Part shown: in pieces, positions 1-64,000 of the stretch | How positions within the stretch are numbered: the stretch's first letter is position 1 | How the letters are laid out: each line of letters opens with the position of its first letter | Assembly: GCA_016844745.1 (NCBI GenBank) | Contig: JAERMQ010000009.1 | Span: forward strand, 7,184 to 71,183 | From: Ignavibacteria bacterium | GTDB lineage: Bacteria > Bacteroidota > Ignavibacteria > Kapaibacteriales > UBA2268 | Length of the DNA stretch: 64,000 nucleotides | Direction of reading: 5' to 3' | Translations under genes and position numbers: made by a program | The notes under the pieces: generated by a model | Databases searched by the model: none | Told to the model about the DNA's origin: nothing | Seen by the model: the letters and a program-made list of their open reading frames with translations, nothing else

Positions 1-17
1 GTTTTGATAATCAAGAA

Positions 18-49
18 ACTTTCCGAAAGTAGGGAAACTTTCGGAAAGT
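18..49. repeat. Perfect 13-6-13 palindrome actttccgaaagt-agggaa-actttcggaaagt (copy 1 of 3)
   Basis: Read directly: the arms are exact reverse complements. The same element recurs at 1011-1042 and 19065-19096. Confidence 0.8.
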
Positions 50-56
50 TCTCATG

Positions 57-320
57 TTAAGAATAAACTACGTTCGGATTCTCGGGCATAATGGAAATGC
101 GGTAGCCAAAGTCATAATCAATATCTGCTTCGATTAATGCAGAAAAATGCAATAATTCCATTTCCCTGTCTTCGTCCATATCCGCAATAACATTAATCCA
201 GATATGGTCTGGGTCATCCGGGCTTGTAGAAAGATTTTTAAGTATTATCTCAGGATATTTATCCTTAACTTTTGCCAGAAACTCATCTATAAGTTGTTCT
301 TGTTTATGATTTATATTCAT
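57..320 (-). CDS. Small hypothetical protein (87 aa), last gene of a three-gene HEPN module
   Basis: The ORF overlaps the upstream HEPN gene by 4 bp (ATGA-type coupling). There is no NTase G-S/DxD motif, so it is not a canonical MNT. Confidence 0.4.
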   Translation of the reverse strand: MNINHKQEQLIDEFLAKVKDKYPEIILKNLSTSPDDPDHIWINVIADMDEDREMELLHFSALIEADIDYDFGYRISIMPENPNVVYS

Positions 321-682
321 GTCATTACTCCGGTTAATATTTCAATAAATTCTTTTGCTTTTTCCAAATTTTCTTTGGATTTCTTTTTATTTACTCCGCT
401 ACCATAATCTGTAAAGTTTCTTATACTCTGCATTTCGTACAAATAACTTTTATATTTAGACGGTAATATCTTTCTTCTATTGATAAATAAATCGGAAAAT
501 ATTGAATTCAATGCTTTATGGTCGATTTTCGGCTCATAACCTGATTGATAAACCGCTACCAGTGCTATATGAAATGCAGCATAATATGCCCTATTTGCAG
601 ACGCATTATATAAACCATTTTCAAATAGCATTTCTGCTGCTTTTAGATTTTCTTTTGAACGTTGATGGAAAGTTTCAATCAT
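317..682 (-). CDS. HEPN-domain protein (putative toxin/RNase component)
   Basis: 121 aa with a HEPN-like helical signature (ANRAYYAAFHIALVAV) and typical HEPN size. It is translationally coupled to the downstream small ORF. Confidence 0.55.
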   Translation of the reverse strand: MIETFHQRSKENLKAAEMLFENGLYNASANRAYYAAFHIALVAVYQSGYEPKIDHKALNSIFSDLFINRRKILPSKYKSYLYEMQSIRNFTDYGSGVNKKKSKENLEKAKEFIEILTGVMT

Positions 683-731
683 AATGATACTCCGATATTT
701 TCCAATTCTTGAATTGCCAATTATGACCAGA

Positions 732-914
732 TTATTTCAGCCATTTTCCTAGCTTTTGCTCAACTTCATCCTGAGTAAAAACCTTGCCGTTTCTAATATC
801 ATCCAATCCTTGTTCGACTTTGTCAAGAAAAATCAATCTCTCAACAATTTCATCAATTTCGAACTGCTCCGGCATCTGGTTAATTGCTTCAGTTACTTGT
901 TCTTTAAAAAGCAT
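732..914 (-). CDS. Small acidic 60-aa protein, putative antitoxin-like partner of the HEPN gene
   Basis: 60 aa, acidic, and sits 49 bp upstream of the HEPN ORF in the same orientation. The size and position are typical of a type II antitoxin. No family assignment is possible from sequence alone. Confidence 0.35.
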   Translation of the reverse strand: MLFKEQVTEAINQMPEQFEIDEIVERLIFLDKVEQGLDDIRNGKVFTQDEVEQKLGKWLK

Positions 915-1010
915 TTGTTTTCCTATTAATTATTATTTTTATTTAACGTATCGCCTAAATTTTTATTTTTTATAATAGAATTTCAAATATAAAAAAAATT
1001 AAAACTTTCA

Positions 1011-1042
1011 ACTTTCCGAAAGTAGGGAAACTTTCGGAAAGT
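1011..1042. repeat. 13-6-13 palindrome copy 2 (actttccgaaagt-agggaa-actttcggaaagt)
   Basis: Identical to copy 1. It lies in the promoter region of the minus-strand 60-aa/HEPN operon. Confidence 0.8.
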
Positions 1043-1227
1043 ACTTCTTTTCACTTTACAAACTTTATAAACTTTCAACTTTATGAACTAAACAAACTTT
1101 ATGAACTAAATTTCACATAGTCAGAAAAAATGCACATACTACCCTTACACTTTCTACTGACAAATTGTCATTCAAAAAAAATTCAAAATCTGCAAAAATT
1201 TCACGAATTATTGCCATTTTGGCAATA

Positions 1228-1262
1228 AAAAAAGCCTCACTTGCGAGAGGCTTTTCATCATT
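1228..1262. terminator. Bidirectional rho-independent terminator (gcctc-acttgcg-agaggc with A/T runs on both sides)
   Basis: A GC-rich hairpin flanked by aaaaaa on one side and tttt on the other, immediately 3' of the ECF sigma gene. Confidence 0.6.
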
Positions 1263-1333
1263 CATTTTTAAATGCTCATTTTGAATTATTAATTCAGCAT
1301 TCAGAATTCAGCATTCAGAATTATTTCGGAGTA

Positions 1334-1993
1334 TTAATTCTCGTTTATTGATTTGTATAAATCTTTCAATTTTCTTCGCAAATGAAGCACGGCGTAACGC
1401 TTGCGGGCAAGCAATGTATTGATATTGACGCCGGATTCCTCGCTCATTTCGCGGAATGAAATTCCTTCGAATTCATTGCGAACGAAAACTTCGCGCTGCT
1501 CCATAGGAAGCTCTTCCAAGCCCATCTGCACTGATTCCCAGATTGTTTTTCGCACTAATTCCGTTTCCGGCGATGTTGAGAAATCACCTAAGAAATTCTC
1601 GAAAGAATCGATACCGTCGTCAACCTGACCGGGAGTCTGCATATCGGAGAAAGTCTCCGCACGCTTCTTGCGGTAGGAATCGATAATTCGGTTGCGAACG
1701 GCTGTGAATACCCATGAGGCGATGTTTTCAATCGGCTTCTGAACGTTAGCCGAGGCTGCAAGTACGTTTGTGAACACATCCTGCAGAATGTCTTCTGCTT
1801 CTTCCTGGCTGCGAACACGTTGGCGGATAAATCCCAAAAATTTCTTCCGGTCATTGCGGAACAAATTTTCGATTTGAACGGTAAGTTCCATATTCTCGCT
1901 CCTTTTTAAAGAATTAAAATCACTTTTGCTTTCAGCTTTGTTCTTTTGACTTAGCTCGTGGATACGATGCATTATTTCTTTCTTTTTGTTCAT
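1334..1993 (-). CDS. RNA polymerase ECF-type sigma-70 factor
   Basis: Region 2 (EDILQDVFTNVL...WVFTAVRNRIIDSYRKK) and region 4 (GISFREMSEESGVNINTLLARKRYA) motifs are present. The likely true start is the internal Met (MELTVQ, about 1891), giving about 186 aa. Confidence 0.8.
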   Translation of the reverse strand: MNKKKEIMHRIHELSQKNKAESKSDFNSLKRSENMELTVQIENLFRNDRKKFLGFIRQRVRSQEEAEDILQDVFTNVLAASANVQKPIENIASWVFTAVRNRIIDSYRKKRAETFSDMQTPGQVDDGIDSFENFLGDFSTSPETELVRKTIWESVQMGLEELPMEQREVFVRNEFEGISFREMSEESGVNINTLLARKRYAVLHLRRKLKDLYKSINEN

Positions 1994-2250
1994 TTTGTGC
2001 CCTTAATTCATATTTCTAATTACTTAAATGGAGTAGAGAAACTACCATGCGCCTCCGCTTAATTAAAAACCTATTTTTTATTATCGGTACATTTTCGAAA
2101 AACTTTTTCCAAATTTGCACCGGCTTCTACTATATAGACACAGGAAAATCAAAAAAGTTTCAAAAAAAATTCAAAAAATCTATTTTTTTTTAACCGAAAC
2201 TAAATTTTCTTCTATTTCAAATCTGCCATTCTGACAGAAACGACGTTCTA

Positions 2251-3900
2251 TTATCCTAACATAGGAATTTTTATGCCAAACTTTCCGGCATTTTCTTTAG
2301 CTCTTTCATAACCGGCATCGGTATGCCTGATTATACCCATCATCGGGTCATAAGTCAATACTCTTTTCAATCTAAGTTCGGCTTCTGCACTGCCGTCAGC
2401 TACTACAACCATACCTGCATGAAGCGATAATCCCATTCCGACTCCGCCGCCGTGATGGAAGGAAATCCATGATGCGCCGCCGATGGCATTCAATGCAAAA
2501 TTGAAATACACCCAGTCGGCAATAGCATCCGAGCCGTCTGCCATACCTTCGGTCTCACGATAAGGCGAAGCAACGGAACCGCAATCCAAATGGTCTCTTC
2601 CAATAACAATCGGCGCCGATACTTTGCCGGTTGCAACGAGTTCATTGAACATCAAACCTGCTTTTGCCCGCTCGCCATAGCCAAGCCAGCAGATTCTCGC
2701 AGGCAGCGCCTGATAACGAACATGCTTTTGCGCTTGAGTTATCCAGCGATGAAGCGGCTCATTATACGGAAATAATTCCATAATAGCATCATCGGTAACA
2801 CGAATATCCTCCGGGTCGCCCGATAGAGCTACCCACCGGAAAGGACCTTTGCCGTCGCAGAATAGAGGACGAATGTATGCCGGAACGAATCCTGGAAAAT
2901 CAAATGCATTCGTAACAGAATCATAATCCTTAGCTATTCCTCGTATGTTATTTCCGTAATCGAAAACAACAGAGCCACGTTTCTGAAATTCAAGCATCGC
3001 CCGAACGTGAGCGCCAATGGATTTATATGCTTTTTCAAGATATTCCGTTGGATTTGAAATTCTCAAATTATCAGCTTCATCTTTGCTAAGTCCTGCGGGA
3101 TAATATCCGTTCAGCGGGTCGTGGGCAGCAGTTTGGTCTGTTACGACGTCGGGAATAATTCCTCTAATCAATAGTTCGGGTAGAACTTCGGAAGCATTGC
3201 CAACCAATCCAATGGATAATGCAGTTTTAGTCAACTTGTGCTGCTCGACTAATTGCAGGGCATCGTCTAAAGTCTGAATCTTAACATTGCAATAACCATC
3301 ATGGATACGTTTATCAATGCGTTTTTCATCAATTTCAACTGTAATGGATACTGCACCTGCAAAATAGGCTGCAAGAGGCTGTGCGCCTCCCATTCCGCCC
3401 ATTCCGGCAGTTAATAAGAAACGTCCGGCAAGGGAGCCTCCGAAGTGGCTTCGGGCACATTCTGCAAATGTTTCATAAGTGCCTTGCAATATGCCTTGAG
3501 TGCCTATATAAATCCAGCTTCCTGCGGTCATCTGACCATACATCATCAAACCTAAACTATCCAAACGGCGGAATTCATCCCAGGTTGCCCATTTGGGGAC
3601 TAAATTGGAATTTGCGATAATTACTCTGGGCGCGGCTGTGTATGTTGGGACAACTCCGACTGGCTTGCCGGATTGAACGAGCAGTGTTTCATCTTCGTTC
3701 ATATTGGCAAGGGTATCGAGAATAGCGTCGTAACATTCCCAATTGCGTGCGGCTTTACCCAAACCGCCGTAAACTATTAAGTCTTGAGGCTTTTCGGCAT
3801 TTTCGGGGTCTAAGTTGTGTTGGAGCATACGCCAAGCGGCTTCAATCTGCCAGTTTTTGCAGGTTAGCTTGGTTCCTCTTGGTACTTTTACTTCGCGCAT
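2251..3900 (-). CDS. hutU: Urocanate hydratase
   Basis: 549 aa. The whole sequence looks like urocanase ([21 protein letters not shown]...[11 protein letters not shown]...). Confidence 0.93.
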
Positions 3901-4024
3901 GTTTTTTCCTTCTAAACTATTACAAATATAATAAAAATTTTAAATCCGACAAAACTAATCTTATTTAATATTAAAAATAATTTTTCTTGTTCAATTTCAC
4001 CTATAAAGCCTGATATAAAAGTCA

Positions 4025-4110
4025 GGAAGAATGTCATTCTGAACGCAGTGAAGAATCCAGTCCCAATGTGGCTTCTGGATTCTTCACTGCGTTCAGAATG
4101 ACATCCTTCT
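4025..4110. repeat. Long perfect inverted repeat (about 36-bp arms, atgtcattctgaacgcagtgaagaatccag, with an 11-bp loop); family A element
   Basis: Read directly. The same arms recur at 19681-19716/19851-19890 and as the outer arms of the composite elements at about 42299, 48018 and 60441. Confidence 0.85.
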
Positions 4111-4226
4111 ATATTATCGCATTATCAAGCAATCTCAACAGGAATATCTTTTGCCATCCTATCGTTACAAGCGATGGTATGGCAGGATAAACAATATTTT
4201 TTATTAAATTCGTTTATGTTCAAACT

Positions 4227-4622
4227 ATGATGAGTTTAGAGGAACATATTGAACATTGGCTAAAGACTTCAGAGAAAGACCTTGAGTCGGCATCAAATAT
4301 GTTTTCAGCCGGAATTTATGATTGGTCTTTATTTGTTGCACATCTTGCTTTGGAAAAATTACTTAAAGCGCTTTGGATTCAAGCAAATCAGCAAGCATTT
4401 CCTCCAAAAATCCATAATTTGATGAAATTAGCCGAACAAGCCGGGATTGAATTAACTGAAGAGCAAGTTGAGTTTTTTAGGCTTGTTAATCAATTTCATT
4501 TAGAGGCAAGGTATCAGGAATATAAAGATGATTTTCAAAAAATTGCAACGAAAGAATTTTCAAATCATAATCTTATAAAAATCAAGGAAGTTTGTTTATG
4601 GTTGAAGTCCCAAATAATATAA
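4227..4622 (+). CDS. HEPN-domain toxin (HepT-like) of a HEPN/MNT toxin-antitoxin pair
   Basis: 131 aa with a HEPN helical core (VAHLALEKLLKALW). It overlaps the downstream nucleotidyltransferase gene. Confidence 0.65.
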   Translation: MMSLEEHIEHWLKTSEKDLESASNMFSAGIYDWSLFVAHLALEKLLKALWIQANQQAFPPKIHNLMKLAEQAGIELTEEQVEFFRLVNQFHLEARYQEYKDDFQKIATKEFSNHNLIKIKEVCLWLKSQII

Positions 4623-4915
4623 TCGAATCAATAAAGCGATTCGCTATCGAAGCTGAAAAAAATAATATCAATATCCAGCAGGCAATATTATTTGGTAGTT
4701 ATGCCAAAGGCAATAATACTGAATGGAGCGATATTGACGTTGCAGTTGTTTCGGAAAATTTTGAAGGAATCAGGTTTTATGATAATTTGAAACTCTCAAA
4801 GCCAGTAGTGCGAACAAATATTGATATAGAAACACACCCATTCCGTCCGGAAGATTTCACCGAAGATAATCCGTTCGTAAAGGAAATATTGGAATATGGA
4901 ATCAGGATAATTTAA
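4592..4915 (+). CDS. Minimal nucleotidyltransferase (MntA-like antitoxin)
   Basis: LFGSYAKGNNTEWSDIDVAVV is the classic pol-beta NTase G-S...DxD motif. About 105 aa. Confidence 0.8.
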   Translation: MFMVEVPNNIIESIKRFAIEAEKNNINIQQAILFGSYAKGNNTEWSDIDVAVVSENFEGIRFYDNLKLSKPVVRTNIDIETHPFRPEDFTEDNPFVKEILEYGIRII

Positions 4916-4955
4916 AAAAGCAAGACATCCAATGTTTTGCAAACATTGGATGTCT
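4847..4955. repeat. Left copy of a 109-bp direct repeat (3' end of the MNT gene plus the palindrome agacatccaatgtttgcaaacattggatgtct)
   Basis: About 90% identical to 7909-8017. Includes a 14-bp-arm hairpin that probably terminates the MNT gene. Confidence 0.8.
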
Positions 4956-6643
4956 TCTCCCTTTTGTCAAAGTTTTATTATATTAGGTCATCCAATGACC
5001 GGCAGCCACCGGAAGATTTAATAACAATAAAAGAGGGAATAAAAGAGTCTATATTTTATTATAGTGATGACGAACAGAGAATAAAAATGGAATATAAAGA
5101 AAATAATGTACTTCTTTATACTAAATACTATCTGGATGGTTACGAGCTAATCCAATATCCCGATAATACTACAAAAGAACTGACATCCTTAGGCGGGGAA
5201 GCAGTTGTAGTAAAAGATAGAAATAATGTAGTCAAAACTTATTACGTTCATACCGACCAATTAGGTTCACTTCAATGCCTGACCGATGAAAACGGCGATA
5301 TTGTGCCTAATGCGGAATTCAGCTTCGACCCTTGGGGTAAAATAAGGAAAAAGGATGACTGGACCCAGAATTATTCAAATGAATCCCAACTATCAACTTT
5401 TGATATTATTGGACGAGGATTTACCGGTCACGAGCACATGCCTCAATTCGGACTTATCAATATGAACGGGAGAGTATATGACCCAATGCTCGGACAGTTT
5501 ATTCAACCCGATAATAACATTCAATTCCCAAGCTATAGTCAAAATTACAACAGGTATAGTTATTGTCTCAACAATCCGGTTAATTTCACTGACCCATCGG
5601 GAGAGGACCTTGGTCCTGTACTCACGAGTATTCTTACTGGTGGTGGTTATAATATAAGTCATTCCGTAAGTCGAATTTACAATGCTTATCATAACTTTGG
5701 AAATGATGCCGGTAATGAAGTATTGTTTCAGACAATATTTTGGACTGGGTACTCGACAATTGCCGGTATGATGTTGGGACAAAGTTTGGATTTTCTTATC
5801 AGCTCTTTTGCGAATCCAGGTATAAGTTCGAAAGCAAATGATGTTGCATCAGCGATTTCACCAAATAACCCTCCTGGTGGTTATGTATCAACTGACCAAG
5901 GATTATTGTCAACCATTAATTTTGGTCCAGGAGCTTCCGTTTCTAACGCAGCATCTAATATTGCTCCAAGACTTGCCTTATCAACTGGAGGGAAAATTGG
6001 AGCTGCTGCAGGAGCGGTAATAGGTGCTTGGGCAGTCACAAAAAGTTGGAATGCACAATATATTGCAAGTTATCGTTCTTTTGCCTCACGAAGGGCTAAA
6101 GAGTATCAAGTAGCAGGAACACCATTTACTTGCGAAGATTTAGTTTTACAGATTTTAATTGATTTTGCTAGCCAAAATCAACTACCGGTTGTATTAAATA
6201 TAAATGGTATAACTTATAACGCTGCTGATAGTCGTTGGGGGGGTGATATTAAGGAATTTAGAGATGAACTTTTTAACATTACAGCTTCATCCCATCTTCA
6301 GAATAGCGATAATACAGTTGGGATAGGATATGATGATTTACTTCCCGGAGATATGTTACTTCAAGTACTATATCCAAATGGAGTCAGCAATCATGCTCAA
6401 GAAGTAGTAGATGTAAATAAATATTTTATTGAAATAATTCAAGGAAATACTAAGAGTTCATATTTTGGATCAGGTAAACCATCTCAAAGTAATTATATAG
6501 GAACTCCTCTAAATAATTCCTATTTCAATAGGGCAAATGGCAATTTTTTTAGTGGTCGTACTAGAACATTAGAGAAATTTAATAAACTAAAACAATTTCA
6601 AGGTAAAAGATGGAATTTTGATAAATTTAATAAATGGAGATGA
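4937..6643 (+). CDS. Orphan Rhs-family C-terminal fragment: RHS core end (…DPxGE) plus a ~340-aa variable C-terminal toxin domain, with no N-terminal YD-repeat body
   Basis: YYVHTDQLGSLQ..FDPWGK..GFTGHEHMPQFGLINMNGRVYDPMLGQFIQPDN..NRYSYCLNNPVNFTDPSGE is the canonical RHS repeat-associated core terminus. The only start is a TTG inside the upstream terminator hairpin, in frame with the MNT stop, so this is probably a silent or displaced cassette. Confidence 0.7.
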   Translation: MQTLDVFSLLSKFYYIRSSNDRQPPEDLITIKEGIKESIFYYSDDEQRIKMEYKENNVLLYTKYYLDGYELIQYPDNTTKELTSLGGEAVVVKDRNNVVKTYYVHTDQLGSLQCLTDENGDIVPNAEFSFDPWGKIRKKDDWTQNYSNESQLSTFDIIGRGFTGHEHMPQFGLINMNGRVYDPMLGQFIQPDNNIQFPSYSQNYNRYSYCLNNPVNFTDPSGEDLGPVLTSILTGGGYNISHSVSRIYNAYHNFGNDAGNEVLFQTIFWTGYSTIAGMMLGQSLDFLISSFANPGISSKANDVASAISPNNPPGGYVSTDQGLLSTINFGPGASVSNAASNIAPRLALSTGGKIGAAAGAVIGAWAVTKSWNAQYIASYRSFASRRAKEYQVAGTPFTCEDLVLQILIDFASQNQLPVVLNINGITYNAADSRWGGDIKEFRDELFNITASSHLQNSDNTVGIGYDDLLPGDMLLQVLYPNGVSNHAQEVVDVNKYFIEIIQGNTKSSYFGSGKPSQSNYIGTPLNNSYFNRANGNFFSGRTRTLEKFNKLKQFQGKRWNFDKFNKWR

Positions 6644-6990
6644 TTATGAAAAATTTGAAATATTTTTATTGCTTTAAATATGTCCCTTTTATTACTTCTT
6701 TATTATATTTATTATTCTTTTTGTTTTTATATTACGGCTCTATAAGACAATTTGGGTGGTGTATTTCAAGTGATAATCCTAATTGGTTAAACTATTTTTA
6801 TAATTATTGTTTAATTTATTCAATTGAATATCATTTTATTTTTTATTATTTACCTTTGTTTTTGTTTATCATTTTTGGATTATTGAGATTAATTAAAATA
6901 AAAATTTTTCTTTATTATATAACTTTAATTTTATTATTCATATATATATTACTTTGTAATTTTTTATGGGGTTATTGGAATCCATATTAA
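6634..6990 (+). CDS. Putative immunity protein (small, very hydrophobic, AT-rich) immediately downstream of the Rhs toxin tip
   Basis: 118 aa, rich in F/L/Y/I with several predicted TM segments. It overlaps the toxin stop by 10 nt. The DNA is about 20% GC and could be a spurious AT-rich ORF. Confidence 0.3.
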   Translation: MEMIMKNLKYFYCFKYVPFITSLLYLLFFLFLYYGSIRQFGWCISSDNPNWLNYFYNYCLIYSIEYHFIFYYLPLFLFIIFGLLRLIKIKIFLYYITLILLFIYILLCNFLWGYWNPY

Positions 6991-7260
6991 TGATATTAAC
7001 AAGAATCTAATTTTTTAAAGTTATAATGAAAAGATTGAGTAATGTAGAAAATTGATTACTTTTTTATGAAAATTTTAATTTTATGCTTTAAATAAATATT
7101 TTTGCTTGATAATCTCAAAAAAACTTGATAATGAAATAATAAAAAAAGTAAAAGATCAAAAATACAACTGGAGACATTGAATATCAAAATAAATGACATT
7201 GTCATCTAAACTGTCTGGATAAGGAAGTTGAATTAAATCTTAAATATAAAAATAAAGGCT

Positions 7261-7719
7261 TTGATTATGAAAATAAAAATGAAGATATCTTTCAAAATTC
7301 TAATAGCTTTAGGATTACTCATTAGCTTAAAGCTATTTGCATACCCTGCCGTAGTTTATAACTTCGACGAAGCAGGCAACCGCATTACAAGCAGGGTTGT
7401 CAATATGAAACAGTCGATAGAAACACCGCCCGAAGAGCAAAAGGTTGCAGGGTTCAGCATAAAGGTGTATCCGAATCCTACAGCCGACATTTTAAAAGTG
7501 GAGATAGAAGGCTTGCAAAAGGATTCCAGAGTAAAAATCGAGATGTTCGACCTCAAGGGCGCAAAGCTCTACTCAAACGAGACGAATAATAACCGGTACG
7601 ACATCGACCTTTCGCAAAGGACAACCGGTGTCTATATTTTGAATATCTATATCGACGACAAGACGACTTACTGGAAGATAGTAATCTCACCTATACCATC
7701 TCTTTCAGCGATAGCATAG
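7261..7719 (+). CDS. Small secreted protein with one YD/RHS-type repeat (YNFDEAGNRITSR) and a T9SS C-terminal sorting domain
   Basis: Signal peptide present. KVYPNPTADILKVEIEG...GVYILNIYIDDKTTYWKIV is T9SS-CTD-like. The region is locally GC-richer than its flanks. Confidence 0.5.
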   Translation: MIMKIKMKISFKILIALGLLISLKLFAYPAVVYNFDEAGNRITSRVVNMKQSIETPPEEQKVAGFSIKVYPNPTADILKVEIEGLQKDSRVKIEMFDLKGAKLYSNETNNNRYDIDLSQRTTGVYILNIYIDDKTTYWKIVISPIPSLSAIA

Positions 7720-7909
7720 GAATATTGGTCTGCCTTCCATGCGATGAAAAGTTCTCATGGCTATTATAACTTTAAGTATCCATATCCCTTAATCCTACCA
7801 ATCCTAATTCAGACATTTTCCACCTTTACCATCGCTTTCAGCGTTCGCATAAGAATTATTTGCCATCCTATCGATGAAGTCGATGGTATGGCTGTAAAAA
7901 CAATGCTGC

Positions 7910-7978
7910 CCGGAGGATTTCACGGAAAATAATCCTTTCGTTAAGGAAATATTGGAATATGGGATAAGGATAATATAA
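7910..7978 (+). pseudogene. Remnant of an MNT nucleotidyltransferase C-terminus (PEDFTENNPFVKEILEYGIRII*)
   Basis: Translates to a near-identical copy of the last 22 aa of the MNT at 4592..4915, with an in-frame stop just upstream. Part of the right-hand 109-bp direct repeat (7909-8017). Confidence 0.55.
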
Positions 7979-8037
7979 TAAAACAAGACATCCAATGTTT
8001 GGCAAACATTGGATGTCTAATTTATTGCATCATTATT

Positions 8038-11000
8038 TTATTTATTTACTACAAATTTCCTGATTATCATTTCACTTTCATTCTGCAACATAATCAAATA
8101 AATACCATTTGTTATTTTGCTAAGGTCAATTTGCTTTCTATATGTGTCTTCGGTCAGATTAATGTTTTCTTCATATATGGATTCTCCAAGCAAAGTCATT
8201 AATTTTAACTTCATTTTAGAAGGATTTATTGTATTATATTCAATATTCAGGACATTTCCAGTTGGAATCGGATATATTTTTAATTTATTCGCTGTAATTT
8301 GTGTTTCAACTACATCAGTTGTAAAATAATATGGGTCGGAAAATACCGAACAGCCGTTTAAATCCGTATATTTAACTTTGTAAAAGCCTGTTTTTTCTGA
8401 CGTATAATATTGATAAACAGCATAAGTTATTAATGAATCCTTGTAATACCATTGATTACCCGTCGAATAATTCGATGCCAAATCAGTACCGCCACGCGTT
8501 ATAATCGGTTTTTCCGGTAGTTTATTGATAATTATGCTTTGCGAAGTGGAATCTTTAAAACCACTTTGTAGTATTGTTTGAACCACTTTAATCGAACCTG
8601 TTCCTGCTAGACCCCAATTGACTATAATGGAATCTTTGGTATTCGAACCGCTAATGGAGCCTCCTGTCACCGTCCAAACATTAACAGCGCCAGACTTTTT
8701 AGTAGTTTTATAATTCTCAATATCATATTCGCAAGCCGGTGATTTACCTAATATTGTAGGCTTTAATGAATTTGTAATTGTAACGTGTTGAAAAGCAGAA
8801 TCTACACAACCTGTTGCGGTAACAATCTGCAATAAATTAATTGTACCAACTCCAACGCTTCCCCATGTTACGGTTATTGAAGAATTTGTTGTAGAACCGT
8901 TGATAATGCCTCCGACTACCGACCAATTATTGGAAATACTGATATTATTTAATGTTTCATAAGTTTTCGTGCTATTTGGTAAGATAGTGAATTCCCCGGT
9001 TATTGTGGGTGTTGGTAGTTGATTTACTGTAACGGGGATTTCGATTGAGTCCGCACATCCTGTTGATGAAATAGTTTGAATTAACTTGACATTACCTATT
9101 CCGGCATTTCCCCATTTTATTACAACAGAATTTATTGTTGATGAGCCTAAAATTGCACCATTAGTGACTCTCCATCGATTAACTGTTCCCGCTTGAGTAT
9201 CCGTCTTATATTGGGCAACACTTTTAGCACATAAAGAAGTATCTCCGGTAATTTTTGGAACTGGCAGGGGATTGATCATTACTTCAAAATTAGTGGAATC
9301 TTTGCAGCCTTCGTTACTTTTTTGAATTAGGATTACTGTCCCTGAACTGGCTGATGACCATAATATATTGACAAAAGTACCTGATGTCGAACCTTGAATT
9401 GTTCCTCCTATAACATTCCATGTACAAGAAGTAACTGTGGTTATTGTGTTAGATGTAAAAGAGGAAATACTATTCGCACAAACTTTTGTAAGTCCGGTTA
9501 TAACAGGAACAGGCAAAGGACTGATTGTAATTTGCTTAGATGTAGAATCACGGCACCCGGTTAAATTATTTGATTGAATTAAATATATTGTGCCGCTGCG
9601 GGCATTATTCCATAGAATATTTACAAAAGTTGAAGATGCACTGCCCTGTATTGTTCCCTGTATTACCGACCATAGACAGGAAACTCCTACCGATGATGTA
9701 GCGCTATATAAACTTATATTACCGGTACACACAGATGTGCTTCCCGTTATATTCGGCTTTGGTAATGGATTTATTATTATGGCTGTTTTTATTGAATCCC
9801 TGCAATTATTATAAATATTGGTTTGAGTAAGGGTAATAGTGCCGCTTGGAGAACTTCCCCAAGTAACATTAATAAAATTTGAAGAAGTGGAACCGGTGAT
9901 TGTACCGCTTGATACATACCATTGATTTAAAACATCAACAGGTGTAGAGCATGAGTAGATGTATGGATTCGTTTCGCAGACCGATGTCTGACCATTAATT
10001 GAAGGTGATGGCTTAGAAAGAATAGTAATATTACTTCCATTGTCCGAACCTGTAACAATTGGGGAGGAAGAAACAACTCGAATCCTATAACCCGAACCTA
10101 TTGGTGTATTTGTTGGTATCGCTACAGAAATAGTCCCGGAGCTGGTTCCTACAACAGAACCAATCATCACAGGACTACCGAAACTGCCGGATGAATTTGA
10201 TAATTGAACGGTGAAGGTATTGGATGAATTATATGTTCCAGTGATTGTAAATGGAATTACTAAATAATCTCCGGAACAAAAACTACTACCGCTTAAATTT
10301 CCGATATTGATGGATGATACATCCATAAGTCCTATTGTATGATTACCTCCGGACTTAATTTCAGACCATTTAGAACTATTGCCTATCCGAACAGGTGAGC
10401 TTTTACTTGTTGTTGTACCGTCGCCTAATTGTCCAATATTGTTCCAGCCAAAAGCCCACAAAGTACCATCATTTTTGATACTAAATGTACTATTAAAACC
10501 ACATGAAACATTTGCCCAATTTGTACTACTTCCGATTTGAAAAGGGGAATGTTTTTCAGTTATCGTACCATCACCTAATTGTCCATTATTATTTAATCCC
10601 CAAGACCATATAGAGCCGTCACTTTTTTTGGCAATTGAGTGGTAGCTACCGCAGGAAACCAATACCCAATTTGTATCACTACCGATTTGTATTGGGGAAT
10701 TTTTTTGTATAGTTGTTCCATCACCTAATTGACCTGAACCATTACTACCCCATGCCCATAATGTGCCATCGTTTTTAACACCAAGGGAAAAATCAAGTCC
10801 GCCGGAAACAGAGACCCAATTTGTATCGGCTTCGATTTGAACCGGGTAATTTATATCAATGGTTGTACCATCTCCTAGTTGTCCGAAACTATTTAATCCC
10901 CAAGCCCATAAAGAGCCATTACTCTTTATGGCAAGAGAATGGTCGCCACCGCAGGAAACTTTTACCCAATCAGTACTGCTTCCGATTTGCACTGGATTGG

Positions 11001-11445
11001 TTTTCGTTGTAGTAGTGCCATCTCCAAGCTGCCCATCGATATTTAATCCCCAAGCCCATAAAGTGCCATCGTTTTTAATTGCATGAGTATGTGCACTTCC
11101 ACATGATATTGATAGCCAATTTGTTCCGGAACCGATTTGTACCGGGGAAATCTTGTTTGTTGTGCTGCCATCACCTAACTGTCCGTAGTCATTAATTCCC
11201 CATGCCCACAACGAACCGTCACTTTTAATAGCAATGGTAAATTCTTCACCGCAAGAGGATTTAATCCAATTTGTGGCAGCGCCGATTTGCGTTGGCGAGT
11301 ATTTTACATCTGTTGTACCGTCGCCCAACTGTCCATAGTTATTAGCGCCCCATCCAAACAAAGCATAATTATTTTGCGAAAAAGCAAAGAAAGGGATTAG
11401 ACATAATATTATAAGAAATGAAAAGAAAGTTGTCAAGATTTTCAT
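8038..11445 (-). CDS. Large T9SS-secreted protein: N-terminal RCC1-like beta-propeller repeats, about 7 tandem ~80-aa Ig/PKD-like repeats, and a T9SS C-terminal domain
   Basis: Repeated YGQLGDGTT...S.G..H..A motifs (RCC1). Repeated NPLP.P.ITG...W.V.GG.I.GS...V.WG..G.G.I.L.Q....GC.DS modules. C-terminal KIYPIPTGNVLNIEY...GIYLIMLQ sorting domain. Signal peptide present. Confidence 0.75.
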   Translation of the reverse strand: MKILTTFFSFLIILCLIPFFAFSQNNYALFGWGANNYGQLGDGTTDVKYSPTQIGAATNWIKSSCGEEFTIAIKSDGSLWAWGINDYGQLGDGSTTNKISPVQIGSGTNWLSISCGSAHTHAIKNDGTLWAWGLNIDGQLGDGTTTTKTNPVQIGSSTDWVKVSCGGDHSLAIKSNGSLWAWGLNSFGQLGDGTTIDINYPVQIEADTNWVSVSGGLDFSLGVKNDGTLWAWGSNGSGQLGDGTTIQKNSPIQIGSDTNWVLVSCGSYHSIAKKSDGSIWSWGLNNNGQLGDGTITEKHSPFQIGSSTNWANVSCGFNSTFSIKNDGTLWAFGWNNIGQLGDGTTTSKSSPVRIGNSSKWSEIKSGGNHTIGLMDVSSINIGNLSGSSFCSGDYLVIPFTITGTYNSSNTFTVQLSNSSGSFGSPVMIGSVVGTSSGTISVAIPTNTPIGSGYRIRVVSSSPIVTGSDNGSNITILSKPSPSINGQTSVCETNPYIYSCSTPVDVLNQWYVSSGTITGSTSSNFINVTWGSSPSGTITLTQTNIYNNCRDSIKTAIIINPLPKPNITGSTSVCTGNISLYSATSSVGVSCLWSVIQGTIQGSASSTFVNILWNNARSGTIYLIQSNNLTGCRDSTSKQITISPLPVPVITGLTKVCANSISSFTSNTITTVTSCTWNVIGGTIQGSTSGTFVNILWSSASSGTVILIQKSNEGCKDSTNFEVMINPLPVPKITGDTSLCAKSVAQYKTDTQAGTVNRWRVTNGAILGSSTINSVVIKWGNAGIGNVKLIQTISSTGCADSIEIPVTVNQLPTPTITGEFTILPNSTKTYETLNNISISNNWSVVGGIINGSTTNSSITVTWGSVGVGTINLLQIVTATGCVDSAFQHVTITNSLKPTILGKSPACEYDIENYKTTKKSGAVNVWTVTGGSISGSNTKDSIIVNWGLAGTGSIKVVQTILQSGFKDSTSQSIIINKLPEKPIITRGGTDLASNYSTGNQWYYKDSLITYAVYQYYTSEKTGFYKVKYTDLNGCSVFSDPYYFTTDVVETQITANKLKIYPIPTGNVLNIEYNTINPSKMKLKLMTLLGESIYEENINLTEDTYRKQIDLSKITNGIYLIMLQNESEMIIRKFVVNK

Positions 11446-11502
11446 AAGATACTCCTGATGATATGAATTAGTATTAAGATTCCTTTATTTTAAATTAATA
11501 TT

Positions 11503-11600
11503 GTCTGAACCACTGATTAATCTGATTAAATGATTTCATTGATTATTAAATATACTTTATCTGAGTAATCCATAAATCAGTTTAATCAGTGGTTCAGACG
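11503..11600. repeat. Family C palindromic element (~98 bp, 18-bp terminal inverted repeats gtctgaaccactgattaa), copy 1
   Basis: Read directly. A second full copy lies at 12449-12546, with partial copies at 12270-12302 and 43613-43660. Confidence 0.8.
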
Positions 11601-11617
11601 ATTTGCTACAATTCAAA

Positions 11618-11827
11618 TTATAATGCTATTTTAGAAATGTAGTTATTAATCTTTCTTACATTTCTAATGATAATTTTTTTATCAGTATCCTTCTTTAATT
11701 GCTCAAGCAAATCTTCGAGCATAAACTCAATTCTGGTTTTCTCCCTTGCAAGTGCATAATAAGCCCTGAACTCAGGATTTTGCATCTGCTGTTCCAGATA
11801 TTCATCATGTTTAGTTTTTCTGTTCAT
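11618..11827 (-). CDS. HigA-like antitoxin (putative 'addiction module antidote' type small protein)
   Basis: 69 aa with a NPEFRAYYALAREKTRIEF motif that resembles the antidote-protein family. It lies immediately downstream of a Gp49/HigB-like toxin gene. Confidence 0.5.
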   Translation of the reverse strand: MNRKTKHDEYLEQQMQNPEFRAYYALAREKTRIEFMLEDLLEQLKKDTDKKIIIRNVRKINNYISKIAL

Positions 11828-11872
11828 TTCTTTTATTATTTATATAAAACTTTTTGAATTTTATTGCCTTTT

Positions 11873-12202
11873 CTAATTCACTTCTGGGTGTTTCTTCTGT
11901 TTTTTTAAAAATCCATTTGTAAATATAACCATTTTTTCTCTTTGAAAAAAGTATAATGACCTTGGTATTCTATTTGAATGCCGTACTCTTAATTCAAATA
12001 TACCCTCTTTCAAAAATTTTGATAATTTATTTGATAAATTAATATTATTACTTAGTCTATCTTTCAGTTCCTCTATAGCTGAGATAATTTCTGCTCGTTC
12101 CTGAAGGGTCAAAGAATCTAAAAATTCCTTAAAAGGAATCTTCCCACTCTCAAGTTGATAATAATCTATATCAAAATATTCTACATTAACATAAAATCTA
12201 AT
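11873..12202 (-). CDS. RelE/HigB-like toxin of the phage Gp49-like family; the frame is open to 12202 but has no canonical start codon
   Basis: GIFELRVRHSNRIPRSLYFF...VIFTNGFLKKQKKHP matches the Gp49-like toxin pattern (..ELR....R..YF....ll.GF.KKtqK.P). The annotated Met gives only 79 aa, but the in-frame upstream extension (…SGKIPFKEFLDSLTLQERAEII) is also family-like. No ATG/GTG/TTG occurs in that extension, so there may be a frameshift or a non-canonical start. Confidence 0.55.
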   Translation of the reverse strand: MRFYVNVEYFDIDYYQLESGKIPFKEFLDSLTLQERAEIISAIEELKDRLSNNINLSNKLSKFLKEGIFELRVRHSNRIPRSLYFFQREKMVIFTNGFLKKQKKHPEVN

Positions 12203-12448
12203 TTAAGGTTAATAAAAAATATACAAAACATTCAAACAAATTCAAAGTATCTTTTTCTTTCAACCATGCAATCCTTAAATTCGTTTAATCAGTGGTTCTG
12301 ATGACTTTTTAACTTCTCATCTCAAGTTGTATTTTTATCTCAAATCGCTGATTGTAAGCCACTTGTTTTAACTTCTTAAAGATATTTTAATTGAATTAAT
12401 TTTAATAGCATAAATTTAACCAAGATTTTTTAATAATCCAAATGAAAA

Positions 12449-12546
12449 TTGTCTGAACCACTGATTAATCTGATTAAATGATTTCATTGATTAGAAAAAA
12501 ACTAATCTGTGTAATCCTTTAATCCGTATAATCTGTGATTCGGACA
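12449..12546. repeat. Family C palindromic element, copy 2 (right inverted repeat degenerate)
   Basis: About 90% identical to 11503-11600 over the left ~45 bp. The two copies bracket the HigB/HigA module. Confidence 0.75.
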
Positions 12547-12695
12547 CCTAATCCACTTTTGCAGAAGTGTATTTTTTTCGTAAATTGCTTAGTTATGGTA
12601 TATTAGTAAGGATAATTTTGAAAACGAGAAAAAAGAAGAAGCAAATTTAAATTTCAATAAAAAAAAATAATGATTTATATTAAATTAGGAGAATA

Positions 12696-14126
12696 ATGAA
12701 CCCAGAAAACCCTGCACAGAAAAGCGGCTTCAGAAGCCTGCCGAAAACTTATTGGATTGCAATTATTTTTGAATTTTTCGAACGAGGCTCATACTACGGT
12801 ATGATGAGCATCCTTTCGGTTTACCTTACAGACCAATTGAATTTTTCAAAGGAAGGAGTTGGTGTAATTAAAGGTACAATCCAACCACTTCTCTACTTCT
12901 TACCGATAATCAGCGGAGCCGTTGCTGATAAGCTCGGTTATAGAAAAATGCTTATGGTGGCATTTACACTGCTTTCAGGTGGATATTTCCTTACTTTCGG
13001 TTCCGATTCTTATGTTACTGTATTCCTTGCACTTGTTGTAATGGGAATTGGTGCAGGGTCATTCAAGCCTGTCATTTCAGGTACTATTGCAAAGTTGACA
13101 GATGAAAAGACGAATACCCTGGGTTTTGGAATTTTTTACTGGTCGATTAATCTGGGTGCTTTTCTTTTCCCAATGTTTTTAGTACCTTATTTAAAGTCCT
13201 TTTCCTGGAGCTATGTTATTCTTGCATCTTCTATAACAACCGGATTAATGCTGCTCCCAACGATATTCCTTTATAAGGAACCGCCGAGAGCAGAAATTAA
13301 AAAAGAGCCACTGCTCGTTATCATCAAGGATGTTTTCTCGAAAATGCTCATGGTTATTAAAGATTGGCGTTATATTTTATTTATTTTTATTTATTCCGGC
13401 TTTTGGATTCTTTATTTCCAGATGTTCGATTCGGTGCTATGGTACGTAAATTTATTCGTTGACCCATCAGCGCTCGAAAATTTTGTATTTAATACAACCG
13501 GAATTACCTGGCGTTTCGGTGTTGAGCACGTTACAGTAATTAATGCATTAACGATAATTCTGCTGCAACTTGTCGTATCCTCAATCGTAAGCAAAACAAA
13601 ACCGCTACCGACAATAATAACAGGTATTACCTTGGGTAGCATTGGTATGGGGATTTTGGCAATAAATACTAATATCTGGATTTTCATTATTGGAATAACT
13701 ATTTTTTCAATAGGTGAAATGACCGCACATCCGAAGTATTTATCATATCTTGCACTAATAGCTCCGCCTGACAAAAAGGCGACATATACAGGCTTCGGAT
13801 TTTTATATGGCTTCTTTGGTTCTTTTGTAGGGGGTTATTTGGGAGCATTTCTGTATGTTAGGTTTGTAGATAATCCTATGATTGAATTCATACGGGAAAC
13901 ATTAATTGTCAAATCATCCAATATTGTACTTGCCCATAACGTCAAAATAGGTGAAGCGCTTCAGGCTGCATATAAAATCGGGTTAACTAAAGCCGAAGTT
14001 GCTTTACATGCAAATACATCCGAACTATGGCTGATATTTAGCGGTATAGGAGTTTTGACAATAATCGGATTATTGCTATATCAAAAATTAATTGCTGCGC
14101 CCGGGATAAGGGAGAATCGGAAATAG
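12696..14126 (+). CDS. POT/PTR2-family proton-dependent oligopeptide transporter (MFS)
   Basis: The FFERGSYYGM signature (ExxERFxYYG) is present. 476 aa, multi-TM. Confidence 0.85.
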   Translation: MNPENPAQKSGFRSLPKTYWIAIIFEFFERGSYYGMMSILSVYLTDQLNFSKEGVGVIKGTIQPLLYFLPIISGAVADKLGYRKMLMVAFTLLSGGYFLTFGSDSYVTVFLALVVMGIGAGSFKPVISGTIAKLTDEKTNTLGFGIFYWSINLGAFLFPMFLVPYLKSFSWSYVILASSITTGLMLLPTIFLYKEPPRAEIKKEPLLVIIKDVFSKMLMVIKDWRYILFIFIYSGFWILYFQMFDSVLWYVNLFVDPSALENFVFNTTGITWRFGVEHVTVINALTIILLQLVVSSIVSKTKPLPTIITGITLGSIGMGILAINTNIWIFIIGITIFSIGEMTAHPKYLSYLALIAPPDKKATYTGFGFLYGFFGSFVGGYLGAFLYVRFVDNPMIEFIRETLIVKSSNIVLAHNVKIGEALQAAYKIGLTKAEVALHANTSELWLIFSGIGVLTIIGLLLYQKLIAAPGIRENRK

Positions 14127-14141
14127 ATGAATTAAAACGAA

Positions 14142-14224
14142 CCAAGAGAAACCCCCTAACCCCCTTTAAAAAAGGGGGAAATTCTATCCCCCTTTTTTAA
14201 AGGGGGTTAGGGGGTTTCTCTTGG
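14142..14224. repeat. GC-rich nested 'core' palindrome (ccaagagaaaccccctaaccccc ... gggggttagggggtttctcttgg)
   Basis: Perfect 23-bp outer arms enclosing two ccccc-ttt/aaa-ggggg sub-hairpins. It stands out against roughly 35% GC background. Sits between the POT stop and the next gene start. Confidence 0.85.
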
Positions 14225-14263
14225 TTAAAAGGATGTGAGTATATAACAATCAATAATTTAATA

Positions 14264-17200
14264 ATGTCGGGATTGAGAATTATTAAAATAAATATTAAAT
14301 CAAAAATAAACAAAATACTTGGTATTATCTACGAGGCATTATACTTTATTATTTTCGGTATTTTGGGTATTGCCCTGATAGCATCTGCATCGATGATGGT
14401 GCTTTCGAAAACAGAAAAATTTATGGGCTGGTCGAGGGAATTTATTCTTTCGAAAGTTAATGAAAATTTACTTGGCGAGCTGAAGTTTTCGGATTTTAAA
14501 ATCGGTATGAAGGATGGCTTCCAATTTTCGGATGTCGTTCTGACGGCAGCAGGGGATACGGTGCTTTATGCAAAGAGGATTACTCTCGATGCAGAATATT
14601 TCCCATTATTGGATAGCAAAGCAATTATTAACAAAGTATCGGCAGAAAACCTGCGATTCAAATTATTACGCTCTGCTAAGGATAGTATCTGGAATGTTGA
14701 AAAAATTGCCAAACCTAAAGATGATACGGCAAAGCCTGAAATGCCTGATTGGTTGATTAGTATCGTTAAAGGGAATATAACAAACGGCGCTGTTTTTGTT
14801 ATAGACTCAACTATTAATCCCTGGCAAAAATTTGCACCGGAACGATTATTATTAGAAAATTTCAATTTAAATTTTACATCGAAAGTTTTCTTAAAGGAAT
14901 TGAAGTTTGCAACAGAGATACGTTCCATGTCATTCTTTGAGCGACATTCGGGCATCCGGCTATTGGATGGAGCATTAGCCCTCGATTTGGACCAAAAGCA
15001 TTTTAACATAAAAAAAGTATATCTGAAGACAGATGCCAGCACTATTTCAGCAAATTTACTTGTCGATTCAATCAATATTTTCGATGAAAAAATGCCTGAA
15101 AACTTCCATAAAGCTGAAATCTCCTGCTCTGTTGACAGAAGCGAGATTAGCCCTTCTGATTTGGAAAAGTTTACCGACTTACCTGTTCAGCTTAAAGGTT
15201 TATTCAAGGTAAAGTTTGAAGCCAAGGGTAAACCGGATAATATAAAAATATTACAATTAAAACTTTCGGCATATAATTCCGAATTCAATATATCATGCTA
15301 TATTAAAAATGCCCTTCATCCGGAAAAAATTCAATATAATATTGAATGCAATAAATCAAAACTTATTAAAAAGGATTTGATTGAGATTCTTCCTCAGCTC
15401 AAAAGCGATGAACTGCCCGAATTCGGGGAATTGTTAATTAAAAAAATGTCCGTAACCGGTAGTGTGGATTCAGCTTCTTTTTCAACTAACCTCGAAAGTG
15501 AATTGGGTAAGGTTGATGGAGTTTTTAACTTTGGATTTAATGGGGACAATCCTAATTATTCCGGAAATTTTGTTATTGAAAAATTTATTCCCGAAAAAAT
15601 TATTAAAATACCTCAATTATCGGGTTTTGTCAATCTGAAAGCCGAGTTCAGGGGTTCCGGGTTCGACTATAAGAATATGAATGCGAGCATTGCACTTATT
15701 GCTTACGATTCGAAAATATCGAATGTTGACTTTAAATCAGCTAACATTAAAGCCAGGATTGAAAGCAATGCAGATATAATACTTGATTCGCTCGATATAT
15801 TATTCACAAACGAACATGAGTCTGAAAGCAATAATTCCGATGAAAAATCAAGATTATTAGCCAATGGGAGACTGTCAATAGGAGATATGAATAATCCTGT
15901 TTATAATCTCAATGCGTCTTATTCAGCACTTGATTTAAAGAAAATCTCCGGGACAAGTACTGCTCCCAACTATCTATCCGGTACTACAAAAATAAAAGGT
16001 TCCGGATTTATATTAGACAGTATCCGGCTTGATTTCTCGTCTCGCATCAATTCATGTGTGTTAGGCGACCGTTCCATGATGCCATTCGGAATTGAAGTTA
16101 AAGTCCAACGCGGTACCGGTATGACAAGGAGCCTGTTGCTAAACTCAGATTTTGTCAATGCTTCACTGGTTGGAAATTTCTCTTTCGACGGATTGATTTC
16201 ACTATTAAATTCACAAGCCAGGAATTTAACGGATTTCATTCGAAAGAGATTAAAACCGGTAAATCAGGAAACCGATGACGGAAGTGATACAACTGAGATT
16301 GCTCAATCGAATCCGGCATTAGCATTCGAAAATTGTGATGCTAATGTAAATGTTGAAATTCGGGATGTATCTGTTTTGGGCGCTTTTCTTGACAATATCA
16401 CAATTAATAATAAAACCAGGTTGTCGGCAAAAATTATTTCCGGTGCAAACGAAAGCAGACTTACAATTGATTCAATGATAGTGGATGAATTAAATATCAA
16501 AACTAAGGATTTGAAACTCATCTCTGAACCCATCAAATTAAGTGGCGGATATAAAATTATTATTAAAGATTCTATTGCTAAGCCGGAGAATATCAATTTC
16601 AATTTGCAATCCCGCGGTAAAATTTTAATTAACGATTTGTCGTTATCGGCTATCTCTACAAAATTTAATTTATCCGGTAATACCGCTAATCTGCTGATTG
16701 ATTCCAAAATCAATAATATTATCGGTGTCTATACGGATGGAATAATAGACTTTGCCCAGGACAGCGTTACTCTTTTGCTTGATTCGACTAAAGTAACTTA
16801 CAATAAGACTTATGAATGGCATTCCAAAAGAAATTCAAATAAAATAAGTTACGGAAGAAACGGGCTTGCAATTTACTCGCTTGCTTTTATGCGGAATCAT
16901 TCGGAAAGCATTGCTGTTAGCGGCAGGCTGAAAAACAACGAAGCTCAAAATTTTAATCTGTGTTTAAATAATTTCAATCTGAAAACTATACTTCCATTCA
17001 TTCCCGAAGGTCAGAAGTCATTATTTGAATCACTGAAAGGTAATATTGATTCCGTAAATATTTCCGTTAACGGTCATTTGGATTCTCCTGACATTATTAC
17101 ATCTTTTAAAGGCTCGAATATCGGTTATAACGGGGTTGATTTAGGCTCGCTCAATGCGCAGATTTTACATAATAATACCCGGATTACAGGAAATATCAAG

Positions 17201-18847
17201 TTAAGTAATACCAAACGTCCTGATTTGCTTCAGGTAGCTATTGCATCATTCCCATTAGATTTATCTGCTAAACCTCAGGGTGAACGCATTCACAAACGTT
17301 GTCCTATAGATGTACATTTGTCAACAAAGAATTTACCGCTCGAAATTGCTTCGCCATTCGCAGTCGCTGTTAAGAATTTAAAAGGAACAGCCGATGCAGA
17401 TTTATTCTTGCTTTGTTCATCGCTCGAGCAACCGGACTATCACGGGAAAATCAATTTCTATAAGACATCATTTATTTTAGAACCAACTAATCTCGCTTAT
17501 TCTGCCGAAGGAGAAGTAAATATTGTAAAGGATAAAATTCTTCTGAATAATATTAAGTTCGAGAACTCGGGCGGCTCTTCCCGTAAGGGTAAAGGAAAGG
17601 TAAGCGGCAAAATTACATTTACAGATTTAGCCCTCGATAATATTGATATTGAAGTAACTGCTGATAAGTTGCTCGTACTGAGCGATGAGAGTATTAAAAC
17701 CATGCCAACGCTCTATGGAGAATTTATTGTATCCACTGGCGAGAATCCTTTACACTTATACGGTTCGCCAACAGAACCTAATTTGGAAGGCGATATAAAT
17801 ATTATTACTGCACACCTGAACATGCCGCAGTTGGGGGGGAGTCAGCAAATCCGGACAAATATGCTCTATCGGAAAAAAGGTGAACCTCTAATTATAAAAT
17901 CCGAAAAAGGTTCAGGTGATAGTTTAACAGTATCTTCCGGTACAATAACTCAACCGAAAAATATAAAACATCAATCGCAGTCGAAGAATATCGGCGAACT
18001 TTTGAATATTGATTTGAATATTAAATTCATAGGGCAATTCTTTATTAATATTGATTTGGGAACATTATCCCAGTTTAATGCCGAAATTGCAACTAAAGAT
18101 AAAACTTCCCCTGTGCGTTTTTCCAAAGAGCGTACGAATCCTGCTGCGTATCTTACGGGTAATGAACTTGTCGTTGTTAAAGGTTCGACGATAAAAATAG
18201 GCAAAACCCTTTATCCAAGCGGCAATATCTTTTTCCCTACAGGACAAATTGACAATCCGGGTTTGAATTTAACTGCCGAATATTCCGGACAAATTCAGCA
18301 AAAAAGCTTAACAAAGAACTTTACTGTTTTGGTTTATATAACGGGAACTAAGGATAAGCCCAATCTTAAATTTTCCTATATATTGGATAATAGGGAGGTT
18401 GAAGGTGACTCAACTCAAATAACACAGGATGCATTATTTCTCCTGCTTTTCAATAAAATGAAAGCGGATTTCTTCGAAAGCGGCTCCGGTGAGAACCTGA
18501 TGAGTAATGTCGGTTCGAGTTTGCAGAGTTCCGGAATGAATGTCTTGTCATCATTTGCGTCTAAATATCTGACGGATGTTCTGGGTAATTCATATTTTAT
18601 TAAAAATGCCGAAATCAGCTTCCAGGGCACCGATGCCAAATTAAAATTAGATGGACAGCTTGTCGGTGATTTACGATGGAAGGCAAGCGGCAACATTGCG
18701 GATTTAGCTAATAATAACGAATTTTCAATCGAGGTGCCGTTGGATGTATTTCTATTCCAGGTAACGCATACGACTAATCAAACCCAGACAGCAACAATTG
18801 GCAAAAAGGATTGGGAAGTGAAGATAAAAACCGGGTTTTCATGGTGA
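14264..18847 (+). CDS. TamB/AsmA-like giant inner-membrane-anchored protein (translocation and assembly module-like)
   Basis: 1527 aa with an N-terminal TM anchor and a long, mostly beta-rich body. The size and architecture are typical of TamB-like proteins. No catalytic motifs. Confidence 0.45.
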   Translation: MSGLRIIKINIKSKINKILGIIYEALYFIIFGILGIALIASASMMVLSKTEKFMGWSREFILSKVNENLLGELKFSDFKIGMKDGFQFSDVVLTAAGDTVLYAKRITLDAEYFPLLDSKAIINKVSAENLRFKLLRSAKDSIWNVEKIAKPKDDTAKPEMPDWLISIVKGNITNGAVFVIDSTINPWQKFAPERLLLENFNLNFTSKVFLKELKFATEIRSMSFFERHSGIRLLDGALALDLDQKHFNIKKVYLKTDASTISANLLVDSINIFDEKMPENFHKAEISCSVDRSEISPSDLEKFTDLPVQLKGLFKVKFEAKGKPDNIKILQLKLSAYNSEFNISCYIKNALHPEKIQYNIECNKSKLIKKDLIEILPQLKSDELPEFGELLIKKMSVTGSVDSASFSTNLESELGKVDGVFNFGFNGDNPNYSGNFVIEKFIPEKIIKIPQLSGFVNLKAEFRGSGFDYKNMNASIALIAYDSKISNVDFKSANIKARIESNADIILDSLDILFTNEHESESNNSDEKSRLLANGRLSIGDMNNPVYNLNASYSALDLKKISGTSTAPNYLSGTTKIKGSGFILDSIRLDFSSRINSCVLGDRSMMPFGIEVKVQRGTGMTRSLLLNSDFVNASLVGNFSFDGLISLLNSQARNLTDFIRKRLKPVNQETDDGSDTTEIAQSNPALAFENCDANVNVEIRDVSVLGAFLDNITINNKTRLSAKIISGANESRLTIDSMIVDELNIKTKDLKLISEPIKLSGGYKIIIKDSIAKPENINFNLQSRGKILINDLSLSAISTKFNLSGNTANLLIDSKINNIIGVYTDGIIDFAQDSVTLLLDSTKVTYNKTYEWHSKRNSNKISYGRNGLAIYSLAFMRNHSESIAVSGRLKNNEAQNFNLCLNNFNLKTILPFIPEGQKSLFESLKGNIDSVNISVNGHLDSPDIITSFKGSNIGYNGVDLGSLNAQILHNNTRITGNIKLSNTKRPDLLQVAIASFPLDLSAKPQGERIHKRCPIDVHLSTKNLPLEIASPFAVAVKNLKGTADADLFLLCSSLEQPDYHGKINFYKTSFILEPTNLAYSAEGEVNIVKDKILLNNIKFENSGGSSRKGKGKVSGKITFTDLALDNIDIEVTADKLLVLSDESIKTMPTLYGEFIVSTGENPLHLYGSPTEPNLEGDINIITAHLNMPQLGGSQQIRTNMLYRKKGEPLIIKSEKGSGDSLTVSSGTITQPKNIKHQSQSKNIGELLNIDLNIKFIGQFFINIDLGTLSQFNAEIATKDKTSPVRFSKERTNPAAYLTGNELVVVKGSTIKIGKTLYPSGNIFFPTGQIDNPGLNLTAEYSGQIQQKSLTKNFTVLVYITGTKDKPNLKFSYILDNREVEGDSTQITQDALFLLLFNKMKADFFESGSGENLMSNVGSSLQSSGMNVLSSFASKYLTDVLGNSYFIKNAEISFQGTDAKLKLDGQLVGDLRWKASGNIADLANNNEFSIEVPLDVFLFQVTHTTNQTQTATIGKKDWEVKIKTGFSW

Positions 18848-18878
18848 GGTTAGTTGAAAGTTCTTAAAGTTTGTAAAG

Positions 18879-19016
18879 TTGAGTCCACTCTAAAAAGCAT
18901 TTTTAGTGATAATTACATTCCAAAATCGGAATTTTGGAATGAGAAATATCAAGAACTTGCTAATTCCAAAGTTGTACTTTGGAATTAAATTTTTGGTTTT
19001 TAGATAGGACTCAATG
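18879..19016. repeat. Family B ~135-bp element with terminal inverted repeats (gagtccactctaaaaag…) and two internal hairpins (attccaaaa-ccgg-aatttttggaat; attccaaagt-tgt-actttggaat), copy 1
   Basis: About 90% identical to 34035-34173. Both copies start about 15-30 bp after the stop codon of a plus-strand gene. Confidence 0.8.
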
Positions 19017-19064
19017 TTCGTAAAGGGGAAAAGGGAAGAGGAAAAGGGAAAAGTATGAAGAAGT

Positions 19065-19096
19065 ACTTTCCGAAAGTTTCCCTAATTTCGGAAAGT
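19065..19096. repeat. 13-6-13 palindrome copy 3 (inverted orientation, 1-nt deletion), followed by ttttt and so terminator-like on the + strand
   Basis: actttccgaaagt-ttccctaa-tttcggaaagt-ttttt, 30 bp upstream of the thioredoxin-like gene. Confidence 0.7.
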
Positions 19097-19126
19097 TTTT
19101 ACCATCATCAGAAAGTCTAGAGAAAA

Positions 19127-19636
19127 ATGAAAAAATATAAAACAATACCATTCTACGTAATAATTTGTATTATTATGTTACAACCATCTCTTGCCTTTTG
19201 TTCCGATACAACAATCACCAAGCCTGTAATAGTTGGTAGCTTCACTTGGGAACAATGGAAGGAAGCCGCTCTCTGGAAGGATTATTCAGCTTCGGATTAC
19301 AAGATTGATTCGTTATCAATAAGCAATTTGAAAGAAAAAATCAAATCGAAAAATCCGGAATTTATCATGTTTTCCGGCTCCTGGTGCGGCGATTCGGAAT
19401 CTGAAGTCCCGAAATTCTATAAATTAATGATGATTTGCAGTTATAGCATTGAAAAAATAATACTAATTGGACTCGACCGGAATAAAGCCGAATCCGGAGG
19501 TTCACATATTCAATACAACATCACTAATGTTCCTACTTTAATCGTCATTGTTAATGGTAAAGAAGTTGGAAGAATAACAGAATTCCCCACGAAAAGCTGG
19601 GAAGAAGATATATTAAAGATATTGAGTGATAAATAA
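19127..19636 (+). CDS. Thioredoxin-fold protein (monothiol WCGDS variant), secreted
   Basis: Signal peptide present. FSGSWCGDSESEVP shows a thioredoxin-like active site with CxxS instead of CxxC. Confidence 0.6.
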   Translation: MKKYKTIPFYVIICIIMLQPSLAFCSDTTITKPVIVGSFTWEQWKEAALWKDYSASDYKIDSLSISNLKEKIKSKNPEFIMFSGSWCGDSESEVPKFYKLMMICSYSIEKIILIGLDRNKAESGGSHIQYNITNVPTLIVIVNGKEVGRITEFPTKSWEEDILKILSDK

Positions 19637-19680
19637 AATTGTATATAACCTTATTGTACATTGAAACTGTATTAGAATCC

Positions 19681-19890
19681 AAGAAGAATGTCATTCTGAA
19701 CGAAGTGAAGAATCTTCTACAACCTAAGATGGATGTCTTTGAGGTAAAGAATGAATCATGATTATTCAAGAAAAGCATCAATTCTAATTCTTATAGAAAG
19801 GATTAAATAATTTTGGAAAATCAAAAAAAACTTTTCAGATTTTGCAAGAAGATTCTTCACTGCGTTCAGAATGACATTCTTCTTTCTTTT
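19681..19890. repeat. Family A element with a 135-bp internal spacer (arms aagaagaatgtcattctgaacgaagtgaagaatcttc / agaagattcttcactgcgttcagaatgacattcttctt)
   Basis: Read directly. The arms are about 90% identical to the 4025-4110 palindrome. Confidence 0.8.
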
Positions 19891-19973
19891 AACACCAATT
19901 CGATTTCCTGAATGAATTAGAATATTAATATTTTTTTAAGACTAATTTTTTGAAATAAATACTTAGGAACAAT

Positions 19974-20795
19974 ATGACACTTCAATCAACAATCAAGCTG
20001 AACAACGGTATCGAAATTCCGGCACTTGGGTTGGGAACCTACCTCACAAATCCCGGCAAGGAAGCTCGCTATTCTGTCCTGACAGCATTGGAATTAGGCT
20101 ATCGCCATATAGATACTGCCGCATTTTATGCTAACGAAGAGGACATCGGCGCTGCAGTTCGCGAAAGCGGAGTTCCACGTAATGAAATTTTTGTGACAAC
20201 TAAATTATGGAACTCCGACCACGGCACCGATAAAGCCAGAAAGGCTTTCGATACCAGTATGAAGAAACTTAAGTTGGATTATATCGACTTGTACTTAATC
20301 CATTGGCCCCTCGAGGATAAGCGACGCGAGACCTGGCTGGCTCTCGAAAAGATTTACGAATCCGGCGCCTGCCGCTCGATTGGAGTAAGCAATTACACGA
20401 TTCGCCATATCGAAGAATTGTTAGAATATTCATCAGTTGTACCAGTTGCTAATCAGGTGGAGTTCCATGCTTATCTTTATCAGAAAGAACTGCTTGATTA
20501 TTGCAAATCCAAAGGTATCGTTCTCGAAGCCTATACTCCGCTTGTACGAGGGAAGAAATTCGGCGACCCAAAGTTGAAATCATTTGCACAGAAGTATGGT
20601 AAAACTCCTGCCCAAATGCTGATTCGCTGGACACTTCAATTGGGAATTGTTACTCTGCCTAAATCGGTTCATCGTGAAAGGATAGCAGAAAATGCTGAAG
20701 TATTCGATTTCGATATTTCCCCTGAAGATATGGCTGAGATGAACCGGCTGCACTGCGATTACAGGGTTTGCTGGGACCCGTCGAATATAAAATAA
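19974..20795 (+). CDS. Aldo/keto reductase (2,5-diketo-D-gluconate reductase-like)
   Basis: GYRHIDTAAFYANEEDIG and LDYIDLYLIHWP motifs. 273 aa. Confidence 0.9.
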   Translation: MTLQSTIKLNNGIEIPALGLGTYLTNPGKEARYSVLTALELGYRHIDTAAFYANEEDIGAAVRESGVPRNEIFVTTKLWNSDHGTDKARKAFDTSMKKLKLDYIDLYLIHWPLEDKRRETWLALEKIYESGACRSIGVSNYTIRHIEELLEYSSVVPVANQVEFHAYLYQKELLDYCKSKGIVLEAYTPLVRGKKFGDPKLKSFAQKYGKTPAQMLIRWTLQLGIVTLPKSVHRERIAENAEVFDFDISPEDMAEMNRLHCDYRVCWDPSNIK

Positions 20796-20877
20796 TGGTC
20801 AATTGTTAATGGTTAATTGTCAATGATAAATGAATAAATGATTTGGTAGGGAGCGATAATTTCCGTAATTTTGCGGC

Positions 20878-20951
20878 GCTCCCTTAGCTCAGCTGGCCAG
20901 AGCAATTGACTCTTAATCAATGGGCCGAGGGTTCGAGTCCCTCAGGGAGCA
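20878..20951 (+). tRNA. tRNA-Lys (anticodon CTT)
   Basis: Hand-folded cloverleaf: acceptor gctccct/agggagc, D arm gctcagctggccagagc, anticodon loop cTCTTaa, T arm gagggttcgagtccctc. No encoded CCA. Confidence 0.8.
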
Positions 20952-21048
20952 CAAAATTTTTTGTATCTAATATATATATCAGATAATTACATCTTTTTAA
21001 ATATAATTTGTGCTGGATCTGTACTTAATAGAGTAAAATGAATTATTA

Positions 21049-23304
21049 TTATTTTTTCCTCACAACACGAAAACCATACGCTTCAAATAGAAAAGTATCC
21101 CAGGCAATAAAGCGGAATGACGAACGACATAGAAAAGGGTTATCGCCCTTATCCCCTCCTCTTAAAACATGGTCTGGCATGTTAGGACCCTCTTTGTATG
21201 GAACAAATGTATCAGGACCTTTTGGGTCTGTAACAAGTGAATCCGTATAGTTTGTTCCACTGACCCAATCCCAACAATACTCCAAAACATTACCTAACAT
21301 ATCGTATAACCCAAAAGCATTCGGTTCTTTTTGTCCAACTTCATGAATTTTTGACCCGGAATTTCCACAATACCAGGCAATACGGTCTAAGTTTGTATCA
21401 ATCGGAGTGCATTTGGACCAAGTCGCTATACCTAAATTTCCATTATATATGTCCGTTTCAGTTCCTGCCTTGCAGGCATATTCCCATTCGGCTTCAGTCG
21501 GCAGACGGTAGCCGTTCGCATTCCAGTCGCAAACAGTACTCGTTCCACTTCCGCTGTAGCATGGCTGGAAACCTTCTTTCTCTGAGAGTTTATTGCAATA
21601 ATCAATTGCACCATACCAAGATAGGTTTACCGGTAAATTACCTCCCTTAGTCCAACTTGGATTTTTTCCCGTAATTCCTTCATATTGATTCTGAGTGATT
21701 TCATACATGCTCATGTAAAAGTCTTTACTTATTGTTACATTATGAACGATATATTCATTTTGGGTCCAATTAGAATAACCTGAATAATTTCCGGTGTTGC
21801 CCATTTTAAAAGTTCCTGCAGGAATTAGAACCATTACAACATTTGTTGGGTCTTCTTCTCTATTAACAATAAAATCAACCTCATTGCTTTTAATTCCATT
21901 AACCGTTACATAAACTTTCCCGCTTTTTGCACCTACAGGTACTTTTACCATAATTTGATAATACCCCCAACTTATATATTGTGTTGCTGTTGCACTATTG
22001 AAGGTTACGAAACCTGAACCTTGCTTTGTTCCAAATCCTGAACCGGTAAGGGTTATAATATCATTTATATATGCGGTTGGTAGATTAATTTTAATAATAA
22101 CAGGTAAATCATAAGCTAAAACTAAATCAAATTCATTACTTTTTTTCTCATTAACATTAACTGATACCTTACAGGTTTTAGCTCCAATTGGCACTTGTAC
22201 TTTTAATTGTGTTTCGCTCCAGCTTATGTATTGACTTGCTTTTAAACTATCAAACGAAACAAAGCTTGAACCTTGCAATGAACCAAATCCCGTACCGTTA
22301 ATTGTTATTATATTACCAATAGAAGCAGACGTAGGTGAAATTCTTGAAATTATTGGGGCTTTTGATTCATTACCCATAATACAACGAACAGAAAAACCAT
22401 ATTTTTTATATGCCTTACCCCTTTGGATATATGGACTGCCATAACTCAAGCTCCTATATGACGCATTTGAATCATTCCTTTCCCTTGAAGTCCACCAATA
22501 ACTAAAATAGCTAATCCCATAGTTGTAAAATATCCCATCACTTTGACGACAGCCCCCCGGCAGTGCGGTAAATCCGCTTTCATTCGTTGAAGATTCATCC
22601 GTTAGCCAATGAGTTTTACCTACTTCTTTAAGTTTGCTTCCAACATATTCACCACGCCAACCATCAACATCAGCACCATCACGTTGCAAACCTAAATATA
22701 TTTCCAATGTTTTCCACTCAGCATCGCTTGCCACATGCCAACCAGCAGGTGCTAATCCTCTTGAGTCATTAACACAGTACCAGTTGTATAATTTTCCATA
22801 AATTATTCCATTTGCCGGATTATTGTTATAATAGCACCAGGCTCCTGTTGTTAATTTTGACCATAGAGTATCATTCGTAACTTCCGGAATTGGATTTTCG
22901 TTTCGATAATAATCTAAATTAAGATTATTCAACATCCAAACCTGCGAGCCGATTGACAGAGGTTGATAAACATCAATATAAAAATAAATGCTATCTACTT
23001 CCGATAATTTATAACTTTTCGGATAACCATATACGTAAACATTTAATAATTTATTACCTTGGCTATCTTTCTCAAATTGAATTTTACTGATTACTTCTGT
23101 GGGATAATAAGCAACCTGAATAGCCTGATAAAAAATCTTCATTACGTAATTACTGTTGGATTTGATAAGATTGATGCTGTCTATATCATTGATATTGTAT
23201 ACTTTGTAGCTACCATCATCCATATAGAACTTGACGACAGGCTCCTGGGCAAATAATGAAAATGAAGAACATATCATAATCAATAAAATGATTAGCTTTT
23301 TCAT
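21049..23304 (-). CDS. Secreted multidomain protein: Fib_succ_major-like domain, two IPT/TIG domains, and a C-terminal formylglycine-generating-enzyme (SUMF1/FGE)-like domain
   Basis: FGE-like block LIPAGTFKMGN...GYRLPTEAEWEYACKAGT...GLYDMLGNVLEYCWDW...VLRGG. N-terminal GSQVWMLNNLN...GWHVASDAEW...FSVRCI resembles the Fibrobacter paralogous domain. Signal peptide present. Confidence 0.65.
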   Translation of the reverse strand: MKKLIILLIMICSSFSLFAQEPVVKFYMDDGSYKVYNINDIDSINLIKSNSNYVMKIFYQAIQVAYYPTEVISKIQFEKDSQGNKLLNVYVYGYPKSYKLSEVDSIYFYIDVYQPLSIGSQVWMLNNLNLDYYRNENPIPEVTNDTLWSKLTTGAWCYYNNNPANGIIYGKLYNWYCVNDSRGLAPAGWHVASDAEWKTLEIYLGLQRDGADVDGWRGEYVGSKLKEVGKTHWLTDESSTNESGFTALPGGCRQSDGIFYNYGISYFSYWWTSRERNDSNASYRSLSYGSPYIQRGKAYKKYGFSVRCIMGNESKAPIISRISPTSASIGNIITINGTGFGSLQGSSFVSFDSLKASQYISWSETQLKVQVPIGAKTCKVSVNVNEKKSNEFDLVLAYDLPVIIKINLPTAYINDIITLTGSGFGTKQGSGFVTFNSATATQYISWGYYQIMVKVPVGAKSGKVYVTVNGIKSNEVDFIVNREEDPTNVVMVLIPAGTFKMGNTGNYSGYSNWTQNEYIVHNVTISKDFYMSMYEITQNQYEGITGKNPSWTKGGNLPVNLSWYGAIDYCNKLSEKEGFQPCYSGSGTSTVCDWNANGYRLPTEAEWEYACKAGTETDIYNGNLGIATWSKCTPIDTNLDRIAWYCGNSGSKIHEVGQKEPNAFGLYDMLGNVLEYCWDWVSGTNYTDSLVTDPKGPDTFVPYKEGPNMPDHVLRGGDKGDNPFLCRSSFRFIAWDTFLFEAYGFRVVRKK

Positions 23305-23597
23305 AACTTATCTTATAATATTTTAAAGATATTTTATAAACGATTTGTGTTACTTTTCATTTTACAATATTTTCTGATGGCATTGTTTTTTAAATATCAA
23401 TTCCCTCTATCTTGAAATATCGAAACAATGCTTTTTAAAGGATTTCAATACAAATATCTATTCAAATATCTATTTTCAAAATATGAATTAACATTTTACT
23501 TTACAAACTTTATGAACTTTCAACTTTATAAACTTTATAACTAACTAAAAAGAATTGCAAAATCAAAATAAATTTCATAATTTTGTATTCTGTATAT

Positions 23598-23671
23598 GGC
23601 GGGCTTAGCTCAGTCGGTAGAGTACCAGATTGTGGCTCTGGGTGTCGCGGGTTCAAATCCCGTAGCTCGCC
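23598..23671 (+). tRNA. tRNA-His (anticodon GTG) with encoded G-1
   Basis: The G-1:C73 pair is diagnostic of tRNA-His. Acceptor gcgggct/agctcgc, anticodon loop ttGTGgc, T arm gcgggttcaaatcccgt. Confidence 0.75.
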
Positions 23672-23741
23672 CTAAATTTTTAAAATGTTCCTCTTTGTAG
23701 TTTCTCAGATTTCTCTTGAATTCTTACTTCTTTGTGCCCTT

Positions 23742-23850
23742 TGTGATTTTCCTTTGTGTCCTCTGTGGTAAAATATTCTTCTAATTTGAACGAGGTAATT
23801 TTACCACAAAGGGCACAAAGTGGACGACACAAAGGGCACAAAGTTAGTTT
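23742..23850. repeat. Long imperfect palindrome built from cacaaagggcacaaag units (ctttgtgccctttgtg … cacaaagggcacaaag x2), probably a bidirectional terminator between convergent genes
   Basis: Read directly. Lies between the tRNA-His 3' end and the 3' end of the minus-strand 597-aa gene. Confidence 0.6.
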
Positions 23851-23882
23851 CAAAGAATTATATTTTTACCGACCAAAAGAAT

Positions 23883-25676
23883 TTATTCCTTTATAATCTT
23901 GAAAACCTGAGTATTTTCAGGATATTTCAATTTCAAAAAATAAACACCGGTGGTGAGATTTGAAACGTCAATAATATGATTTGATGCTTGCTGAATTTTG
24001 TCTTCGGAGAACAGAAATTCACCGAGTGTGTTGAGAATACTGATTTCTAATATTCTGCTTTGTTGATAATTGATTTCAAGAAAATCTCTGACAGGATTCG
24101 GATATACATTTACGGAAATATTCCTTTCAGTTTCATTGATTCCGTTAATAACAACATTAATATTGTTAGATGTATCGGAACTGCATCCCGAAAGTGTAAC
24201 AATTACGAAATAATTACCATTCGATGTAGCAGTGTAACTTTGATTTGTCGCTCCTTTGATTAAACCATTTTGATTATACCATTGATTGCCCGAAGCTGCG
24301 TTTGAATAAAGTACATTGTTATTCTGAGAAATGTACGGTGTTTCAGGCTTTGGATTTACTGTAACCGGGATTGAAGAAGCTGCGCCTTCACCTAATGAGT
24401 TGCTTCCTTTAACCGAAATAATTCCCGATACAGCAGATGTATTATAATTTACCGTAATACTGTTTGAAGAACTTGTGCCGGTTGCTCCATTTGGCAAAGT
24501 CCATGAGTAGGAAGTTGCATTTGCTATTGCCGGTATCGAATAAATAACGGAGTTTTGACCCTGGCAAACGAGTGTAGAACCTGATATATTCCCTCCACAG
24601 GTAGGTAAATTATCTTTCAGGATTTTATAGAGCAAAAATGTAACTCCATCGATTCCCGAAGGAAAAGCATTGGAGAGTCCGCACACAACGGCGCCGGAAC
24701 ATGAATCATAAATAACTTTGCTTTTATAACCCCAGGTAGAGCCGGCATGTCCCCAATAATTAATGCCAAGTGTTTTTTCCCTCATTATACCTAATCCATA
24801 GTTTCCGGGGCTTTCGAATTTTGTCATTTCTGAAATTGAGTTTGTATTGAGAATCTTGCCACTCATCAGTAAATTGTACCACTGCACCATTTCGGTCGGT
24901 GTCGAGAAAATTGAACCGGCGCATCCACCGGCAGTATTCAAACCTACCCTCGATGTGTCATGATAATCAATCCCATTGAACCAGCGGTGAGCTGTTTCAC
25001 CCAAAATTGATTCTTTAATATCAAAGAAAGTACTGTCCAGGTTCAATTGGGTAAGAATGCTGTCGCGAATAAGTCTTGAGATATGGAATCCGGTTGCTTT
25101 TTCTGCTATCATACCGGCTAAAACGTAATTTATATTAGAATAATAATAACCAACGCCCGGAGCATACCTTGGAACTTTTTGCCAGCTAAGTACTTCTTCG
25201 GGAGTAAAAATCCGGGTTGGATTATTCATTATTGTATCCATATAAGGAGAAATGAAAATGGGGTCAGTAATTCCACTGGTGTGATTAAGAAGCTGCCTTA
25301 TCGTAATATTCGGACTTATATTCGGATATTCGGGGAGCCATTTCTTAAGTGAATCACTAAGCTTGAGAATATTATTTTCCGCCAGTTTTAAAATTACGGT
25401 AGAAACGAATAATTTTGAATTGCTTGCTATACCGAATTTCATATCTGAAGTTACCGGTTTTCCCGAATACGACACACCACTTGTTCCCGTCCAGATTCCC
25501 TGTCCCGGATAATATACACTTGCAGACATTCCTTTAATGTTTGTTATAATTGATACATAATGGTCTAAAGTATCCTGAAGCATTTTTGATAATATTGGGT
25601 TGAAAGCATTGGAATTTTGAAAGGAAGAAAAAAGAAAAATAAGAAGTATTAAATGTAGTTTGAAAAAAGATTTCAT
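23883..25676 (-). CDS. Serine hydrolase of the beta-lactamase/esterase family fused to an Ig-like domain and a T9SS C-terminal sorting domain
   Basis: N-terminal region with IASNSKLFVSTVILKL (SxxK-type) and overall class C beta-lactamase-like layout. C-terminal VNVYPNPVRDFLEINY...GVYFLKLKY T9SS CTD. Confidence 0.65.
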   Translation of the reverse strand: MKSFFKLHLILLIFLFSSFQNSNAFNPILSKMLQDTLDHYVSIITNIKGMSASVYYPGQGIWTGTSGVSYSGKPVTSDMKFGIASNSKLFVSTVILKLAENNILKLSDSLKKWLPEYPNISPNITIRQLLNHTSGITDPIFISPYMDTIMNNPTRIFTPEEVLSWQKVPRYAPGVGYYYSNINYVLAGMIAEKATGFHISRLIRDSILTQLNLDSTFFDIKESILGETAHRWFNGIDYHDTSRVGLNTAGGCAGSIFSTPTEMVQWYNLLMSGKILNTNSISEMTKFESPGNYGLGIMREKTLGINYWGHAGSTWGYKSKVIYDSCSGAVVCGLSNAFPSGIDGVTFLLYKILKDNLPTCGGNISGSTLVCQGQNSVIYSIPAIANATSYSWTLPNGATGTSSSNSITVNYNTSAVSGIISVKGSNSLGEGAASSIPVTVNPKPETPYISQNNNVLYSNAASGNQWYNQNGLIKGATNQSYTATSNGNYFVIVTLSGCSSDTSNNINVVINGINETERNISVNVYPNPVRDFLEINYQQSRILEISILNTLGEFLFSEDKIQQASNHIIDVSNLTTGVYFLKLKYPENTQVFKIIKE

Positions 25677-25917
25677 AAAATGATTCCTTGATATATTGAT
25701 TTAACCTGTTATTTATTCAATTTTACTTATCGTTCTTAATTCAACATTATTACTACGTTATAAGTAATGAATAACAAATTAGTCTGGTATTTGTTACAAT
25801 AGAATTTTTTTTTAAGTGAAGTTCTGAATAATGATGTGTTTCAAATAATATCCTTTCCTATTTGGGATAGAACAAACAAGGATGTTTATTCTACCCTTAA
25901 GTAGGTCAAACATCCCT

Positions 25918-26048
25918 GTTTGACTATATGTTGCATTTCATTTTTGATATGTTTGACTTTTGTTGCATTTCATTTAAGATATGTTTGACTATTTGTTGCA
26001 TTTCATTTTTGATATGTTTGACTATTTGTTGCATTTCAATTAAGATAT
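25918..26048. repeat. Tandem array of 4 x ~33 bp (gtttgactatttgttgcatttcatttttgatat)
   Basis: Four contiguous units, 85-100% identical, with no spacers, so not CRISPR. Preceded by a hairpin ggatgtttattctacccttaagtaggtcaaacatcc. Confidence 0.85.
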
Positions 26049-26186
26049 GATAAAGTTCATTTATAGGGTAGAATCTGACTGGCTAATTATTTTTGGATTT
26101 TGAATCAAGTTGCCAATGACAAAATTTTCTACCTTTTATTTTGAACAATTTATTGAAACAAAAATATATGCAACAATTAACACTTA

Positions 26187-26276
26187 GAGAAATCCCCCCT
26201 ACCCCTTTTTCAAAGGGGGATAAGAAAAATATTCTTCAATCCCCCTTTGAAAAAGGGGGGTAGGGGGGATTTCTCT
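26187..26276. repeat. GC-rich nested core palindrome (gagaaatcccccctacccc…ggggggtaggggggatttctc), 3' of nosY
   Basis: Near-identical to the cores inside the composite elements at 42395-42485 and 48078-48170. Confidence 0.85.
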
Positions 26277-26363
26277 TGAATTTGTCATTTTTTATTTTTA
26301 TTATGCCGAAATTTTGGAGTACAGAATAACAATTTCAAAATAAATGTGATTTATTAAGATAAT

Positions 26364-27146
26364 CTAAAAATCATTCTTGCGGAATAGCCAGCCGGCTAAT
26401 GTCAATGGCGCTAAAAGCCATACAAGAAGCATTGCAAACGACATTACCATACCCATTACATCGCCGAAAAAGCGCTCGAATACAGCACCCGTATAACCCA
26501 TTAAAGCTGCCGCATCCAATTTCAACATTACTAACAACCGTGCCAAATCGATTGGATTCAGGAAGCTAAGTATAATTAACGGCGCTTCCAATGGATAATC
26601 CTGAAATGCCGATATACCCAATAAGAGTAAACCATCAAATAGGAATGCAAAGAAAAACCATATTAAAAACGCAGCGCCTAATCCTTTTGCTTTATCCACT
26701 ATACTGGTAGATATGCAGAATGCAACCGCTGTGAACATGAAAATAAGGAGAATACCACTTGAAAGCATGATTAGGATTACCGGAATGCTTTCAGATACAT
26801 TGATTAATAAAGGCAAACCTGCGCCAACAAGGAATACCAATGATAACGGAACAGCCATACCGAAATATAATCCGAAGAATAGCTGGCTGCGTCTGATTGG
26901 CTGGGATAGTAATAGTTCGATAAATTCACGAGAATAATAGATATAAAGTGAACCGAAAACGAGGCTCAGCAATGGATTTATAAGAAGGATTATGCTTAGT
27001 ACGGAAATAATTACTTTGGAGCTGTCTCCGCTGAATTCATACAATGCTTCTACAGAAAACAGGAGGAATATTCCGTAAAGAATCACCCAGCGGCTGCGGA
27101 ATACGTCTTTAAATTCAAATTCTATTATTTTTAGTGTTGTGTTCAT
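26364..27146 (-). CDS. nosY: NosY, ABC-2 type permease of the nitrous-oxide reductase maturation system
   Basis: 260 aa, 6-TM ABC-2 permease, last gene of the nos cluster after nosD and nosF. Confidence 0.75.
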   Translation of the reverse strand: MNTTLKIIEFEFKDVFRSRWVILYGIFLLFSVEALYEFSGDSSKVIISVLSIILLINPLLSLVFGSLYIYYSREFIELLLSQPIRRSQLFFGLYFGMAVPLSLVFLVGAGLPLLINVSESIPVILIMLSSGILLIFMFTAVAFCISTSIVDKAKGLGAAFLIWFFFAFLFDGLLLLGISAFQDYPLEAPLIILSFLNPIDLARLLVMLKLDAAALMGYTGAVFERFFGDVMGMVMSFAMLLVWLLAPLTLAGWLFRKNDF

Positions 27147-27182
27147 ATATTATTATGTTCAAAAAGAGTAAATTTTTACATT

Positions 27183-27280
27183 GAGAAATCCCCCCTACCC
27201 CCCGGTTATAGAAGTAGAACATTGAAGTAGAAGTAGAAATAAATCCCCCTTTGAAAAAGGGGGGTAGGGGGGATTTCTTC
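27183..27280. repeat. Core palindrome arms with an inserted 'cggttatagaagtagaacattgaagtagaagtagaa' module, in the nosF-nosY intergenic spacer
   Basis: Read directly. Both the outer arms and the inner ccccctttgaaaaaggggg hairpin are retained. Confidence 0.85.
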
Positions 27281-27301
27281 TAAAATTATCATTTCCAATT
27301 T

Positions 27302-28027
27302 TCAATTATTCCCATTTCCATTTTTATTTGTCAGTAATTTTGAAATAAGCTGCTCTAAATTATCGTAATTCGAATTATCAATCAAGGCATCCAGCTTATC
27401 TTTTAAAATAATTTTCCCGTCGATAATATATGCAAAATTCTCGGCAAAACCTGAAATTTCACCTAATAAGTGGGTTATATAAATTATCGTTTTGCCGGAT
27501 TCTTTTTCGAGTGCCAACAGGTTCTTAAGTTTGCCGGATGAAACCGGGTCGAGTCCTGCCGTTGGTTCGTCTAAAATGTAAATTTCAGGTTGGTACATAA
27601 ATGCCATTACCAATCCTACCTTCTGGCGTGTACCGCCTGATAGATTCCTCATAAATTGTGATGTAAAAGGCTGCAAACCGAAGGTATCCAACAATTCCTC
27701 ATCATTTGCTTGGGTAGAGCTATTGCGGATTTTCTTCACCATTGAAATTACATCCGTTACCCTGAGATTTTCCGGGTACCGTGCAATTTGAGGCATGTAT
27801 CCGATTCTGCTTCGATATTCCGATTGCCGCAAAGCGCTTTTCCCTTCAATCTTAATATCACCGGAATCAATATTTACTAATCCGAGAATTGATTTAATTA
27901 ATGTAGTTTTTCCCGAACCGTTAGGACCTGCAATTGCTGTTACCGCGCCTTTCGGAAAGTAGAGATTTATATCATCCAAAGCTTTGGTTTTGCCGTAGCT
28001 TTTGGAAACCGATTCAAGTTCTATCAT
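27302..28027 (-). CDS. nosF: NosF, ABC transporter ATP-binding protein
   Basis: Walker A GPNGSGKTT, signature LSGGTRQK, Walker B IYILDEP. Overlaps nosD by 4 bp. Confidence 0.85.
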   Translation of the reverse strand: MIELESVSKSYGKTKALDDINLYFPKGAVTAIAGPNGSGKTTLIKSILGLVNIDSGDIKIEGKSALRQSEYRSRIGYMPQIARYPENLRVTDVISMVKKIRNSSTQANDEELLDTFGLQPFTSQFMRNLSGGTRQKVGLVMAFMYQPEIYILDEPTAGLDPVSSGKLKNLLALEKESGKTIIYITHLLGEISGFAENFAYIIDGKIILKDKLDALIDNSNYDNLEQLISKLLTNKNGNGNN

Positions 28028-29259
28028 TTGTTCATCCTCATTGATGGCGCTGTGTCGATGTAATATTTTGGCGTTACGGATGGAAATATTTGTTCCGCAA
28101 TATCGAGAGCCTCGACGAATAAGCTATGAAGCAGCAGCACCGAATATTGAAATTTCTCTGCTAAAAATGAAAACAGTGTTACCGGGCAATATGGAATATC
28201 ACCGGCTCCGTCCTTATTTATATCGTAACCCTTATAACGGCTCCAATAATTACCTAAGAATATATTTTTGCCGTAACCGCTCGTAGCTGCAGCATCAAAA
28301 GTATTACCGATAAAATTATTTTTTATAAAAGTATTATCAGTGCAATTAGCAAGGATTTTCAAAGCCCAGCCGTTTTTTTCAAAGGTATTATGTTCCAATT
28401 TAACTCTGTTGATTCCTTCGGAAAAAACAGCAATCGTATTTTTAGTAAAGGTATTCCTTTCAATTCTGCTATCCTTAATATCCTTCAGGAGAAGCCCAAA
28501 TGATGCGGTGCCCCAGTTGTGAACGAATTTATTCCCCGTCATATCTATATATCTCGTGTACATAACTGCAACCCCGGCTCCATTTTCTATAAATGAATTA
28601 TTAATATAATGGCAACTGTCCGAAAACATAAAATGCAATCCATACCTGATGTTATGCATACTTTCATTTCCTTCTATGCGGCTTCCACGAACGAATTCGA
28701 AATAGATGCCGTCCCTATGACCTTGTACTTTATTGTTGCGGATATGTATATTATTGCAATGCCAGAGATGAATACCATTCCCGTTTATGCTTTCGCGCTT
28801 ACCGGTGGAACTCAATTTATTTCCTGAAATGATGCAATTATTGGTATTGGCGAGGTAAATACCGAAAAAGCAATTATTTATCTTGTTGTTTTTAACAATG
28901 CAATCCGTTGACTTAATAAATTTTATCGCAGCGTTATCGGATGTATGATTATATGGGACATTCTTTAATAATAAACCATTAAATTCAACTCCGGATGCGG
29001 TAATCGAAAATAAATTACCCTTGCATGATGAAGCGTCAATCTCCGGATAATCAACACCAATTATTGATAATCTCTTATCGATTTTTATGCCGGAAGATGT
29101 ATAATTCCCTTTTGCAATAAGCAAGGTATCGCCTGCTTTAGCAAGAGCAACAGCCTTTGCAATGGAAGGAGAATCCTTGTCGATTTTTATTATTCCTGCA
29201 ATAGAGTTGCTGGAAAATAAAACCAAAAGCATTAGTGCAATAAATAGCTTTGAAAACAT
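28024..29259 (-). CDS. nosD: NosD, periplasmic right-handed beta-helix copper-binding protein
   Basis: 411 aa with a signal peptide and repeated NN.I..N..GI beta-helix (PbH1) repeats. Sits in the canonical position downstream of nosL. Confidence 0.8.
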   Translation of the reverse strand: MFSKLFIALMLLVLFSSNSIAGIIKIDKDSPSIAKAVALAKAGDTLLIAKGNYTSSGIKIDKRLSIIGVDYPEIDASSCKGNLFSITASGVEFNGLLLKNVPYNHTSDNAAIKFIKSTDCIVKNNKINNCFFGIYLANTNNCIISGNKLSSTGKRESINGNGIHLWHCNNIHIRNNKVQGHRDGIYFEFVRGSRIEGNESMHNIRYGLHFMFSDSCHYINNSFIENGAGVAVMYTRYIDMTGNKFVHNWGTASFGLLLKDIKDSRIERNTFTKNTIAVFSEGINRVKLEHNTFEKNGWALKILANCTDNTFIKNNFIGNTFDAAATSGYGKNIFLGNYWSRYKGYDINKDGAGDIPYCPVTLFSFLAEKFQYSVLLLHSLFVEALDIAEQIFPSVTPKYYIDTAPSMRMNK

Positions 29260-29308
29260 CTATATTAAGTTTTATAATCTTTAAAATTTTTGTAACTTCT
29301 ATTAAAAA

Positions 29309-29424
29309 GAGAAACCCTCTAACCCCCTTTGAAAAAGGGGGAACTCTTCTTCTTCTATTTCTACTTCTACTTCTATGTTCTACTTCTATGTTCTACTTCT
29401 ATAACCGGGGTTAGGGGGTTTCTC
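29309..29424. repeat. Core palindrome arms flanking a (tagaagtagaa)n tract, in the nosL-nosD intergenic spacer, with T-runs on both sides
   Basis: gagaaaccctctaaccccctttgaaaaaggggg…ctacttctacttctatgttctacttctat…ggggttagggggtttctc-tttttt. On the transcribed (minus) strand the hairpin is also followed by ttttt. Confidence 0.85.
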
Positions 29425-29431
29425 TTTTTTC

Positions 29432-30604
29432 TTACTCTTCCAACGCTAACTTTGAAAGTTCGCTCCAGTTCAACGTATCAAATTTCGATTCCAATTTTAA
29501 TTTGGGGATTTCTTCTTTTGATACTAACGATACGGCATTAAGTCCCATTGGGGAATGGAACTCGAGCGAACGGACGTAAGTCGCATGTTCAGCATTTATA
29601 AATACGCCGGGATTTAAGTAATTTATTGTCCACAGAGAATGAATCTTTTCATCTTTCAAATTTTTATCTTTATATGCAATCATACATTCGACAACATCAA
29701 ATTTATGAATTTTTCCTTTATCAGTAATTATTTCCGCACCCCATTTCGAATCAACAATCGTCATCTTGCAGTGAGCACAGGCATCCGAACCGAGTACTAT
29801 CGGCTGTGGCTCCTTTGCACAGCCTGTTACTCCCGATAAAATAACAATCGCTGAAATTACTAATGCTGCAGTGGTTCCGGGTTGTCCACTTTGGACTGAG
29901 GGTTTAGTATTCTTTTTTCTAAAAAGTGATATTATGAAAAGAATTAATGAGAATCCCGCACAATAGGCTCCGAGATAGGGCCACGATATAGCATTGAAAT
30001 TAAGAAGCTGTTTCGAACCAATCAGGGGTGGCTGATATGCCATTCCTGTAATTTTTATAGCTGCTTTCGGATTTAAATTATGCCCGTAATCGTATTCCCA
30101 TAAGTAGAAGTCATACAGTCCATAAATTAATCCTGCTAAAAAAATCACAATCCAAACCGTAGTGATAGCTTTTTTATCGAATATAAAAGCAATAAATCCT
30201 AAAAAGAGCATGAAGCCTATGAAATAAGGCATAATCTTGAGTTCCGGGATCGATTCAGGCTCTATACGCTTCATCCCAATATAATGATTAAGTCCGTTAA
30301 GGCTTTCCAGGTCATGCTCTTTATGACCGGTTATTTTATCTATATGAATATAGATACCCAAACCTTCGGGATACTGAGGAGCTTCCAAAGATATGCTCCA
30401 TATTGGGAGGAAATAAATCGGGATTAGTACTAATATTCCAATGAACATTAGTACTCTTGTTTTGGTTATCATGTGAGTATCAATAAAATTTATAATACTA
30501 AAAAAATAATCCTCTCCTGTCGTAAGCTTGCTTCGGACAAGAGAGGATAAGAAACTTATGACACATACCTGTATAAACCTGTTTTCATATAGGTTTATAC
30601 ACAA
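29432..30604 (-). CDS. nosL: Fused NosB-like polytopic membrane protein (N-terminal ~230 aa) plus NosL copper chaperone lipoprotein domain (C-terminal ~160 aa)
   Basis: The C-terminal part has a lipobox LSGVTGC followed by a NosL-like block (GSDACAHCKMTIVDSKWGAEIITDKGKIHKFDVVECMIAY). The N-terminal part is multi-TM and sits right after nosZ, as nosB does in clade II clusters. There is no internal Met between the two parts, so they are encoded as one ORF. Confidence 0.65.
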   Translation of the reverse strand: MCINLYENRFIQVCVISFLSSLVRSKLTTGEDYFFSIINFIDTHMITKTRVLMFIGILVLIPIYFLPIWSISLEAPQYPEGLGIYIHIDKITGHKEHDLESLNGLNHYIGMKRIEPESIPELKIMPYFIGFMLFLGFIAFIFDKKAITTVWIVIFLAGLIYGLYDFYLWEYDYGHNLNPKAAIKITGMAYQPPLIGSKQLLNFNAISWPYLGAYCAGFSLILFIISLFRKKNTKPSVQSGQPGTTAALVISAIVILSGVTGCAKEPQPIVLGSDACAHCKMTIVDSKWGAEIITDKGKIHKFDVVECMIAYKDKNLKDEKIHSLWTINYLNPGVFINAEHATYVRSLEFHSPMGLNAVSLVSKEEIPKLKLESKFDTLNWSELSKLALEE

Positions 30605-30610
30605 TAAAAT

Positions 30611-32566
30611 TTATTCTTGTTTACCCCAGGAAACTTCACCTTTTGACTTAGCAGGCGAAACACGCACATATCCTTGCATCTCCTGATGAAGCGCCGAACA
30701 GAAATCCGTACAATACATCGGAAACATACCTGCTGTCTTTGGTTCCCATTTAAGGGTTTGTGTTTCACCAGGCATGATAAGCAATTCGGCATTTTGGCAA
30801 CCTTTAATTGCAAAGCCATGGGGAATGTCCCAGTCTTGTTCCAGATTAGTAACGTGGAAATAAACTTCATCACCAACTTTAATGCCTTCAATATTATCAG
30901 GAGTAAAGTGCGAACGAATAGCAATCATATAAACATGAACAACATTTCCTTGCCTTACTACTTTAGCGTTATCAGGTGAAATGGTTTTGTACGCATGATT
31001 ATTTTCTTCCATCTTGAAGAATTTTACCTGTTTATCTTTGATTGTTGAAGCTAATATTGCCTGAGCATAATGCGGCTCGCCAATAGTCGGGAAGTCGGAG
31101 AGCAATTTCATTTTATCACCGGTAATATCAATCAACTGAGCTGATTGGCATAATTCGGGACCTGTCGGAAGATATCTGTCTTTTGTAATTTTATTCAAAG
31201 CAATAACATATTTGCCATAGGGCTTCTTTGTATCGCCGCCTGGTACCAATAAGTGACCAATTGAATAATAAGTCGGGATTCTGTCAACAACTTTGAAATC
31301 CTTTGTACTCCATTTGGTAATTTCCGATGATACGAACATTGAAGTATATCCGAATCCTTTTCCATCAAATTCGGAATGCAGCGGACCTAAACCGCAGTTC
31401 AGTACTTCACCGGCAAGAACGGATTCATAGTTTAAAACAGGAATGCCATTGACGGTTTTATCAATCTTCTTATCTTCAATTGCCTTCAACATTTTTGTAA
31501 ATGAAAAGCAGGTTATTTGTGCAGCCAGTTTACCTCCACCTACTATTAATTCACCTTCAGGGTCAACATCGCATCCGTGCGGAGATTTCGGTGTCGGCAT
31601 AAAATAAACCAAACCGGGACATTCTTCTGGAGTAAGAACCAATACTTTATCTTCAACCTTTGAGGTTGCCGTATGCGTTTTATCGTCATAAGTATTATGG
31701 TAATATGATGCAGAAACAAGCTTTCCTTTGTTTTGAGCAATGTACTCTTCAGCTTTTTTCCAGTTTACTGCTGCAATGTAATCTTTGTCGTTCTGGCTTG
31801 AATTAACTTCCTTTAATGTATTTGCTTCTTCGGAATTATAGGTTGAGAAGAACATCCAGCCGTGGGATTTCCCTTTTCCAGGGCGAGCTAAATCATAATC
31901 ATAACCCGGCATAAGTATCTGGAATGCTATACTCATTTTACCTTCTTTAGCCACTTTGATAAATGATAGTATGCCTTTGAAGTTTTGTTTGTAACTATCA
32001 ATCGGAACATCCCCATCGCCAAAGGGAATTGAAAATCTCGTACCCGCAACTACATATTCGGTATTTTCAGTTGTAAATGGAGATGAGTGGTTACCGGCGC
32101 TATTTGGGATTTCGATGATTTCCTGCGTTCTGAATGTAGTTAAATCAATTCTTGCTATTCTTGGAGTATTGTTACCGTTAATAAATATCCATCGTCCGTC
32201 GTGTTCTCCGTTAGTTTGAGATAATGTTGGGTGGTGTGCATCATCCCAGGGAATGAAACCATGAGAAGTCATAAGCATAGGCTTTGTTTCTTCGGTATAG
32301 CCCCAGCCTTTTTCGGGGTCTTGGGCGAAAACAGGAATAACGCGGAATAATCTACCGCTTGGAATACCATAAACACCTATTTGTCCACTGAAACCACCGG
32401 ACAGAAAGGCATAAAATTCGTCATACTGACCGGGTGCAACATAAACCCTGGAAGGCGCATCGCTCGATACTCTGCCGTTTTTCTTTGTGCCTGTACATCT
32501 GGACATTAAAAATATGCCTGCCACTAATATTACCGACAAAGCTGAATAAACAACATATTTTTTCAT
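30611..32566 (-). CDS. nosZ: Nitrous-oxide reductase NosZ, clade II (Sec-dependent)
   Basis: 651 aa. Sec/lipoprotein-type signal without a twin-arginine motif. Seven-bladed propeller body with His ligands. C-terminal cupredoxin CuA motif (MYCTDFCSALHQEMQGY). Confidence 0.92.
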   Translation of the reverse strand: MKKYVVYSALSVILVAGIFLMSRCTGTKKNGRVSSDAPSRVYVAPGQYDEFYAFLSGGFSGQIGVYGIPSGRLFRVIPVFAQDPEKGWGYTEETKPMLMTSHGFIPWDDAHHPTLSQTNGEHDGRWIFINGNNTPRIARIDLTTFRTQEIIEIPNSAGNHSSPFTTENTEYVVAGTRFSIPFGDGDVPIDSYKQNFKGILSFIKVAKEGKMSIAFQILMPGYDYDLARPGKGKSHGWMFFSTYNSEEANTLKEVNSSQNDKDYIAAVNWKKAEEYIAQNKGKLVSASYYHNTYDDKTHTATSKVEDKVLVLTPEECPGLVYFMPTPKSPHGCDVDPEGELIVGGGKLAAQITCFSFTKMLKAIEDKKIDKTVNGIPVLNYESVLAGEVLNCGLGPLHSEFDGKGFGYTSMFVSSEITKWSTKDFKVVDRIPTYYSIGHLLVPGGDTKKPYGKYVIALNKITKDRYLPTGPELCQSAQLIDITGDKMKLLSDFPTIGEPHYAQAILASTIKDKQVKFFKMEENNHAYKTISPDNAKVVRQGNVVHVYMIAIRSHFTPDNIEGIKVGDEVYFHVTNLEQDWDIPHGFAIKGCQNAELLIMPGETQTLKWEPKTAGMFPMYCTDFCSALHQEMQGYVRVSPAKSKGEVSWGKQE

Positions 32567-32587
32567 AAAAAACTCCCTTTTATAAAA

Positions 32588-33043
32588 TTACTTGGAACCC
32601 GAAATATCCCGCAAATGTTCATATATTGCGAGCGCTTCGTTTTGATTAACATTTTGATTTGTCATTTTTGTAAGATAAGTTTTCACAAGAGCTATAATTG
32701 TATCGTTTTTCTCCTGCATTTGTTCCGGATACATAATCATGCTGACTATATATTCAGGGGTGCGTTTTTTTGTGATTCCGCGTAGTGGAGGACCAACCAA
32801 ACGGGTATCATATTTATGGCATGCAACACATTTTATAGAGAATGCAGATTTACCCTTATCAGCTAAGGCTTGATTGAAAGCCCCGATATTTAAATCTTTT
32901 ACAACAGTGAAATCAGGTGAAGTTTCTTCGCTACAACCTGGAAATATAGCTAAAATGAATGATATCATCATAAAGGTGAAGGTTGCTTTGAGAAAAGATT
33001 CACAGCCATTTCCCGGTGTATTGAATAGGTTTAATTTTTGCAT
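32588..33043 (-). CDS. Mono-haem c-type cytochrome (nos-associated electron donor)
   Basis: CVACH haem-binding motif with a signal peptide. Sits immediately upstream of nosZ, as in clade II clusters. Confidence 0.8.
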   Translation of the reverse strand: MQKLNLFNTPGNGCESFLKATFTFMMISFILAIFPGCSEETSPDFTVVKDLNIGAFNQALADKGKSAFSIKCVACHKYDTRLVGPPLRGITKKRTPEYIVSMIMYPEQMQEKNDTIIALVKTYLTKMTNQNVNQNEALAIYEHLRDISGSK

Positions 33044-33172
33044 TTATAAAACTCCTTTTATTATAATAACTAAATAGAATTACAAATTAAATATTTTTTT
33101 TCCAATTTCAATTACTTAAATTTTCTATCAGTGTTTGTACTTGATAATGGTTTAATGAATTATATAATAAAA

Positions 33173-33364
33173 TTAATTAATTAAGGCAATTGAAGTAACG
33201 ATATTACCGCGTCTCAAATCCTGGAGGATTTTTGTGAGATAATGAAACGGAATCCGGGTTGCTTCGGAAATACGTGAAATTGGTATAAGAGTTGCTTCCG
33301 GCTGGGAGGCAAGGTAAATTGTAGCTTTTATACCGTAAATTCCGGCTTTAGAAATAATGTTCAT
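33173..33364 (-). pseudogene. Truncated Rrf2-family (NsrR/IscR-like) regulator: only the N-terminal wHTH (63 aa) is present
   Basis: AGIYGIKATIYLASQ…PISRISEATRIPFHYLTKILQDLRRGNIV matches the Rrf2 N-terminal DNA-binding domain. A stop follows after 63 aa, whereas full-length proteins are about 140 aa with C-terminal Cys ligands. Confidence 0.5.
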
Positions 33365-33545
33365 ATCTTTTAATCAGATAATAATGTCCGAAATTAAAAG
33401 ATTTTTTTTAGAAATCCAAGAAAAATTTAGCGAAAGCAGAAAAAAATTATTTTGTCAGCATATTTTTTTTTATATAAATTCTATTTTACTAAAATTTTCT
33501 TTTGTAATTTTGTATTCCATTTATGGATATTTTTAGTTAAGGAAA

Positions 33546-34022
33546 GTGAATATGTCAGCGAAAGTGTTTGAAGTAGACGACAATATCGAAGGTTATCCGC
33601 CAATTTTGATTATAGATGATGACCCATGGGTTCAGAAAATCCTGACTTCCCATTTCAAATCATGGGGATTCAAAACTTTATCGGCAGCTCATCCAACTGA
33701 TGGTATGGCTATGGCGGTGAATTTCAAACCCAGTATGATAATTTTGGATGTTATTCTTCCTGATATAAAGGGGATTTTACTCCTGAAAATGTTAAAGAAA
33801 ATCGATATAACCGCAGATGTGCCGGTTATTATCCTTTCCGGTGACTTCGATAAGCAGGTAATTGAAGAAGCCATGCGCTTAGGCGTTAATTCGATTATGA
33901 GCAAACCATTTTCCGAGAAAGTCCTGGTTGAGAAACTCCAAGCCTGCCTTGGTTATGCTGTTCTATACAAAATGAATATTGATAAGAATAATATTTCAAG
34001 TATTCCAATAGTGAAAATGTAA
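33546..34022 (+). CDS. Single-domain response regulator (CheY-like receiver only)
   Basis: ILIIDDDPW…MIILDVILPDIKG…VIILSGD…SKPF receiver motifs with no output domain. A Bacteroidetes-type promoter (ttttg…taattttg) lies upstream. Confidence 0.75.
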   Translation: MNMSAKVFEVDDNIEGYPPILIIDDDPWVQKILTSHFKSWGFKTLSAAHPTDGMAMAVNFKPSMIILDVILPDIKGILLLKMLKKIDITADVPVIILSGDFDKQVIEEAMRLGVNSIMSKPFSEKVLVEKLQACLGYAVLYKMNIDKNNISSIPIVKM

Positions 34023-34034
34023 GTTCAATTAATT

Positions 34035-34173
34035 TTGAGTCCACTCTAAAAAGCATTTTTTGTGAAAATTACATTCCAAAACCGGAATTTTTGGAATGAG
34101 AAATATCAAAGACTTACTAATTCCAAAGTTGTACTTTGGAATTTAATTTTTTACTTTTTAGAGTGAATTCAAT
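34035..34173. repeat. Family B ~135-bp element, copy 2
   Basis: About 90% identical to 18879-19016. Begins 13 bp after the response-regulator stop codon. Confidence 0.8.
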
Positions 34174-34434
34174 TTTTGAAAAATTATAATTAAAAAAAGT
34201 CTGGTGAAACTCAGGCTTTTTTTTTTACAAAATGTGAACTGCAGCCGGAATAGCATTGATTATCCATATTTAGTTAATCCTAATTATTATATTAGTAAAT
34301 ACAAAGATATTTGTATAGTACAAATAATGTAAATTATAATAAAATGAACAAAATAAATTTTGATTAATTAATTATTTTTCTTAAGTTGTTCTAACGAAAA
34401 TTTTTTGTTTGTTTTATTTTAATTAGGGATTTTT

Positions 34435-35793
34435 ATGAATAAAAAGATTATGCTAAACGAATCCGACATCCCTCGTCAATGGTACAACATTACCGCTGAC
34501 ATGCCCAACAAACCGCTGCCGCCCTTGCATCCAGGGACTAAACAACCGGTTGGACCTCAGGACCTCGCTCCGCTTTTTCCTATGGAATTAATTAAACAGG
34601 AGGTATCGACCGAAAGATATATAGAAATCCCTGATGAAATCATTGAGATTTACAAAATGTGGCGACCATCACCACTCTACCGAGCCGATAAATTTGAGAA
34701 ATTGTTGGATGCCCCAGTCAAAATTTATTATAAATACGAAGGTGTCAGCCCAAGCGGTTCACACAAGCCAAATACAGCGGTAGCCCAGGCTTATTATAAT
34801 AAAAAGGAAGGGGTAAAACGAATAGCAACTGAGACAGGTGCAGGACAATGGGGAACTGCTCTTAGTTTTGCCTGTGCACAATTTGGCTTGGAATGCGACG
34901 TTTATATGGTTCGGATTAGTTATGACCAAAAGCCTTACAGAAAAGTTATGATGAATACTTTCGGCGCTAATGTTTATGCTTCACCAAGCAATAGAACTCA
35001 AGCAGGAAGAAATATTTTAGAACAAGACCCAAATTCTCCCGGTAGCTTAGGCATCGCAATTTCGGAAGCAATAGAGATTGCGGCTCAAGACCCAGATACG
35101 AAATATTCTTTAGGTTCTGTGCTTAATCATGTATTAATGCACCAAACGATAATAGGTCAGGAAGCCGAAAAGCAAATGGAATATGCAGGCGATTTTCCCG
35201 ATATAATTATTGCTCCGCTTGGCGGTGGCTCTAATTTTGCCGGTATTTCATTCCCGTTTTTAAAGCATAAACTGACAAATGGTACTAAACTTAGATGCAT
35301 TGCCGTCGAGCCGGCGTCCTGCCCTAAGCTTACAAGAGGAAAATTTATGTATGACTTCGGCGATACTGCCGGATATACTCCGCTACTTCCGATGTATACT
35401 TTAGGGCATAATTTTAAGCCTGCCGCAATTCATGCAGGCGGACTTCGTTATCATGGCGCAAGTGTGCTATGCAGCCAGCTATTAAAGGATGGGTTGATAG
35501 AAGCACAGGCGATTCAACAATTGGAATGTTTCGAAGCCGGGGTGGCATTCACTAAAGCTGAAGGAATTATTCCTGCACCCGAAGCTACCCATGGTATTGC
35601 TCAGGTAATTCGAGAAGCAAGACGTGCAAAAGAGGAAGGCACTCAAAAGACAATTTTATTCAATCTATGCGGGCATGGCTTGGTTGATATGCAGGCTTAT
35701 CAGGATTATTTCGATGGTAAATTGCATGACCATTCATTTTCCGATGAGGAATTACAAGCAGACTTGCCGAATATAGCTGCGCTGCAACCATAA
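34435..35793 (+). CDS. TrpB2-type tryptophan synthase beta-like PLP enzyme
   Basis: 452 aa. The PLP-lysine region HKPNTAVAQA and the overall TrpB-like sequence at about 450 aa are typical of the TrpB2 subfamily. Confidence 0.75.
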   Translation: MNKKIMLNESDIPRQWYNITADMPNKPLPPLHPGTKQPVGPQDLAPLFPMELIKQEVSTERYIEIPDEIIEIYKMWRPSPLYRADKFEKLLDAPVKIYYKYEGVSPSGSHKPNTAVAQAYYNKKEGVKRIATETGAGQWGTALSFACAQFGLECDVYMVRISYDQKPYRKVMMNTFGANVYASPSNRTQAGRNILEQDPNSPGSLGIAISEAIEIAAQDPDTKYSLGSVLNHVLMHQTIIGQEAEKQMEYAGDFPDIIIAPLGGGSNFAGISFPFLKHKLTNGTKLRCIAVEPASCPKLTRGKFMYDFGDTAGYTPLLPMYTLGHNFKPAAIHAGGLRYHGASVLCSQLLKDGLIEAQAIQQLECFEAGVAFTKAEGIIPAPEATHGIAQVIREARRAKEEGTQKTILFNLCGHGLVDMQAYQDYFDGKLHDHSFSDEELQADLPNIAALQP

Positions 35794-35950
35794 ACTGTGG
35801 AATTCTATTGTGCTTCAGGGAATAATTCCAAATTTACCCTCATTCCTAACATATTCTTTAAGTAGAGAAGAGACTAAGGGGTGAGGGTATGTTCTTGATA
35901 CATAAATATGGATTAAAAGCAAAAGGATATATCATAGACCATTAAAATTC

Positions 35951-36700
35951 TTAATTCGTAATTCTTAATTTATCAATGTATTCAAGAATATCACTCCATG
36001 AATCAGCAACATAATCTGCAAGAGAGTCACCATTATTATCGACTCCATGGCGTGCTGTCGGGTCGCCGGTAAATTTTATGGCTTTCATCCCTAAATTCTT
36101 TGCGCCAATAATATCCGTTGCTTCTATATCTCCGATATGAATAGCTTCTTCAGGTGAAATGGATAATTCATTTAGAGCAGTTAGAAATGCTTTAGGATGC
36201 GGCTTGGATACACCTGTTTCATCCGAAAAACTCATAGCACTGAAATATTTAGCTATTCCGGATTGTTCTAATAATTGACGCAGCTCTGTTCCCTTCGAAA
36301 ATCCGGTATCCGATACGATTGCAAGTTCGAATTTACCGGTAATGGCTTCAATTACCTTTGGAACACTTTCCATCAAATCGGGAGGATGTACGAGAATCGC
36401 CTCTCCGAAATGGCGTGCTACTTCGCTGAGTATAGTATAATCATAAGGAACTTTCATATAATTCAGAAAAAATCCGACAGTGTCTTCGGGTGCAGGTGTA
36501 CGGCTGTCATTGAGCCAGATTTTATTGAAATATTCCCATGATGCACGCATTGCATCTTCGAACTCAATCTGGGATGGATTGCAACCTGTGGATTGAATTG
36601 CATTCTTTAGCTGTTCATGCCTGTATTCGTTTCTTTTGATTCCGTTACCGGAATTATAAAGGGTATTCCAGAAATCTATCGTTATAGCTTTTATTTTCAT
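35951..36700 (-). CDS. HAD-superfamily hydrolase
   Basis: N-terminal DxWxT-type motif I (ITIDFWNTL) and C-terminal HIGDIEATDIIGAKNLGMKAI (motif III). Confidence 0.7.
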   Translation of the reverse strand: MKIKAITIDFWNTLYNSGNGIKRNEYRHEQLKNAIQSTGCNPSQIEFEDAMRASWEYFNKIWLNDSRTPAPEDTVGFFLNYMKVPYDYTILSEVARHFGEAILVHPPDLMESVPKVIEAITGKFELAIVSDTGFSKGTELRQLLEQSGIAKYFSAMSFSDETGVSKPHPKAFLTALNELSISPEEAIHIGDIEATDIIGAKNLGMKAIKFTGDPTARHGVDNNGDSLADYVADSWSDILEYIDKLRITN

Positions 36701-36730
36701 AATTATTTAAGTTCCTATCAAAAGAAGAAA

Positions 36731-36835
36731 AACCCCCTAACCCCCGGTTTTAGAAGTAGAACATGGAAGTTGAATATAGAAGTAGAAAAAATTCCCCCTT
36801 TTTCAAAGGGGGTTAGGGGGTTTTTCTTCTTTTGA
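36731..36835. repeat. Core palindrome arms plus a tagaagtagaa module (gaagaaaaaccccctaacccccggttttagaagtagaacatggaag…ccccctttttcaaagggggttagggggtttttcttc)
   Basis: Read directly. Same architecture as 27183-27280. Confidence 0.85.
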
Positions 36836-36909
36836 TTTAAATTAACTATAAATTAGTATCATAAATAAATCTTTTCCAAATAAAATAAAATTCCTAATTA
36901 TTACGTAAT

Positions 36910-37896
36910 TTGATTTTTCAAAATACTAAGAATTTTATGAATAACATCAATAGTATAGATAAGAAGTATGGAATAAAAAAATTCCTGAACATCTTTGTAA
37001 GTTTGAGCCTCATAACATTTTCTTCAGTGATGAAATTATCAGCTCAGGAAAATATTTTTCATGATATTAATACTGGCAACGAAATCGAATATGTCGTACG
37101 GCTTACAAATGGCGATATACTGACCGGTACTGTAGTTGAAATGATTTCCAGCACGGAGAACGGCGAAGGTATGAAGTTTAAAACAAGTTTGGGAATAGCT
37201 CCGGTTTGGGGAAAACAAATAGCTGGTATTACACCATATTCAACTTACAACCGGCATAGTCATAGGATATACTTTTTACCGACTGCAGAACCGATAGGAC
37301 AGAACTATTTTGTCGGGATTTTCGAGATGCTTTTTGTATATGCCGGAGCGGGAGTTTCCGATTGGCTCTCCTTTACTGCAGGGCGTTCGTTGATACCGGG
37401 TATTCCATCGAATCATCAAATAACTGATTTTAACATAAAAACGACTTTCTATTCCCAATTTTATGAAGAATACTATGCAAGAATATCCTTTGCTGCGGGG
37501 TGCAATTATGGCTTGATTAACCACGATAATGAGCTGGTTCATTTTTATGTATGCGGAACTTATCGTGGGAATAAATCAATTATTACTGCATCTATTTTCT
37601 ACAAAGCAATGAGCAAGGATTTCTATTTGTTGAAATTCGGACCTAACATGATAGACTTACCTTACGAGAACGGCTCGATGGGTATTGGCTTTGGAATAGA
37701 TACTAAATTTACTTCATGGAACGATTTGCATTTTATCGGCGAACTATGGAACAGCAATATCGGTAAGCCGACAAATACAGGAATAATGCTTGGATTTCGA
37801 ATTGCCAATACCCAGGTAGGCGCCGATTTCGGTATCGCTTTTTTTACACAACCGCTATATATACCCTTTATGAGTTTTGTCTGGACGCCGTTTTAA
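36910..37896 (+). CDS. Hypothetical secreted/outer-membrane protein (C-terminal …VWTPF)
   Basis: Signal peptide (…SSVMKLSAQE), high aromatic/Gly content and a terminal Phe, suggesting an OM beta-barrel. No recognisable family. Confidence 0.4.
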   Translation: MIFQNTKNFMNNINSIDKKYGIKKFLNIFVSLSLITFSSVMKLSAQENIFHDINTGNEIEYVVRLTNGDILTGTVVEMISSTENGEGMKFKTSLGIAPVWGKQIAGITPYSTYNRHSHRIYFLPTAEPIGQNYFVGIFEMLFVYAGAGVSDWLSFTAGRSLIPGIPSNHQITDFNIKTTFYSQFYEEYYARISFAAGCNYGLINHDNELVHFYVCGTYRGNKSIITASIFYKAMSKDFYLLKFGPNMIDLPYENGSMGIGFGIDTKFTSWNDLHFIGELWNSNIGKPTNTGIMLGFRIANTQVGADFGIAFFTQPLYIPFMSFVWTPF

Positions 37897-37904
37897 AAAT
37901 ATTA

Positions 37905-39536
37905 TTACATTTTTACAAACTTCTTGCCATCGAAATAAAGATTGAGTATCGTGGTGTCTTTTGTAAAAAGAATAATTTCGGCTTGAGTACGGGGAATGTT
38001 ATTAATGACGGTAGTAGTAATATTAAGATGATAATCATTATTACCATAGCTTAGATTTTCATTAGTAATAAATGCCTTTGTTTTTTCTCCAATAGGCAAA
38101 AAACGGGCATTTTCCGATGTTAATAAAAATTCTCCATTAGCTTTTTGTTCGATATTGATTTTGCAATTGGCTGAAGTTTCTATTCTCAGGGGGGATTCTA
38201 CTTCAAGTTTCCTGCCTCCAATGCTGAACTCGACGGCTTGCTGAACGCCGATTTTCATTGCGTTGATTCGCTCTATTTTATCGGGTACTCCCCATAGTAC
38301 AATTTTCTTATACTTAAATAAATCAAACTGTTTAAATGATTGAAGCGCTGAATTGACAGTCTTACCAACTGATTGCCATTTCAGCATTTGGGAATTATTT
38401 ATTACGGCAAAATAGAATAGCAGCATGATTAGAGCAGGTTTGGCAATTGGGAACTTTTCGATTTTAAATAAATAAGAAAATATTACTCCGAAGAATATGA
38501 CTAATCCAACAGATGAAATAAACGTGTACCATCTCATCAACATAAGTGATGCGGGTATATTAAAGAGCAGGAACCATACTAATCCGAATTGAGCAATTAG
38601 TTTTTCTTCTTTCTGTAATTCCCGATAAACGTAAAATAAAAATGCAGTAAAACATAAAGCTAAAGTGCATAGTACAATCAACATAAAGGTAGATTTGTAA
38701 CTTAGAATCAGCAAATATTCAATTTGTTCTGCTGATAATATTGAAACCGGAATGATTGCAAAATAATTAAAAAGATAGGTTGATGGATTAACATTCTTTA
38801 TATTGGGTGAATTGAATAAATCCCATTCGAAAAATAAATACCTTAACAAAAATAAAAAAAATAAGATAGAGGTTGCTATTAAAAATGCCCTGGTAGCATT
38901 TTTAAGTGATTTCACACTATTGGAATCAAATTTTATAAGAACAAAGGGTAATAAAATACCAAGGGTGGCAGACTCTTTTGATAATGCTGCCAAAATAAAT
39001 GACAATAAACTAAGATAATAATAAAGCTTTTTTCTTCCACTAATTCCATAATTATAAAATAACACGGCAATGAGCAAAAACAAAGCAGCAAGCACATCCC
39101 CTCGGGAGGCAATCCACCCAACGGCAAGTTCGTGAGCGGGTAAAAGAGCAAAAATCAATGCAGTCATTGATGCTGTTAATTCATTTTTACTAAAAGAGAA
39201 AATCAATTTTCTAACTAAAAGAACGGATATAATATAAATAATTAAATTTTCTATTCGATAGGCAACAGGATTCATTCCAAATAAATATTTTGTCAAAGCA
39301 TGAAAAATATTCTGAATTGGTCTCCAGTAATAAACAGTAACGTCATTATTAAAAAAATTCTTGAAGCAATCCAGAAACGATTGAGGATTATGCCAACCCA
39401 GAATTTGAAAATCATCGTTGAGAAATGGAATACCGATAACAGGATGCCATGCCAGACATGTTGCGGAAATAAGAATAGAAATCCCAATGATACCCTGGAT
39501 TCTGCGTGAAGATAAATCAATTTTGGAAATAAGCAA
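37905..39536 (-). CDS. Polytopic membrane protein, GT-C-fold glycosyltransferase-like (PMT/ArnT/TMTC-like) with a C-terminal soluble domain
   Basis: At least 10 predicted TM helices with an N-terminal loop motif (FLNDDFQILGWHNP) reminiscent of GT-C family 39/TMTC enzymes. Weak assignment. Confidence 0.35.
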   Translation of the reverse strand: MLISKIDLSSRRIQGIIGISILISATCLAWHPVIGIPFLNDDFQILGWHNPQSFLDCFKNFFNNDVTVYYWRPIQNIFHALTKYLFGMNPVAYRIENLIIYIISVLLVRKLIFSFSKNELTASMTALIFALLPAHELAVGWIASRGDVLAALFLLIAVLFYNYGISGRKKLYYYLSLLSFILAALSKESATLGILLPFVLIKFDSNSVKSLKNATRAFLIATSILFFLFLLRYLFFEWDLFNSPNIKNVNPSTYLFNYFAIIPVSILSAEQIEYLLILSYKSTFMLIVLCTLALCFTAFLFYVYRELQKEEKLIAQFGLVWFLLFNIPASLMLMRWYTFISSVGLVIFFGVIFSYLFKIEKFPIAKPALIMLLFYFAVINNSQMLKWQSVGKTVNSALQSFKQFDLFKYKKIVLWGVPDKIERINAMKIGVQQAVEFSIGGRKLEVESPLRIETSANCKINIEQKANGEFLLTSENARFLPIGEKTKAFITNENLSYGNNDYHLNITTTVINNIPRTQAEIILFTKDTTILNLYFDGKKFVKM

Positions 39537-39787
39537 TTTTAACCTTTTTAGAAAATACTAATTACTTAATTTACAAAAATATGCAGAAAAATAATCTTAT
39601 TAAATTAATTTTATGTAGTAGAATATGCTACATATAAATCATAGAAACAGTTACAATTTGACAAAAATATTTATTTTAATTTGTCAAAAGTATAATTGAA
39701 TATTTCAACTTTTTCTTATGAAAAATTGAAAAAACTAAAACAATAAAATTAATTTTGGTAATAAAATAAAATTCGGTTTATTAACAA

Positions 39788-40735
39788 ATGAAAGGTGTAT
39801 TATGTTCAGCTCCCCCCCCCCATAAGAATCATGTAATCTTCTTTAATATAAGATATTTACTGGTTCTATTTGTTGTAATCGCTTTAACCCATTTCATGTC
39901 TTTAAATGAAGCAAAAGCACAGTGGTATACACTTTGCAAGTGCCAATCAGATGCGTGGGTCTACCAAAATAAAAGTCTTGAATATTATTGCCCTGGTTCA
40001 CAAACATCATGTACAATTTATTATGTCCTTGGAATTAATGAAGAATGTAATGAATATTTTATTTCAGTACGATGGTTTACTTGCTTCCCAATGTGCACTG
40101 GGTGGACTGTAAGAGATTATTACAATCTTGTAGTTCAAGAAGTTGTAGCAAGAGGACCTCTTGGTGGTAGTTCTTACGTTAATCTCACCTTTGCTTCATG
40201 TTGGTATTCAAAAGAGGAACAAGATGCAAATGGTATTAAATGGATCACTTTACATCCTTGCAGTTATTATAATTGCTGTCACACAACTTATGATGTTTCA
40301 ACTAATCCACCATCAGTAATTTATGAAAATGATGGACCATGTAACCCTCCCTTAGACCCTGAAACCAATAATTCATGTATCCATGTATGCGACCCACCTT
40401 GGACTCCCAAAATCTCAATTCAAGACCTTCCCAATGATAACCAAGGTAATGAAAAAAATTCCGAAGAGAGTGATTTCAATTATAAATTGGCGTTGTTCCC
40501 TAACAGACCTGGGGATGTGATATCACTAAGTTTAAAATCGGACTATAAGGGTAAAATTGATATTTATATTAGTGATATTGAAGGCAAAATCATATTTAAA
40601 AACCATTTTATTTCTAATAATTCAGCCGATGTTGCGTTTGGTCTTGGTTATAATTTGGAATCAGGAATTTATTTCTATCAAATAATACTGGATGATGGTA
40701 GAAAATATACTGGGAAGATTAATAATGTTAAATAG
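39788..40735 (+). CDS. Cysteine-rich secreted protein with a T9SS C-terminal sorting domain; a C10 homopolymer tract lies in codons 8-11
   Basis: At least 20 Cys in 315 aa. C-terminal GKIDIYISDIEGKIIFKNHF…GIYFYQIILDDGRKYTGKI is T9SS-CTD-like. The poly-C run is at 39812-39821. Confidence 0.5.
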   Translation: MKGVLCSAPPPHKNHVIFFNIRYLLVLFVVIALTHFMSLNEAKAQWYTLCKCQSDAWVYQNKSLEYYCPGSQTSCTIYYVLGINEECNEYFISVRWFTCFPMCTGWTVRDYYNLVVQEVVARGPLGGSSYVNLTFASCWYSKEEQDANGIKWITLHPCSYYNCCHTTYDVSTNPPSVIYENDGPCNPPLDPETNNSCIHVCDPPWTPKISIQDLPNDNQGNEKNSEESDFNYKLALFPNRPGDVISLSLKSDYKGKIDIYISDIEGKIIFKNHFISNNSADVAFGLGYNLESGIYFYQIILDDGRKYTGKINNVK

Positions 40736-42275
40736 ATTTTTGCGTAAAACAAGGCTGCTCGTTTTAGCAGCCTTGTTTTTATATTTGAATTTAGAAGCTC
40801 AAAAGGTTATTTCTGATACATGCTTACCTAAAGGATATAATAGGAACATTGATTCAACAATAACAGAATCAGGAAATGATGTAAAAATTTACAATTTTGA
40901 TTTTACCGAACAAGTCAATCAATTGTTAATTGGCGGTAATACAAGTCAATCTGAAAACGTGATTTTAACCAAAGGAAATAATAATTGGAAGGTAATATTT
41001 CGAGACAGGTCTGTTTCTAATAAGAGTGAAGGATTAATTCATAATCCAAAAATGGTTACAGATTATAAAAGAATAGGTAATTATTTTTACATTTTATGTG
41101 GAAGACATGGATACGTTATGTCGGGCATTTATGATTCAGTAACAAATAAAACTTATAATGTCGATACTGTGGCAGCCAAAGCCTATATTTTAGTTGGAAA
41201 TTTATTGGATTCTACATTTAAAAAAATAATCAAATTGGAGGAATACTATGCAAACCAATTCTTCTATTTTGAGAACTACGGATGGATAGTTGCAGGGCAG
41301 GAATATATCTATAAATTCAGCAAAGATTTCGATACTCTTTATGAGAAACTCCCTATTACTCCATCAGAATTGAAAGAGTACAGGCTTACCGATGTGAAAT
41401 ATTTTATCAATACTCAGACTTGCGCAGCAATATCCCCGGATACTATATACTTTAATTTCGTAAAAATTACCGATGCTCAGAAAATGGCTTCAATACCGGT
41501 TTATGAAGCAGCATTGTATAGAACGGTTGATGGGTGTAAATCTTTTGAAAAGCTTAATTTACCCATCAATAAATTTGGCTATATATATTTTAAAAATGCT
41601 CTTGAAGGCTATTATAGCGGTCAGTTCTATTTTTATCCTTATGCCGGATACGTTTCTATGATTTCCTTTATTTTCAGAACAAAGGATGGCTGCAAAACAT
41701 GGGATACATTAGTATATAATAACAATTACAAAATCAATATTAATTTCCCCGTTCCAGTATCATGCGATTACGGTGCTTATATGAAATTTTATAATAATGG
41801 TCGATTGGGAGTGTCAACATCGAGCAATACAGAAATATATTTATCTACGGATTATGGCTCTAATTGGAAACAATTAGTACCGTTCGACACAGTAACAAAA
41901 TGTTTTTCAGCTAGAAGCTATATAGGGTATTTTTCTAATTGTCTTTACAATGGAACGCTATACTGGGGTTCGTCTTTTGAAACAAGGTATTTTACTTATT
42001 CAAACGAAATCCTTGGCGTTGAGGATGTAGTGGAAATGCCGATAGAAATAAATTCCGGAAATAAATTTCTTATATCAGGCGACTATTTAATATTAAATGA
42101 TGAATTATTAACTGAAATCAAGTATCCGGCAGATTATATTCTTTTTTCTTCCATCGGTCAATTACTAAAAAGTTCAGTAGTAATAGATAACAGGATTGAC
42201 TTATCAGGTTTTCCCGCAGGTGTGTATACAATTATAATAAATCAAAGCACTAAAATAATGATTATTAAATATTAA
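40725..42275 (+). CDS. Hypothetical T9SS-secreted protein
   Basis: The start was chosen at MLNRFLRK… (signal peptide …YLNLEAQ), overlapping the upstream stop by 11 nt. The longest ORF starts at 40692. C-terminal DLSGFPAGVYTIIINQSTKIMIIKY is a T9SS CTD. Confidence 0.5.
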   Translation: MLNRFLRKTRLLVLAALFLYLNLEAQKVISDTCLPKGYNRNIDSTITESGNDVKIYNFDFTEQVNQLLIGGNTSQSENVILTKGNNNWKVIFRDRSVSNKSEGLIHNPKMVTDYKRIGNYFYILCGRHGYVMSGIYDSVTNKTYNVDTVAAKAYILVGNLLDSTFKKIIKLEEYYANQFFYFENYGWIVAGQEYIYKFSKDFDTLYEKLPITPSELKEYRLTDVKYFINTQTCAAISPDTIYFNFVKITDAQKMASIPVYEAALYRTVDGCKSFEKLNLPINKFGYIYFKNALEGYYSGQFYFYPYAGYVSMISFIFRTKDGCKTWDTLVYNNNYKININFPVPVSCDYGAYMKFYNNGRLGVSTSSNTEIYLSTDYGSNWKQLVPFDTVTKCFSARSYIGYFSNCLYNGTLYWGSSFETRYFTYSNEILGVEDVVEMPIEINSGNKFLISGDYLILNDELLTEIKYPADYILFSSIGQLLKSSVVIDNRIDLSGFPAGVYTIIINQSTKIMIIKY

Positions 42276-42298
42276 AGGGGTTCTAAAAATTACAAATT

Positions 42299-42598
42299 GT
42301 TCCTGCGGATGAGGCTACGTGAAAAGTCAATAAAATTGTCATCCTGAACTCCAAAATACTAAGAATAATAAAAATAAAAAATGACAAATTCAAGAGAAAT
42401 CCCCCCTACCCCCCTTTTTCAAAGGGGGATAAGAAAAATATTTATAAATCCCCCTTTGAAAAAGGGGGGTAGGGGGGATTTCTTAAACTTGAAATTATTG
42501 AACTTTTTTGAATTAAGAAAAATCTGTCATTGGTAACTTGATTCAGGATACATAAACCGCACTGGGAGGGGATTCCTGTATCCGCAGGAATGATATTC
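42299..42598. repeat. Composite ~300-bp element (outer arms, a 'gtcattctgaac'-type inner arm, GC-rich core palindrome, structured right half containing the conserved loop ccgcactgggag), copy 1
   Basis: Collinear with the elements at 48018-48290 and 60441-60736, all in the same orientation. Begins 24 bp after the stop of the upstream gene. Confidence 0.85.
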
Positions 42599-42606
42599 TT
42601 TAATTT

Positions 42607-43509
42607 TTAGAACCTCCCTTTATTGAATCCGTTCTTAATAAGAAATTGCTCCAATGTCATGCAGTTCAGGTATTTATCTTTGCAATTTTTTATGGCGGTT
42701 TCAATTTCCGGTGGATAGGGAGGACGTCCGTTTTTTTCAGATAATAGCCGCATCTTGTAGAATTCTTTTGCAAAAAGTTTCATTGCGAATGTAGGTTCTG
42801 CCTTATATTCAAAAGACTCGCCATCATTAATTTTACTCAAAAGCGCAGCTAACTCATTTCCCGAAACAAAATCTGTTATCAGGTTCATCTCAATATTATG
42901 ATAATACTTTTGGAACTGGAAGGCAATAGTTACAAACTCGCCAATATCCTTGCTTGAGATATATGGTATTTTTGCATCGCCATCGGTGGAGCCTTTGATA
43001 ATACCATCCTTGATAGGAAAGTAGGGGGCGCCTAAATTATCCATAAATGTAGCTAATTTGAAAATTGTAAAGGGTACAGTTCCTTCCCGAATATTATTTT
43101 CCAGCATTAATTTACTTTCTAAATGCGGTATTCCGGTTTCTTCCATTCCAATACTCAGGACGGAAGTAAATACAAGGTGCCTTATACCGGATTCACGGCA
43201 TGCTTCAATAATATTCCTGCCCTGTTTCATTTCTTCTTTAGTACTGACTTTTTTATAATCTTTCGACCATGGTTGAGTTAAACCGAACACACCATGTGCA
43301 TTTTTAAAAGCTGCTAATAATGAGGCTTTATCATTTAAGTCACCAAACATTACATCTGCTCCCTTTTCATATAAGGCATTAGCCGAAACATTATCCGGAT
43401 ACCGGGTTAAGGCAACAACATGAAAATCTCTTGAACGAAGCAATGCATCTACTACTGCACCACCCTGGTTTCCTGTTGCACCGCATACAACTATTGTATT
43501 TTTTGCCAT
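42607..43509 (-). CDS. NmrA-like NAD(P)-binding protein
   Basis: N-terminal Rossmann fold (IVVCGATGNQGGAVVDALL) and NmrA-like length of 300 aa. Confidence 0.75.
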   Translation of the reverse strand: MAKNTIVVCGATGNQGGAVVDALLRSRDFHVVALTRYPDNVSANALYEKGADVMFGDLNDKASLLAAFKNAHGVFGLTQPWSKDYKKVSTKEEMKQGRNIIEACRESGIRHLVFTSVLSIGMEETGIPHLESKLMLENNIREGTVPFTIFKLATFMDNLGAPYFPIKDGIIKGSTDGDAKIPYISSKDIGEFVTIAFQFQKYYHNIEMNLITDFVSGNELAALLSKINDGESFEYKAEPTFAMKLFAKEFYKMRLLSEKNGRPPYPPEIETAIKNCKDKYLNCMTLEQFLIKNGFNKGRF

Positions 43510-43515
43510 AGATTT

Positions 43516-43714
43516 TTAATTGTTAATTGTCAATTGTTAATTTGTCTGAATTAGGATTTTTAGGATTATAAGATTATAGGATAAATAATTCATAATTCAT
43601 AATTCATAATTCGTAATTTTCTGAACCTTGATTTACCTGATTAAATGATTACCATGATTATTTTTTATAATTAGTAATTAGTAATTAGTAATTAGTAATT
43701 AGTAATTAGTAATT
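43516..43714. repeat. Three heptamer microsatellite arrays (taattgt x3-4; cataatt x4; taattag x6) plus a partial family C element at 43613-43660
   Basis: Read directly. Located between the NmrA-like gene start and the 3' end of the 759-aa gene. Confidence 0.85.
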
Positions 43715-43719
43715 GTTAT

Positions 43720-45999
43720 TCACTTCCTGATAACTGCAATTTTACCAACAGATGAAGTGTTGGTGGAACTCGAAGAAGTAACAATAAGATATATTCCACT
43801 TGAAACTAAATTGCCGGAAGAGTCACGCCCATCCCAGGTTGTAATTTTACTTCTTGTGGTTATAGAACGAATGAATTCACCGTTTGATGTCAGGATGCGG
43901 ACATCCGAATCGGCTGCGAGTCCGTCAATAAATAGTTCTTTATCCAATCCCGAATAAAAAGGTTGGGGATAGCAATTGAGCGAATAAGATTCCAATGGCT
44001 GCACGGACTGTGTTGAAGCCATGTAGAGCTGATTCCTTGTGCCGATGTATAAAGTACCTGTTTGTTCGTTCAGGGCAAGGGAAAGAATCTCATTTGTAGC
44101 AAGAGGACTATTAGAAGTGTTGTAAGTAGCAATTGTATCGCTTCCATCTTCATTTAGAATCCATATTCCGGAATTTGTTGCAAACCATTTATTATTTAAT
44201 GGGTCAACTAAAATATCATTAATTTTTTGCCCTTTTAAAATAAATACTTCCTTTTGGATGATCGGTTGGAATCCGGAAATTACAAAGTCGGGATTATGTA
44301 GAACAGATACACCAAATACGGTACCTATCCAAAGCCATCCCGATTTATCGAAAGCGAGGGCTCTTTGTATATTACTGATTAATTTATTTGAAGTAGTCAG
44401 CATATCGAATTTATCATCCTTTGGATTATCGGGAGTACCCATCTCATTGAAGTAATATAATCCCAGTCCATCTTCTTCCGAACCCAACCATTTAGTACCG
44501 TACCTGTCGATAGCAAGTGTGAGGAAGGCTCGATTGCCGGGATTAAGCCTGTTTTCATAGCAATGCATATTGTTATCTTTATCTATGGAAAAAAGGACAG
44601 ACCCGGGAGAACTCTTTACTCCAAAATTTATTACCCATACTGTTCCATTATTGTCTTGTTCTGCTTTACCCATTACTACATAGGTGTCATGATCCGGTAA
44701 TGTAGGTTTAATACAGGAATTTTTAGTATCATAATTTGAAAAGATATTGCTATCAGCTTTTTCTTCAAATATTAGAACACCGGTTCCCCAGGAAGAGGCA
44801 ACAATTCTTCCATCAGTTAAGGCTTTAATCCTGAAATAACTGTTAGTTAGAATCTGCTTGTATTTATCATCTTCCACGTTAAATAATGTCCAGGTTTTTG
44901 AATCAAAACTTTCGAATCCGGCTCCGGCAGTAGATATTGCCGTCGATGCCCAAAGACGCCCTTTCGGGTCGATATCCAATTCGGTAAATTGGTTTGTTTT
45001 AGGAGTATTTATTGGAATTCGTGTAAATTTACCATTGATAAAGTAACCTGCCCCTTGATTGGAATATCCGATAGCTATTAATGGATTATCAATTGAGCCA
45101 CCAAAATCAAAACAGGAAATAAATCCCGGATGCTCAATTTTAATTAATTCATCTTTAGGGAGAATTAATAAGCTGAAAAGGTTGGAAATGAATAAATTAT
45201 TGCCATAAGATTTCATGTAGATAGAAGAAAAATCCCTATCTTTAACATATAAGCCGGAAACAATTTTTCCAAAGGAATTCTTCAAAGCGATATATACCGA
45301 ATTCTGGTAAGATGCAAAACTTAATACGGTGTTATCGGAAAGACTATCAGCAGTAGTATAATTTTTCCATGAAAATCGATTTGATATAGAATCAATATTA
45401 GCAACCGCAATGCCGGCATCTGTACCAACCCAAATAATATTATCCTGAATAAACACCTTGTTGGTATTGGTCTCCTTCTGAAAATTACCAAATTGAAAAA
45501 CCGATTCACGAAATACTTTTTTCTCAAGGTCAAAAATTGCCAAGCCAAAACTTGTTGCAACAAATAGTTTTGAATCTTTGATGAGAAAATCATTAATTCT
45601 CCGGTTGGTGATATTCCTGTCTGTTTTTATCGATAAATCATGGAACCATTTTTTATCCTCCGAATAAATATCGATTACTCCATCACCGGAGCCGATAATT
45701 ATCTGCTTACGAACGGAATCGCATATAATAGCTGTGGCATCGAGACTCTCCAAAGCATTAATATTCCTGAATTCTTTAATCTCTTTGGTTAATGTATCGA
45801 AACTGTAAACGCCCCCTGATGTAGCTACCCAAATCCTGCTTTGCCAATCGATAGCAATTGCCAGCGTTTCGTAAAACGAGCTGCTTGCCTGCCAGTTTTC
45901 CAGCCTTTTCTGATATGCAATTGATATTCCTGCCGAAAAGCAAAAAAGAGCTAAAAATAAAATTATTTTTGATATTTGAAAATATGATTTATTCTTCAT
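43720..45999 (-). CDS. Secreted beta-propeller protein (two-component-regulator-propeller/Reg_prop-like repeats) with a T9SS C-terminal domain
   Basis: Signal peptide present. Repeated W.GT..G…D motifs. C-terminal CYPQPFYSGLDKELFIDGL…GIYLIV sorting domain. Confidence 0.55.
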   Translation of the reverse strand: MKNKSYFQISKIILFLALFCFSAGISIAYQKRLENWQASSSFYETLAIAIDWQSRIWVATSGGVYSFDTLTKEIKEFRNINALESLDATAIICDSVRKQIIIGSGDGVIDIYSEDKKWFHDLSIKTDRNITNRRINDFLIKDSKLFVATSFGLAIFDLEKKVFRESVFQFGNFQKETNTNKVFIQDNIIWVGTDAGIAVANIDSISNRFSWKNYTTADSLSDNTVLSFASYQNSVYIALKNSFGKIVSGLYVKDRDFSSIYMKSYGNNLFISNLFSLLILPKDELIKIEHPGFISCFDFGGSIDNPLIAIGYSNQGAGYFINGKFTRIPINTPKTNQFTELDIDPKGRLWASTAISTAGAGFESFDSKTWTLFNVEDDKYKQILTNSYFRIKALTDGRIVASSWGTGVLIFEEKADSNIFSNYDTKNSCIKPTLPDHDTYVVMGKAEQDNNGTVWVINFGVKSSPGSVLFSIDKDNNMHCYENRLNPGNRAFLTLAIDRYGTKWLGSEEDGLGLYYFNEMGTPDNPKDDKFDMLTTSNKLISNIQRALAFDKSGWLWIGTVFGVSVLHNPDFVISGFQPIIQKEVFILKGQKINDILVDPLNNKWFATNSGIWILNEDGSDTIATYNTSNSPLATNEILSLALNEQTGTLYIGTRNQLYMASTQSVQPLESYSLNCYPQPFYSGLDKELFIDGLAADSDVRILTSNGEFIRSITTRSKITTWDGRDSSGNLVSSGIYLIVTSSSSTNTSSVGKIAVIRK

Positions 46000-46195
46000 A
46001 GATATTATTAAAAAGAAAAAAAAATTACTTTAATCAGCAGTCTCTTAGCTAAAAAACAATTGAATATCGTCATACTTAACGATTTAAAAAATATAAAAGT
46101 AACATAGCGATTGTATTCTTCACAAAGTTCTGAACACCAATCTTTATTTATCTTATAATTTTCCGGAAATCTCAATAAATTAATTAAATAATGAA

Positions 46196-46663
46196 TCAGA
46201 CAATTTTCGGAAGCAAACATGCCATTTCGATAGCGGATACTGCAGCCTCGAATCCTTTATTACCCGACTTACTCCCCGAGCGCTCTACTGCCTGCTCTAT
46301 GGTATCTGTTGTCAGGACGCCCATAATACATGGCACACCTGTCTCTAAAGATACTTTTGCAATACCTTTCGTTACTTCGGCAGCAATATAATCGAAATGG
46401 GGCGTAGAACCTCGAATTACCGCACCAAGAGCAATTACTGCATCATACTTCCCTGTTTGAGCAAATTTTCGGGTTACAAGAGGTACTTCGTAAGCACCGG
46501 GGCAATAAGCAATAGTAATTTTGTTATCATCGGCATTATGGCGCAAAAGCCCGTCTAAAGCCCCATCCAACAGCTTGCCGACAATGAATTGATTCCAGCG
46601 TGATACGACAATTGCAAAAGTTTTATCTTTTGCGTCGAAGTTTCCTTCAAGAATTACAGGCAT
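46196..46663 (-). CDS. ribH: 6,7-dimethyl-8-ribityllumazine synthase
   Basis: 155 aa. [12 protein letters not shown]…GAYEVP…[20 protein letters not shown] is the typical RibH sequence. Confidence 0.92.
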
Positions 46664-46944
46664 TTCATTTCCTTATTGATATTATCAATCAGGTTTATTT
46701 GACGAATTTATCGGAATATTGTTTTGAATAATATCTTATTGTATTTTACAGACGATTTTTCTATCAAAAATTATTTTATTTAAAGCATTTTAGAATAGAT
46801 TAAATTTGCTAAATTGTTAACTTTGTAAATACAAATTAAGATTTAAAATGAAAACAAAAAAATTTCAGGGTAGTTCTTAATTAGCTAAAAACTTGTGGAA
46901 ATGAAGGAAAATATTTCAAACAAATTCTAAAAAGGAGTTCAGAT

Positions 46945-47943
46945 ATGGCATTAAAATTAGCAGTAAACGGATTCGGACGCATTGGACGATTGGTTGTCCG
47001 TGAAATTTTCAATCGCCGGGCTGATGTTGAAGTTGTCGGTATTAACGATATTACCGATGCACGTACTCTTGCCCACATTTTCAAATATGATTCGGTTCAT
47101 AGAAAATTCCCCGGCGAGGTTGCCGTTGGCGAGGGAGCTATTATTATTAATGGTACTAAAGTACCTATATCAGCCGAACGGACAATTGAAGGTATACCAT
47201 GGAAAGATGTCGATATTATTTTGGAGTCAACCGGTATTTATACGAAACGTGAAGCTTTGGATAAGTTCCTGGCAAAAGGAGCCAAAAAAGTCCTCCTTTC
47301 GGCTCCTGCAAAGGATGAATTAGATGCAACCATAGTTTTAGGAGTAAACGAAAATACACTGACCGGCAAAGAAAGACTGCTTTCTAATGCATCATGCACG
47401 ACTAACTGCTTAGCTCCTATGGTAAAGGTATTGAATGATAATTTCGGAATCGAACGAGGCTTGATGACTACTATTCATGCTTATACCAACGACCAGAGAA
47501 TTCTCGACCTGCCACATTCCGATTTACGCCGGGCGCGTTCAGCAGCCGTAAGCGCTATTCCTACGACAACAGGCGCTGCCAAAGCAGTCGGACTTGTTAT
47601 CCCTGAAATGAAGGGGAAATTGAACGGTTATGCTGTTCGTATTCCGGTTCCGGATGGTTCACTGACAGATTTAACCGCTATTCTTACCCGCACTGCAACT
47701 AAGGATGAAATCAATGCTGCAGTTAAGAAAGCAGCCGATAATGAATTGAAGGGTATTTTAGAGTATTCAACAGAGCCATTGGTTTCTGTCGATATTATAG
47801 GCAATCCGCATTCATGTATATTTGATTCGGACCTGACTCAGGTTAACGGCAATATGATAAAGGTAGTCGGTTGGTATGATAACGAATTCGGTTATTCCTG
47901 CAGAATAGTCGATTTGATATTGCTTTTGAGAAATCAGTTGTAA
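46945..47943 (+). CDS. gap: Glyceraldehyde-3-phosphate dehydrogenase (type I)
   Basis: NGFGRIGR NAD-binding motif and ASCTTNCLAP active-site Cys. 332 aa. Confidence 0.95.
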   Translation: MALKLAVNGFGRIGRLVVREIFNRRADVEVVGINDITDARTLAHIFKYDSVHRKFPGEVAVGEGAIIINGTKVPISAERTIEGIPWKDVDIILESTGIYTKREALDKFLAKGAKKVLLSAPAKDELDATIVLGVNENTLTGKERLLSNASCTTNCLAPMVKVLNDNFGIERGLMTTIHAYTNDQRILDLPHSDLRRARSAAVSAIPTTTGAAKAVGLVIPEMKGKLNGYAVRIPVPDGSLTDLTAILTRTATKDEINAAVKKAADNELKGILEYSTEPLVSVDIIGNPHSCIFDSDLTQVNGNMIKVVGWYDNEFGYSCRIVDLILLLRNQL

Positions 47944-48017
47944 TCTTTATTGTTTTTCTCAAATCTTTCGAATTGTCATTCAAGCATTAGAGATTGTGTG
48001 AAAACTATCAATAATAG

Positions 48018-48290
48018 AAGAATGTCATTCTGAACTCCAAAATAATGGAATTAATAATAATATGCAATAACAAATTCAAGAGAAATCCCCCCTACCCTCC
48101 TTTTTCAAAGGGGGATAAGAAAAATATTCTTCAATCCCCCTTTGAAAAAGGGGGGTAGGGGGGATTTCTCTAAGTTGAAATTTTTGCTAATTTTTGAATC
48201 AAGAAAAATCTGTCATTGGTAACTTGTTTCAGAGTCCAGAAGCAGCATTGGGACTGGAATCTTCACTTCGATTACGAATGACATTCTTCT
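48018..48290. repeat. Composite ~275-bp element, copy 2 (family A arms gaagaatgtcattctgaac / gaatgacattcttc enclosing the GC core and structured right half)
   Basis: Collinear with copies 1 and 3. The core at 48078-48170 is about 98% identical to 26187-26276. Confidence 0.85.
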
Positions 48291-48480
48291 TGACTTTTTA
48301 CACAACCTCATTCACAGGAATGACTATTTATATAGTATTGCTCTTTTAAATCTGTTCAAATAACTACCGTTTCATTATTTTATTGAAACGGCAGTTTTTA
48401 TAATTTGGCATTATAAAATATTTTTTTTAATTTTGTAGTCTGTATAGTTTACAAAACTATTTGATATGAAATTATTTCAT

Positions 48481-48555
<75 letters not shown>

Positions 48556-48764
48556 CGGTTTTAGAAGATAGAACATAGAAATAGAAGTAGAAGTAGGGTA
48601 AGGTTAATTTTTATTAGTACATTTTGCAATGAATACCATCATTTCATTAAAATATAAAATGGTGGTTATATGAAGCTAATATATAACAATACCAAAATAA
48701 ATATAATAAAAATCGACCTTACTCTACTTCTATGTTTTACTTCTAAGTTCTATGTTCTAAAACC

Positions 48765-48837
48765 GGGCCTATAGCTCAATTGGGAGAGCGCCAGATTTGC
48801 ATTCTGGAGGTTAGGAGTTCGAGCCTCCTTAGGTCCA
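48765..48837 (+). tRNA. tRNA-Ala (anticodon TGC) with a G3:U70 identity pair
   Basis: Acceptor gggccta/taggtcc gives the G3·U70 wobble characteristic of tRNA-Ala. Anticodon loop ttTGCat. T arm aggagttcgagcctcct. Confidence 0.8.
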
Positions 48838-48944
48838 CGGGGTTATAGAAATAGAACATAGAAAAAGAAGTAGAAAAGGTTAATTTTTAATTAACCTTTT
48901 TTTATCATATACTTAAATTTTTGGTTGAGATACAAAAACTGAAT

Positions 48945-49487
48945 TTAACCCTCATCAATCAAATACAATAAATTATCTTCAACTATGTACAGAAGCGGAG
49001 CTACAGTTATTTTAGGATATTTTAACCTTAACCGGATTGCTTCGCTTAAAATAAAATCCATTTCATTCCCTATTTCGAACATCGGTTCATATTGTTGGAA
49101 ATGTTCTTCAGCATCAGTCCTCACCCATCCTGCTTTTTCGACCAATCCACTAATGAATTGTTCCTTCCGGGATTTTAAATTCACCATACCGCAATTGTTA
49201 TGCCCGATTAGTGCTATATGCATTATTCCACCGATTGCAATGGCATAAGATATTTTGAATTCGCTGTACCTCAAATTTGCTCCTCCCGTACGAATGATAA
49301 AAGCAAAATTATCGGGTATCCGAAGATGTTTCCTATTATCCATGCACATCCCTATTAGCATTTGCGCTTCGGTGCAGATATCGAATTGGTGGTGCAGATT
49401 GTGGTATTGAAGTAATTTACCGATTGGTGTTCCGCGGTATTTTTCAATTATATCATCATTATGTCTGATTGCTATAAGTCTATCCAT
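48945..49487 (-). CDS. Beta-class carbonic anhydrase-like protein (divergent)
   Basis: CMDNR (compare C-S-D-S-R) and GHNNCGM (compare H-x-x-C-G) zinc-ligand motifs at the expected spacing. 180 aa. Confidence 0.5.
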   Translation of the reverse strand: MDRLIAIRHNDDIIEKYRGTPIGKLLQYHNLHHQFDICTEAQMLIGMCMDNRKHLRIPDNFAFIIRTGGANLRYSEFKISYAIAIGGIMHIALIGHNNCGMVNLKSRKEQFISGLVEKAGWVRTDAEEHFQQYEPMFEIGNEMDFILSEAIRLRLKYPKITVAPLLYIVEDNLLYLIDEG

Positions 49488-49562
49488 ATCAATTTCAATT
49501 TTTAAAATAACGTATCTGTTAAAAATACTAAAATAATTAATTATTTATCCGTCATAATTTAT

Positions 49563-51728
49563 TTGTTTAACTTGTTGAAAATTGTTCTAAATTTTATAAA
49601 AAATAATATGAAAAATATTTACTTCTTTCTTATTACATTATTAATGCTTTCAGGCAGCATCAGACCGGCTTGCGCACAAAATCCCGAATGGCTATTATTC
49701 ACGACAACAAATTGCCCATTACCCTCGAATTATATTTATTCCGTTTGTGTTGATAACCAGGGAAATCGCTGGATTGGCACCGATAACGGTTTAGCGAAAT
49801 TCGACGGGAAGAATTGGACCATCTATACTAAAGAAACCGGTTCATTACCGGATAATTTTATTGAGCATATTTCTGCCGACAAAACGAATAATATCTGGGT
49901 TTCCACCGACAACGGGCTTGCAAGGTTCAACGGTACCTGGAAAATTTTCGACGAATCAAACTCCATGGTACCAAATTATTATGTTTATTGTACCGTTGCC
50001 GATAACCAAAATATTAAATGGGTTGGCACCGATACTTATGGGCTGCTCAAATACGATAATACTAATTGGTCCGTATATGATTGGCTCAATTCCGATTTGC
50101 CGGATTATACTATTTTTTCTATTGCAATTGATTCGAAAAATTCGAAATGGATAGGTACTCAAGCCGGACTTACGGTATTCGACGGTAATTCCACATGGAA
50201 TACTTATGACCAAACAAACAGTCAAATTCCAAGCGATGAAGTTAATTATGTCGCCATCGATAAATCCGACGTTAAATGGCTCGGTACGAGCAATGGCGCT
50301 GCCAGATTCGACGGAAAAGCATGGACTGTTTACAATACTACCAATTCCAATTTACCTAATGATTTTATCTGGTCAACAGCTATTGATAACACAAATAATA
50401 AATGGTTTTGTACCGATTCCGGTTTGGCTAAATTTGATGGAACTACCTGGACAGTATTTACAACAGCCAATTCCGGTATGATGGATAACGTCATTCATAA
50501 CATAGCTTTTGATTCACAGGGCAATAAATGGATAGCAACCGAAACCGGATTGGCTGTTTACCGGGAGGGAGGAGTTGTTGGTATTGATAATCCTGATATT
50601 ACAGTTCAAACACCCCAGAACCTGACTCTTACCGTTAATTCTGATAACCTGTCCCTTTCATGGAAAGCCGTTCCAACGTTAGGTATAACATACAGGGTTT
50701 ACAGGAGCCAGACATCCGGTTCGAATTATACTCTAATCCGGGATACACTCAAAGCAACGATGTACAACGATTTAATCGTTCAAAAAGGAACAACCTATTA
50801 TTATGTCGTTAAGGCTTATGATGTTTCTGTTAAAAAAGAAAGTTCAGCGTCAAATGAAGTAAGCGGGAAAATAGAACAGCCGCCAAATCCACCATTAAAT
50901 TTGCGAAAAATTACCGATTCCCTGATTATTTCATTAGCATGGGATGCAAGTTCAACACCGTCGGTTGTTTACAGGATTTACAGAAGTGAGACTAAGGGAA
51001 ATAATTACAAACGCATAAAAGATAGTATTTCTTCTTTGTTCTTTATCGACAATTCTGCAAAAGAAGGAATTACATATTATTATTTTGTAGTATCATATCT
51101 TCCTGCAAAGCAAATACAAAGCATTCCTTCTAACGAAGTATCAGCCAATTTACGCATGCCTCCTTTATCACCGGATGCACCTAAAAATTTGCGGTTAATA
51201 AACGATACAACATATATAGAACTTGCCTGGGATGAATACCAAATGCAAAATATTGTTTATAGACTTTATAGAAGCGAAACTAAAGGTTCGGGATATGTAT
51301 TAATCAAGAATGCTATTACAGCTACATCATTTACCGATAGCAGCATAAAAAAAGGAATTATATACTATTATGTCGTTAAATCCTATAATACATTAACAAA
51401 ACTCGAAAGCACTGCTTCGAATGAAGTAACAGCTTCAATAAAAACTGCCGGCATAGATGATTACTCAATTAGGGAATGTTATCAAATATATTTAAATCAG
51501 TCAAACCTAACTTTGGAATTAAAATCGTGTTTTAAACTTCATGGCAATATTACGTTAACTCTTTTTGATTTGCTTGGTAATATAGTACTCAAAAAATCGT
51601 TATTCGTAGCTCAACCGGAGAATGTTAGCTTTTCCGAAATTATTAGCTGTACATCAATTGGAATGTATTTTTATTTGATTACCGGAGGTTCGGAAATAAT
51701 TTCCGGAAATGTTTCATATCTGAATTAA
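49563..51728 (+). CDS. Secreted protein with about 8 Reg_prop beta-propeller repeats, 3 fibronectin-III-like domains and a T9SS C-terminal domain
   Basis: Repeated NxWIGTDNGLAKFDGxxWTxY units. Three ~95-aa repeats with VYRIYRSETKG…YYYVV. C-terminal CTD-like tail. The likely start is the internal Met at about 49608. Confidence 0.6.
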   Translation: MFNLLKIVLNFIKNNMKNIYFFLITLLMLSGSIRPACAQNPEWLLFTTTNCPLPSNYIYSVCVDNQGNRWIGTDNGLAKFDGKNWTIYTKETGSLPDNFIEHISADKTNNIWVSTDNGLARFNGTWKIFDESNSMVPNYYVYCTVADNQNIKWVGTDTYGLLKYDNTNWSVYDWLNSDLPDYTIFSIAIDSKNSKWIGTQAGLTVFDGNSTWNTYDQTNSQIPSDEVNYVAIDKSDVKWLGTSNGAARFDGKAWTVYNTTNSNLPNDFIWSTAIDNTNNKWFCTDSGLAKFDGTTWTVFTTANSGMMDNVIHNIAFDSQGNKWIATETGLAVYREGGVVGIDNPDITVQTPQNLTLTVNSDNLSLSWKAVPTLGITYRVYRSQTSGSNYTLIRDTLKATMYNDLIVQKGTTYYYVVKAYDVSVKKESSASNEVSGKIEQPPNPPLNLRKITDSLIISLAWDASSTPSVVYRIYRSETKGNNYKRIKDSISSLFFIDNSAKEGITYYYFVVSYLPAKQIQSIPSNEVSANLRMPPLSPDAPKNLRLINDTTYIELAWDEYQMQNIVYRLYRSETKGSGYVLIKNAITATSFTDSSIKKGIIYYYVVKSYNTLTKLESTASNEVTASIKTAGIDDYSIRECYQIYLNQSNLTLELKSCFKLHGNITLTLFDLLGNIVLKKSLFVAQPENVSFSEIISCTSIGMYFYLITGGSEIISGNVSYLN

Positions 51729-51816
51729 AGAATTTCATTGAATTTCAGTTTCATTTTGTTATATTACAATATTAAGAAAATGAAATATAAGTTCTTTATT
51801 TTGGAAAGTTAATGAT

Positions 51817-52824
51817 ATGAAGCATCGCTACCAATCTTATCAAAATGATGAAGATGTTACCGGAATTAATGAAATAGCTTATGCATTCCAAAAAAGCAAG
51901 GTGTTGCTCACTGCATGTGAGCTTGGTATATTCAATATAATAGGAGATTCAGAGAAATCCTTCAAAGAAGTTGCAAACGAAATCGAAGCTGATGAAAGGG
52001 CAACCGACCGTCTTTTGAATGCTTTATGCTCATTGTCATACCTGAACAAACAAAATAACAGATTCTCAAATACACTCATTACCAAGCGATTCTTCGTAAA
52101 AGGTTCGCAGGATTACTCCGGCGCTATGATTCACATGCTTCATCTATGGGACCGTTGGGGAACCCTTACGGAAGCAATTAAACTTGGAACCTCAGTTAAA
52201 TACGATGATATTAGCGAAAAATCCGAAGAATGGATTGATTCCTATCTAACTTCGATGCATTGGAATGCAAAACTTCACGCTGCAGAACTTATCGAATATA
52301 TTAATTTAAATGAAGTAAACAGGGCTTTGGATCTTGGCTGCGGCTCAGGAGTTTATGGGATTGAATTTGTTCGTGCAAAGCACGACATTTCCGTTACTTG
52401 CTTCGACCTGCCTGAAATCGTTCCGATTACACAAAGGTATGTTGATGAATCCGGTTTTAGTTCATCAATTAAAGTAGTTGGTGGAGATTTCTTCAAGGAT
52501 GATATCGGAAAAGAATATGACCTTGTATTCCTTTCGAATGTATTACAGAATTATACCATTTGGGAAAGCCTTGACTTGCTCAAGCATATGTATAGCAGTT
52601 TAAGAATTGGCGGGCGATTGGTTGTTCATGAAAGAGTTTCCGAAGAAGATAGAATTCATCCGACTGAAAACGCTTTATTTTCATTAAACTTGCTTGTTAA
52701 TACCAAAGCAGGCGATACTATGACAGCAACGGATATTTGGATTATCATGAAAGAATCCTGGTTTGCTGATATCGAACGCATTGATACATCCTTCAACTCT
52801 TCTGTAATTATCGGAAAGAAGTAG
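51817..52824 (+). CDS. Class I SAM-dependent O-methyltransferase (family 2, with an N-terminal dimerisation domain)
   Basis: LDLGCGSGVYGIEF motif I, acidic motif II VTCFDLPE, about 335 aa. Confidence 0.75.
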   Translation: MKHRYQSYQNDEDVTGINEIAYAFQKSKVLLTACELGIFNIIGDSEKSFKEVANEIEADERATDRLLNALCSLSYLNKQNNRFSNTLITKRFFVKGSQDYSGAMIHMLHLWDRWGTLTEAIKLGTSVKYDDISEKSEEWIDSYLTSMHWNAKLHAAELIEYINLNEVNRALDLGCGSGVYGIEFVRAKHDISVTCFDLPEIVPITQRYVDESGFSSSIKVVGGDFFKDDIGKEYDLVFLSNVLQNYTIWESLDLLKHMYSSLRIGGRLVVHERVSEEDRIHPTENALFSLNLLVNTKAGDTMTATDIWIIMKESWFADIERIDTSFNSSVIIGKK

Positions 52825-52891
52825 TATTTAATACCAAGTTGCGTTCAAACAGACATTCTTGTCTGTTTGAACGCAACTTGGTATAATACTA

Positions 52892-54148
52892 TCAAATAAC
52901 ATCAAACTTGCAGTAAGGGCGCAATACCTCCGGTACAATGACTTTACCACCGGAATAATAATTCTCTAAAATTGCCACCATAATGCGGGATGTTGCCAAA
53001 CCGCTTCCATTCAAAGTATGGACGAATTCCGGCTTTGACTGTGGATTCCTTTTAAACCTGATATTAGCTCGTCGTGCCTGAAAATCTTCGAAATTCGAGC
53101 AGCTTGATACCTCCAGCCATAATTGTTCTCCCGGAGACCATACTTCCAGATCATAAGTCTTGGCGCTTGAAAAACTTGTATCCCCACTGCATAGCAATAT
53201 AGTTCTGAATGGTAATTCAAGCATTTTTAAAATATCTTCGGCGTCCCGTGTTAATGACTCAAGCTCATCATAAGAATTTTCAGGTGTGGAAAGTTTGACC
53301 ATTTCAACTTTATTGAATTGATGAACCCGCAAGAAACCGTGAACGTCCTTGCCATGGCTTCCGGCTTCCCGCCTGAAACAAGGTGAATAGCCGCATACTT
53401 TAACCGGAAAGTCTTCAAATTTTATCATATCCCCTGCAAAGTAATTTGTCAATGGAACCTCAGCAGTTGGTATAAGATACATATCATCTTCGGGAGCATG
53501 GTACATATCTTCTTTCATTTTTGGTAATTGCCCGGTACCCCTCATTGAAGCAGCATTAACAATAAAAGGGGGCATAAGCTCGGTGTAGCCGTGTTTGCTT
53601 AAATGGGTCTCTATCATGAAATTAATTAATGCACGCTCGAGGGCGGCTCCTTTTCCAACGTAAAAGGCAAATCCTGAACCGCTAACCTTAGCTCCTCTTT
53701 CAAAATCGAGAATATTGAGCGATTTCGAAATATCAAGATGATTCAAATCAACCTTATCTTTAAGAGTTCCCCAATTCCGTACAGTTGCGTTTTCCTGCGG
53801 TCCTTTGCCTATTGGAACCGAAGAATGAACCATATTTGGTATTCTAAGCAGCAACTCGTTTTGTTCTGTTTCTATTTGCCGTAAATCTTCATCTAATAAT
53901 TTAATTTTATCGGATACCTGGCGCATGGCTTCTATTTGAGCATCTGCATTCTCTTTGGCTTTTTTCATTTTAGCAATTTCATCGGAGACGACATTGCGCT
54001 GATTTTTTAGTTGTTCTACTTCGCCGATAATGCTGCGGCGTCGTCCGTCAAATTCAAGAATAAGGTCAATCGAGCCTGATTCGTTTTTGCTGTTAATATT
54101 TTCCCTTACGGCATCGGTATTTTCGCGAATAAATTTTAGGTCAAGCAT
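52892..54148 (-). CDS. serS: Seryl-tRNA synthetase
   Basis: N-terminal coiled coil followed by class II motifs (…FRREAGS…GLATSRIMVAILENY). 418 aa. Confidence 0.93.
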   Translation of the reverse strand: MLDLKFIRENTDAVRENINSKNESGSIDLILEFDGRRRSIIGEVEQLKNQRNVVSDEIAKMKKAKENADAQIEAMRQVSDKIKLLDEDLRQIETEQNELLLRIPNMVHSSVPIGKGPQENATVRNWGTLKDKVDLNHLDISKSLNILDFERGAKVSGSGFAFYVGKGAALERALINFMIETHLSKHGYTELMPPFIVNAASMRGTGQLPKMKEDMYHAPEDDMYLIPTAEVPLTNYFAGDMIKFEDFPVKVCGYSPCFRREAGSHGKDVHGFLRVHQFNKVEMVKLSTPENSYDELESLTRDAEDILKMLELPFRTILLCSGDTSFSSAKTYDLEVWSPGEQLWLEVSSCSNFEDFQARRANIRFKRNPQSKPEFVHTLNGSGLATSRIMVAILENYYSGGKVIVPEVLRPYCKFDVI

Positions 54149-54294
54149 AAATTTTCATAGTTAATAAATAAATATTTACAAAATTAATCAATAGCTGTAA
54201 GAGCAGCAAAGAATAAGACAAAGTTTTATTCTTTGAACGACACAAAAAAGAGGGACATCTGCCCCTCTTTTAAAAGAATAAACTTTTCGATTTT

Positions 54295-55446
54295 TTATTG
54301 GAAGTCAACCAGCATTGAAAATCTCATTGTATTAGCCAATGGATGGTTTGTTTCAATAGTATTGATAAAGCTGAAGTCCAAACGGAATATACTGTAACGT
54401 ACACCTGCACCGAAATTATAATACTTCCTGCCCCCTAAAGCATCCGGTTCCGTAAAATAACCGAATCGTCCGGCAACTACTTTTTCGTACCAATATTCCA
54501 AACCGAAAGCAAATTCGGCGCCTGGATTTTCCCAGCCTGAGACTAATGATTTGGGAAGTGCGTCCGAGCTGCCGTCTATGTTTCTTTTTATAAGAAGTTT
54601 GGACATATCTCCTGCTATTTTTAAATCATTAAATTCATCTTCGAAAATCTTAAATGCCAATCCCAAACGTAACGTAGTTGGTAATGGGTCGGACATACTG
54701 CGATAAGTCATTTTGGGTCCGACATTCTGCAGGTTCAAACCAACAGAAAATATATCCCCGCATTCAACACCGAATACATCGAGTTGTTTGGGTTTCCATA
54801 GTAATCCGAGGTCGAATGAACCGCTTTGTCCTGTACCGGCTGTTGTTTGTCCCTGAGCGGCTGGAGCAAGATTCGAACGTATATATTTTAATTGAAACCC
54901 TACGCCGAAATCAGTTGCAACAATAGCACCGTAAGATATTCCTAATGCGAATTCATTGGAAATAAACTTGCCAAGCTGCCTTCCATCAACCGCTGTTCTT
55001 ATGAACTCACCAAGATGCATAAAAATAAAATTGCATGCTACGGTTCCATCTAATTCTTCAAAGTATCTGCCAACGTTTATATAACTGTAATACAGGTCTG
55101 CATTGAATTGCGGCAGCCATGGACTATAAGCAATTGACGATTGAAAATATGGTGGCGGCTCCTCATCACTGCCCGCAGTGGTCGGCAACTCGTAATATTG
55201 AAGAAATCCAAGACCACCCGGATTCCAATAAATAGCATTGATATCATCGGCAATTGCCGTACCAACTTCACCCATGCCACTTGCCCTGGCATCAGGCGAG
55301 ATTCTTAAGAAAGGTACTGCGGTACCGCCTCCCTGAGCTTTTAAATCGGGCATTACAGCTAAAAAAATACTTGTTGCAAAAGCAATAATTATTAATTTGC
55401 GGCTTATTTTCATTAGTTTCAAACTCCCAGACAAAAATTGTCTCAT
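54295..55446 (-). CDS. porV: T9SS outer-membrane beta-barrel protein of the PorV/PorQ family
   Basis: N-terminal SPDARASGMGEVGTAIADDINAIYWNPGGLGFL block characteristic of the PorV/LptO family. 383 aa. Immediately downstream of a PorU-like gene. Confidence 0.6.
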   Translation of the reverse strand: MRQFLSGSLKLMKISRKLIIIAFATSIFLAVMPDLKAQGGGTAVPFLRISPDARASGMGEVGTAIADDINAIYWNPGGLGFLQYYELPTTAGSDEEPPPYFQSSIAYSPWLPQFNADLYYSYINVGRYFEELDGTVACNFIFMHLGEFIRTAVDGRQLGKFISNEFALGISYGAIVATDFGVGFQLKYIRSNLAPAAQGQTTAGTGQSGSFDLGLLWKPKQLDVFGVECGDIFSVGLNLQNVGPKMTYRSMSDPLPTTLRLGLAFKIFEDEFNDLKIAGDMSKLLIKRNIDGSSDALPKSLVSGWENPGAEFAFGLEYWYEKVVAGRFGYFTEPDALGGRKYYNFGAGVRYSIFRLDFSFINTIETNHPLANTMRFSMLVDFQ

Positions 55447-55623
55447 AATATTATTAATTAACGTGTTATTCTTTTTTTTATTTCTTACTTTAAGCTGTTT
55501 CTACCTTATTTCATAACATTTTCATCAAATTTTCTAATTCTTAAGCAATTTTCTTACCAATTTTTTCATTTTTTTACATCTGTTCTATTCAGGTCTTCTT
55601 TTATTTTGTATTCAATCTCAATC

Positions 55624-58600
55624 TTACTTCACAATTGATAAAATTCCCGGTTTGGAACCAGAATTTCCTTTAGACCCGTAAATAGTCAGGTTGAAATAAT
55701 AGATGCCTTGAGACAAGGGAATCAATATACCTTCCGAAGAAATATCAGATTGATAAGGTGTATTTACAGTTTGCCTGATTTGCCCGACTTTATCTCCAAG
55801 AGCAGAATAAATATCGATTTGGGCATTAAAAGGAGGAGAAACATTATGCTCGAATCTGAAAGTTGTAATATCAGCAGCAGGATTCGGGAAGCAAATCAGG
55901 TTATTAATTACTATTCCGTCTTCTTCCGGCTGAATATTGAAATAAGTTGTTTCTTCTGAAAAATTATTGAACACGTCCCATGCCCTTACTTTAATTGCGT
56001 GCAATCCTGAACCCAGTCCGTAAATATAATCGACGACCGAACCGCCCTTAGGATTGACCAAAGAAGTCTCGAATTTATCTGTTAAATCAATTGACTCTGA
56101 ATTATCATCAACCCAGGCTTCTATTTTATGTCCGATGCCTCTTCCTGTAGTATTGATCCCGCTTTCATCCTCCAAATCGACTATTAATAGGGGGTTTTTA
56201 CGAACAGTCGAATAGGGCAAAAACTTTCGTGAATCTAAATATAGTGATATTTTGGGACCATTATTATCAGGATTAATCCCGGAAACCAAACCTTGAATAA
56301 CAAAATTCCGATAGCTTCCCTTAGCAAAGCGGGAATCGTCCGAATATCCGTAAGACATGAACCTGCCTGTATTGGCGCTATAAGAAATATCCTTCGGTAT
56401 GATAAACCTGGCTGAGAATTTCCCATTTTGAATCTTATAAAAGCTTCTGTTTAATGCGCTGCCAAATTTCTCAATATGTGCAAGAGTGCCGTCATAATCA
56501 TCTTTGGCTATCAATTGCACATCACCGTCAAGCATAGCAGTTATAGCAACGCCGTTAAAACTTTCGTCAACAGCTTTTCCATTTATCTTCAAAACAGCCC
56601 CCGAAATATTAATATTTTGAAGAGCTTTGAATTTGACCGTGTCGGGAAGGTCTTTCAATGCAATACCATCAATAGAATCGATGACTATTTTTTGAGTTGG
56701 TATGATAAGTCTCATCGAAGGGTCGCCGAGAAGATAGAACTTCTGGTCATTAACGCTTGAATTTTGTTGTTTGGTTTGAAATAAAGCTTCACCTATTGTA
56801 GGATATTGACCGGTGAGACTATCCTGCCTGAATAGCATTTCTATATATAGCTTGTTTATTGCAAAATTCTCTGAGGCAAATACTGAACGAGAAGCAGAAA
56901 ATACACCAATAGAGCCGCCAATTGGGCTTAGGAAGAGCTTTTCAGCACCGCTTTGAACCTCCGGTTTGTCGAATCTGCCGAAATCGCATGTAGCCGCACA
57001 TGTAAAGAATAATTTATCGTAATTAACCATTAAAGGAATTGTATTATCCCTTTCGAGAAGTTCTTCATGAGCCCAAACTCTCGGATTTCCATGACCTATC
57101 CAATTCAGGAATAATGTACCGGAGTTATTGATTTTATTCAGCATTTCTTTCTGAGCAGTTGACTTCCGTCTGCCTCCAGGTATGTTGTCGGTCTTATACT
57201 CAACAAGATATATTTTATTTTGCTGAAAATAATCGGGTAACAATCCGGCAAGGGCTTCGGATTGATTACTAAAGGTATCATTATTGTCTTGGTCTCCCCC
57301 AAAGCTGTCGTCGGCAAGAAAGGTAATACTGGTTCTCCAATTATCTTTAGATGAAGATTCTTCGTAATGCTTTATTTTTTCAAGAACGGTAGTGCCGTTA
57401 TTATTCGATGAAACGGGAATTCTTCCGATAACCATATCGGGGAGGGCATCCCAATCTCCGCCTGCCAGCCGGACAAAGTAGTCATCACAAGGATAAGAAC
57501 CCAGGTTATCAAATGAAGTCGTCTCTATAGTTTCGTAGGGAGGTATATGGTTCTTTGAATTAGTAGTAATGTTTTTATAATCATAATGACCACTACCCCA
57601 AAGGATGACAAATTCAGGTGATTTTTTCCAATGGTTTATGGTATATGATAAAAAATCACGTATTGCAGTTGGGTCTTGTATTCCACCGGCAAATTCATTA
57701 TAAATATGTTCCGTTGAAATAACATAACCCTTTAAGCCATTGTGTTTGGAACGGTAATTTTTGTAATTCTCTGCCGATTCGAGTAAATAGGGCGAAGAAA
57801 TGATAACAAAGTCGCAATCTGTCGTATCGTTTCTCAAATAACCAAAACCGGTTTTTTCAATTGAAGGTTTCAGGAAAACCGACGATACAAAAAATCTTTC
57901 GGGTTTTTCTTTTAGTAATTCTTTGCGAATAATGTACATCCCGCCTGTAGAGGCGCAATTGGTTAGAAGAATGGGATTGGACTTGTCCGTTACATCGAAT
58001 CCTAATATTTCGCTGCCGCCGAAAGAATTGATAGTAATTTCCGTTGGTCCGTTCCAAGAAGTATCCGAGAAAAATGAAATTGTATCGTTAATCGGAACCA
58101 AGCTTCTGGAATATTGGATTTCATAATAATCAAAAAAAGAAGTAGCGGCATTTCCCTTAGGATTAGTATATTCGAATCGAAGCATGCAAAGATTATCCTG
58201 CGAAATTTTTGATGCAGGCATATATGCTGTACTTTCAACACAATAAGCATCATCTGATGTGCCTGGAATACTAATTGTTGTTATCAGGAAATCCTTTTCG
58301 AAAACTTTAAATTCGCCCTGAGAATCTGACCTGTGAGCCAAGGAAAAACGGAATAATATATCGTTATTTCTATCAAGATTAGGAAGTGTAATGGTTGACA
58401 TAGTGGTTGGATTTTGTCGACCGAACCATGTTCTTCCCGAACCGATAATATAAGGATTATTTAACTCTTCCTCAAAAAATATTCGCTCAATATAATTAAC
58501 AGGCTTAATAAAAGAATTAGCGGTTGCCGGTTGTTGAGGGATTGCTCTCCTGCCATCCCGGCCACCCCAAGTAAGCAGGTAAGAATTTTTTGTGCTGTAA

Positions 58601-59658
58601 TGATTAATATAATGCTTGAAATCGTTCCCTTTTACATTGAATCCACAGGCAGCGCTGCCGTAAAAAATTATTGACTCGAGTTCACCGGAGGAGTTTTTTC
58701 TAACGATAACCGGGATTTCATTTAAGTTATTATTTTTACCATTCGTTTGATTCTCGCTAAGTTCTTTACCACCATATCCGAATACTTTAATAGTCTGTAT
58801 ATCATTCGCCGGAATATTAGCGCCTGCTTCCCTGAGGGTTCGGGCATCGAGTTTAATTATCCCTTCGTTTTCAACAGATAATTTAAACCAGTTACCAGAA
58901 CTTATTTTATCATCAGAAAGTATCTCATTCTTATTGATTTTATCTGCTTTCATTCCGGCAGGAATTGACCAATACTTTGCCATAGCAGGATTCAATACAT
59001 TCGATGCAAGGAATCCTTTGTTGATAGGTTGTGAAAGCGAACTCTTGAGTCTATTTTGAAATGTGATTTTCACAACTACTCGCTTAGGGATTTCAATTTG
59101 ATTGGTATTGGGATTATAGGTGGCAGCCCTGAATGAGAGTCTTGCCAAATGGTGTTCTCGTGACAATCCTAAGTAATTTATATAGGCTTTTTCTGAGAAA
59201 TAGTTCTTAGAATATGCTTCATTATTGATATAATAGGTTTTGATTTCATTTAAATCGGTGAGCTTGATTTTAGGTATTGGTGCTAACAAATAATTATAGG
59301 TTTGGTTACCATCGGTTAAAATACTATGAATCCGGAAACCATCGGATGAAGGAACAACGAAATTTGCTGAATAAACCAAATCGGATGGGAAACCGGGATT
59401 TGAATATTCAGGCGACGTTCCTTCAATTATAGGCAGGTATGTTTTTCTACCGTTTTCCAAAGTAATTTCTTTGAATCCGGACTGAACAGGTGTATATGCG
59501 ACAATTAGTTCCGAGGAATTGGATTGGAGAATTTCCACACCGGAAGTTTTATTATTTTCTGCATTACAAAAATTAATAATAATCAGAAATAACAAAACCT
59601 GCAATAATTTTTTATTCAATAACTGCATGTTTGGCACCTTGATGTTTTTTAAAAACAA
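55624..59658 (-). CDS. porU: PorU-like T9SS C-terminal signal peptidase (gingipain/C25-like peptidase domain) with its own CTD
   Basis: 1344 aa with a signal peptide. The central region resembles C25 peptidases. C-terminal NLICFPNPAADITTFRF…GIYYFNLTIYGSKG CTD. Conserved PorU-PorV gene order. Confidence 0.55.
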   Translation of the reverse strand: MFLKNIKVPNMQLLNKKLLQVLLFLIIINFCNAENNKTSGVEILQSNSSELIVAYTPVQSGFKEITLENGRKTYLPIIEGTSPEYSNPGFPSDLVYSANFVVPSSDGFRIHSILTDGNQTYNYLLAPIPKIKLTDLNEIKTYYINNEAYSKNYFSEKAYINYLGLSREHHLARLSFRAATYNPNTNQIEIPKRVVVKITFQNRLKSSLSQPINKGFLASNVLNPAMAKYWSIPAGMKADKINKNEILSDDKISSGNWFKLSVENEGIIKLDARTLREAGANIPANDIQTIKVFGYGGKELSENQTNGKNNNLNEIPVIVRKNSSGELESIIFYGSAACGFNVKGNDFKHYINHYSTKNSYLLTWGGRDGRRAIPQQPATANSFIKPVNYIERIFFEEELNNPYIIGSGRTWFGRQNPTTMSTITLPNLDRNNDILFRFSLAHRSDSQGEFKVFEKDFLITTISIPGTSDDAYCVESTAYMPASKISQDNLCMLRFEYTNPKGNAATSFFDYYEIQYSRSLVPINDTISFFSDTSWNGPTEITINSFGGSEILGFDVTDKSNPILLTNCASTGGMYIIRKELLKEKPERFFVSSVFLKPSIEKTGFGYLRNDTTDCDFVIISSPYLLESAENYKNYRSKHNGLKGYVISTEHIYNEFAGGIQDPTAIRDFLSYTINHWKKSPEFVILWGSGHYDYKNITTNSKNHIPPYETIETTSFDNLGSYPCDDYFVRLAGGDWDALPDMVIGRIPVSSNNNGTTVLEKIKHYEESSSKDNWRTSITFLADDSFGGDQDNNDTFSNQSEALAGLLPDYFQQNKIYLVEYKTDNIPGGRRKSTAQKEMLNKINNSGTLFLNWIGHGNPRVWAHEELLERDNTIPLMVNYDKLFFTCAATCDFGRFDKPEVQSGAEKLFLSPIGGSIGVFSASRSVFASENFAINKLYIEMLFRQDSLTGQYPTIGEALFQTKQQNSSVNDQKFYLLGDPSMRLIIPTQKIVIDSIDGIALKDLPDTVKFKALQNINISGAVLKINGKAVDESFNGVAITAMLDGDVQLIAKDDYDGTLAHIEKFGSALNRSFYKIQNGKFSARFIIPKDISYSANTGRFMSYGYSDDSRFAKGSYRNFVIQGLVSGINPDNNGPKISLYLDSRKFLPYSTVRKNPLLIVDLEDESGINTTGRGIGHKIEAWVDDNSESIDLTDKFETSLVNPKGGSVVDYIYGLGSGLHAIKVRAWDVFNNFSEETTYFNIQPEEDGIVINNLICFPNPAADITTFRFEHNVSPPFNAQIDIYSALGDKVGQIRQTVNTPYQSDISSEGILIPLSQGIYYFNLTIYGSKGNSGSKPGILSIVK

Positions 59659-59916
59659 TTTTTATTCTAACACTTTTAATCTTACAAAATAATTTGTAGA
59701 TGTTTTCCTATAGGCTGCAAGTTGATTTGTGATATGATATTTTTTTTATAATTTTGCTTTATTAATTATCAAAACATTATTATTTTAGTTTATAAGACGT
59801 TCTTTATTTTTAATATTTTAATTTTAAAATAATTTTTTCTTATATTTTCACAAATTTTATAACGTATATTTGCAAATTAAATTTTAATAGTTTAAATTTT
59901 TTACCATGAGGATGAA

Positions 59917-60411
59917 ATGATTTTACCTAAAGAGACAAAAAAGATTTTAAAAAAAATTGATTATACTTTAACCGGAAAGTGCTTTGAGCCTGATACTACA
60001 GGGAAAATAAATGAAAATATATTTTCCGGATTATCCGATAAAAATCTGGGGAAACTGGAATTTTTACTTCATAAAATTGCCCCCGAATGTACGATTCAGA
60101 AATTTGTTGCAATGCTTGCTACTGAAATTCAAATGCAAGCACAATGGGATATTCTAAATGCCGCTTCGGAAGACGATGACCTGGATAAAGAGGACGTTGA
60201 AACTGAAGAAGATGAGGATTGGGACGAAGAGGACGAAGATTGGGATGAAGACGACGAAGATTGGGATGAAGATGAAGACGAAGATTGGGATGAAGATGAA
60301 GACGAAGATTGGGAAGATGATGACGATGACGTTGATGATGACGATGACGATGACGTTGATGATGACGTTGATGAAGACGAAGATTGGGAAGATAATGAAG
60401 AAGTAGTTTAA
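59917..60411 (+). CDS. Small protein with an extremely acidic, Trp-punctuated repetitive C-terminus (EDEDWDE repeats, then D/V-rich)
   Basis: A 164-aa ORF. The last ~75 aa are at least 85% D/E, with W every 7-9 residues, encoded by 21-24-bp tandem DNA repeats. The N-terminal 90 aa are non-repetitive. Confidence 0.45.
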   Translation: MILPKETKKILKKIDYTLTGKCFEPDTTGKINENIFSGLSDKNLGKLEFLLHKIAPECTIQKFVAMLATEIQMQAQWDILNAASEDDDLDKEDVETEEDEDWDEEDEDWDEDDEDWDEDEDEDWDEDEDEDWEDDDDDVDDDDDDDVDDDVDEDEDWEDNEEVV

Positions 60412-60440
60412 ATATTTAGGTTGGTTCTTGAAACTCTTTA

Positions 60441-60736
60441 ATTGTCATTCCTGCGAATGAGCTGTGTGAAAAGTCAAAAAAATTGTCATTCTGAAATCCA
60501 AAATACGGAACTTAATAAAAATATGCAATGACAAATTCAAGAGAAACCCCCTAACCCCCTTTGAAAAAGGGGGAATTTTTTGTCCCCCCTTTTTCAAAGG
60601 GGGTTAGGGGGTTTCTCTCTGTTGAAATTGTTGCCATTATTTTAAATCAAGAAAAATCTGTCATTGGTAACTTGATTCAGAATCCATAATCCGCACTGGG
60701 AGTGGGTTCTGAATCAGTTCAGAATGACAATCTTCC
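60441..60736. repeat. Composite ~300-bp element, copy 3
   Basis: Collinear with copies 1 and 2. The core variant is gagaaaccccctaaccccctttgaaaaaggggg…ccccccctttttcaaagggggttagggggtttctc. The right-half hairpin is tgattcagaa-N25-ttctgaatca. Confidence 0.85.
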
Positions 60737-60750
60737 TTTTTTGATACGAA

Positions 60751-60790
60751 AAAAAAACACCGGATTAACTCCGGTGTTTTTTGCAAGTAG
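60751..60790. terminator. Bidirectional intrinsic terminator (aaaaaaaaacaccggattaactccggtgtttttt)
   Basis: A perfect caccgga/tccggtg hairpin flanked by an A9 run and a T6 run, directly 3' of rpmA. Confidence 0.8.
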
Positions 60791-60809
60791 TGAGTATTAT
60801 TAAAATTGA

Positions 60810-61067
60810 TTAATTAGATGAATAGACCGATACCTGAAGTCGTTCCCGGTCTTTTCTTTCGAATTTTACATTTCCATCAATTAATGAAAATATCGTGTAA
60901 TCCTTGCCTAAACCTACGTTTTGGCCCGGATGGAATTTGGTTCCGCACTGACGAATTATGATATTACCGGCTGTTACGAATTCGCCTCCGAATTTTTTTA
61001 CTCCGCGTCTTTGCGGATTGGAATCTCTTCCGTTTTTCGAAGAGCCGCCACCTTTCTTATGTGCCAT
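60810..61067 (-). CDS. rpmA: 50S ribosomal protein L27
   Basis: [28 protein letters not shown]…, 85 aa. Confidence 0.95.
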
Positions 61068-61107
61068 ATCTATCTCCTGATTTTTTTTTCTGGGTTATAA
61101 TTGAAAT

Positions 61108-61641
61108 TTATTTATCCGGTTCTTTGTCTTCGATTTCATCGTCTTCGAATCTAATTACTCCGCTCTGTTGCTCATCGGATGAGGTTTCCTCGGTAGCATC
61201 GAAAAATGTTGCCGGTGTAGCTGTTTCAATAACTGAATCTTCCATTTCGTCGGGTTCGGAATCAAAGATTTGTTCCGTAGCAATTGATGCAACGGCAGTA
61301 GCAGTAGCTTCTTTAATAAATTCGAAACCGGGGAAGAAAATTCCGGTAATTTCGATTTGGGTGTAATGCTGCTTATGTCCGTTCAATTTACTGTAGCCTT
61401 TTCTGCGTTTTTTGTGGAATACAAGGACTTTATCGCCTCTGCCGTGGGCTACAATTCTTGCATGAATACGGCTATCGCTCAAATATGGCGAGCCCACTAA
61501 TACATTGTCTTCATTTTTTGCAAGCAATACATTGGAAAATTCCAGAGTATCTCCTGGTGTTCCCTGAAGCGCAGGCACATTCAATATTTTCCTGGGTTCA
61601 ACTGAGAATTGCGAGCCTGCTATATCAACTATGGCATACAT
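61108..61641 (-). CDS. rplU: 50S ribosomal protein L21 with a ~70-aa acidic C-terminal extension
   Basis: MYAIVDIAGSQFSVEP…HGRGDKVLVFHKKRRKGYSKLNGHKQHYTQIEI is L21 (about 105 aa). It is followed by an E/D/T/S-rich tail. Confidence 0.9.
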   Translation of the reverse strand: MYAIVDIAGSQFSVEPRKILNVPALQGTPGDTLEFSNVLLAKNEDNVLVGSPYLSDSRIHARIVAHGRGDKVLVFHKKRRKGYSKLNGHKQHYTQIEITGIFFPGFEFIKEATATAVASIATEQIFDSEPDEMEDSVIETATPATFFDATEETSSDEQQSGVIRFEDDEIEDKEPDK

Positions 61642-61728
61642 TGTTTTATCCTAAAATATTATCTTTTTTCAAATCGTACTTAACATGAAAAAGCAATTTA
61701 AGGAATTTTTTTTATTTTTCCAAATTCA

Positions 61729-63009
61729 TTAAGCAGAAATAGCAGTCGGTTGCTGTATTGACATGCTGTGGTATTTATATTCAGGCTCTGCTTTATTCTC
61801 GACGGTATCTAATGTGATAACGCACTTTGAAATATTTTTATTATCCGGCAAATCGAACATAATTGAAAGCATTATTTCTTCTAAAATCGAACGCAATGCA
61901 CGGGCGCCTGTTTTCCGCAATTTAGACTTAGCTACAATTGCTTTCAATGCATCTTGTGTGATTTCCAAATCGACACCTTCAAGCATGAATAGTTTTTTAT
62001 ATTGCTTGACCAATGCATTTTTCGGCGTTTGCAAAATGCTGAGCATAGCCTCGTCATCCAAATCCTCTAAAGGAGCAAGAACGGGAAGCCGTCCAATTAA
62101 CTCGGGAATAAATCCGAATCTCAGAAGGTCTTCCGGCTCGACTTCGCGAAGTAATTTATAACCCGATTCGATGGAATCCATATTCTGGGCTGTAAAGCCG
62201 ATTGTTGACGGGCGCATGCGTCTCGCGATAATCTTTTCCAAACCTTCGAAAGCGCCTCCGCAAATAAATAAAATATTTGATGTATCGACGTAAATCAGGG
62301 ATTGTTCGGGATGCTTCCTGCCTCCTTTGGGTGGGCAGCCGGCTACGGTTCCTTCCAGTATTTTAAGTAATGCCTGCTGGACTCCTTCGCCCGATACGTC
62401 GCGTGTAATGCTGCTGGATTCGCTCTTGCGTCCGATTTTATCCAATTCGTCAATATATACGATTCCTCTTTCTGCAAGCTGTACGTTGTAATTAGCATTT
62501 TGAAGCAAATGGACAAGTACGGTTTCAACGTCATCGCCAACATAGCCTGATTCAGTTATAGTAGTTGCATCGGCAATTGCAAATGGAACTTTAAGTATTC
62601 GGGCAAGAGTTCGTGCAAGTAAAGTCTTTCCAGTACCTGTCGGACCAAGCATAAGAATATTGCTCTTTTCTATTTCGACATCGGACATTTCGCCTGTCAT
62701 AAATCTCGATTGAATCCGTTTGTAATGATTATAAACTGCAACCGACAGAACTGTTTTTGAGAAATCCTGACCAATTACATAAGAATCCAAATGACGTTTA
62801 ATTTCTGATGGTGGCATCAACCTGGGTTCGGCAAGGATATTCAAGTCCTGAGTGGCATTCTTTTTTATTAATTCGGAGGATTTCGTTACGCATATATCGC
62901 AAATGAAAATATTATCCGGTCCTTCGATAAGACCGTTTACTTCTGCGGAATTCCTCCCGCAAAACGAGCATACTAATTCCTCGCCGTTGGCTTTTCCTTT
63001 TTTCCCCAT
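61729..63009 (-). CDS. clpX: ATP-dependent Clp protease ATP-binding subunit ClpX
   Basis: N-terminal zinc-binding CSFCGR…CDIC, Walker [12 protein letters not shown]-like loop and sensor motifs. 426 aa. Confidence 0.95.
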
Positions 63010-63226
63010 TTTGCTTTCTTTAATTGTTTAATAATTCAGTCAACAATTTTATTTTACTGTTAATGACATCTTCAAAAATTTTCTTGGCGGCTTATCATCT
63101 TTGCGACTTTGCGTGATAAATTTTTCGCAAAGCCGCAAAGAGAAAAAATTTGATGTAATTTCGTTTTTTTTACTACCACATAGCGGTTGTCTTGACTTCA
63201 GAATGACAATTTTAAGCATACTGCTT

Positions 63227-63880
63227 TTATTTTGCTTCAGGTTCTGTTGACTCCGCAGGCTTCAAATCTGTTGACTCCGCAGGCTTCAAATCCGTTGAGC
63301 GGTCCATAATTTTATCGATAATACCATAGCTTAGCGCTTCTTCTGAGGTCATGTAATTATCGCGGTCGGAATCTTTACGGATTTGCTCCATATCCCTGCC
63401 GGTATGCTTGGAAATTATGCTATATAAGGTTTCGCGCATCCTGAGCATTTCGCGGGTATAGATTTCGATATCGGATGCCTGTCCCTGAGCGCCGCCTGCA
63501 GGCTGATGCATAAGAATCCTTGAATTAGGAAGTGCAAACCGCTTGCCGTGAGCGCCGGCGCAAAGAAGTACCTGAGCCATCGAAGCGCCCATACCGATGC
63601 AAATTGTGGATATATCAGGTTTGATGAATTGCATGGTATCGTATATTGCCAATCCCGATGAAACGCTTCCACCTGGTGAATTGATGTAAAGGTTAATATC
63701 TTTGTTCGGTTCTTCGCTGGCTAAAAAGAGAAGCTGAGCGATGACAAGGCTTGCCACGTGGTCGTCTATCGGGCTGCCGATAATGATTATCCTGTCTTTT
63801 AAAAGTCTCGAGTATATATCGTAGGAGCGTTCGCCGCGGCTGGTTTGCTCTACTACTATCGGAACGAGTTGGTCGTACAT
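63227..63880 (-). CDS. clpP: ATP-dependent Clp protease proteolytic subunit ClpP with a duplicated 7-aa C-terminal tail
   Basis: Catalytic Ser context [11 protein letters not shown] plus His/Asp. The C-terminal …[23 protein letters not shown] is encoded by a 21-bp tandem duplication at 63240-63300. Confidence 0.93.
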
Positions 63881-64000
63881 ATATTTCCTGAATATTAGTT
63901 AAATTTCGCTCTTGTTGACGATTGAATTGGAATTTTAATTTGAGAAAAAACAAAATTCAATTATATTAGTCTATATTTTAAAATCAAGGAATAAAATATG

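What the first reader, a model, noticed from the sequence alone, without database searches (positions are those of the whole stretch)
4847..8017. A ~3 kb cassette bounded by 109-bp direct repeats carries an orphan Rhs C-terminal toxin tip, next to a HEPN/MNT pair
The 3' end of the MntA-like gene plus its terminator palindrome (4847-4955) is repeated at about 90% identity at 7909-8017. The second copy still translates to PEDFTENNPFVKEILEYGIRII*, the MNT C-terminus.

Between the repeats lie three genes:
- An Rhs fragment that starts inside the RHS core (…VYDPMLGQFIQPDN…NPVNFTDPSGE) and continues into a ~340-aa C-terminal domain with no obvious family.
- A very AT-rich (about 20% GC) hydrophobic 118-aa ORF in the usual immunity position.
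- A GC-richer mini-gene combining one YD repeat with a T9SS sorting domain.

The Rhs fragment has no ATG, only a TTG inside the upstream hairpin, and no YD-repeat body. It therefore looks like a silent, displaced toxin/immunity cassette of the kind that recombines into a full-length rhs gene, inserted here by homologous recombination between two MNT 3' ends. Pairing it with a YD/T9SS-CTD mini-protein suggests Rhs-type toxins in this lineage may be exported through T9SS, which would be unusual.
Basis: partly seen in the sequence, partly recalled or inferred. Interest (0 to 1): 0.7.

Follow-up and report, generated by a model that had tools for sequence, protein, structure and literature searches.

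The report
Stranded Rhs toxin cassette remnant
A leftover piece of a bacterial toxin locus (a probable cell-wall-cutting toxin tip, its protective membrane protein and a damaged export-tag gene) sits between two copies of a toxin-antitoxin module in an Ignavibacteria genome; the relic is fairly ordinary, but its export-tag gene belongs to a widespread family that links Rhs toxins to type IX secretion, a link nobody has tested.

Summary
Positions 4847-4955 and 7910-8018 are 89.9% identical (E 1e-36), and the genes between them are as described.

Four points change the picture:
- **Second repeat copy.** It is a whole HEPN/MNT operon, from promoter palindrome to terminator, that has lost 644 bp. 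Seven of its 8 coding differences are synonymous, so it diverged as a working gene.
- **Immunity gene.** In 19 of 21 homologous toxin genes a 92-144-aa multi-pass membrane ORF follows directly, so the 118-aa ORF is the likely immunity gene.
- **Mini-gene.** It belongs to a family of roughly 140-aa proteins (signal peptide, one YD hairpin, T9SS sorting domain). In all 14 sequence-distinct loci examined, the member sits immediately upstream of a large same-strand ORF, which is a signal-peptide-bearing SpvB/FG-GAP/Rhs protein of 1,600-2,200 aa wherever enough sequence is available.

Here the Rhs body is absent, the mini-gene's 3' end is disrupted, and no Rhs elsewhere is more than 50% identical to the fragment's shell. 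I read this as a stranded relic rather than an active reserve cassette. The T9SS-Rhs neighbourhood was already noted in Apibacter in 2021. Interest is moderate.

The parts
4109..4195 (+). R1: the 5' region of the HEPN/MNT operon. It contains an imperfect palindrome (4150-4195), which I infer to be a promoter/operator.
   Evidence: Repeated at 7859-7904 (83%) and partly at 7724-7748. The hairpin folds with z -4.2. It lies 32-77 nt upstream of the HEPN ATG.
4227..4622 (+). HEPN-domain protein (131 aa), the predicted RNase toxin of the TA pair.
   Evidence: PF05168, E 5e-21. R-x5-H motif RLVNQFH at residue 85.
4598..4915 (+). Minimal nucleotidyltransferase (MNT, 105 aa). It overlaps the HEPN gene by 25 nt.
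   Evidence: PF01909 and PF18765 at about 45 bits. NCBIfam MntA scores 39.9 bits, below its cut-off of 60. GS-x10-DxD motif present.
4847..4955 (+). Direct repeat, copy 1: the last 23 MNT codons plus the terminator hairpin.
   Evidence: 89.9% identical to 7910-8018, E 1e-36.
4922..4956 (.). Terminator-like hairpin C1: 16-bp perfect stem, 3-nt loop. The TTG 'start' of the Rhs ORF lies inside it.
   Evidence: -23.2 kcal/mol, z -5.9.
4937..6643 (+). Orphan Rhs C-terminal module: 568 aa from the TTG, 518 aa from the ATG at 5087.
- about 4980-5605: last part of the YD shell plus the RHS core.
- 5591-5605: DPSGE.
- 5606-5989: Gly-rich hydrophobic linker.
- 5990-6640: toxin domain.
   Evidence: TIGR03696 covers aa 131-222. 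The precomputed Pfam hit for P0001 is PF25023. tblastn aligns full-length Rhs residues about 1540-1776 to 5003-5644. No signal peptide and no N-terminal domain are present.
5990..6640 (+). NlpC/P60-fold Cys-His hydrolase toxin domain. Candidate catalytic residues are Cys399, His486, and Asp401 or Gln502, in ORF numbering.
6634..6990 (+). Candidate immunity gene: 118 aa, a hydrophobic multi-pass membrane protein, 17.6% GC. It overlaps the toxin stop codon.
   Evidence: 19 of 21 homologous toxin ORFs in 20 genome loci are followed, within -35 to +15 nt, by a 92-144-aa ORF, nearly all with 3-5 predicted TM segments. phmmer hits to L009 (5.6e-5) and L010. Many partners, and this ORF, end in a short proline-aromatic motif.
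6991..7260 (.). AT-rich spacer (19.6% GC) between the immunity gene and the mini-gene.
   Evidence: No conserved feature found.
7261..7719 (+). Mini-gene, probable start at 7279: signal peptide, one YD hairpin, linker, T9SS type A sorting domain. It carries an aberrant tail of about 10 aa (SPIPSLSAIA) encoded by repeat R2.
   Evidence: PF18962 at 54.4 bits and TIGR04183 at 46.6 bits. Family alignment. 113 of 119 relatives end 3 residues after WK[IVL], whereas this one runs 12 residues past it. Its motif is YNFDEAGNR against YAYDAAGNR in 91 of 119 relatives. AF2: sorting domain pLDDT above 90; YD hairpin and tail low.
7679..7770 (+). R2: a degenerate partial copy of the TA operon's 5' region, fused in frame to the end of the mini-gene.
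   Evidence: Positions 7688-7748 match 7821-7878 at 77%. Three-way alignment.
7811..7904 (+). R3: the 5' region of the second (decayed) TA operon, including the palindrome at 7859-7904.
7910..8018 (+). Direct repeat, copy 2: MNT 3' remnant (7910-7978, PEDFTENNPFVKEILEYGIRII*) plus hairpin C2 (7985-8018). C2 probably also terminates the convergent RCC1/T9SS-cargo gene that ends at 8038.
   Evidence: The equivalent of 4196-4839 (644 bp) is missing between 7904 and 7910.

Best explanation
The segment is a stranded remnant of an Rhs polymorphic-toxin locus of the SpvB/FG-GAP/Rhs type found with T9SS-tagged partners in the Bacteroidota-Ignavibacteria group. It lies between two diverged copies of a HEPN/MNT toxin-antitoxin operon.

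**What the sequence shows**
- An orphan Rhs module: the last roughly 200 aa of the shell, then the core, a Gly-rich linker, and an NlpC/P60-fold Cys-His hydrolase.
- A small multi-pass membrane partner whose position is conserved across homologous loci.
- A copy of the mini-gene (signal peptide, one YD hairpin, T9SS sorting domain). Elsewhere this gene always sits directly in front of a large same-strand ORF, a full-length Rhs wherever that ORF can be identified. Here its last codons are replaced by TA-operon 5' sequence, and no Rhs body follows.
- A second TA operon reduced to its promoter palindrome plus 3' end and terminator.

**What I infer**
- Two once-functional, diverged TA operons flanked the cassette. 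The order TA-cassette-TA fits a single crossover between a resident TA operon and an incoming DNA molecule that carried its own. An old tandem duplication fits as well. The redundant right-hand copy then lost 644 bp.
- The toxin fragment has no signal peptide, shell or N-terminal domain, so it cannot be exported. It sits behind a strong terminator and is probably silent or inert.
- The immunity gene is the part most likely still useful, protecting against the same toxin type delivered by relatives.
- The intact TA operon acts as an addiction module and supplies homology for recombination.
For: - **Repeats and mosaic:**
- **Divergence of copy 2:** 7 synonymous to 1 non-synonymous difference in 23 codons, P about 7e-5.
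- **Domains:**
- **Toxin fold:**
- **Immunity synteny:** 19 of 21 toxin ORFs.
- **Mini-gene family:** 1573 proteins at E <= 0.001 (an upper bound, because the profile contains the generic sorting domain); the best 120 listed, the window's own protein among them, are 126-171 aa. 118 of 119 carry the YD motif at about residue 25, and 113 of 119 share the canonical C-terminus.
- **Mini-gene position:** immediately upstream of a large same-strand ORF in every locus examined. Loci are L005-7, L030-L038 and L040-47, which amount to 14 sequence-distinct loci from about 9 lineages. The ORF is a 1,600-2,200-aa Rhs, or an Rhs cut off by the contig end, in 8 of them; in the 6 shortest contigs only 85-228 aa of it are visible, and in one of those (L034) that stretch matches an Rhs N-terminus.
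- **No Rhs body:** no other Rhs-body homology in the window.
- **No close partner:** the best non-self match to the shell/core is 45-50% identical over the region, even though this MAG's proteins and two assemblies carrying this locus are in that database.
- **Typical orphan boundary:**
- **Terminator hairpin directly upstream:**
Against: - The toxin ORF is uninterrupted and keeps every invariant residue. Decay is therefore recent, or the module is still under selection.
- The MAG is incomplete, so a full-length rhs could exist on DNA that was never assembled.
- The mini-gene's divergent YD motif could reflect phylum-level divergence rather than decay. All close family members found are from Bacteroidota.
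- There are no expression data, and an ATG at 5087 could give a 518-aa product.
- The order of events (crossover versus tandem duplication) cannot be resolved.
- The extra partial copy R2 and the 72 nt between R2 and R3 are unexplained.
Confidence: 0.65

Rival explanations
1. The fragment is a silent, displaced toxin/immunity cassette kept as a reserve. It recombines through its shell/core homology into a full-length rhs gene elsewhere in the same genome, swapping the toxin tip.
For: - The ORF is intact and the catalytic residues are conserved.
- The 5' boundary and length are typical of orphan modules.
- Orphan arrays downstream of full-length genes are the norm in relatives.
- Tip polymorphism is visible among Proteiniphilum strains.
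Against: - No rhs body lies in the 64 kb.
- The closest shell/core anywhere is 45-50% identical over the region, far below what homologous recombination needs. The database includes this MAG's proteins and assemblies carrying this locus.
- The cassette is not downstream of a main gene.
Confidence: 0.2
2. This is a functional mini-system. The 518-aa product is expressed by read-through from the TA operon or from its own ATG. It works together with the neighbouring YD/T9SS mini-protein, whose YD hairpin docks on the partial shell and carries it out through the T9SS.
For: - The two genes are adjacent on the same strand.
- T9SS genes (PorU-like, PorZ-like) lie in the window.
- In the AF2 model the YD hairpin is not packed against the sorting domain.
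- MNT and the Rhs ORF share a reading frame.
Against: - T9SS cargo must first cross the inner membrane through Sec. The fragment has no signal peptide, whereas the full-length partners inspected all do.
- In canonical loci the mini-gene precedes its partner rather than following it.
- The mini-gene's C-terminus is extended by about 10 aa beyond the nearly invariant end.
- A strong terminator precedes the fragment.
Confidence: 0.07
3. This is an assembly artefact. The MAG contig is chimeric or collapsed at the repeats, and the cassette is not really located between hutU and the RCC1 gene.
For: Independent contigs end at or inside the repeats: L002 ends at 4847, L003 spans 4880-8013, and L029 starts at 7993.
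Against: - L001 crosses the TA/Rhs junction. L003 crosses Rhs, immunity gene, mini-gene, R3 and C2.
- L029 carries the copy-2-specific loop base next to the RCC1 gene.
- The two copies differ at about 10% of positions, so a collapse is unlikely.
Confidence: 0.03

Closest known systems
Orphan ('dissociated tip') Rhs-CT/immunity modules of Enterobacteria and of 'Ca. Ornithobacterium hominis'. The source is PMC6421346, which cites Jackson et al. 2009; see also Poole et al. 2011, PMC3150448.
   Same: - A partial shell/core plus a variable C-terminal toxin, with a small immunity gene immediately downstream.
- No N-terminal delivery domain.
- Typical module size.
   Different: - It is not located downstream of a main rhs gene.
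- No homologous main gene is detectable.
- It is bracketed by two HEPN/MNT operons.
- The host is an Ignavibacteria MAG.
SpvB/TcdB-type Rhs genes next to T9SS type A sorting-domain genes in Apibacter (Steele and Moran 2021, PMC8125069)
   Same: The gene neighbourhood is the same: a T9SS-tagged small protein beside an Rhs toxin. Those authors proposed a T9SS link but did not test it.
   Different: - Here only the small gene survives, with a disrupted 3' end.
- This work adds that the small protein is a defined family of roughly 140 aa, with a single near-invariant YAYDAAGNR hairpin at the mature N-terminus.
- It also adds that the gene sits strictly immediately upstream of signal-peptide-bearing Rhs proteins.
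T6SS peptidoglycan amidase effectors Tae1-4 with Tai immunity proteins, and NlpC/P60 or CHAP cell-wall hydrolases
   Same: - Papain-like NlpC/P60 fold with a Cys-His pair.
- A periplasmic cell-wall target is the likeliest.
   Different: - It is carried on an Rhs scaffold rather than being a free T6SS effector.
- It passes no Pfam threshold.
- Its partner is a multi-pass membrane protein. From my own knowledge, Tai proteins are soluble periplasmic proteins. A membrane-associated substrate therefore cannot be excluded.
HepT/MntA (HEPN/MNT) type VII toxin-antitoxin systems
   Same: - HEPN with an R-x5-H motif and MNT with a GS...DxD motif.
- The two genes overlap.
   Different: - The MNT scores below the NCBIfam MntA equivalog cut-off (39.9 against 60).
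- The gene order is HEPN first.
- Activity is untested.

Membership tests
Rhs / YD-repeat polymorphic toxin | RHS repeat-associated core domain with a DPxG-type junction ahead of the toxin | tested here: met
   TIGR03696 scores 65 bits against a cut-off of 32.5. DPSGE is at aa 219-223.
Rhs / YD-repeat polymorphic toxin | A complete YD-repeat shell plus an N-terminal delivery domain | tested here: not met
   Only the last roughly 200 aa of the shell are present, aligning to residues about 1540-1776 of 2,000-aa relatives. There is no signal peptide, SpvB or FG-GAP region.
Displaced/orphan Rhs-CT cassette (recombination reserve) | A core/shell tract highly similar to a full-length rhs in the same genome | tested here: not met
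   The best non-self hit is 45-50% identical over the region. There is none in the window. Caveat: the MAG is incomplete.
Displaced/orphan Rhs-CT cassette (recombination reserve) | A cognate immunity gene immediately downstream | tested here: met
   A small, nearly always multi-TM ORF occupies this position after 19 of 21 homologous toxin ORFs.
Displaced/orphan Rhs-CT cassette (recombination reserve) | Transcriptionally or translationally silent | not testable with these tools
   A terminator hairpin lies directly upstream. An ATG at 5087 exists. There are no expression data.
NlpC/P60 (papain-like) hydrolase | The fold, with a Cys at a helix N-terminus and a downstream His | tested here: met
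NlpC/P60 (papain-like) hydrolase | A match to the Pfam NLPC_P60, CHAP or Amidase_6 models | tested here: not met
   The window protein has no hit. Of 52 relatives, 15 hit Amidase_6 and 8 hit CHAP, only weakly (best E about 1e-4).
NlpC/P60 (papain-like) hydrolase | Peptidoglycan-cleaving activity | not testable with these tools
   This is inferred from the fold alone.
T9SS type A cargo | An N-terminal signal peptide plus a Por_Secre_tail domain | tested here: met
   PF18962 scores 54.4 bits (cut-off 27) and TIGR04183 scores 46.6 bits (cut-off 23). The hydrophobic N-terminus is modelled as a helix over residues 3-20.
T9SS type A cargo | The sorting domain forms the extreme C-terminus | tested here: not met
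   12 residues follow WKI, against 3 in 113 of 119 relatives. The tail is encoded by repeat R2.
T9SS type A cargo | T9SS machinery in the genome | tested here: met
   A PorU-like C25 peptidase (55624-59658) and a protein with the PorZ N-terminal propeller (43720-45999) lie in the window.
YD-hairpin/T9SS mini-protein family (partner of SpvB/FG-GAP/Rhs) | About 140 aa with a YAYDAAGNR-type motif directly after the signal peptide | tested here: inconclusive
   The size and architecture fit, and the profile score is 166 bits. The motif, however, is YNFDEAGNR, with 3 changes in a near-invariant stretch.
YD-hairpin/T9SS mini-protein family (partner of SpvB/FG-GAP/Rhs) | Immediately upstream of a full-length, signal-peptide-bearing Rhs gene | tested here: not met
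   TA-operon remnants and a convergent RCC1 gene follow it. No Rhs N-terminus is found in the window.
HepT/MntA type VII toxin-antitoxin | HEPN with an Rx4-6H motif, adjacent to an MNT with GSx9-11DxD | tested here: met
HepT/MntA type VII toxin-antitoxin | The MntA equivalog model threshold | tested here: not met
   39.9 bits against a cut-off of 60.

The most novel reading that the evidence does not exclude
The roughly 140-aa mini-proteins may be dedicated T9SS adaptors and surface anchors for Rhs toxins across the Bacteroidota-Ignavibacteria group.

The proposed mechanism has four steps:
1. The Rhs cocoon reaches the periplasm through its own Sec signal peptide.
2. The mini-protein's single N-terminal YD hairpin adds onto the open edge of the Rhs beta-spiral.
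3. The mini-protein's sorting domain takes the complex through the T9SS.
4. After sorting-domain cleavage, the roughly 50-residue stub is lipid-anchored and displays the toxin on the cell surface.

That would be a T9SS-dependent, contact-dependent killing system. The window holds a decayed example together with a previously unclassified NlpC/P60-type toxin and membrane-immunity pair.
Probability: 0.3. Interest if true: 0.75.

Novelty: new member of a known kind. Interest (0 to 1): 0.38.

Why it matters
**The locus itself.** It is a modest example of how polymorphic-toxin loci decay and how toxin-antitoxin operons can bracket, and perhaps mobilise or stabilise, such cassettes.

**Toxin-immunity pair.** The analysis assigns a fold and a probable immunity partner to a toxin family of about 200 sequence clusters that no Pfam model captures. 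Its membrane-embedded partner is unusual for a cell-wall hydrolase.

**The T9SS question.** The mini-gene family sharpens an open question. It is large, it is tightly conserved (one YD hairpin plus a T9SS sorting domain), and it is always found directly upstream of signal-peptide-bearing Rhs genes. That makes the proposal that Rhs toxins leave Bacteroidota-type cells through the T9SS directly testable. How these Rhs proteins cross the outer membrane is not known in the literature I could search.

Tried and rejected
- **Single-sequence search with the mini-protein.** It found only itself. A profile of eight members was needed.
- **Genome locus search with the 52-sequence toxin alignment.** It was repeated with 8 closer sequences.
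- **Rfam scan of 3800-8200.** It returned only spurious sub-threshold miRNA hits on the hairpins.
- **Sigma-70 promoter scan.** It found no more sites than in shuffled sequence. It is probably unsuited to this phylum.
- **HMM built from the downstream membrane ORFs against the 118-aa ORF.** The score was weak (E 0.054, though better than all 200 shuffles). The immunity assignment therefore rests on conserved position plus two pairwise hits.
- **Tests for strain polymorphism.** Exact-protein look-ups of MNT and RCC1 returned only short contigs that end in the repeats. This is inconclusive.
- **Rejected model: the TA operon replaced the first roughly 1,560 codons of a resident full-length rhs.** This would explain both junctions in one event. 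However, the fragment's 5' end coincides with the usual orphan-module boundary, so it was probably already an orphan.
- **Integron-like attC interpretation of the hairpins.** I rejected this because the repeat includes MNT coding sequence and the stems are perfect.
- **Literature searches.** I found no experimental study of the mini-protein family.

Full report
**Source and setting.** The window's proteins are identical to those of a 72-kb contig of a metagenome-assembled 'Ignavibacteria bacterium' (locus tags HW421_...). The region lies between hutU (2251-3900, minus strand) and a convergent RCC1-repeat T9SS cargo gene (8038-11445, minus strand). The window also encodes a PorU-like C25 peptidase and a PorZ-like protein, so the organism has a T9SS.

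**1. Observation.** The direct repeat is real. Positions 4847-4955 and 7910-8018 are 89.9% identical over 109 nt (E 1.2e-36). Copy 2 still encodes PEDFTENNPFVKEILEYGIRII*. Each copy ends in a 15-16-bp perfect hairpin that is terminator-like on both strands. The gene content matches the description:
- HEPN and MNT.
- An Rhs fragment with the TIGR03696 core at aa 131-222 and DPSGE at aa 219-223.
- A 118-aa hydrophobic ORF at 17.6% GC.
- A 40%-GC mini-gene with a T9SS type A sorting domain.

One correction applies. The fragment begins about 100 aa before the core, in the last part of the YD shell.

**2. The right-hand repeat is a decayed second TA operon.**
- Directly left of copy 2, positions 7859-7904 repeat the palindrome that lies 32-77 nt upstream of the HEPN start (4150-4195; 83% identical; no chance matches in 100 shuffles).
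- Positions 7811-8018 therefore equal the TA operon from its 5' region to its terminator, minus the equivalent of 4196-4839 (644 bp).
- Of the 8 differences in the 23 shared codons, 7 are synonymous (P about 7e-5 under neutrality). Copy 2 therefore diverged while it was a functional MNT gene, and the deletion came later.
- A third, degenerate partial copy of the same 5' region (7679-7770) is fused in frame to the end of the mini-gene. I cannot explain this extra copy or the 72 nt that follow it.

**3. The toxin.**
- The last roughly 205 residues (nt 5990-6640) have 199 homologous clusters in 1.8 billion representatives. The domain is always at the C-terminus of proteins from 113 to 3,172 aa, many of them Rhs proteins.
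- Cys, Asp, His and Gln-Gly are invariant in 52 sequences.
- The AlphaFold model is confident (pLDDT 94.1).
- No Pfam model reaches threshold.
- Between DPSGE and this domain lie about 130 residues rich in Gly and hydrophobic residues. A comparable stretch follows the core of the 2,047-aa relative in L005.

**4. The immunity gene.**
- In 20 genome loci holding the toxin domain, 19 of 21 toxin ORFs are followed, within -35 to +15 nt, by a 92-144-aa ORF on the same strand, nearly all with 3-5 predicted TM segments. The loci come from Ignavibacteriota, Bacteroidota and two spirochaetes.
- The 118-aa ORF matches the partners in L009 (E 5.6e-5) and L010.
- Like many of the partners, it ends in a short proline-aromatic motif (NPY here; SPF, KPY, SPW, TPW and NPY elsewhere).
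- The assignment rests mainly on conserved position. A profile of the partners scores the ORF only weakly (E 0.054).

**5. The Rhs fragment is a standard orphan module, but a stranded one.**
- Its N-terminal third matches hundreds of 350-1,000-aa 'RHS repeat-associated' proteins from Bacteroidales, Lentimicrobiaceae and similar MAGs. These carry varied tips such as CHAP, lysozyme, M23, NlpC/P60 and nuclease-type domains.
- In 58 of 119 of them the alignment starts within the first 120 aa, and their projected starts have a median of -8 aa relative to this ORF's start.
- In relatives such modules follow a full-length gene (L005-7, L040-42).
- Here there is no Rhs body in the 64 kb.
- The nearest shell/core anywhere is 45-50% identical over the region (56% over a shorter stretch). 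That database contains this MAG's proteins and two assemblies that carry this locus.

**6. The mini-gene.**
- A profile search finds 1573 proteins at E <= 0.001. This is an upper bound on the family, because the profile includes the generic sorting domain. The best 120 listed, which include the window's own protein, are 126-171 aa and carry PF18962, and the named ones come from Prevotella and Proteiniphilum.
- In 118 of 119 relatives a Y-x-Y-D-x-x-G-N-R motif (YAYDAAGNR in 91) sits at about residue 25, right after the signal peptide. In 113 of 119 the protein ends three residues after WK[IVL].
- I examined L005-7, L030-L038 and L040-47, which amount to 14 sequence-distinct loci from about 9 lineages. 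In every one the gene lies between 22 nt of overlap and 184 nt upstream of a large same-strand ORF.
- In 8 of those loci the ORF is a signal-peptide-bearing SpvB/FG-GAP/Rhs protein of 1,635-2,209 aa, or one cut off by the contig end. In the 6 shortest contigs only 85-228 aa are visible. Of those 6, the visible stretch in L034 matches the N-termini of the full-length Rhs proteins.
- An Ignavibacteria relative that carries the same toxin domain (L021) has a 355-aa protein with a weak sorting-domain hit in that position.
- The window's copy deviates in three ways. Its motif is YNFDEAGNR, its C-terminus runs 12 residues past WKI into the TA-derived repeat, and nothing Rhs-like follows.
- In its AlphaFold model the sorting domain is confident (pLDDT above 90). 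The YD hairpin, linker and tail are not.

**7. History (inferred).** The order TA operon, orphan module, immunity gene, mini-gene, decayed TA operon is what a single crossover would produce between a resident TA operon and an incoming molecule carrying a diverged TA operon plus the cassette. An old tandem duplication with both TA copies kept functional for a long time fits equally well. I rejected the alternative that the TA operon replaced the 5' part of a resident rhs, because the fragment's boundary is the usual orphan boundary. Contigs from other assemblies end at or inside the repeats. This may hint at heterogeneity in the population but proves nothing.

**8. Function (inferred).**
- The fragment lacks a signal peptide and most of the shell, and it follows a strong terminator. 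Export is implausible and the toxin is probably silent or harmless in the cytoplasm.
- The immunity gene could still protect against the same toxin delivered by relatives.
- The intact HEPN/MNT pair has the R-x5-H and GS...DxD motifs. It is a plausible addiction module, although its MNT scores below the MntA equivalog cut-off.

**9. Comparison with the literature.**
- Orphan Rhs tips are well known (PMC6421346, which cites Jackson 2009; PMC3150448).
- Rhs genes with SpvB/TcdB N-termini next to T9SS type A sorting-domain genes were noted in Apibacter, with a proposed but untested T9SS link (PMC8125069).
- T9SS-associated polymorphic toxins of another class (TANFOR) have been described (PMC7073777).
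- I found no experimental work on the mini-protein family.

**Verdict.** The locus is a new member of a known kind, an orphan Rhs toxin/immunity relic. It comes with a newly assigned toxin fold and immunity type, and with a decayed copy of a conserved, uncharacterised T9SS-tagged partner gene.

Noticed in passing
window 4016-4110; also 19680-19714, 19851-19891, 48231-48298, 60679-60737: A hairpin with 35-nt arms (97% complementary) between hutU and the TA operon is a multi-copy element in the window (80-97% identical copies). It looks like a REP or MITE-type repeat.
   Followed up: partly
window 57-682 (-) and 11618-12112 (-): More toxin-antitoxin-like pairs flank the region. One is a second HEPN protein (317-682) with an 87-aa partner that has no family. 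The other is a Gp49/HigB-like toxin (11873-12112) with a 69-aa partner. The first 12 kb of the window is rich in TA modules.
   Followed up: partly
window 43720-45999 (-), 55624-59658 (-), 23883-25676 (-), 8038-11445 (-): T9SS components (PorZ-like, PorU-like C25 peptidase) and further T9SS cargo lie in the same window. The cargo includes a beta-lactamase/PKD protein and an RCC1-repeat protein.
   Followed up: partly
window 4913-4939: MNT and the Rhs ORF are in the same reading frame, separated by a single TAA and 21 nt. This is probably coincidence (one chance in three), but stop-codon read-through would give a fusion protein.
   Followed up: no
L005 614-3420; L040 7720-10429: Canonical mini-gene/Rhs operons carry two more conserved upstream genes. 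One encodes a 550-590-aa protein (TPR in L005). The other encodes a 126-128-aa DUF3244 protein, which has a fold related to T9SS sorting domains. Neither is present in the window.
   Followed up: partly
L040-L043 (Proteiniphilum saccharofermentans and relatives), 10001-20429: An identical mini-protein is followed by Rhs proteins of 2190, 2209 and 2201 aa with different downstream genes. This is strain-level toxin-tip polymorphism at one locus.
   Followed up: no
L010 3933-19640: An orphan array in another MAG holds several Rhs tips, the same toxin/immunity pair, and a toxin fragment with a second immunity copy. It also contains a HEPN/MNT pair (18967-19640), so TA modules inside Rhs arrays may recur. 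The MAG is labelled Hyphomicrobiales, but the gene content looks FCB-like.
   Followed up: no
L016 10001-10941 and 16540-17861: A tandem duplication of about 6.9 kb carries the toxin domain, its membrane partner and the flanking genes. One copy is the tip of a 2,515-aa protein and the other is a 343-aa orphan.
   Followed up: no
window 4150-4195 vs 7859-7904: The two copies of the TA-upstream palindrome differ next to the loop in a way that preserves pairing (U-G/U-A in one, A-U/U-G in the other). This suggests selection on the hairpin, as an operator or as an RNA structure.
   Followed up: no
L002 (3967-4847), L003 (4880-8013), L029 (from 7993): Contigs from independent assemblies stop exactly at or inside the two repeat copies, although the copies differ at about 10% of positions. 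This may point to recombinant variants in the population.
   Followed up: partly

What the first reader, a model, noticed from the sequence alone, without database searches (positions are those of the whole stretch)
11503..12546. A Gp49/HigB-HigA-like toxin-antitoxin module bracketed by two copies of a ~98-bp MITE-like palindrome; the toxin lacks a canonical start
Family C elements have 18-bp terminal inverted repeats (gtctgaaccactgattaa). Full copies lie at 11503-11600 and 12449-12546, and a solo right end sits at 12270-12302 inside the module's promoter. They enclose only the two-gene toxin-antitoxin unit, 11618-12202 on the minus strand.

The toxin frame is open for 110 codons and is family-like throughout, yet contains no ATG/GTG/TTG upstream of the Met that would give a 79-aa product.

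The layout resembles a composite mobile unit, a toxin-antitoxin module carried between two MITEs. It could also be a toxin-antitoxin module whose promoter was hit by MITE insertions, with a partly decayed toxin. Another partial family C copy lies at 43613-43660.
Basis: partly seen in the sequence, partly recalled or inferred. Interest (0 to 1): 0.55.

Follow-up and report, generated by a model that had tools for sequence, protein, structure and literature searches.

The report
Decaying toxin-antitoxin pair among palindromic repeats
A broken toxin gene and its intact antidote gene sit in a gene-free stretch that was separately colonised by copies of a widespread hairpin-shaped repeat; the repeats are not a vehicle for the gene pair, but they look like gene-less versions of a small, apparently undescribed selfish element that carries a nuclease-like gene.

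Summary
Two ~96-bp palindromes lie at 11503-11599 and 12451-12545, and a solo right end at 12267-12302. They flank a Gp49/HigB-like toxin frame and a 69-aa partner gene on the minus strand.

The composite-transposon reading is not supported:
- Seven other loci of the same toxin-antitoxin family carry none of these repeat ends.
- In other genomes, pairs of the same repeat 1.2-1.6 kb apart bracket ordinary genes, including ATP-synthase cistrons.
- No target-site duplication flanks single copies or the 1-kb unit.
- The outer end of copy 2 is degenerate.

The toxin is a pseudogene with two lesions. GTT replaces the relatives' conserved TTG start. The antitoxin is intact, and it is a three-helix protein with no helix-turn-helix, so it is not HigA-like. 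Toxin decay or loss with a kept antitoxin recurs in relatives.

The repeat's 18-mer end occurs in more than 100 genome stretches, mostly Bacteroidota, Ignavibacteriota and Patescibacteria. Versions of about 0.5 kb carry a GxxExxY (PD-(D/E)XK) gene between the same ends. More distant GxxExxY genes are bracketed by different inverted repeats. This suggests a nuclease-repeat partnership that I could not find described.

The parts
11503..11599 (.). Palindromic repeat, copy 1: complete, with a perfect 18-bp terminal inverted repeat. It lies 18 nt downstream of the antitoxin stop and 58 nt upstream of the start of the next minus-strand gene (8038-11445).
   Evidence: hairpin -40.9 kcal/mol, z -9.6; both ends found by a profile built from other genomes, E about 1e-10
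11618..11827 (-). Intact antitoxin-position gene of 69 aa. It is a three-helix protein of an uncharacterised family that is conserved downstream of Gp49 toxins. It is identical to NCBI 'hypothetical protein HW421_921' of an Ignavibacteria bacterium MAG.
   Evidence: 15 homologues, 74-100% identity, no Pfam; pLDDT 92.3; helices 6-14, 18-45, 50-68; no PDB match at E <= 0.001
11811..12190 (-). Toxin pseudogene of the Gp49/HigB-like RelE superfamily. The codon homologous to the relatives' TTG start is GTT (12190-12188). One base is missing between 11909 and 11908. As a result the conserved C-terminal 'KKTEETPRSELEKAIKFKKFYINNK...' is out of frame, and the frame as it stands stops at 11875-11873. 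Once restored, the gene would end at TAA 11813-11811 and overlap the antitoxin start by 17 nt, as in relatives.
   Evidence: single-column gap against three homologues; restored protein 65.3 bits, profile 1-87/90, against 52.9 bits, 1-79/90
12218..12245 (-). Promoter-like site (TTGAAT, 16 nt, TATATT) just upstream of the toxin frame. It is a consensus match only.
   Evidence: 9 of 12 matches; such sites are no more frequent here than in shuffles
12267..12302 (.). Solo right end of the repeat family, upstream of the promoter-like site. No left half is present.
   Evidence: 2 mismatches in the 18-mer; E 2.4e-5
12451..12545 (.). Palindromic repeat, copy 2. The left 43 nt are identical to copy 1. 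The right end is degenerate (GTCCGAATCACAGATTAT against GTCTGAACCACTGATTAA). It ends 150 nt upstream of the peptide-transporter gene start (12696).
   Evidence: -34.1 kcal/mol; right end not found by the profile
43543..43665 (.). Two degenerate left ends of the family in tandem, followed by a (TAATTAG)n run. They are far from any toxin-antitoxin module.
   Evidence: (D13, 66%); below threshold

Best explanation
The locus is a decaying type II toxin-antitoxin module whose surroundings were colonised independently by at least three insertions of a widespread palindromic repeat.

**Shown.**
- The toxin belongs to the Gp49/HigB-like family. It cannot be made in full, because it has lost the conserved start codon and carries a 1-nt deletion that removes the conserved C-terminal 26 residues.
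- The small helical partner gene is intact.

**Inferred.**
- The antitoxin survives as an orphan, possibly still repressing its own promoter or neutralising paralogous toxins. This is the usual end state of such modules.
- The repeats are not a transposition vehicle for the module. They are gene-less members of a repeat family that lands in intergenic DNA, between cistrons, and even in frame inside genes.
- Local clustering is typical of the family, up to tandem arrays. This is why two and a half copies lie within 1 kb.

**Origin of the repeats.** The same ends enclose a GxxExxY PD-(D/E)XK nuclease-like gene in versions of about 0.5 kb. Other GxxExxY subfamilies have their own inverted repeats. 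The most likely mechanism is therefore that a GxxExxY protein recognises the periodic TGATT motifs of the ends and mobilises or maintains both the gene-bearing and the gene-less copies in trans. This is inferred and untested.

**When transcribed.** Each copy would form a long RNA hairpin able to end or process transcripts. This is inferred by analogy with 23S rRNA intervening sequences.
For: **Toxin family and lesions.**
- Pfam Gp49, E 3.8e-14. A profile of the family hits HigB 6af3 at E 2.8e-10.
- Three relatives (L115, L116, L129) start with TTG exactly 15 codons before the conserved Gly. The window has GTT there.
- The DNA alignment shows one missing base against all three aligned homologues at GGATTT[A]TT.
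- Restoring that base raises the Gp49 score from 52.9 to 65.3 bits and extends profile coverage from 79 to 87 of 90 positions.
- An independent Logan assembly of run SRR13434397 is identical over 11516-12477.

**Antitoxin.** It is 74-100% conserved in 15 proteins.

**Recurrent toxin decay.** The toxin is frameshifted in L118, N-terminally truncated in L119 and absent in L130. It is intact in L115, L116, L117 and L129.

**Repeats and module are independent.**
- No family ends occur in the seven other toxin-antitoxin loci.
- Repeat pairs 1.2-1.6 kb apart bracket atpF/atpH and atpA, a photolyase and a histidine kinase elsewhere.
- 36 complete copies show no target-site duplication above chance.

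**Family breadth.** More than 112 genome stretches hold the exact 18-mer.

**Link to GxxExxY.**
- All 8 GxxExxY genes in the loci searched abut family ends, or visibly related end variants in the case of L125.
- L125 was found by protein alone, not through the 18-mer.
- Three of four more distant GxxExxY genes on plasmid records are bracketed by different 16-30 nt inverted repeats.
Against: - No close relative of the source genome was available. The nearest transporter homologues are 73% identical or less and are not syntenic. No empty site could therefore be shown, and the order of events is inferred.
- All four significant family ends in 64 kb lie within 1 kb around the module. That clustering is not fully explained.
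- The layout [complete repeat][cargo][right end] also occurs around GxxExxY genes (L038, L045, L125). Some capture event is therefore not excluded.
- Mobilisation by GxxExxY rests on association and co-variation only. No enzymatic or transposition evidence exists.
- Only about 64 kb of the genome was visible, so it is unknown whether this genome has a GxxExxY gene with matching ends.
Confidence: 0.72

Rival explanations
1. Composite mobile unit. The two complete repeats act together as the ends of a 1.05-kb transposon that carries the toxin-antitoxin module as cargo.
For: Two copies in the same orientation flank only the module. Their left 43 nt are identical, and 11 nt of the left flanks are similar.
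Against: - No direct repeat flanks the unit (AATATT against ACCTAA).
- No target-site duplication exists in the family at all.
- The outer right end of copy 2 is degenerate and is not recognised by the family profile.
- Seven other loci of this toxin-antitoxin family have no such ends.
- The same spacing brackets housekeeping genes elsewhere.
Confidence: 0.07
2. Cargo swap. The 800-bp stretch 11503-12302 is a single element of the GxxExxY type in which the toxin-antitoxin module replaced the nuclease gene. It runs from the left end at 11503 to the solo right end at 12302.
For: The layout [complete repeat][gene][right end] recurs around GxxExxY genes in L038, L045 and L125, and in a looser form in L017, where the gene is followed by left-type ends.
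Against: - In all those cases the gene reads from left end to right end and runs into the right end. Here the module is in the opposite orientation, with about 65 nt of unrelated DNA before the solo end.
- No other locus of the toxin-antitoxin family lies in such an element.
Confidence: 0.08
3. The toxin is still made. This would need initiation at a non-standard codon (GTT, ATT or ATA) or at TTG 12112, together with slippage on the T5A7 run to recover the C-terminus. The module would then be a weakly expressed but live system.
For: The frame stays open and family-like for 109 residues. The deletion lies beside a T5A7 run, a type of tract where slippage is known from my own knowledge.
Against: - Two independent, rare events would be needed.
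- Relatives have neither feature.
- Relatives show outright toxin decay and loss.
- The gene caller did not call the toxin on the Logan contig.
Confidence: 0.08
4. The toxin lesions are sequencing or assembly errors, and the gene is intact in the organism.
For: The source is a metagenome-assembled genome, and the deletion lies next to homopolymers.
Against: - A separate Logan assembly of run SRR13434397 gives the identical 962 bases.
- The missing base is an A between T runs, not a change in homopolymer length.
- The start-codon change is a substitution, not an indel.
Confidence: 0.04

Closest known systems
HigBA-type type II toxin-antitoxin modules with a Gp49 (PF05973) toxin
   Same: The toxin frame matches Gp49 and solved HigB structures. 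The toxin gene comes first, and the small partner gene overlaps its end, as in relatives.
   Different: - The toxin is a pseudogene with no start codon and a frameshift.
- The partner has no XRE helix-turn-helix and no known family. It is a 69-aa three-helix protein.
Bacterial MITEs (for example Correia elements, or the IS982-derived Cardinium MITE of PMC9769881)
   Same: The repeat is short and non-coding, has terminal inverted repeats, occurs in multiple copies, is mostly intergenic, and forms a hairpin.
   Different: - No target-site duplication in 36 copies.
- No transposase-encoding parent was found. The only gene-bearing relatives encode a 110-130-aa PD-(D/E)XK-like protein.
- The exact 18-mer end is shared across phyla.
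REP/BIME and REPIN-RAYT systems, and Rickettsia palindromic elements (recalled from my own knowledge)
   Same: - Palindromic repeats scattered between genes and within operons, and clustered or tandem.
- A small associated protein gene flanked by the repeats, like a RAYT.
- In-frame insertions in proteins, like Rickettsia elements.
   Different: - The associated protein is of the GxxExxY / PD-(D/E)XK type, not a HUH Y1 transposase.
- The repeats are about 95-130 bp with periodic TGATT motifs.
- The associated gene is itself multi-copy and lies inside the repeat unit.
23S rRNA intervening sequences carrying an ORF (Coxiella, Leptospira; PMC4990558)
   Same: This compares with the gene-bearing version of about 0.5 kb. 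Both have terminal inverted repeats that form a stem, a single ORF of about 125 aa in the loop, and short tandem repeats just before the ORF start. The intervening sequence is described as a selfish element of unknown mobility.
   Different: - The element here lies in intergenic or inter-cistronic DNA, not in rRNA.
- Its ORF is GxxExxY, not the four-helix S23p protein.
- RNase III processing has not been tested here.

Membership tests
Type II toxin-antitoxin, Gp49/HigB-like toxin (PF05973) | Toxin sequence matches the family profile | tested here: met
   Gp49 E 3.8e-14 as it stands and 5.3e-18 when restored. HigB 6af3 E 2.8e-10 with the family profile.
Type II toxin-antitoxin, Gp49/HigB-like toxin (PF05973) | Complete, translatable toxin gene | tested here: not met
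   GTT sits at the conserved TTG start position. A 1-nt deletion puts the last 26 residues out of frame.
Type II toxin-antitoxin, Gp49/HigB-like toxin (PF05973) | Adjacent small partner gene, conserved as a pair | tested here: met
   The same 66-69-aa partner follows the toxin in L115, L116, L117 and L129.
Type II toxin-antitoxin, Gp49/HigB-like toxin (PF05973) | Toxicity, and neutralisation by the partner | not testable with these tools
   Needs expression experiments.
HigA / XRE-family antitoxin | Helix-turn-helix DNA-binding domain of the XRE type | tested here: not met
   No Pfam or NCBIfam hit. The profile finds nothing in the PDB. The AlphaFold model has three helices and no significant structural match.
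MITE (non-autonomous DDE-transposon derivative) | Short, non-coding, with terminal inverted repeats | tested here: met
   95-97 bp, with 18-36 bp inverted repeats.
MITE (non-autonomous DDE-transposon derivative) | Target-site duplication | tested here: not met
   36 complete copies, all offsets from 0 to 5 and lengths from 2 to 7: counts at chance level.
MITE (non-autonomous DDE-transposon derivative) | Parent insertion sequence with the same ends that encodes a transposase | tested here: inconclusive
   No transposase lies between long-range end pairs. The only gene-bearing members encode GxxExxY (TIGR04256, PF13366), a protein of unknown function (PMC3424549).
Composite transposon | Two functional flanking elements with intact outer ends | tested here: not met
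   The outer right end of copy 2 has 4 mismatches in the 18-mer (5 counting the adjacent inner base) and is missed by the family profile.
Composite transposon | Duplication flanking the whole unit, or the unit present at other sites | tested here: not met
   The flanks differ. Seven other loci of the toxin-antitoxin family lack the ends. No close relative was available for an empty-site test.
ORF-bearing palindromic element (like a 23S intervening sequence) | Inverted repeats enclosing one small ORF | tested here: met
   This is met for relatives of the repeat, not for the window copies: L031 3946-4417, L106 2624-3150, L132, L133 and L134.
ORF-bearing palindromic element (like a 23S intervening sequence) | Excision of the stem-loop from RNA by RNase III | not testable with these tools
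   Only hairpin predictions are available. The outer stem shows no excess of compensatory changes.

The most novel reading that the evidence does not exclude
The 'family C' palindromes may be gene-less derivatives of a so far undescribed class of very small selfish elements, about 0.45-0.55 kb long.

- Their only gene is a GxxExxY PD-(D/E)XK nuclease-like protein, set between subfamily-specific inverted repeats built from periodic short motifs.
- The class is spread across Bacteroidota, Ignavibacteriota, Patescibacteria, Bdellovibrionota and others.
- Copies sit without a target-site duplication between cistrons, at ORF ends and in frame inside genes.
- The nuclease would be the mobilising or maintaining factor. 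That would be a nuclease-based counterpart of the REPIN-RAYT partnership.
Probability: 0.3. Interest if true: 0.7.

Novelty: new member of a known kind. Interest (0 to 1): 0.38.

Why it matters
The toxin-antitoxin part is an ordinary case. A module has lost its toxin and kept its antitoxin, and the apparent 'carriage' between repeats is an accident of repeat density.

Two by-products may matter more.
- Gp49 toxins in this lineage pair with a small helical protein of no known family. This extends the range of antitoxins for HigB-like toxins.
- The repeat links to GxxExxY proteins. This is a large family of unknown function that NCBI annotates under that name. Each subfamily sits between its own inverted repeats and has gene-less copies. 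That gives a testable function for the family: recognition or cleavage of its own flanking repeats. It would also explain a common class of intergenic hairpins in Bacteroidota and their relatives.

Tried and rejected
- **Empty-site comparison in relatives.** The nearest homologues of the flanking transporter are 73% identical or less, and their neighbourhoods are not syntenic. The single metagenome scan was lost to a tool error.
- **Rfam.** Only sub-threshold plant and animal microRNA-precursor models match, which reflects generic long hairpins.
- **Transposase search.** Nothing lies between distant end pairs in L005, L008, L031, L045, L081 and L114.
- **Target-site duplication scan.** Nothing above chance.
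- **Compensatory changes in the outer stem.** 3 observed against 7.2 expected. The test is biased because one end was selected as exact, so it gives no support for selection on structure.
- **Reading-frame bias of ORFs that run into the left end.** 10 of 18 fall in one frame, which is suggestive only.
- **Literature.** Searches for the end sequence, GxxExxY, PF13366 and MITEs in Bacteroidetes found no description of this family. The Cardinium MITE of PMC9769881 is IS982-derived and unrelated. The library is incomplete, so prior description cannot be excluded.
- **Fold of the antitoxin.** Foldseek returned only generic helical hairpins such as CsoR, at E of 0.9 or more.
- **Promoter scan.** Consensus matches are no more frequent than in shuffles.

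Full report
**1. What is there**

The source is a metagenome-assembled Ignavibacteria bacterium. The 69-aa gene product and the neighbouring transporter are identical to NCBI proteins on a 72,084-nt contig.

Between a minus-strand gene for a 1135-aa RCC1-repeat protein (8038-11445) and a plus-strand peptide-transporter gene (12696-14126) lie, in order:
- a 97-bp palindrome, 11503-11599;
- a 69-aa gene, 11618-11827, minus strand;
- an open frame without a start codon, 11873-12202, minus strand;
- a solo right end of the palindrome, 12267-12302;
- a second palindrome, 12451-12545.

The 18-mer end occurs four times in the window, against 0.05 expected. Both complete copies fold as long hairpins with z-scores near -9. 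A profile of ends built only from other genomes finds four ends in the 64 kb, all within this 1-kb stretch. The right end of copy 2 and the copy near 43.6 kb are too degenerate to score.

**2. The toxin is a pseudogene and the partner is not HigA**

The open frame matches Pfam Gp49 (E 3.8e-14). A profile of it with its homologues hits solved HigB toxins (6af3, E 2.8e-10).

The toxin carries two lesions.
- **Lost start.** The three relatives L115, L116 and L129 start with TTG exactly 15 codons before the conserved Gly of the '(E/D)SG' motif. L117 starts with ATG a few codons further upstream. The window has GTT at the conserved TTG position, 12190-12188.
- **Frameshift.** A DNA alignment with three homologues shows one missing base at GGATTT[A]TT, between 11909 and 11908. 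Downstream of it, the conserved C-terminus 'KKTEETPRSELEKAIKFKKFYINNK' is encoded in the +1 frame.

Restoring that base raises the Gp49 score from 52.9 to 65.3 bits and extends profile coverage from 79 to 87 of 90 positions. It also makes the toxin overlap the partner's start by 17 nt, as in relatives.

A separate Logan assembly of run SRR13434397 is identical over 11516-12477. An assembly error is therefore unlikely.

The partner gene is intact and 74-100% conserved in 15 proteins. It has no Pfam, NCBIfam or PDB sequence match. The AlphaFold model is confident (pLDDT 92.3) and shows three helices with no helix-turn-helix and no significant structural neighbour.

Among the eight loci of this family that I read:
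- the toxin is intact in four (L115, L116, L117, L129);
- it is frameshifted in L118;
- it is N-terminally truncated in L119;
- it is absent in L130;
- it is doubly damaged in the window.

Loss of the toxin with retention of the antitoxin is thus recurrent.

**3. The repeats are not a vehicle for the module**

- None of the seven other loci of the family has any end of the repeat family.
- The exact 18-mer occurs in more than 112 genome stretches. They are mostly Bacteroidota (Chitinophagales, Cytophagales, Saprospirales), Ignavibacteriota including Melioribacter, Patescibacteria and Bdellovibrionales. Roughly 15-20 hits are chance or coding matches that lack the periodic TGATT motif.
- Complete copies are 58-235 bp, mostly about 95-130 bp. 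They form tandem arrays (L017) and often lie in successive intergenic gaps.
- Pairs 1.2-1.6 kb apart bracket ordinary genes: atpF/atpH and atpA in a Bdellovibrionales genome (L043), a photolyase and a DUF1801 gene in Cytophaga aurantiaca (L062), and a histidine kinase (L085).
- Thirty-six complete copies show no target-site duplication at any offset or length.
- The 1.05-kb unit has none either, and its outer right end is degenerate.

The bracketing is therefore best read as an accident of a repeat family that clusters locally.

**4. What the repeat is**

In the loci searched, every one of the eight GxxExxY genes (TIGR04256, E 7.3e-36; Pfam PDDEXK_3, E 3.4e-38) lies directly between or beside family ends, or, in L125, beside visibly related end variants.

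- Clean examples are L031 3946-4417 (472 bp) and L106 2624-3150 (527 bp). There the ORF starts in the last ATGATT motif of the left end and reads into the right end.
- These proteins are 62-92% identical across distant phyla.
- A homologue found by protein alone in a viral contig (L125) has variant ends of the same kind.
- More distant GxxExxY genes on plasmid records, 35-46% identical, are bracketed by different inverted repeats: 28 nt of a CACAGAG-type motif in Bernardetia (L132), 30 nt in Bacteroides finegoldii (L133), and 16 nt in Treponema (L134).

Inverted repeats that change with the protein subfamily are what a protein-DNA recognition pair would show. The window's palindromes are thus most simply gene-less versions of the TGATT-type element.

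Pfam lists the family's function as unknown and notes multiple transfers (PMC3424549).

The closest described architecture is the ORF-bearing 23S rRNA intervening sequence (PMC4990558). That element is about 430 nt, has an inverted-repeat stem with one small ORF in the loop, has tandem short repeats before the start codon, and is excised by RNase III.

I found no paper describing the present family. The library is incomplete.

**5. Mechanism, with levels of support**

*Shown:*
- the toxin lesions;
- the intact antitoxin;
- the independence of module and repeats in other loci;
- the absence of a target-site duplication;
- the association of the ends with GxxExxY genes.

*Inferred:*
- The antitoxin persists as an orphan.
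- The repeats arrived by separate insertions or local spread.
- A GxxExxY protein acts on the ends in trans.
- Transcribed copies act as RNA hairpins.

The outer stem shows no excess of compensatory changes. This points to conservation of sequence for a protein, rather than of structure, although the test is biased.

**6. What remains open**

- Why all four scorable ends in 64 kb lie around this module.
- Whether the layout [complete repeat][cargo][right end] reflects a cargo swap. The same layout is seen around GxxExxY genes in L038, L045 and L125. I give this reading 0.08, because the module is in the opposite orientation and no other locus of the family lies in such an element.

**7. Verdict**

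The composite-transposon reading is not supported. The 'decayed module hit by repeats' reading is supported and sharpened.

The finding as given is ordinary. The repeat's link to GxxExxY genes is the part worth following.

Noticed in passing
L031 5428-6738, L045 1839-3236, L077 (around 6332, minus strand): Copies of the same palindrome are translated in frame inside type I restriction specificity (HsdS-like) proteins. They add a peptide such as 'SEPLINDDLLDDLDLKNKKSGKSFNQKNHSSDN', which recalls Rickettsia palindromic elements.
   Followed up: partly
L043 4904-4981, 6289-6388, 7883-7982: Three copies sit between cistrons of an ATP-synthase operon in a Bdellovibrionales genome. The stop codon of atpB lies inside the repeat (tail '...QNH*').
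   Followed up: partly
18 loci listed: When a long ORF runs into a left end, it is stopped within the repeat. In 10 of 18 cases this happens in the frame that gives a '..LNH*' tail. All three frames meet a stop early. Several right ends abut the next gene's ATG directly ('CAGACAATG').
   Followed up: partly
window 14140-14226, and 26204-26304, 27184-27312, 29280-29434, 36722-36849, 42365-42509, 48047-48195, 60513-60646: A second, more abundant palindromic repeat family has a G/C-rich core (CCCCCTTTGAAAAAGGGGGGTAGGGGGG). It includes a perfect 40-nt inverted repeat at 14140-14226.
   Followed up: no
window 25917-26059: Four tandem copies of a unit of about 33 nt (TGTTTGACTAT.TGTTGCATTTCATTT..GATA), iteron-like in appearance.
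   Followed up: no
window 11408-11436 (minus strand): A 12-of-12 match to the sigma-70 consensus (TTGACA, 17 nt, TATAAT) lies inside the first codons of the 1135-aa gene. It is probably chance in AT-rich coding sequence.
   Followed up: no
window 10348-11375 and 60202-60414: Coding tandem repeats. The first is 150-nt RCC1-type units in the large protein, whose C-terminus looks, by eye only, like a type IX secretion sorting domain. The second is an acidic Asp/Glu/Trp-rich repeat near 60.2 kb.
   Followed up: no
L118 4950-6210, L119 5113-6267: Two Gp49-type modules lie in tandem next to an MmeI-like restriction gene. The second toxin is frameshifted or truncated, while its antitoxin is intact.
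   Followed up: partly
L001, L002 (Logan contigs of SRR13434397): The short-read assembly breaks exactly inside the shared left halves of the two palindromes (contigs 11516-12477 and 12464-14169). This shows that the repeat is multi-copy enough to fragment assemblies of this genome.
   Followed up: yes
L116 1205-1247: The contig of a related toxin-antitoxin locus ends in a different palindrome (TTAACCATACCCTTAAGGGTATGGTTAA). Such modules may often sit in repeat-rich gaps.
   Followed up: no

Follow-up and report, generated by a model that had tools for sequence, protein, structure and literature searches.

The window analysed here (the whole 64-kb stretch of DNA from an Ignavibacteria bacterium) carries GC-rich palindromes dispersed between its genes, and the question that they raise is whether they are mobile repeats, structures kept by the host or artefacts of assembly. 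Eight such elements, all of them intergenic, are present within a few nucleotides of the positions given by an earlier, sequence-only reading (Table 1), and a pattern search found no further partial copies in the window. The outer-arm motif described by that reading is borne out: the pattern GGGGKWRGGGG, searched with one mismatch allowed, has 31 matches against 2.47 expected in the window, all inside the eight elements, and none of 100 shuffles reached 31. In the same way, 41 of the 56 runs of C5+ or G5+ found in the window sit in the 783 bp of the elements (1.2% of the sequence). The elements are 79–122 bp long (n = 8) instead of the 75–95 bp first claimed, and they are not the most GC-extreme sequences of the window, as more than 15 coding stretches at 0.65–0.68 GC rank higher in 40-nt windows.

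Table 1. Palindromic elements of the window and the composite repeat around copy 6. The number in brackets after each copy is its start in the sequence-only reading.
Feature	Coordinates	Strand	Structure	Fold (kcal/mol; z)	Site
Copy 1 (14142)	14140..14226	.	Subtype A, solo; perfect 40-nt arms, 7-nt loop, 100% complementary	-77.6; -12.9	14 nt past stop codon of MFS/PTR2 transporter gene (12696-14126); next gene 38 nt downstream
Copy 2 (26187)	26186..26276	-	Subtype B; centre of reverse-oriented composite repeat (about 26090-26336)	-69.5; -8.8	Downstream of nosY (26364-27146, minus strand)
Copy 3 (27183)	27183..27280	+	Subtype B, asymmetric; purine tract GGTTATAGAAGTAGAACAT... (27204-27244) in place of left inner hairpin; 20-nt outer arms, 100% complementary		Fills nosF-nosY junction
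Copy 4 (29309)	29304..29429	-	Subtype A, asymmetric; minus-strand purine tract (29342-29406) with CTTCTA-type tandem units		Fills nosL-nosD junction
Copy 5 (36731)	36717..36836	+	Subtype A variant (both arms GAAAAAC5 / G5TTTTTC) with purine tract (36746-36793); perfect arms of 29 nt, 100% complementary, reaching into copy-specific flanks	-57.4; -7.6	Divergent spacer between HAD hydrolase gene (minus) and unknown ORF (plus)
Copy 6 (42395)	42393..42485	+	Subtype B; perfect 36-nt arms, 17-nt loop	-74.4; -10.4	Centre of composite repeat 42337-42601; convergent genes either side
Copy 7 (48078)	48079..48171	+	Subtype B; arms of 38 nt with 97% complementarity; single C>T change, pairing as G-U on plus strand	-78.3; -11.9	Centre of composite 48017-48289; GAPDH gene upstream, tRNA-Ile downstream
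Copy 8 (60540)	60540..60618	+	Subtype A; perfect 34-nt arms, 11-nt loop	-68.8; -9.9	Centre of composite 60484-60735, convergent genes; canonical terminator next at 60752-60782
Composite mosaic	42337..42601	+	L module (TGTCATC...AATGACA), GC palindrome, R module (TGTCATTGGTAACTTGATTCAG...GGAATGA)		

The arms belong to two subtypes, A (GAGAAAC5TAAC5; copies 1, 4, 5 and 8) and B (GAGAAATC6TAC6; copies 2, 3, 6 and 7). Their basic component is a half-unit made of a tag, (G)AGAAA(T)-C5-6-TA(A), a stem-loop of 8–9 bp, C5-6TTT-triloop-AAAG5-6, and the opposite G-run followed by ATTT. Two half-units placed face to face make up the window palindrome of 80–95 bp, and all eight copies are such doublets or derivatives of them. 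The inner hairpins (C5TTT-nnn-AAAG5 in the window copies), with an 8–9 bp stem and a 3-nt loop, fall within the range that defines REPs (stem of 5–13 bp, loop of 2–20 nt). Thirteen of them are distributed over the eight copies, twelve detected by pattern and one being the mismatched CCTCC-stem hairpin of copy 7; these hairpins and the three kinds of interior are as the earlier reading had described them. Arm variants co-vary inside each copy, the complementarity of the arms reaching 92–100% in six copies, 82% in copy 4 and 100% in copy 3 (on its 20-nt outer arms). The hairpin-within-hairpin or nested cruciform proposed as the main structure is not the favoured one: the minimum-energy fold of the five fully palindromic copies is a single extended hairpin of 35–40 bp, and for copy 6 it is predicted at -72.1 kcal/mol vs -51.2 kcal/mol for the nested fold. 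Extended hairpins range from -69 to -78 kcal/mol (z of -9 to -13), and the modelled energies indicate that transcribed or single-stranded copies would form one very stable hairpin. The suggested G-quadruplexes find no counterpart in the sequence, each strand of the eight copies having at most three G-runs and no copy containing a G3+N1-7 x4 motif.

The idea of a modular interior was right and reaches further than proposed, since the purine tract, and likewise the TGTCATT modules at the flanks, are repeats in their own right. Four of the eight copies form the centre of a mosaic of about 270 bp built from separable palindromic modules, the L-palindrome-R architecture of the composite around copy 6 being found again around copies 7 and 8 and, reversed, around copy 2. 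The R module lacks the GC palindrome in 22 of its 23 non-coding metagenome matches.

An assembly or binning artefact, by which a repeat would have been collapsed or chimeric joins made at the repeats, has a negligible probability. Short-read contigs do break within copies, so that the joins made there are the weakest points of the MAG contig: among the Logan contigs of the source sample, L085 stops at 14169, inside copy 1, L108 starts at 29388 (in copy 4) and ends at 27250 (in copy 3); the metagenome contig L110 likewise terminates inside a copy. The copies are numerous enough to break short-read assembly. However, the Logan contigs, which are independent, match the window at 100% up into the elements, so the elements are not an artefact of the contig; the order nosL-D-F-Y, which is the conserved one, is kept across copies 3 and 4, and the elements occur in dozens of independent assemblies, one of which is a complete isolate chromosome.

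The location of the copies indicates that they are insertions into intergenic sites, junctions of the nos operon included. They do not occupy most long intergenic spacers, as had been claimed, but only 8 of the 31 that measure 100 bp or more and 7 of the 28 that reach 150 bp. Occupancy is 5/17 for unidirectional, 2/6 for convergent and 1/8 for divergent spacers, which is the pattern of spacer types reported for REPs (PMC3733652). Copy 5 lies in a divergent promoter spacer, a position counted against a REP/REPIN reading. The three relatives compared all have a 4-nt overlap of nosF with nosY, and their nosL-nosD spacers measure -4, 34 and 230 nt; the corresponding spacers of the window, of 155 nt and 172 nt, are filled by copies 3 and 4. 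The nearest NosD is only 56% identical and no sister genome exists, which leaves the comparison without a strict empty-site polymorphism. No direct target-site duplication was found around the eight window copies or around seven full copies of a Rickettsiales MAG.

The sequence-only reading had named confinement to this assembly as an outcome that would speak against it, and the opposite was found. The core AAAT-C5-6-TA(A)-C5-6-TTT-triloop-AAA-G5-6 is present in at least 43 assemblies from many phyla, at 31–69% GC. The hairpin was left out of the pattern used to find these matches, and it is nevertheless formed in 68 of the 83 evaluable matches from 43 assemblies, against a chance rate of 11 in 20000. 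The stem is conserved as a sequence while the triloop has more than 20 variants; one compensatory stem variant (TTG/CAA) is found in Kapaibacterium. Elsewhere the core occurs as singlets, face-to-face dimers (n = 9), back-to-back dimers (n = 6) and tandem arrays, such as those of locus L048, where inverted arrays of 14 and 10 units flank hsp20. About 85% of the matches in low-GC loci are intergenic. In the Rickettsiales MAG, copies begin 14–45 nt past the stop codon, and the Mfd protein has about 37 extra residues exactly at an element that is inserted in frame in mfd. A second in-frame insertion is probable in a Cytophagales MAG, where the domain of a Type ISP restriction gene has about 100 extra residues. 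The core acts like REPs across many other genomes. Together with the copies that fill junctions overlapping or short in relatives, this occurrence in dozens of genomes and inside genes upholds the earlier view of a propagating element as opposed to chance palindromes.

No described family corresponds to the element, neither in Rfam nor in literature searches with sequence strings nor in catalogues of REPs and MITEs, in agreement with the initial failure to name it as REP, ERIC or BOX. In the window, only four tRNAs pass the Rfam gathering threshold; a permissive search of 42280-42620 returned only scores far below gathering, the strongest from generic models of long-hairpin miRNA precursors. 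No RAYT, HUH enzyme or transposase was detected by comparison with Pfam in 33 ORFs of the window (about 20 larger ORFs being outside this set). The 148 ORFs that neighbour the element elsewhere gave none either, no transposase is recurrent in the flanking loci, and a crude screen for HUH-Y motifs in the window and about 0.8 Mb of flanking loci also gave no candidate. No REPtron was thus found in the regions scanned.

The closest known systems are the REPINs and GTAG REPs, which a RAYT (TnpA_REP) mobilises, with the REPINs of Pseudomonas fluorescens SBW25 and the REP/BIME elements of Escherichia coli as examples. REPINs are inverted REP doublets that form a hairpin (PMC3116915), and the canonical GTAG is unpaired and directly 5' of the palindrome (PMC8266576). 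The present elements share with them a short GC-rich stem-loop with a conserved unpaired tag, the pairing of inverted units into a larger hairpin of about 80–110 bp, and the coexistence of singlets, head-to-head and tail-to-tail dimers and tandem clusters. Both are extragenic, mostly 3' of ORFs in unidirectional or convergent spacers, with occasional in-frame intragenic copies, a repair gene being among the targets; both lack target-site duplications, are patchily distributed across taxa and form BIME-like mosaics with other motifs. However, on the strand that shows GTAG, subtype B runs hairpin-GTAG-G5ATTT and has the tag on the 3' side; the sequence is GTTAG in subtype A, and in other phyla the partner arms carry CA, CC, A, CT, TT or ATTTA. 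Furthermore, the stems are homopolymeric (C5-6TTT / AAAG5-6) and near-identical from phylum to phylum, whereas a REP family usually belongs to one lineage or one RAYT, and no RAYT was found in the regions scanned. The CGTC REPs, which have a terminal CGTC tag and a stem of 8–9 bp and are known from Chlorobi, Bacteroidetes and Alphaproteobacteria including Rickettsia (Di Nocera et al. 2013), are similar in having no identified dedicated transposase, in their presence in the FCB group and Rickettsiales, in the predominance of head-to-head dimers and in their intragenic copies. Unlike them, the hairpins described here are not adjoined by CGTC and have unrelated stem sequences, and the core strings are absent from PMC3733652, which deals with CGTC REPs, and from its supplements.

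Other repeats resemble the element more loosely. The Correia elements of Neisseria, ERIC and the pneumococcal BOX, RUP and SPRITE are also intergenic, co-transcribed long hairpins of about 100–150 bp; Correia transcripts are cut by RNase III, SPRITE is terminator-like, and such repeats cluster and insert into each other (PMC10969869). Yeast mitochondrial GC clusters are likewise short GC-rich palindromic mobile elements of AT-rich intergenic DNA (PMC4478555), but they are eukaryotic and organellar, have no sequence relationship with the element and resemble it in appearance only. In contrast with the core, which spans phyla, the Correia, ERIC, BOX, RUP and SPRITE repeats are confined to a genus or family, and Correia elements have defined 26-bp terminal repeats and duplicate a TA target, whereas no duplication is seen here. 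Rickettsia palindromic elements (RPEs) are also palindromic repeats able to enter protein genes in frame. They differ in being longer and AT-rich, and they are not known outside Rickettsia or to have any sequence relationship with the element.

Could the copies instead be RNA modules selected by the host, i.e. bidirectional intrinsic terminators, attenuators or mRNA 3'-end stabilisers that persist because they fix transcript boundaries or the relative stability of operon segments? This is unlikely, even though every full copy has, on both strands, a GC stem preceded by an arm rich in A (AGAGAAAT) and followed by one rich in U (AUUUCUCU or UUUCUCUU). A terminator scanner flags 42439-42399; it also picks out the inner hairpin with a pyrimidine tract behind it at 29323-29341, 36812-36794, 60555-60573 and, on the sense strand of the nos mRNA, 27263-27245. 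Most copies lie downstream of a gene end, as in the Rickettsiales MAG, and of 8 informative half-units in Kapaibacterium and ELA738, 7 follow a gene in the sense orientation; SPRITE and Correia provide precedents for terminator-like or RNase III-processed repeats (PMC10969869). However, when the lineages are pooled, orientation is unbiased, with about 8 sense and 6 antisense cases. Two copies split nosL-D-F-Y where relatives have translational coupling between the genes; an efficient terminator placed there would cut off nosD, nosF and nosY, so that the copies would hardly be efficient terminators. These two asymmetric copies are moreover oppositely oriented relative to transcription, and two G-U-compatible mismatches fall one on the sense and one on the antisense strand. 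Copy 8 is followed by an ordinary terminator and copy 5 stands between divergent genes. A 20-mer shared across phyla is not expected of terminators either, the stems being conserved as sequence and not only as pairing.

Two explanations at the DNA level also have to be considered. Nested cut-and-paste MITEs would place an inner C-run...G-run element in the central TA of GAGAAATC6-TA-G6ATTTCTC, with duplication of TA and mobilization by a DDE transposase, of the IS630/Tc1 type or another. Both subtypes can indeed be parsed as an inner element bounded on each side by TA and then by an outer arm, and the 8-mer GAGAAATC/GATTTCTC recurs as the hairpin at the centre of another palindromic repeat, which is widespread and unrelated. 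Repeats of this genome do nest, as in the composite mosaic and in the purine tract that replaces a hairpin, and mutual insertion of MITEs is known in pneumococcus (PMC10969869). This scheme is nonetheless improbable: the outer boundaries of the window and Rickettsiales copies have no duplication of TA or of any other sequence, the TAA/TTA linkers of subtype A are inverted and not direct, and the linkers of other phyla are CA, CC, CT, TT or ATTTA. A second TA is missing from isolated half-units, fixed terminal repeats do not fit with back-to-back dimers and head-to-tail arrays, and neither a parent IS nor a DDE transposase was found nearby in the window ORFs scanned and the flanking loci. That the host uses the copies as structural DNA signals (cruciform, H-DNA/triplex or G-quadruplex) in supercoiling, replication or the organisation of its nucleoid is highly improbable. 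Perfect palindrome arms of 34–40 bp are cruciform-capable, C6-TA-C6 / G6-TA-G6 could be read as a short homopurine-homopyrimidine mirror repeat, and a role of REPs in DNA supercoiling is one of the hypotheses that PMC3733652 lists. Against this, no copy has four G-runs on one strand, the mirror repeats have just 5–6 nt per half, spacing is irregular and 23 of 31 spacers have no copy. Moreover, the insertions in mfd and probably in the Type ISP gene, and the variable arrangements of other genomes, resemble insertion events and not placed signals.

Taken as a whole, the copies probably are a non-autonomous, dispersed palindromic repeat of the REP/REPIN kind, and their spread can be viewed as follows. 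They would move as a single-stranded hairpin on which an enzyme encoded in single copy elsewhere acts in trans; the most plausible candidate is an HUH/Y1 transposase related to RAYTs. Once transcribed, copies might also act, as a by-product, as RNase III targets, as 3'-end barriers or as partial bidirectional terminators. With more reserve, the core, known from at least 10 phyla at 31–69% GC, may tentatively be proposed as a third, undescribed REP-like superfamily, defined by a homopolymer tag and hairpin (AAAT-C5-6-TA(A)-C5-6TTT-triloop-AAAG5-6) in place of GTAG or CGTC, and mobilised or maintained by a putative widespread enzyme or host factor that would recognise the sequence of the stem. 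So close an identity of a 20-mer between phyla is not usual in a repeat that is purely selfish, and it might instead reflect a conserved host factor or function.

The palindromic repeat described by the sequence-only reading is present at all eight sites, which were read directly. A degenerate pattern of its arms matches the window 31 times (2.47 matches expected; none of 100 shuffles reached 31) and every match falls inside the eight copies. These copies also hold 41 of the window's 56 C5+/G5+ runs in only 783 bp (1.2%), and no additional partial copy was found in the window. They can be assigned to two arm subtypes, A and B (see the table, where copies are named by their start). Complementarity between the two arms of a copy ranges from 92 to 100% in six cases and is 82% for copy 29309, and their variants co-vary, as in copy 36731 where GAAAAAC5 on one arm faces G5TTTTTC on the other. 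Several other claims of this reading have to be withdrawn: the element occupies only 8 of the 31 spacers of at least 100 bp instead of most of them, many coding 40-mers exceed it in GC content, and the four G-runs needed for the proposed G-quadruplexes are present in no copy. Nor is the hairpin within a hairpin the most stable structure: at minimum energy, each of the five fully palindromic copies folds into one hairpin of 35–40 bp (between −69 and −78 kcal/mol, with z from −9 to −13), and the nested fold is about 20 kcal/mol less favourable. The inner hairpin (C5TTT-GAA/TTC/AAA-AAAG5) has its C-run in common with the outer arm; therefore, a tag, a linker and a hairpin make up a single unit in each half of the palindrome. 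The element belongs to no Rfam family: the whole window yields only tRNAs at gathering thresholds, and the matches obtained in a permissive search of 42280–42620 are far under the gathering scores, the best ones being to generic miRNA-type hairpin models.

The interior of the element and its surroundings are modular. A purine tract, GGTTWTAGAAGTAGAACAT..., replaces one inner hairpin in copies 27183, 29309 (in reverse) and 36731, i.e. in both arm subtypes. As this tract is also found immediately next to the 3' ends of the tRNA-Ile and tRNA-Ala genes (48.5–48.9 kb), with an inverted copy before tRNA-Ala, it is an independent module. The spacer between these two tRNA genes carries a predicted hairpin of ~65 bp (−89 kcal/mol, z −13.7); such a pair is typical of the spacer of rRNA operons, and no rRNA gene was found in the window. 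At 26187 (in reverse), 42395, 48078 and 60540, the GC palindrome is the centre of a composite of ~270 bp, flanked by a TGTCATT...AATGACA module on the left and by a TGTCATTGGTAACTTG...GAATGACA module on the right. In a metagenome scan, the right module was found in 25 contigs, without any nearby GC palindrome in 22 of the 23 non-coding cases, and only one contig (L110, 30% GC) reproduces the arrangement of the window. The composite is thus a BIME-like mosaic, the palindromic modules of which are separable. The TGTCATT...AATGACA ends also mark a second dispersed palindromic family (arms GAAGAATGTCATTCTGAACGCAGTGAAGAATC). Its right module, TGTCATTGGYAACTTG...CAAGTT...GTGACA, is common across metagenome contigs of 30–52% GC, where its usual neighbours are TGTCATTTCGA...GGAGAAATCTG...CAGAGATTTCTC...TCGAAATGACA palindromes.

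Evidence for insertion comes from the nos cluster. No relative of NosD exceeds 56% identity among 5.8 billion proteins, which makes a strict empty-site comparison impossible, and the nos operon junctions of three relatives were used as a substitute. The nosF and nosY genes overlap by 4 nt in all three, and the nosL-nosD spacing is −4, 34 or 230 nt, the 230-nt spacer (from a Kapabacteria relative) having a sequence unrelated to the element. In the window, these two junctions are 155 and 172 nt long and are filled by the element. As junctions that are short or overlapping in the relatives are occupied here by the element, these copies are insertions inside an operon. A search for target-site duplications found none. 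A GC-skew test for strand-specific insertion carries no information, as the skew only tracks the local gene strand. The ORF located upstream of nosD encodes 390 aa with a NosL domain only at residues 273–366, and the same region in relatives comprises two genes (~190 aa and 160–200 aa), which suggests a fusion or a mis-set start.

Some copies lie inside protein genes. In a Rickettsiales MAG (CANDYP010000003), a back-to-back dimer is found in frame in mfd. Compared to Mfd of E. coli, the encoded protein has ~37 extra residues (ISPPDKGGRGVSGDEFGLLCSELALANPPTPLVRGAG) exactly at the element, between the parts that align to E. coli residues 379 and 438. The half-unit also occurs as a Bacteroidota variant, GAGAAAAGCCCCCTAACCCCCGAAGGGGGAA, within a Type ISP restriction-modification gene from a Cytophagales MAG (JAAFJK01). 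There, the domain match exceeds the Pfam model in length by ~100 residues around the element, and this gene segment is present twice, on two contigs.

The element extends far beyond this genome. One genome per GTDB species was scanned with the pattern GAGAAA-N0-2-CCCCCTAMCCCCC, which does not include the hairpin, giving at least 84 loci. The matches listed come from at least 43 assemblies, on contigs of 31–69% GC, and their labels include Rickettsiales, Kapaibacterium, Melainabacteria (Avigastranaerophilus), several orders of Deltaproteobacteria, Thiobacillus, Aminicenantes, Thermoanaerobaculia, Peribacteria and Bacteroidota (including a complete Flavobacterium chromosome), among others. A hairpin follows the arm in 68 of the 83 evaluable matches listed, and the TTT...AAA form was found in 36 of them versus 11 of 20000 random positions. 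Among the matches listed, the stem is kept as a sequence across assemblies (C5-6TTT / AAAG5-6) and the triloop takes more than 20 forms; a compensatory stem variant (TTG/CAA) occurs in Kapaibacterium. The partner arm of these matches is more variable (G-run, linker of 1–5 nt, G-run, ATTT), so the common core is AAAT-Crun-linker-Crun-hairpin. The arrangements among the matches listed include singlets, face-to-face dimers (at least nine) and back-to-back dimers (at least six), some dimers being enclosed by lineage-specific outer repeats such as GAGTYTGTGAC in a Rickettsiales MAG. In an Aminicenantes MAG (CAWART01), 14 and 10 half-units of 38 nt form two head-to-tail arrays on either side of an Hsp20 gene with AT-rich DNA upstream. 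At the low-GC loci listed, ~85% of the matches are intergenic and often start 14–45 nt past a stop codon.

BLAST searches found no match in isolate plasmids, and the single match in isolate phages is irrelevant. An IMG/VR viral scan gave 19 matches, which mostly resemble coding sequence (E-K-S-P-L-P-P-K-G...) and have no TTT...AAA hairpin; viruses are therefore no obvious vehicle for the element. The 20-mer of the element, devoid of this hairpin, lies inside a phage-like gene (…EKSPLPPKGAGEQGPELPSREEVLAYCA…) of the IMG/VR sequences L089, L094 and L098-L100 and of L069, from a Verrucomicrobiales MAG; it may be there by chance, as a coding source of the motif or as the trace of an ancient insertion.

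REPs and REPINs are small tagged stem-loops whose inverted doublets form a larger hairpin; they occur as singlets, head-to-head and tail-to-tail dimers and clusters, downstream of ORFs and between unidirectional and convergent genes, are patchy across taxa and are occasionally found in frame, once in a repair gene (PMC3733652, PMC3116915). Most behaviours of the element match theirs, namely its stem-loop, doublets, arrangements, location, in-frame copies and patchiness. REPs and BIMEs also lack target-site duplications and form mosaics with other motifs, as does the element. Given these shared behaviours, the window copies are therefore read, with somewhat more confidence than doubt, as REP/REPIN-like, non-autonomous repeats, whose insertion, copy number, hairpin potential and modularity are demonstrated. 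In RAYT-associated REPs, a guide-sequence-like GTAG is located directly 5' of the palindrome (PMC8266576). The element differs, as GTAG lies 3' of the small hairpin in subtype B, subtype A has GTTAG and the linkers differ in other phyla; it should not be filed as a GTAG REP. It does not belong to the CGTC REPs, and assignment to classical MITEs fails on target-site duplication. Its arm strings were found in the full-text literature only in mitochondrial, telomere and G4 papers, and no description of the core was found in the open-access literature, REP survey supplements or repeat reviews. Small palindromic dispersed repeats are a well-known kind of element and a new family in an uncultured Ignavibacteria genome alone would be ordinary. 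The unusual feature is a core that stays near-identical over many phyla and GC contents and has none of the tags that mark the two REP superfamilies described so far.

Less probably, the element could be a terminator or stabiliser selected by the host, as suggested by its location past stop codons, its terminator-like arms and its sense orientation in seven of eight cases in Kapaibacterium and ELA738. This explanation is weakened by the copies within the nos operon, which cannot be efficient terminators because nosD, nosF and nosY lie downstream, and by the two asymmetric nos copies, which point in opposite directions. Furthermore, copy 60540 is directly followed by a canonical terminator, one copy lies in a divergent spacer, the pooled orientation is unbiased (~8 sense versus 6 antisense) and the stems are conserved at the sequence level across phyla. 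A nested MITE targeting TA fits in part: it would agree with the TA linkers of subtype B and with the 8-mer GAGAAATC/GATTTCTC, which is also found in another repeat family, but the TAA/TTA linkers are inverted, linkers vary in other genomes, and singlets and arrays occur. The element is unlikely to be a DNA-structure signal. An assembly artefact is also improbable. In the source sample, short-read Logan contigs are 100% identical to the window and end inside copies, which validates the sequence and also points to a multi-copy repeat.

As REPIN-like repeats, the window copies would depend for their mobilization on an HUH/Y1-type enzyme that is encoded elsewhere and acts in trans, with a single-stranded hairpin as the intermediate. 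RAYTs are single-copy genes. The search for a partner protein found only housekeeping families in an all-against-all clustering of the ORFs from the 84 listed loci, nothing relevant, including any RAYT or transposase, in a Pfam analysis of 33 window ORFs, and no candidate in a crude HUH-Y motif screen of the window and all loci. Among 148 neighbouring ORFs submitted to Pfam, no family occurs in more than three, and the recurrent ones are not of mobile-element type. The inverted arrays of the Aminicenantes MAG were considered as a REPtron, a lead rejected as the gene between them encodes Hsp20. The GC stem is preceded by AAGAGAAAU and followed by AUUUCUCU, both supplied by the outer arms. Side effects on transcripts might include RNase III cleavage of the 20–40 bp stems, 3'-end protection and partial termination in both directions, for which Correia and SPRITE elements are precedents (PMC10969869).

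Coordinates of the repeats, modules and neighbouring features (window positions unless a contig is named)
Feature	Position	Description
Element, subtype A	14142, 29309, 36731, 60540	GAGAAAC5-TAA-C5 with G5-TTA-G5TTTCTC
Element, subtype B	26187, 27183, 42395, 48078	GAGAAATC6-TA-C6 with G6-TA-G6ATTTCTC
nos cluster		nosZ, nosL-like, copy 29309, nosD, nosF, copy 27183, nosY, copy 26187
ORF with NosL domain	29432-30604	upstream of nosD
End of Logan contig L085	14169	inside copy
Ends of Logan contig L108	27250, 29388	inside copies
Dimer in mfd	L008 3130-3230	Rickettsiales MAG
Half-units in Type ISP enzyme	L049 2378-2398; L063 717-737	C-terminal specificity domain
Head-to-tail arrays	L048 5335-5857, 6845-7232	opposite orientations
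Purine tract in copies	27204-27244; 29342-29406 (minus strand); 36746-36793
Purine tract near tRNAs	48557-48616, 48704-48765, 48839-48880
Second palindromic family	4026-4109, 19681-19884
Its L modules	42337-42388, 48017-48075, 60484-60535
Its R modules	42525-42601, 48211-48289, 60659-60735
Third palindromic family	11492-11604, 12252-12308, 12440-12550, 43607-43665	arm pairs 11500/11567 and 12252/12445; L085 starts inside one copy, at 12464
Small dispersed repeat	17-52, 1010-1045, 19064-19099	AACTTTCCGAAAGTAGGGAAACTTTCGGAAAGT
70-nt repeat	18932-19001, 34089-34158	90% identical
Terminator-like flag	34119-34143	within 70-nt repeat
33-bp tandem array	25917-26049	four units, 90% matches; upstream of minus-strand gene 23883-25676
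C10 homopolymer	39812-39821	24 nt inside 5' end of ORF 39788-40735
Heptamer tandems	43585-43618; 43668-43714	ATAATTC x4.9; TAATTAG x6.7; spacer of genes 42607-43509 and 43720-45999
HEPN-domain genes	317-682, 4227-4622	overlapping small ORFs 57-320, 4592-4915
140-nt direct repeat	4840-4979, 7903-8042	82% identical
1135-aa ORF	8038-11445	seven 150-nt periodic repeats
Acidic repeat protein	59917-60411	D/E/W-rich, tandem GAAGACGAAGATTGGGAT units

Other repeats are found in the window, including a third palindromic family (ATTGTCTGAACCACTGATTAATCTGATTAAATGATT), a small dispersed repeat in three copies, a 70-nt repeat in two copies with a AATTCCAAAGT...ACTTTGGAATT hairpin, two heptamer tandems sharing one spacer, and a tandem array of the 33-bp unit TGTTTGACTATTTGTTGCATTTCATTTAAGATA that could correspond to regulator-binding sites. 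The C10 homopolymer could be a slipped-strand phase-variation tract or reflect an uncertainty in assembly length. The two HEPN-domain genes and their small partner ORFs may be toxin-antitoxin pairs of the HEPN/MNT type, and the second pair shares a 140-nt direct repeat with a site at a distance of 3 kb. One ORF carries periodic repeats and another encodes a highly acidic repeat protein.

For the genomes that carry them, these elements have practical consequences. They break short-read assemblies, as Logan and JGI contigs end inside them, and enlarge the intergenic spacers within operons. Once translated, they give a proline/glycine-rich peptide (e.g. ...SPLTPLFQRG...) that could cause spurious ORF calls or look like an insertion in real proteins, such as Mfd and the Type ISP enzyme, and masking them would help annotation pipelines for uncultured lineages. 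In the current view, a REP family is bound to its cognate RAYT and largely lineage-specific. The core of the element differs little between Ignavibacteria, Rickettsiales, Deltaproteobacteria, Acidobacteriota and Melainabacteria, its stem being kept as a sequence and only the triloop being free to vary. This implies either that it often spreads horizontally along with a portable protein that recognizes it, or that the sequence is selected by conserved machinery of the host. The search for the partner by phylogenetic profiling is now concrete and testable. In the same way, the copies within nosLDFY provide a natural test of the effect of long intra-operon hairpins on the processing of the N2O-reductase transcript, which is environmentally important.
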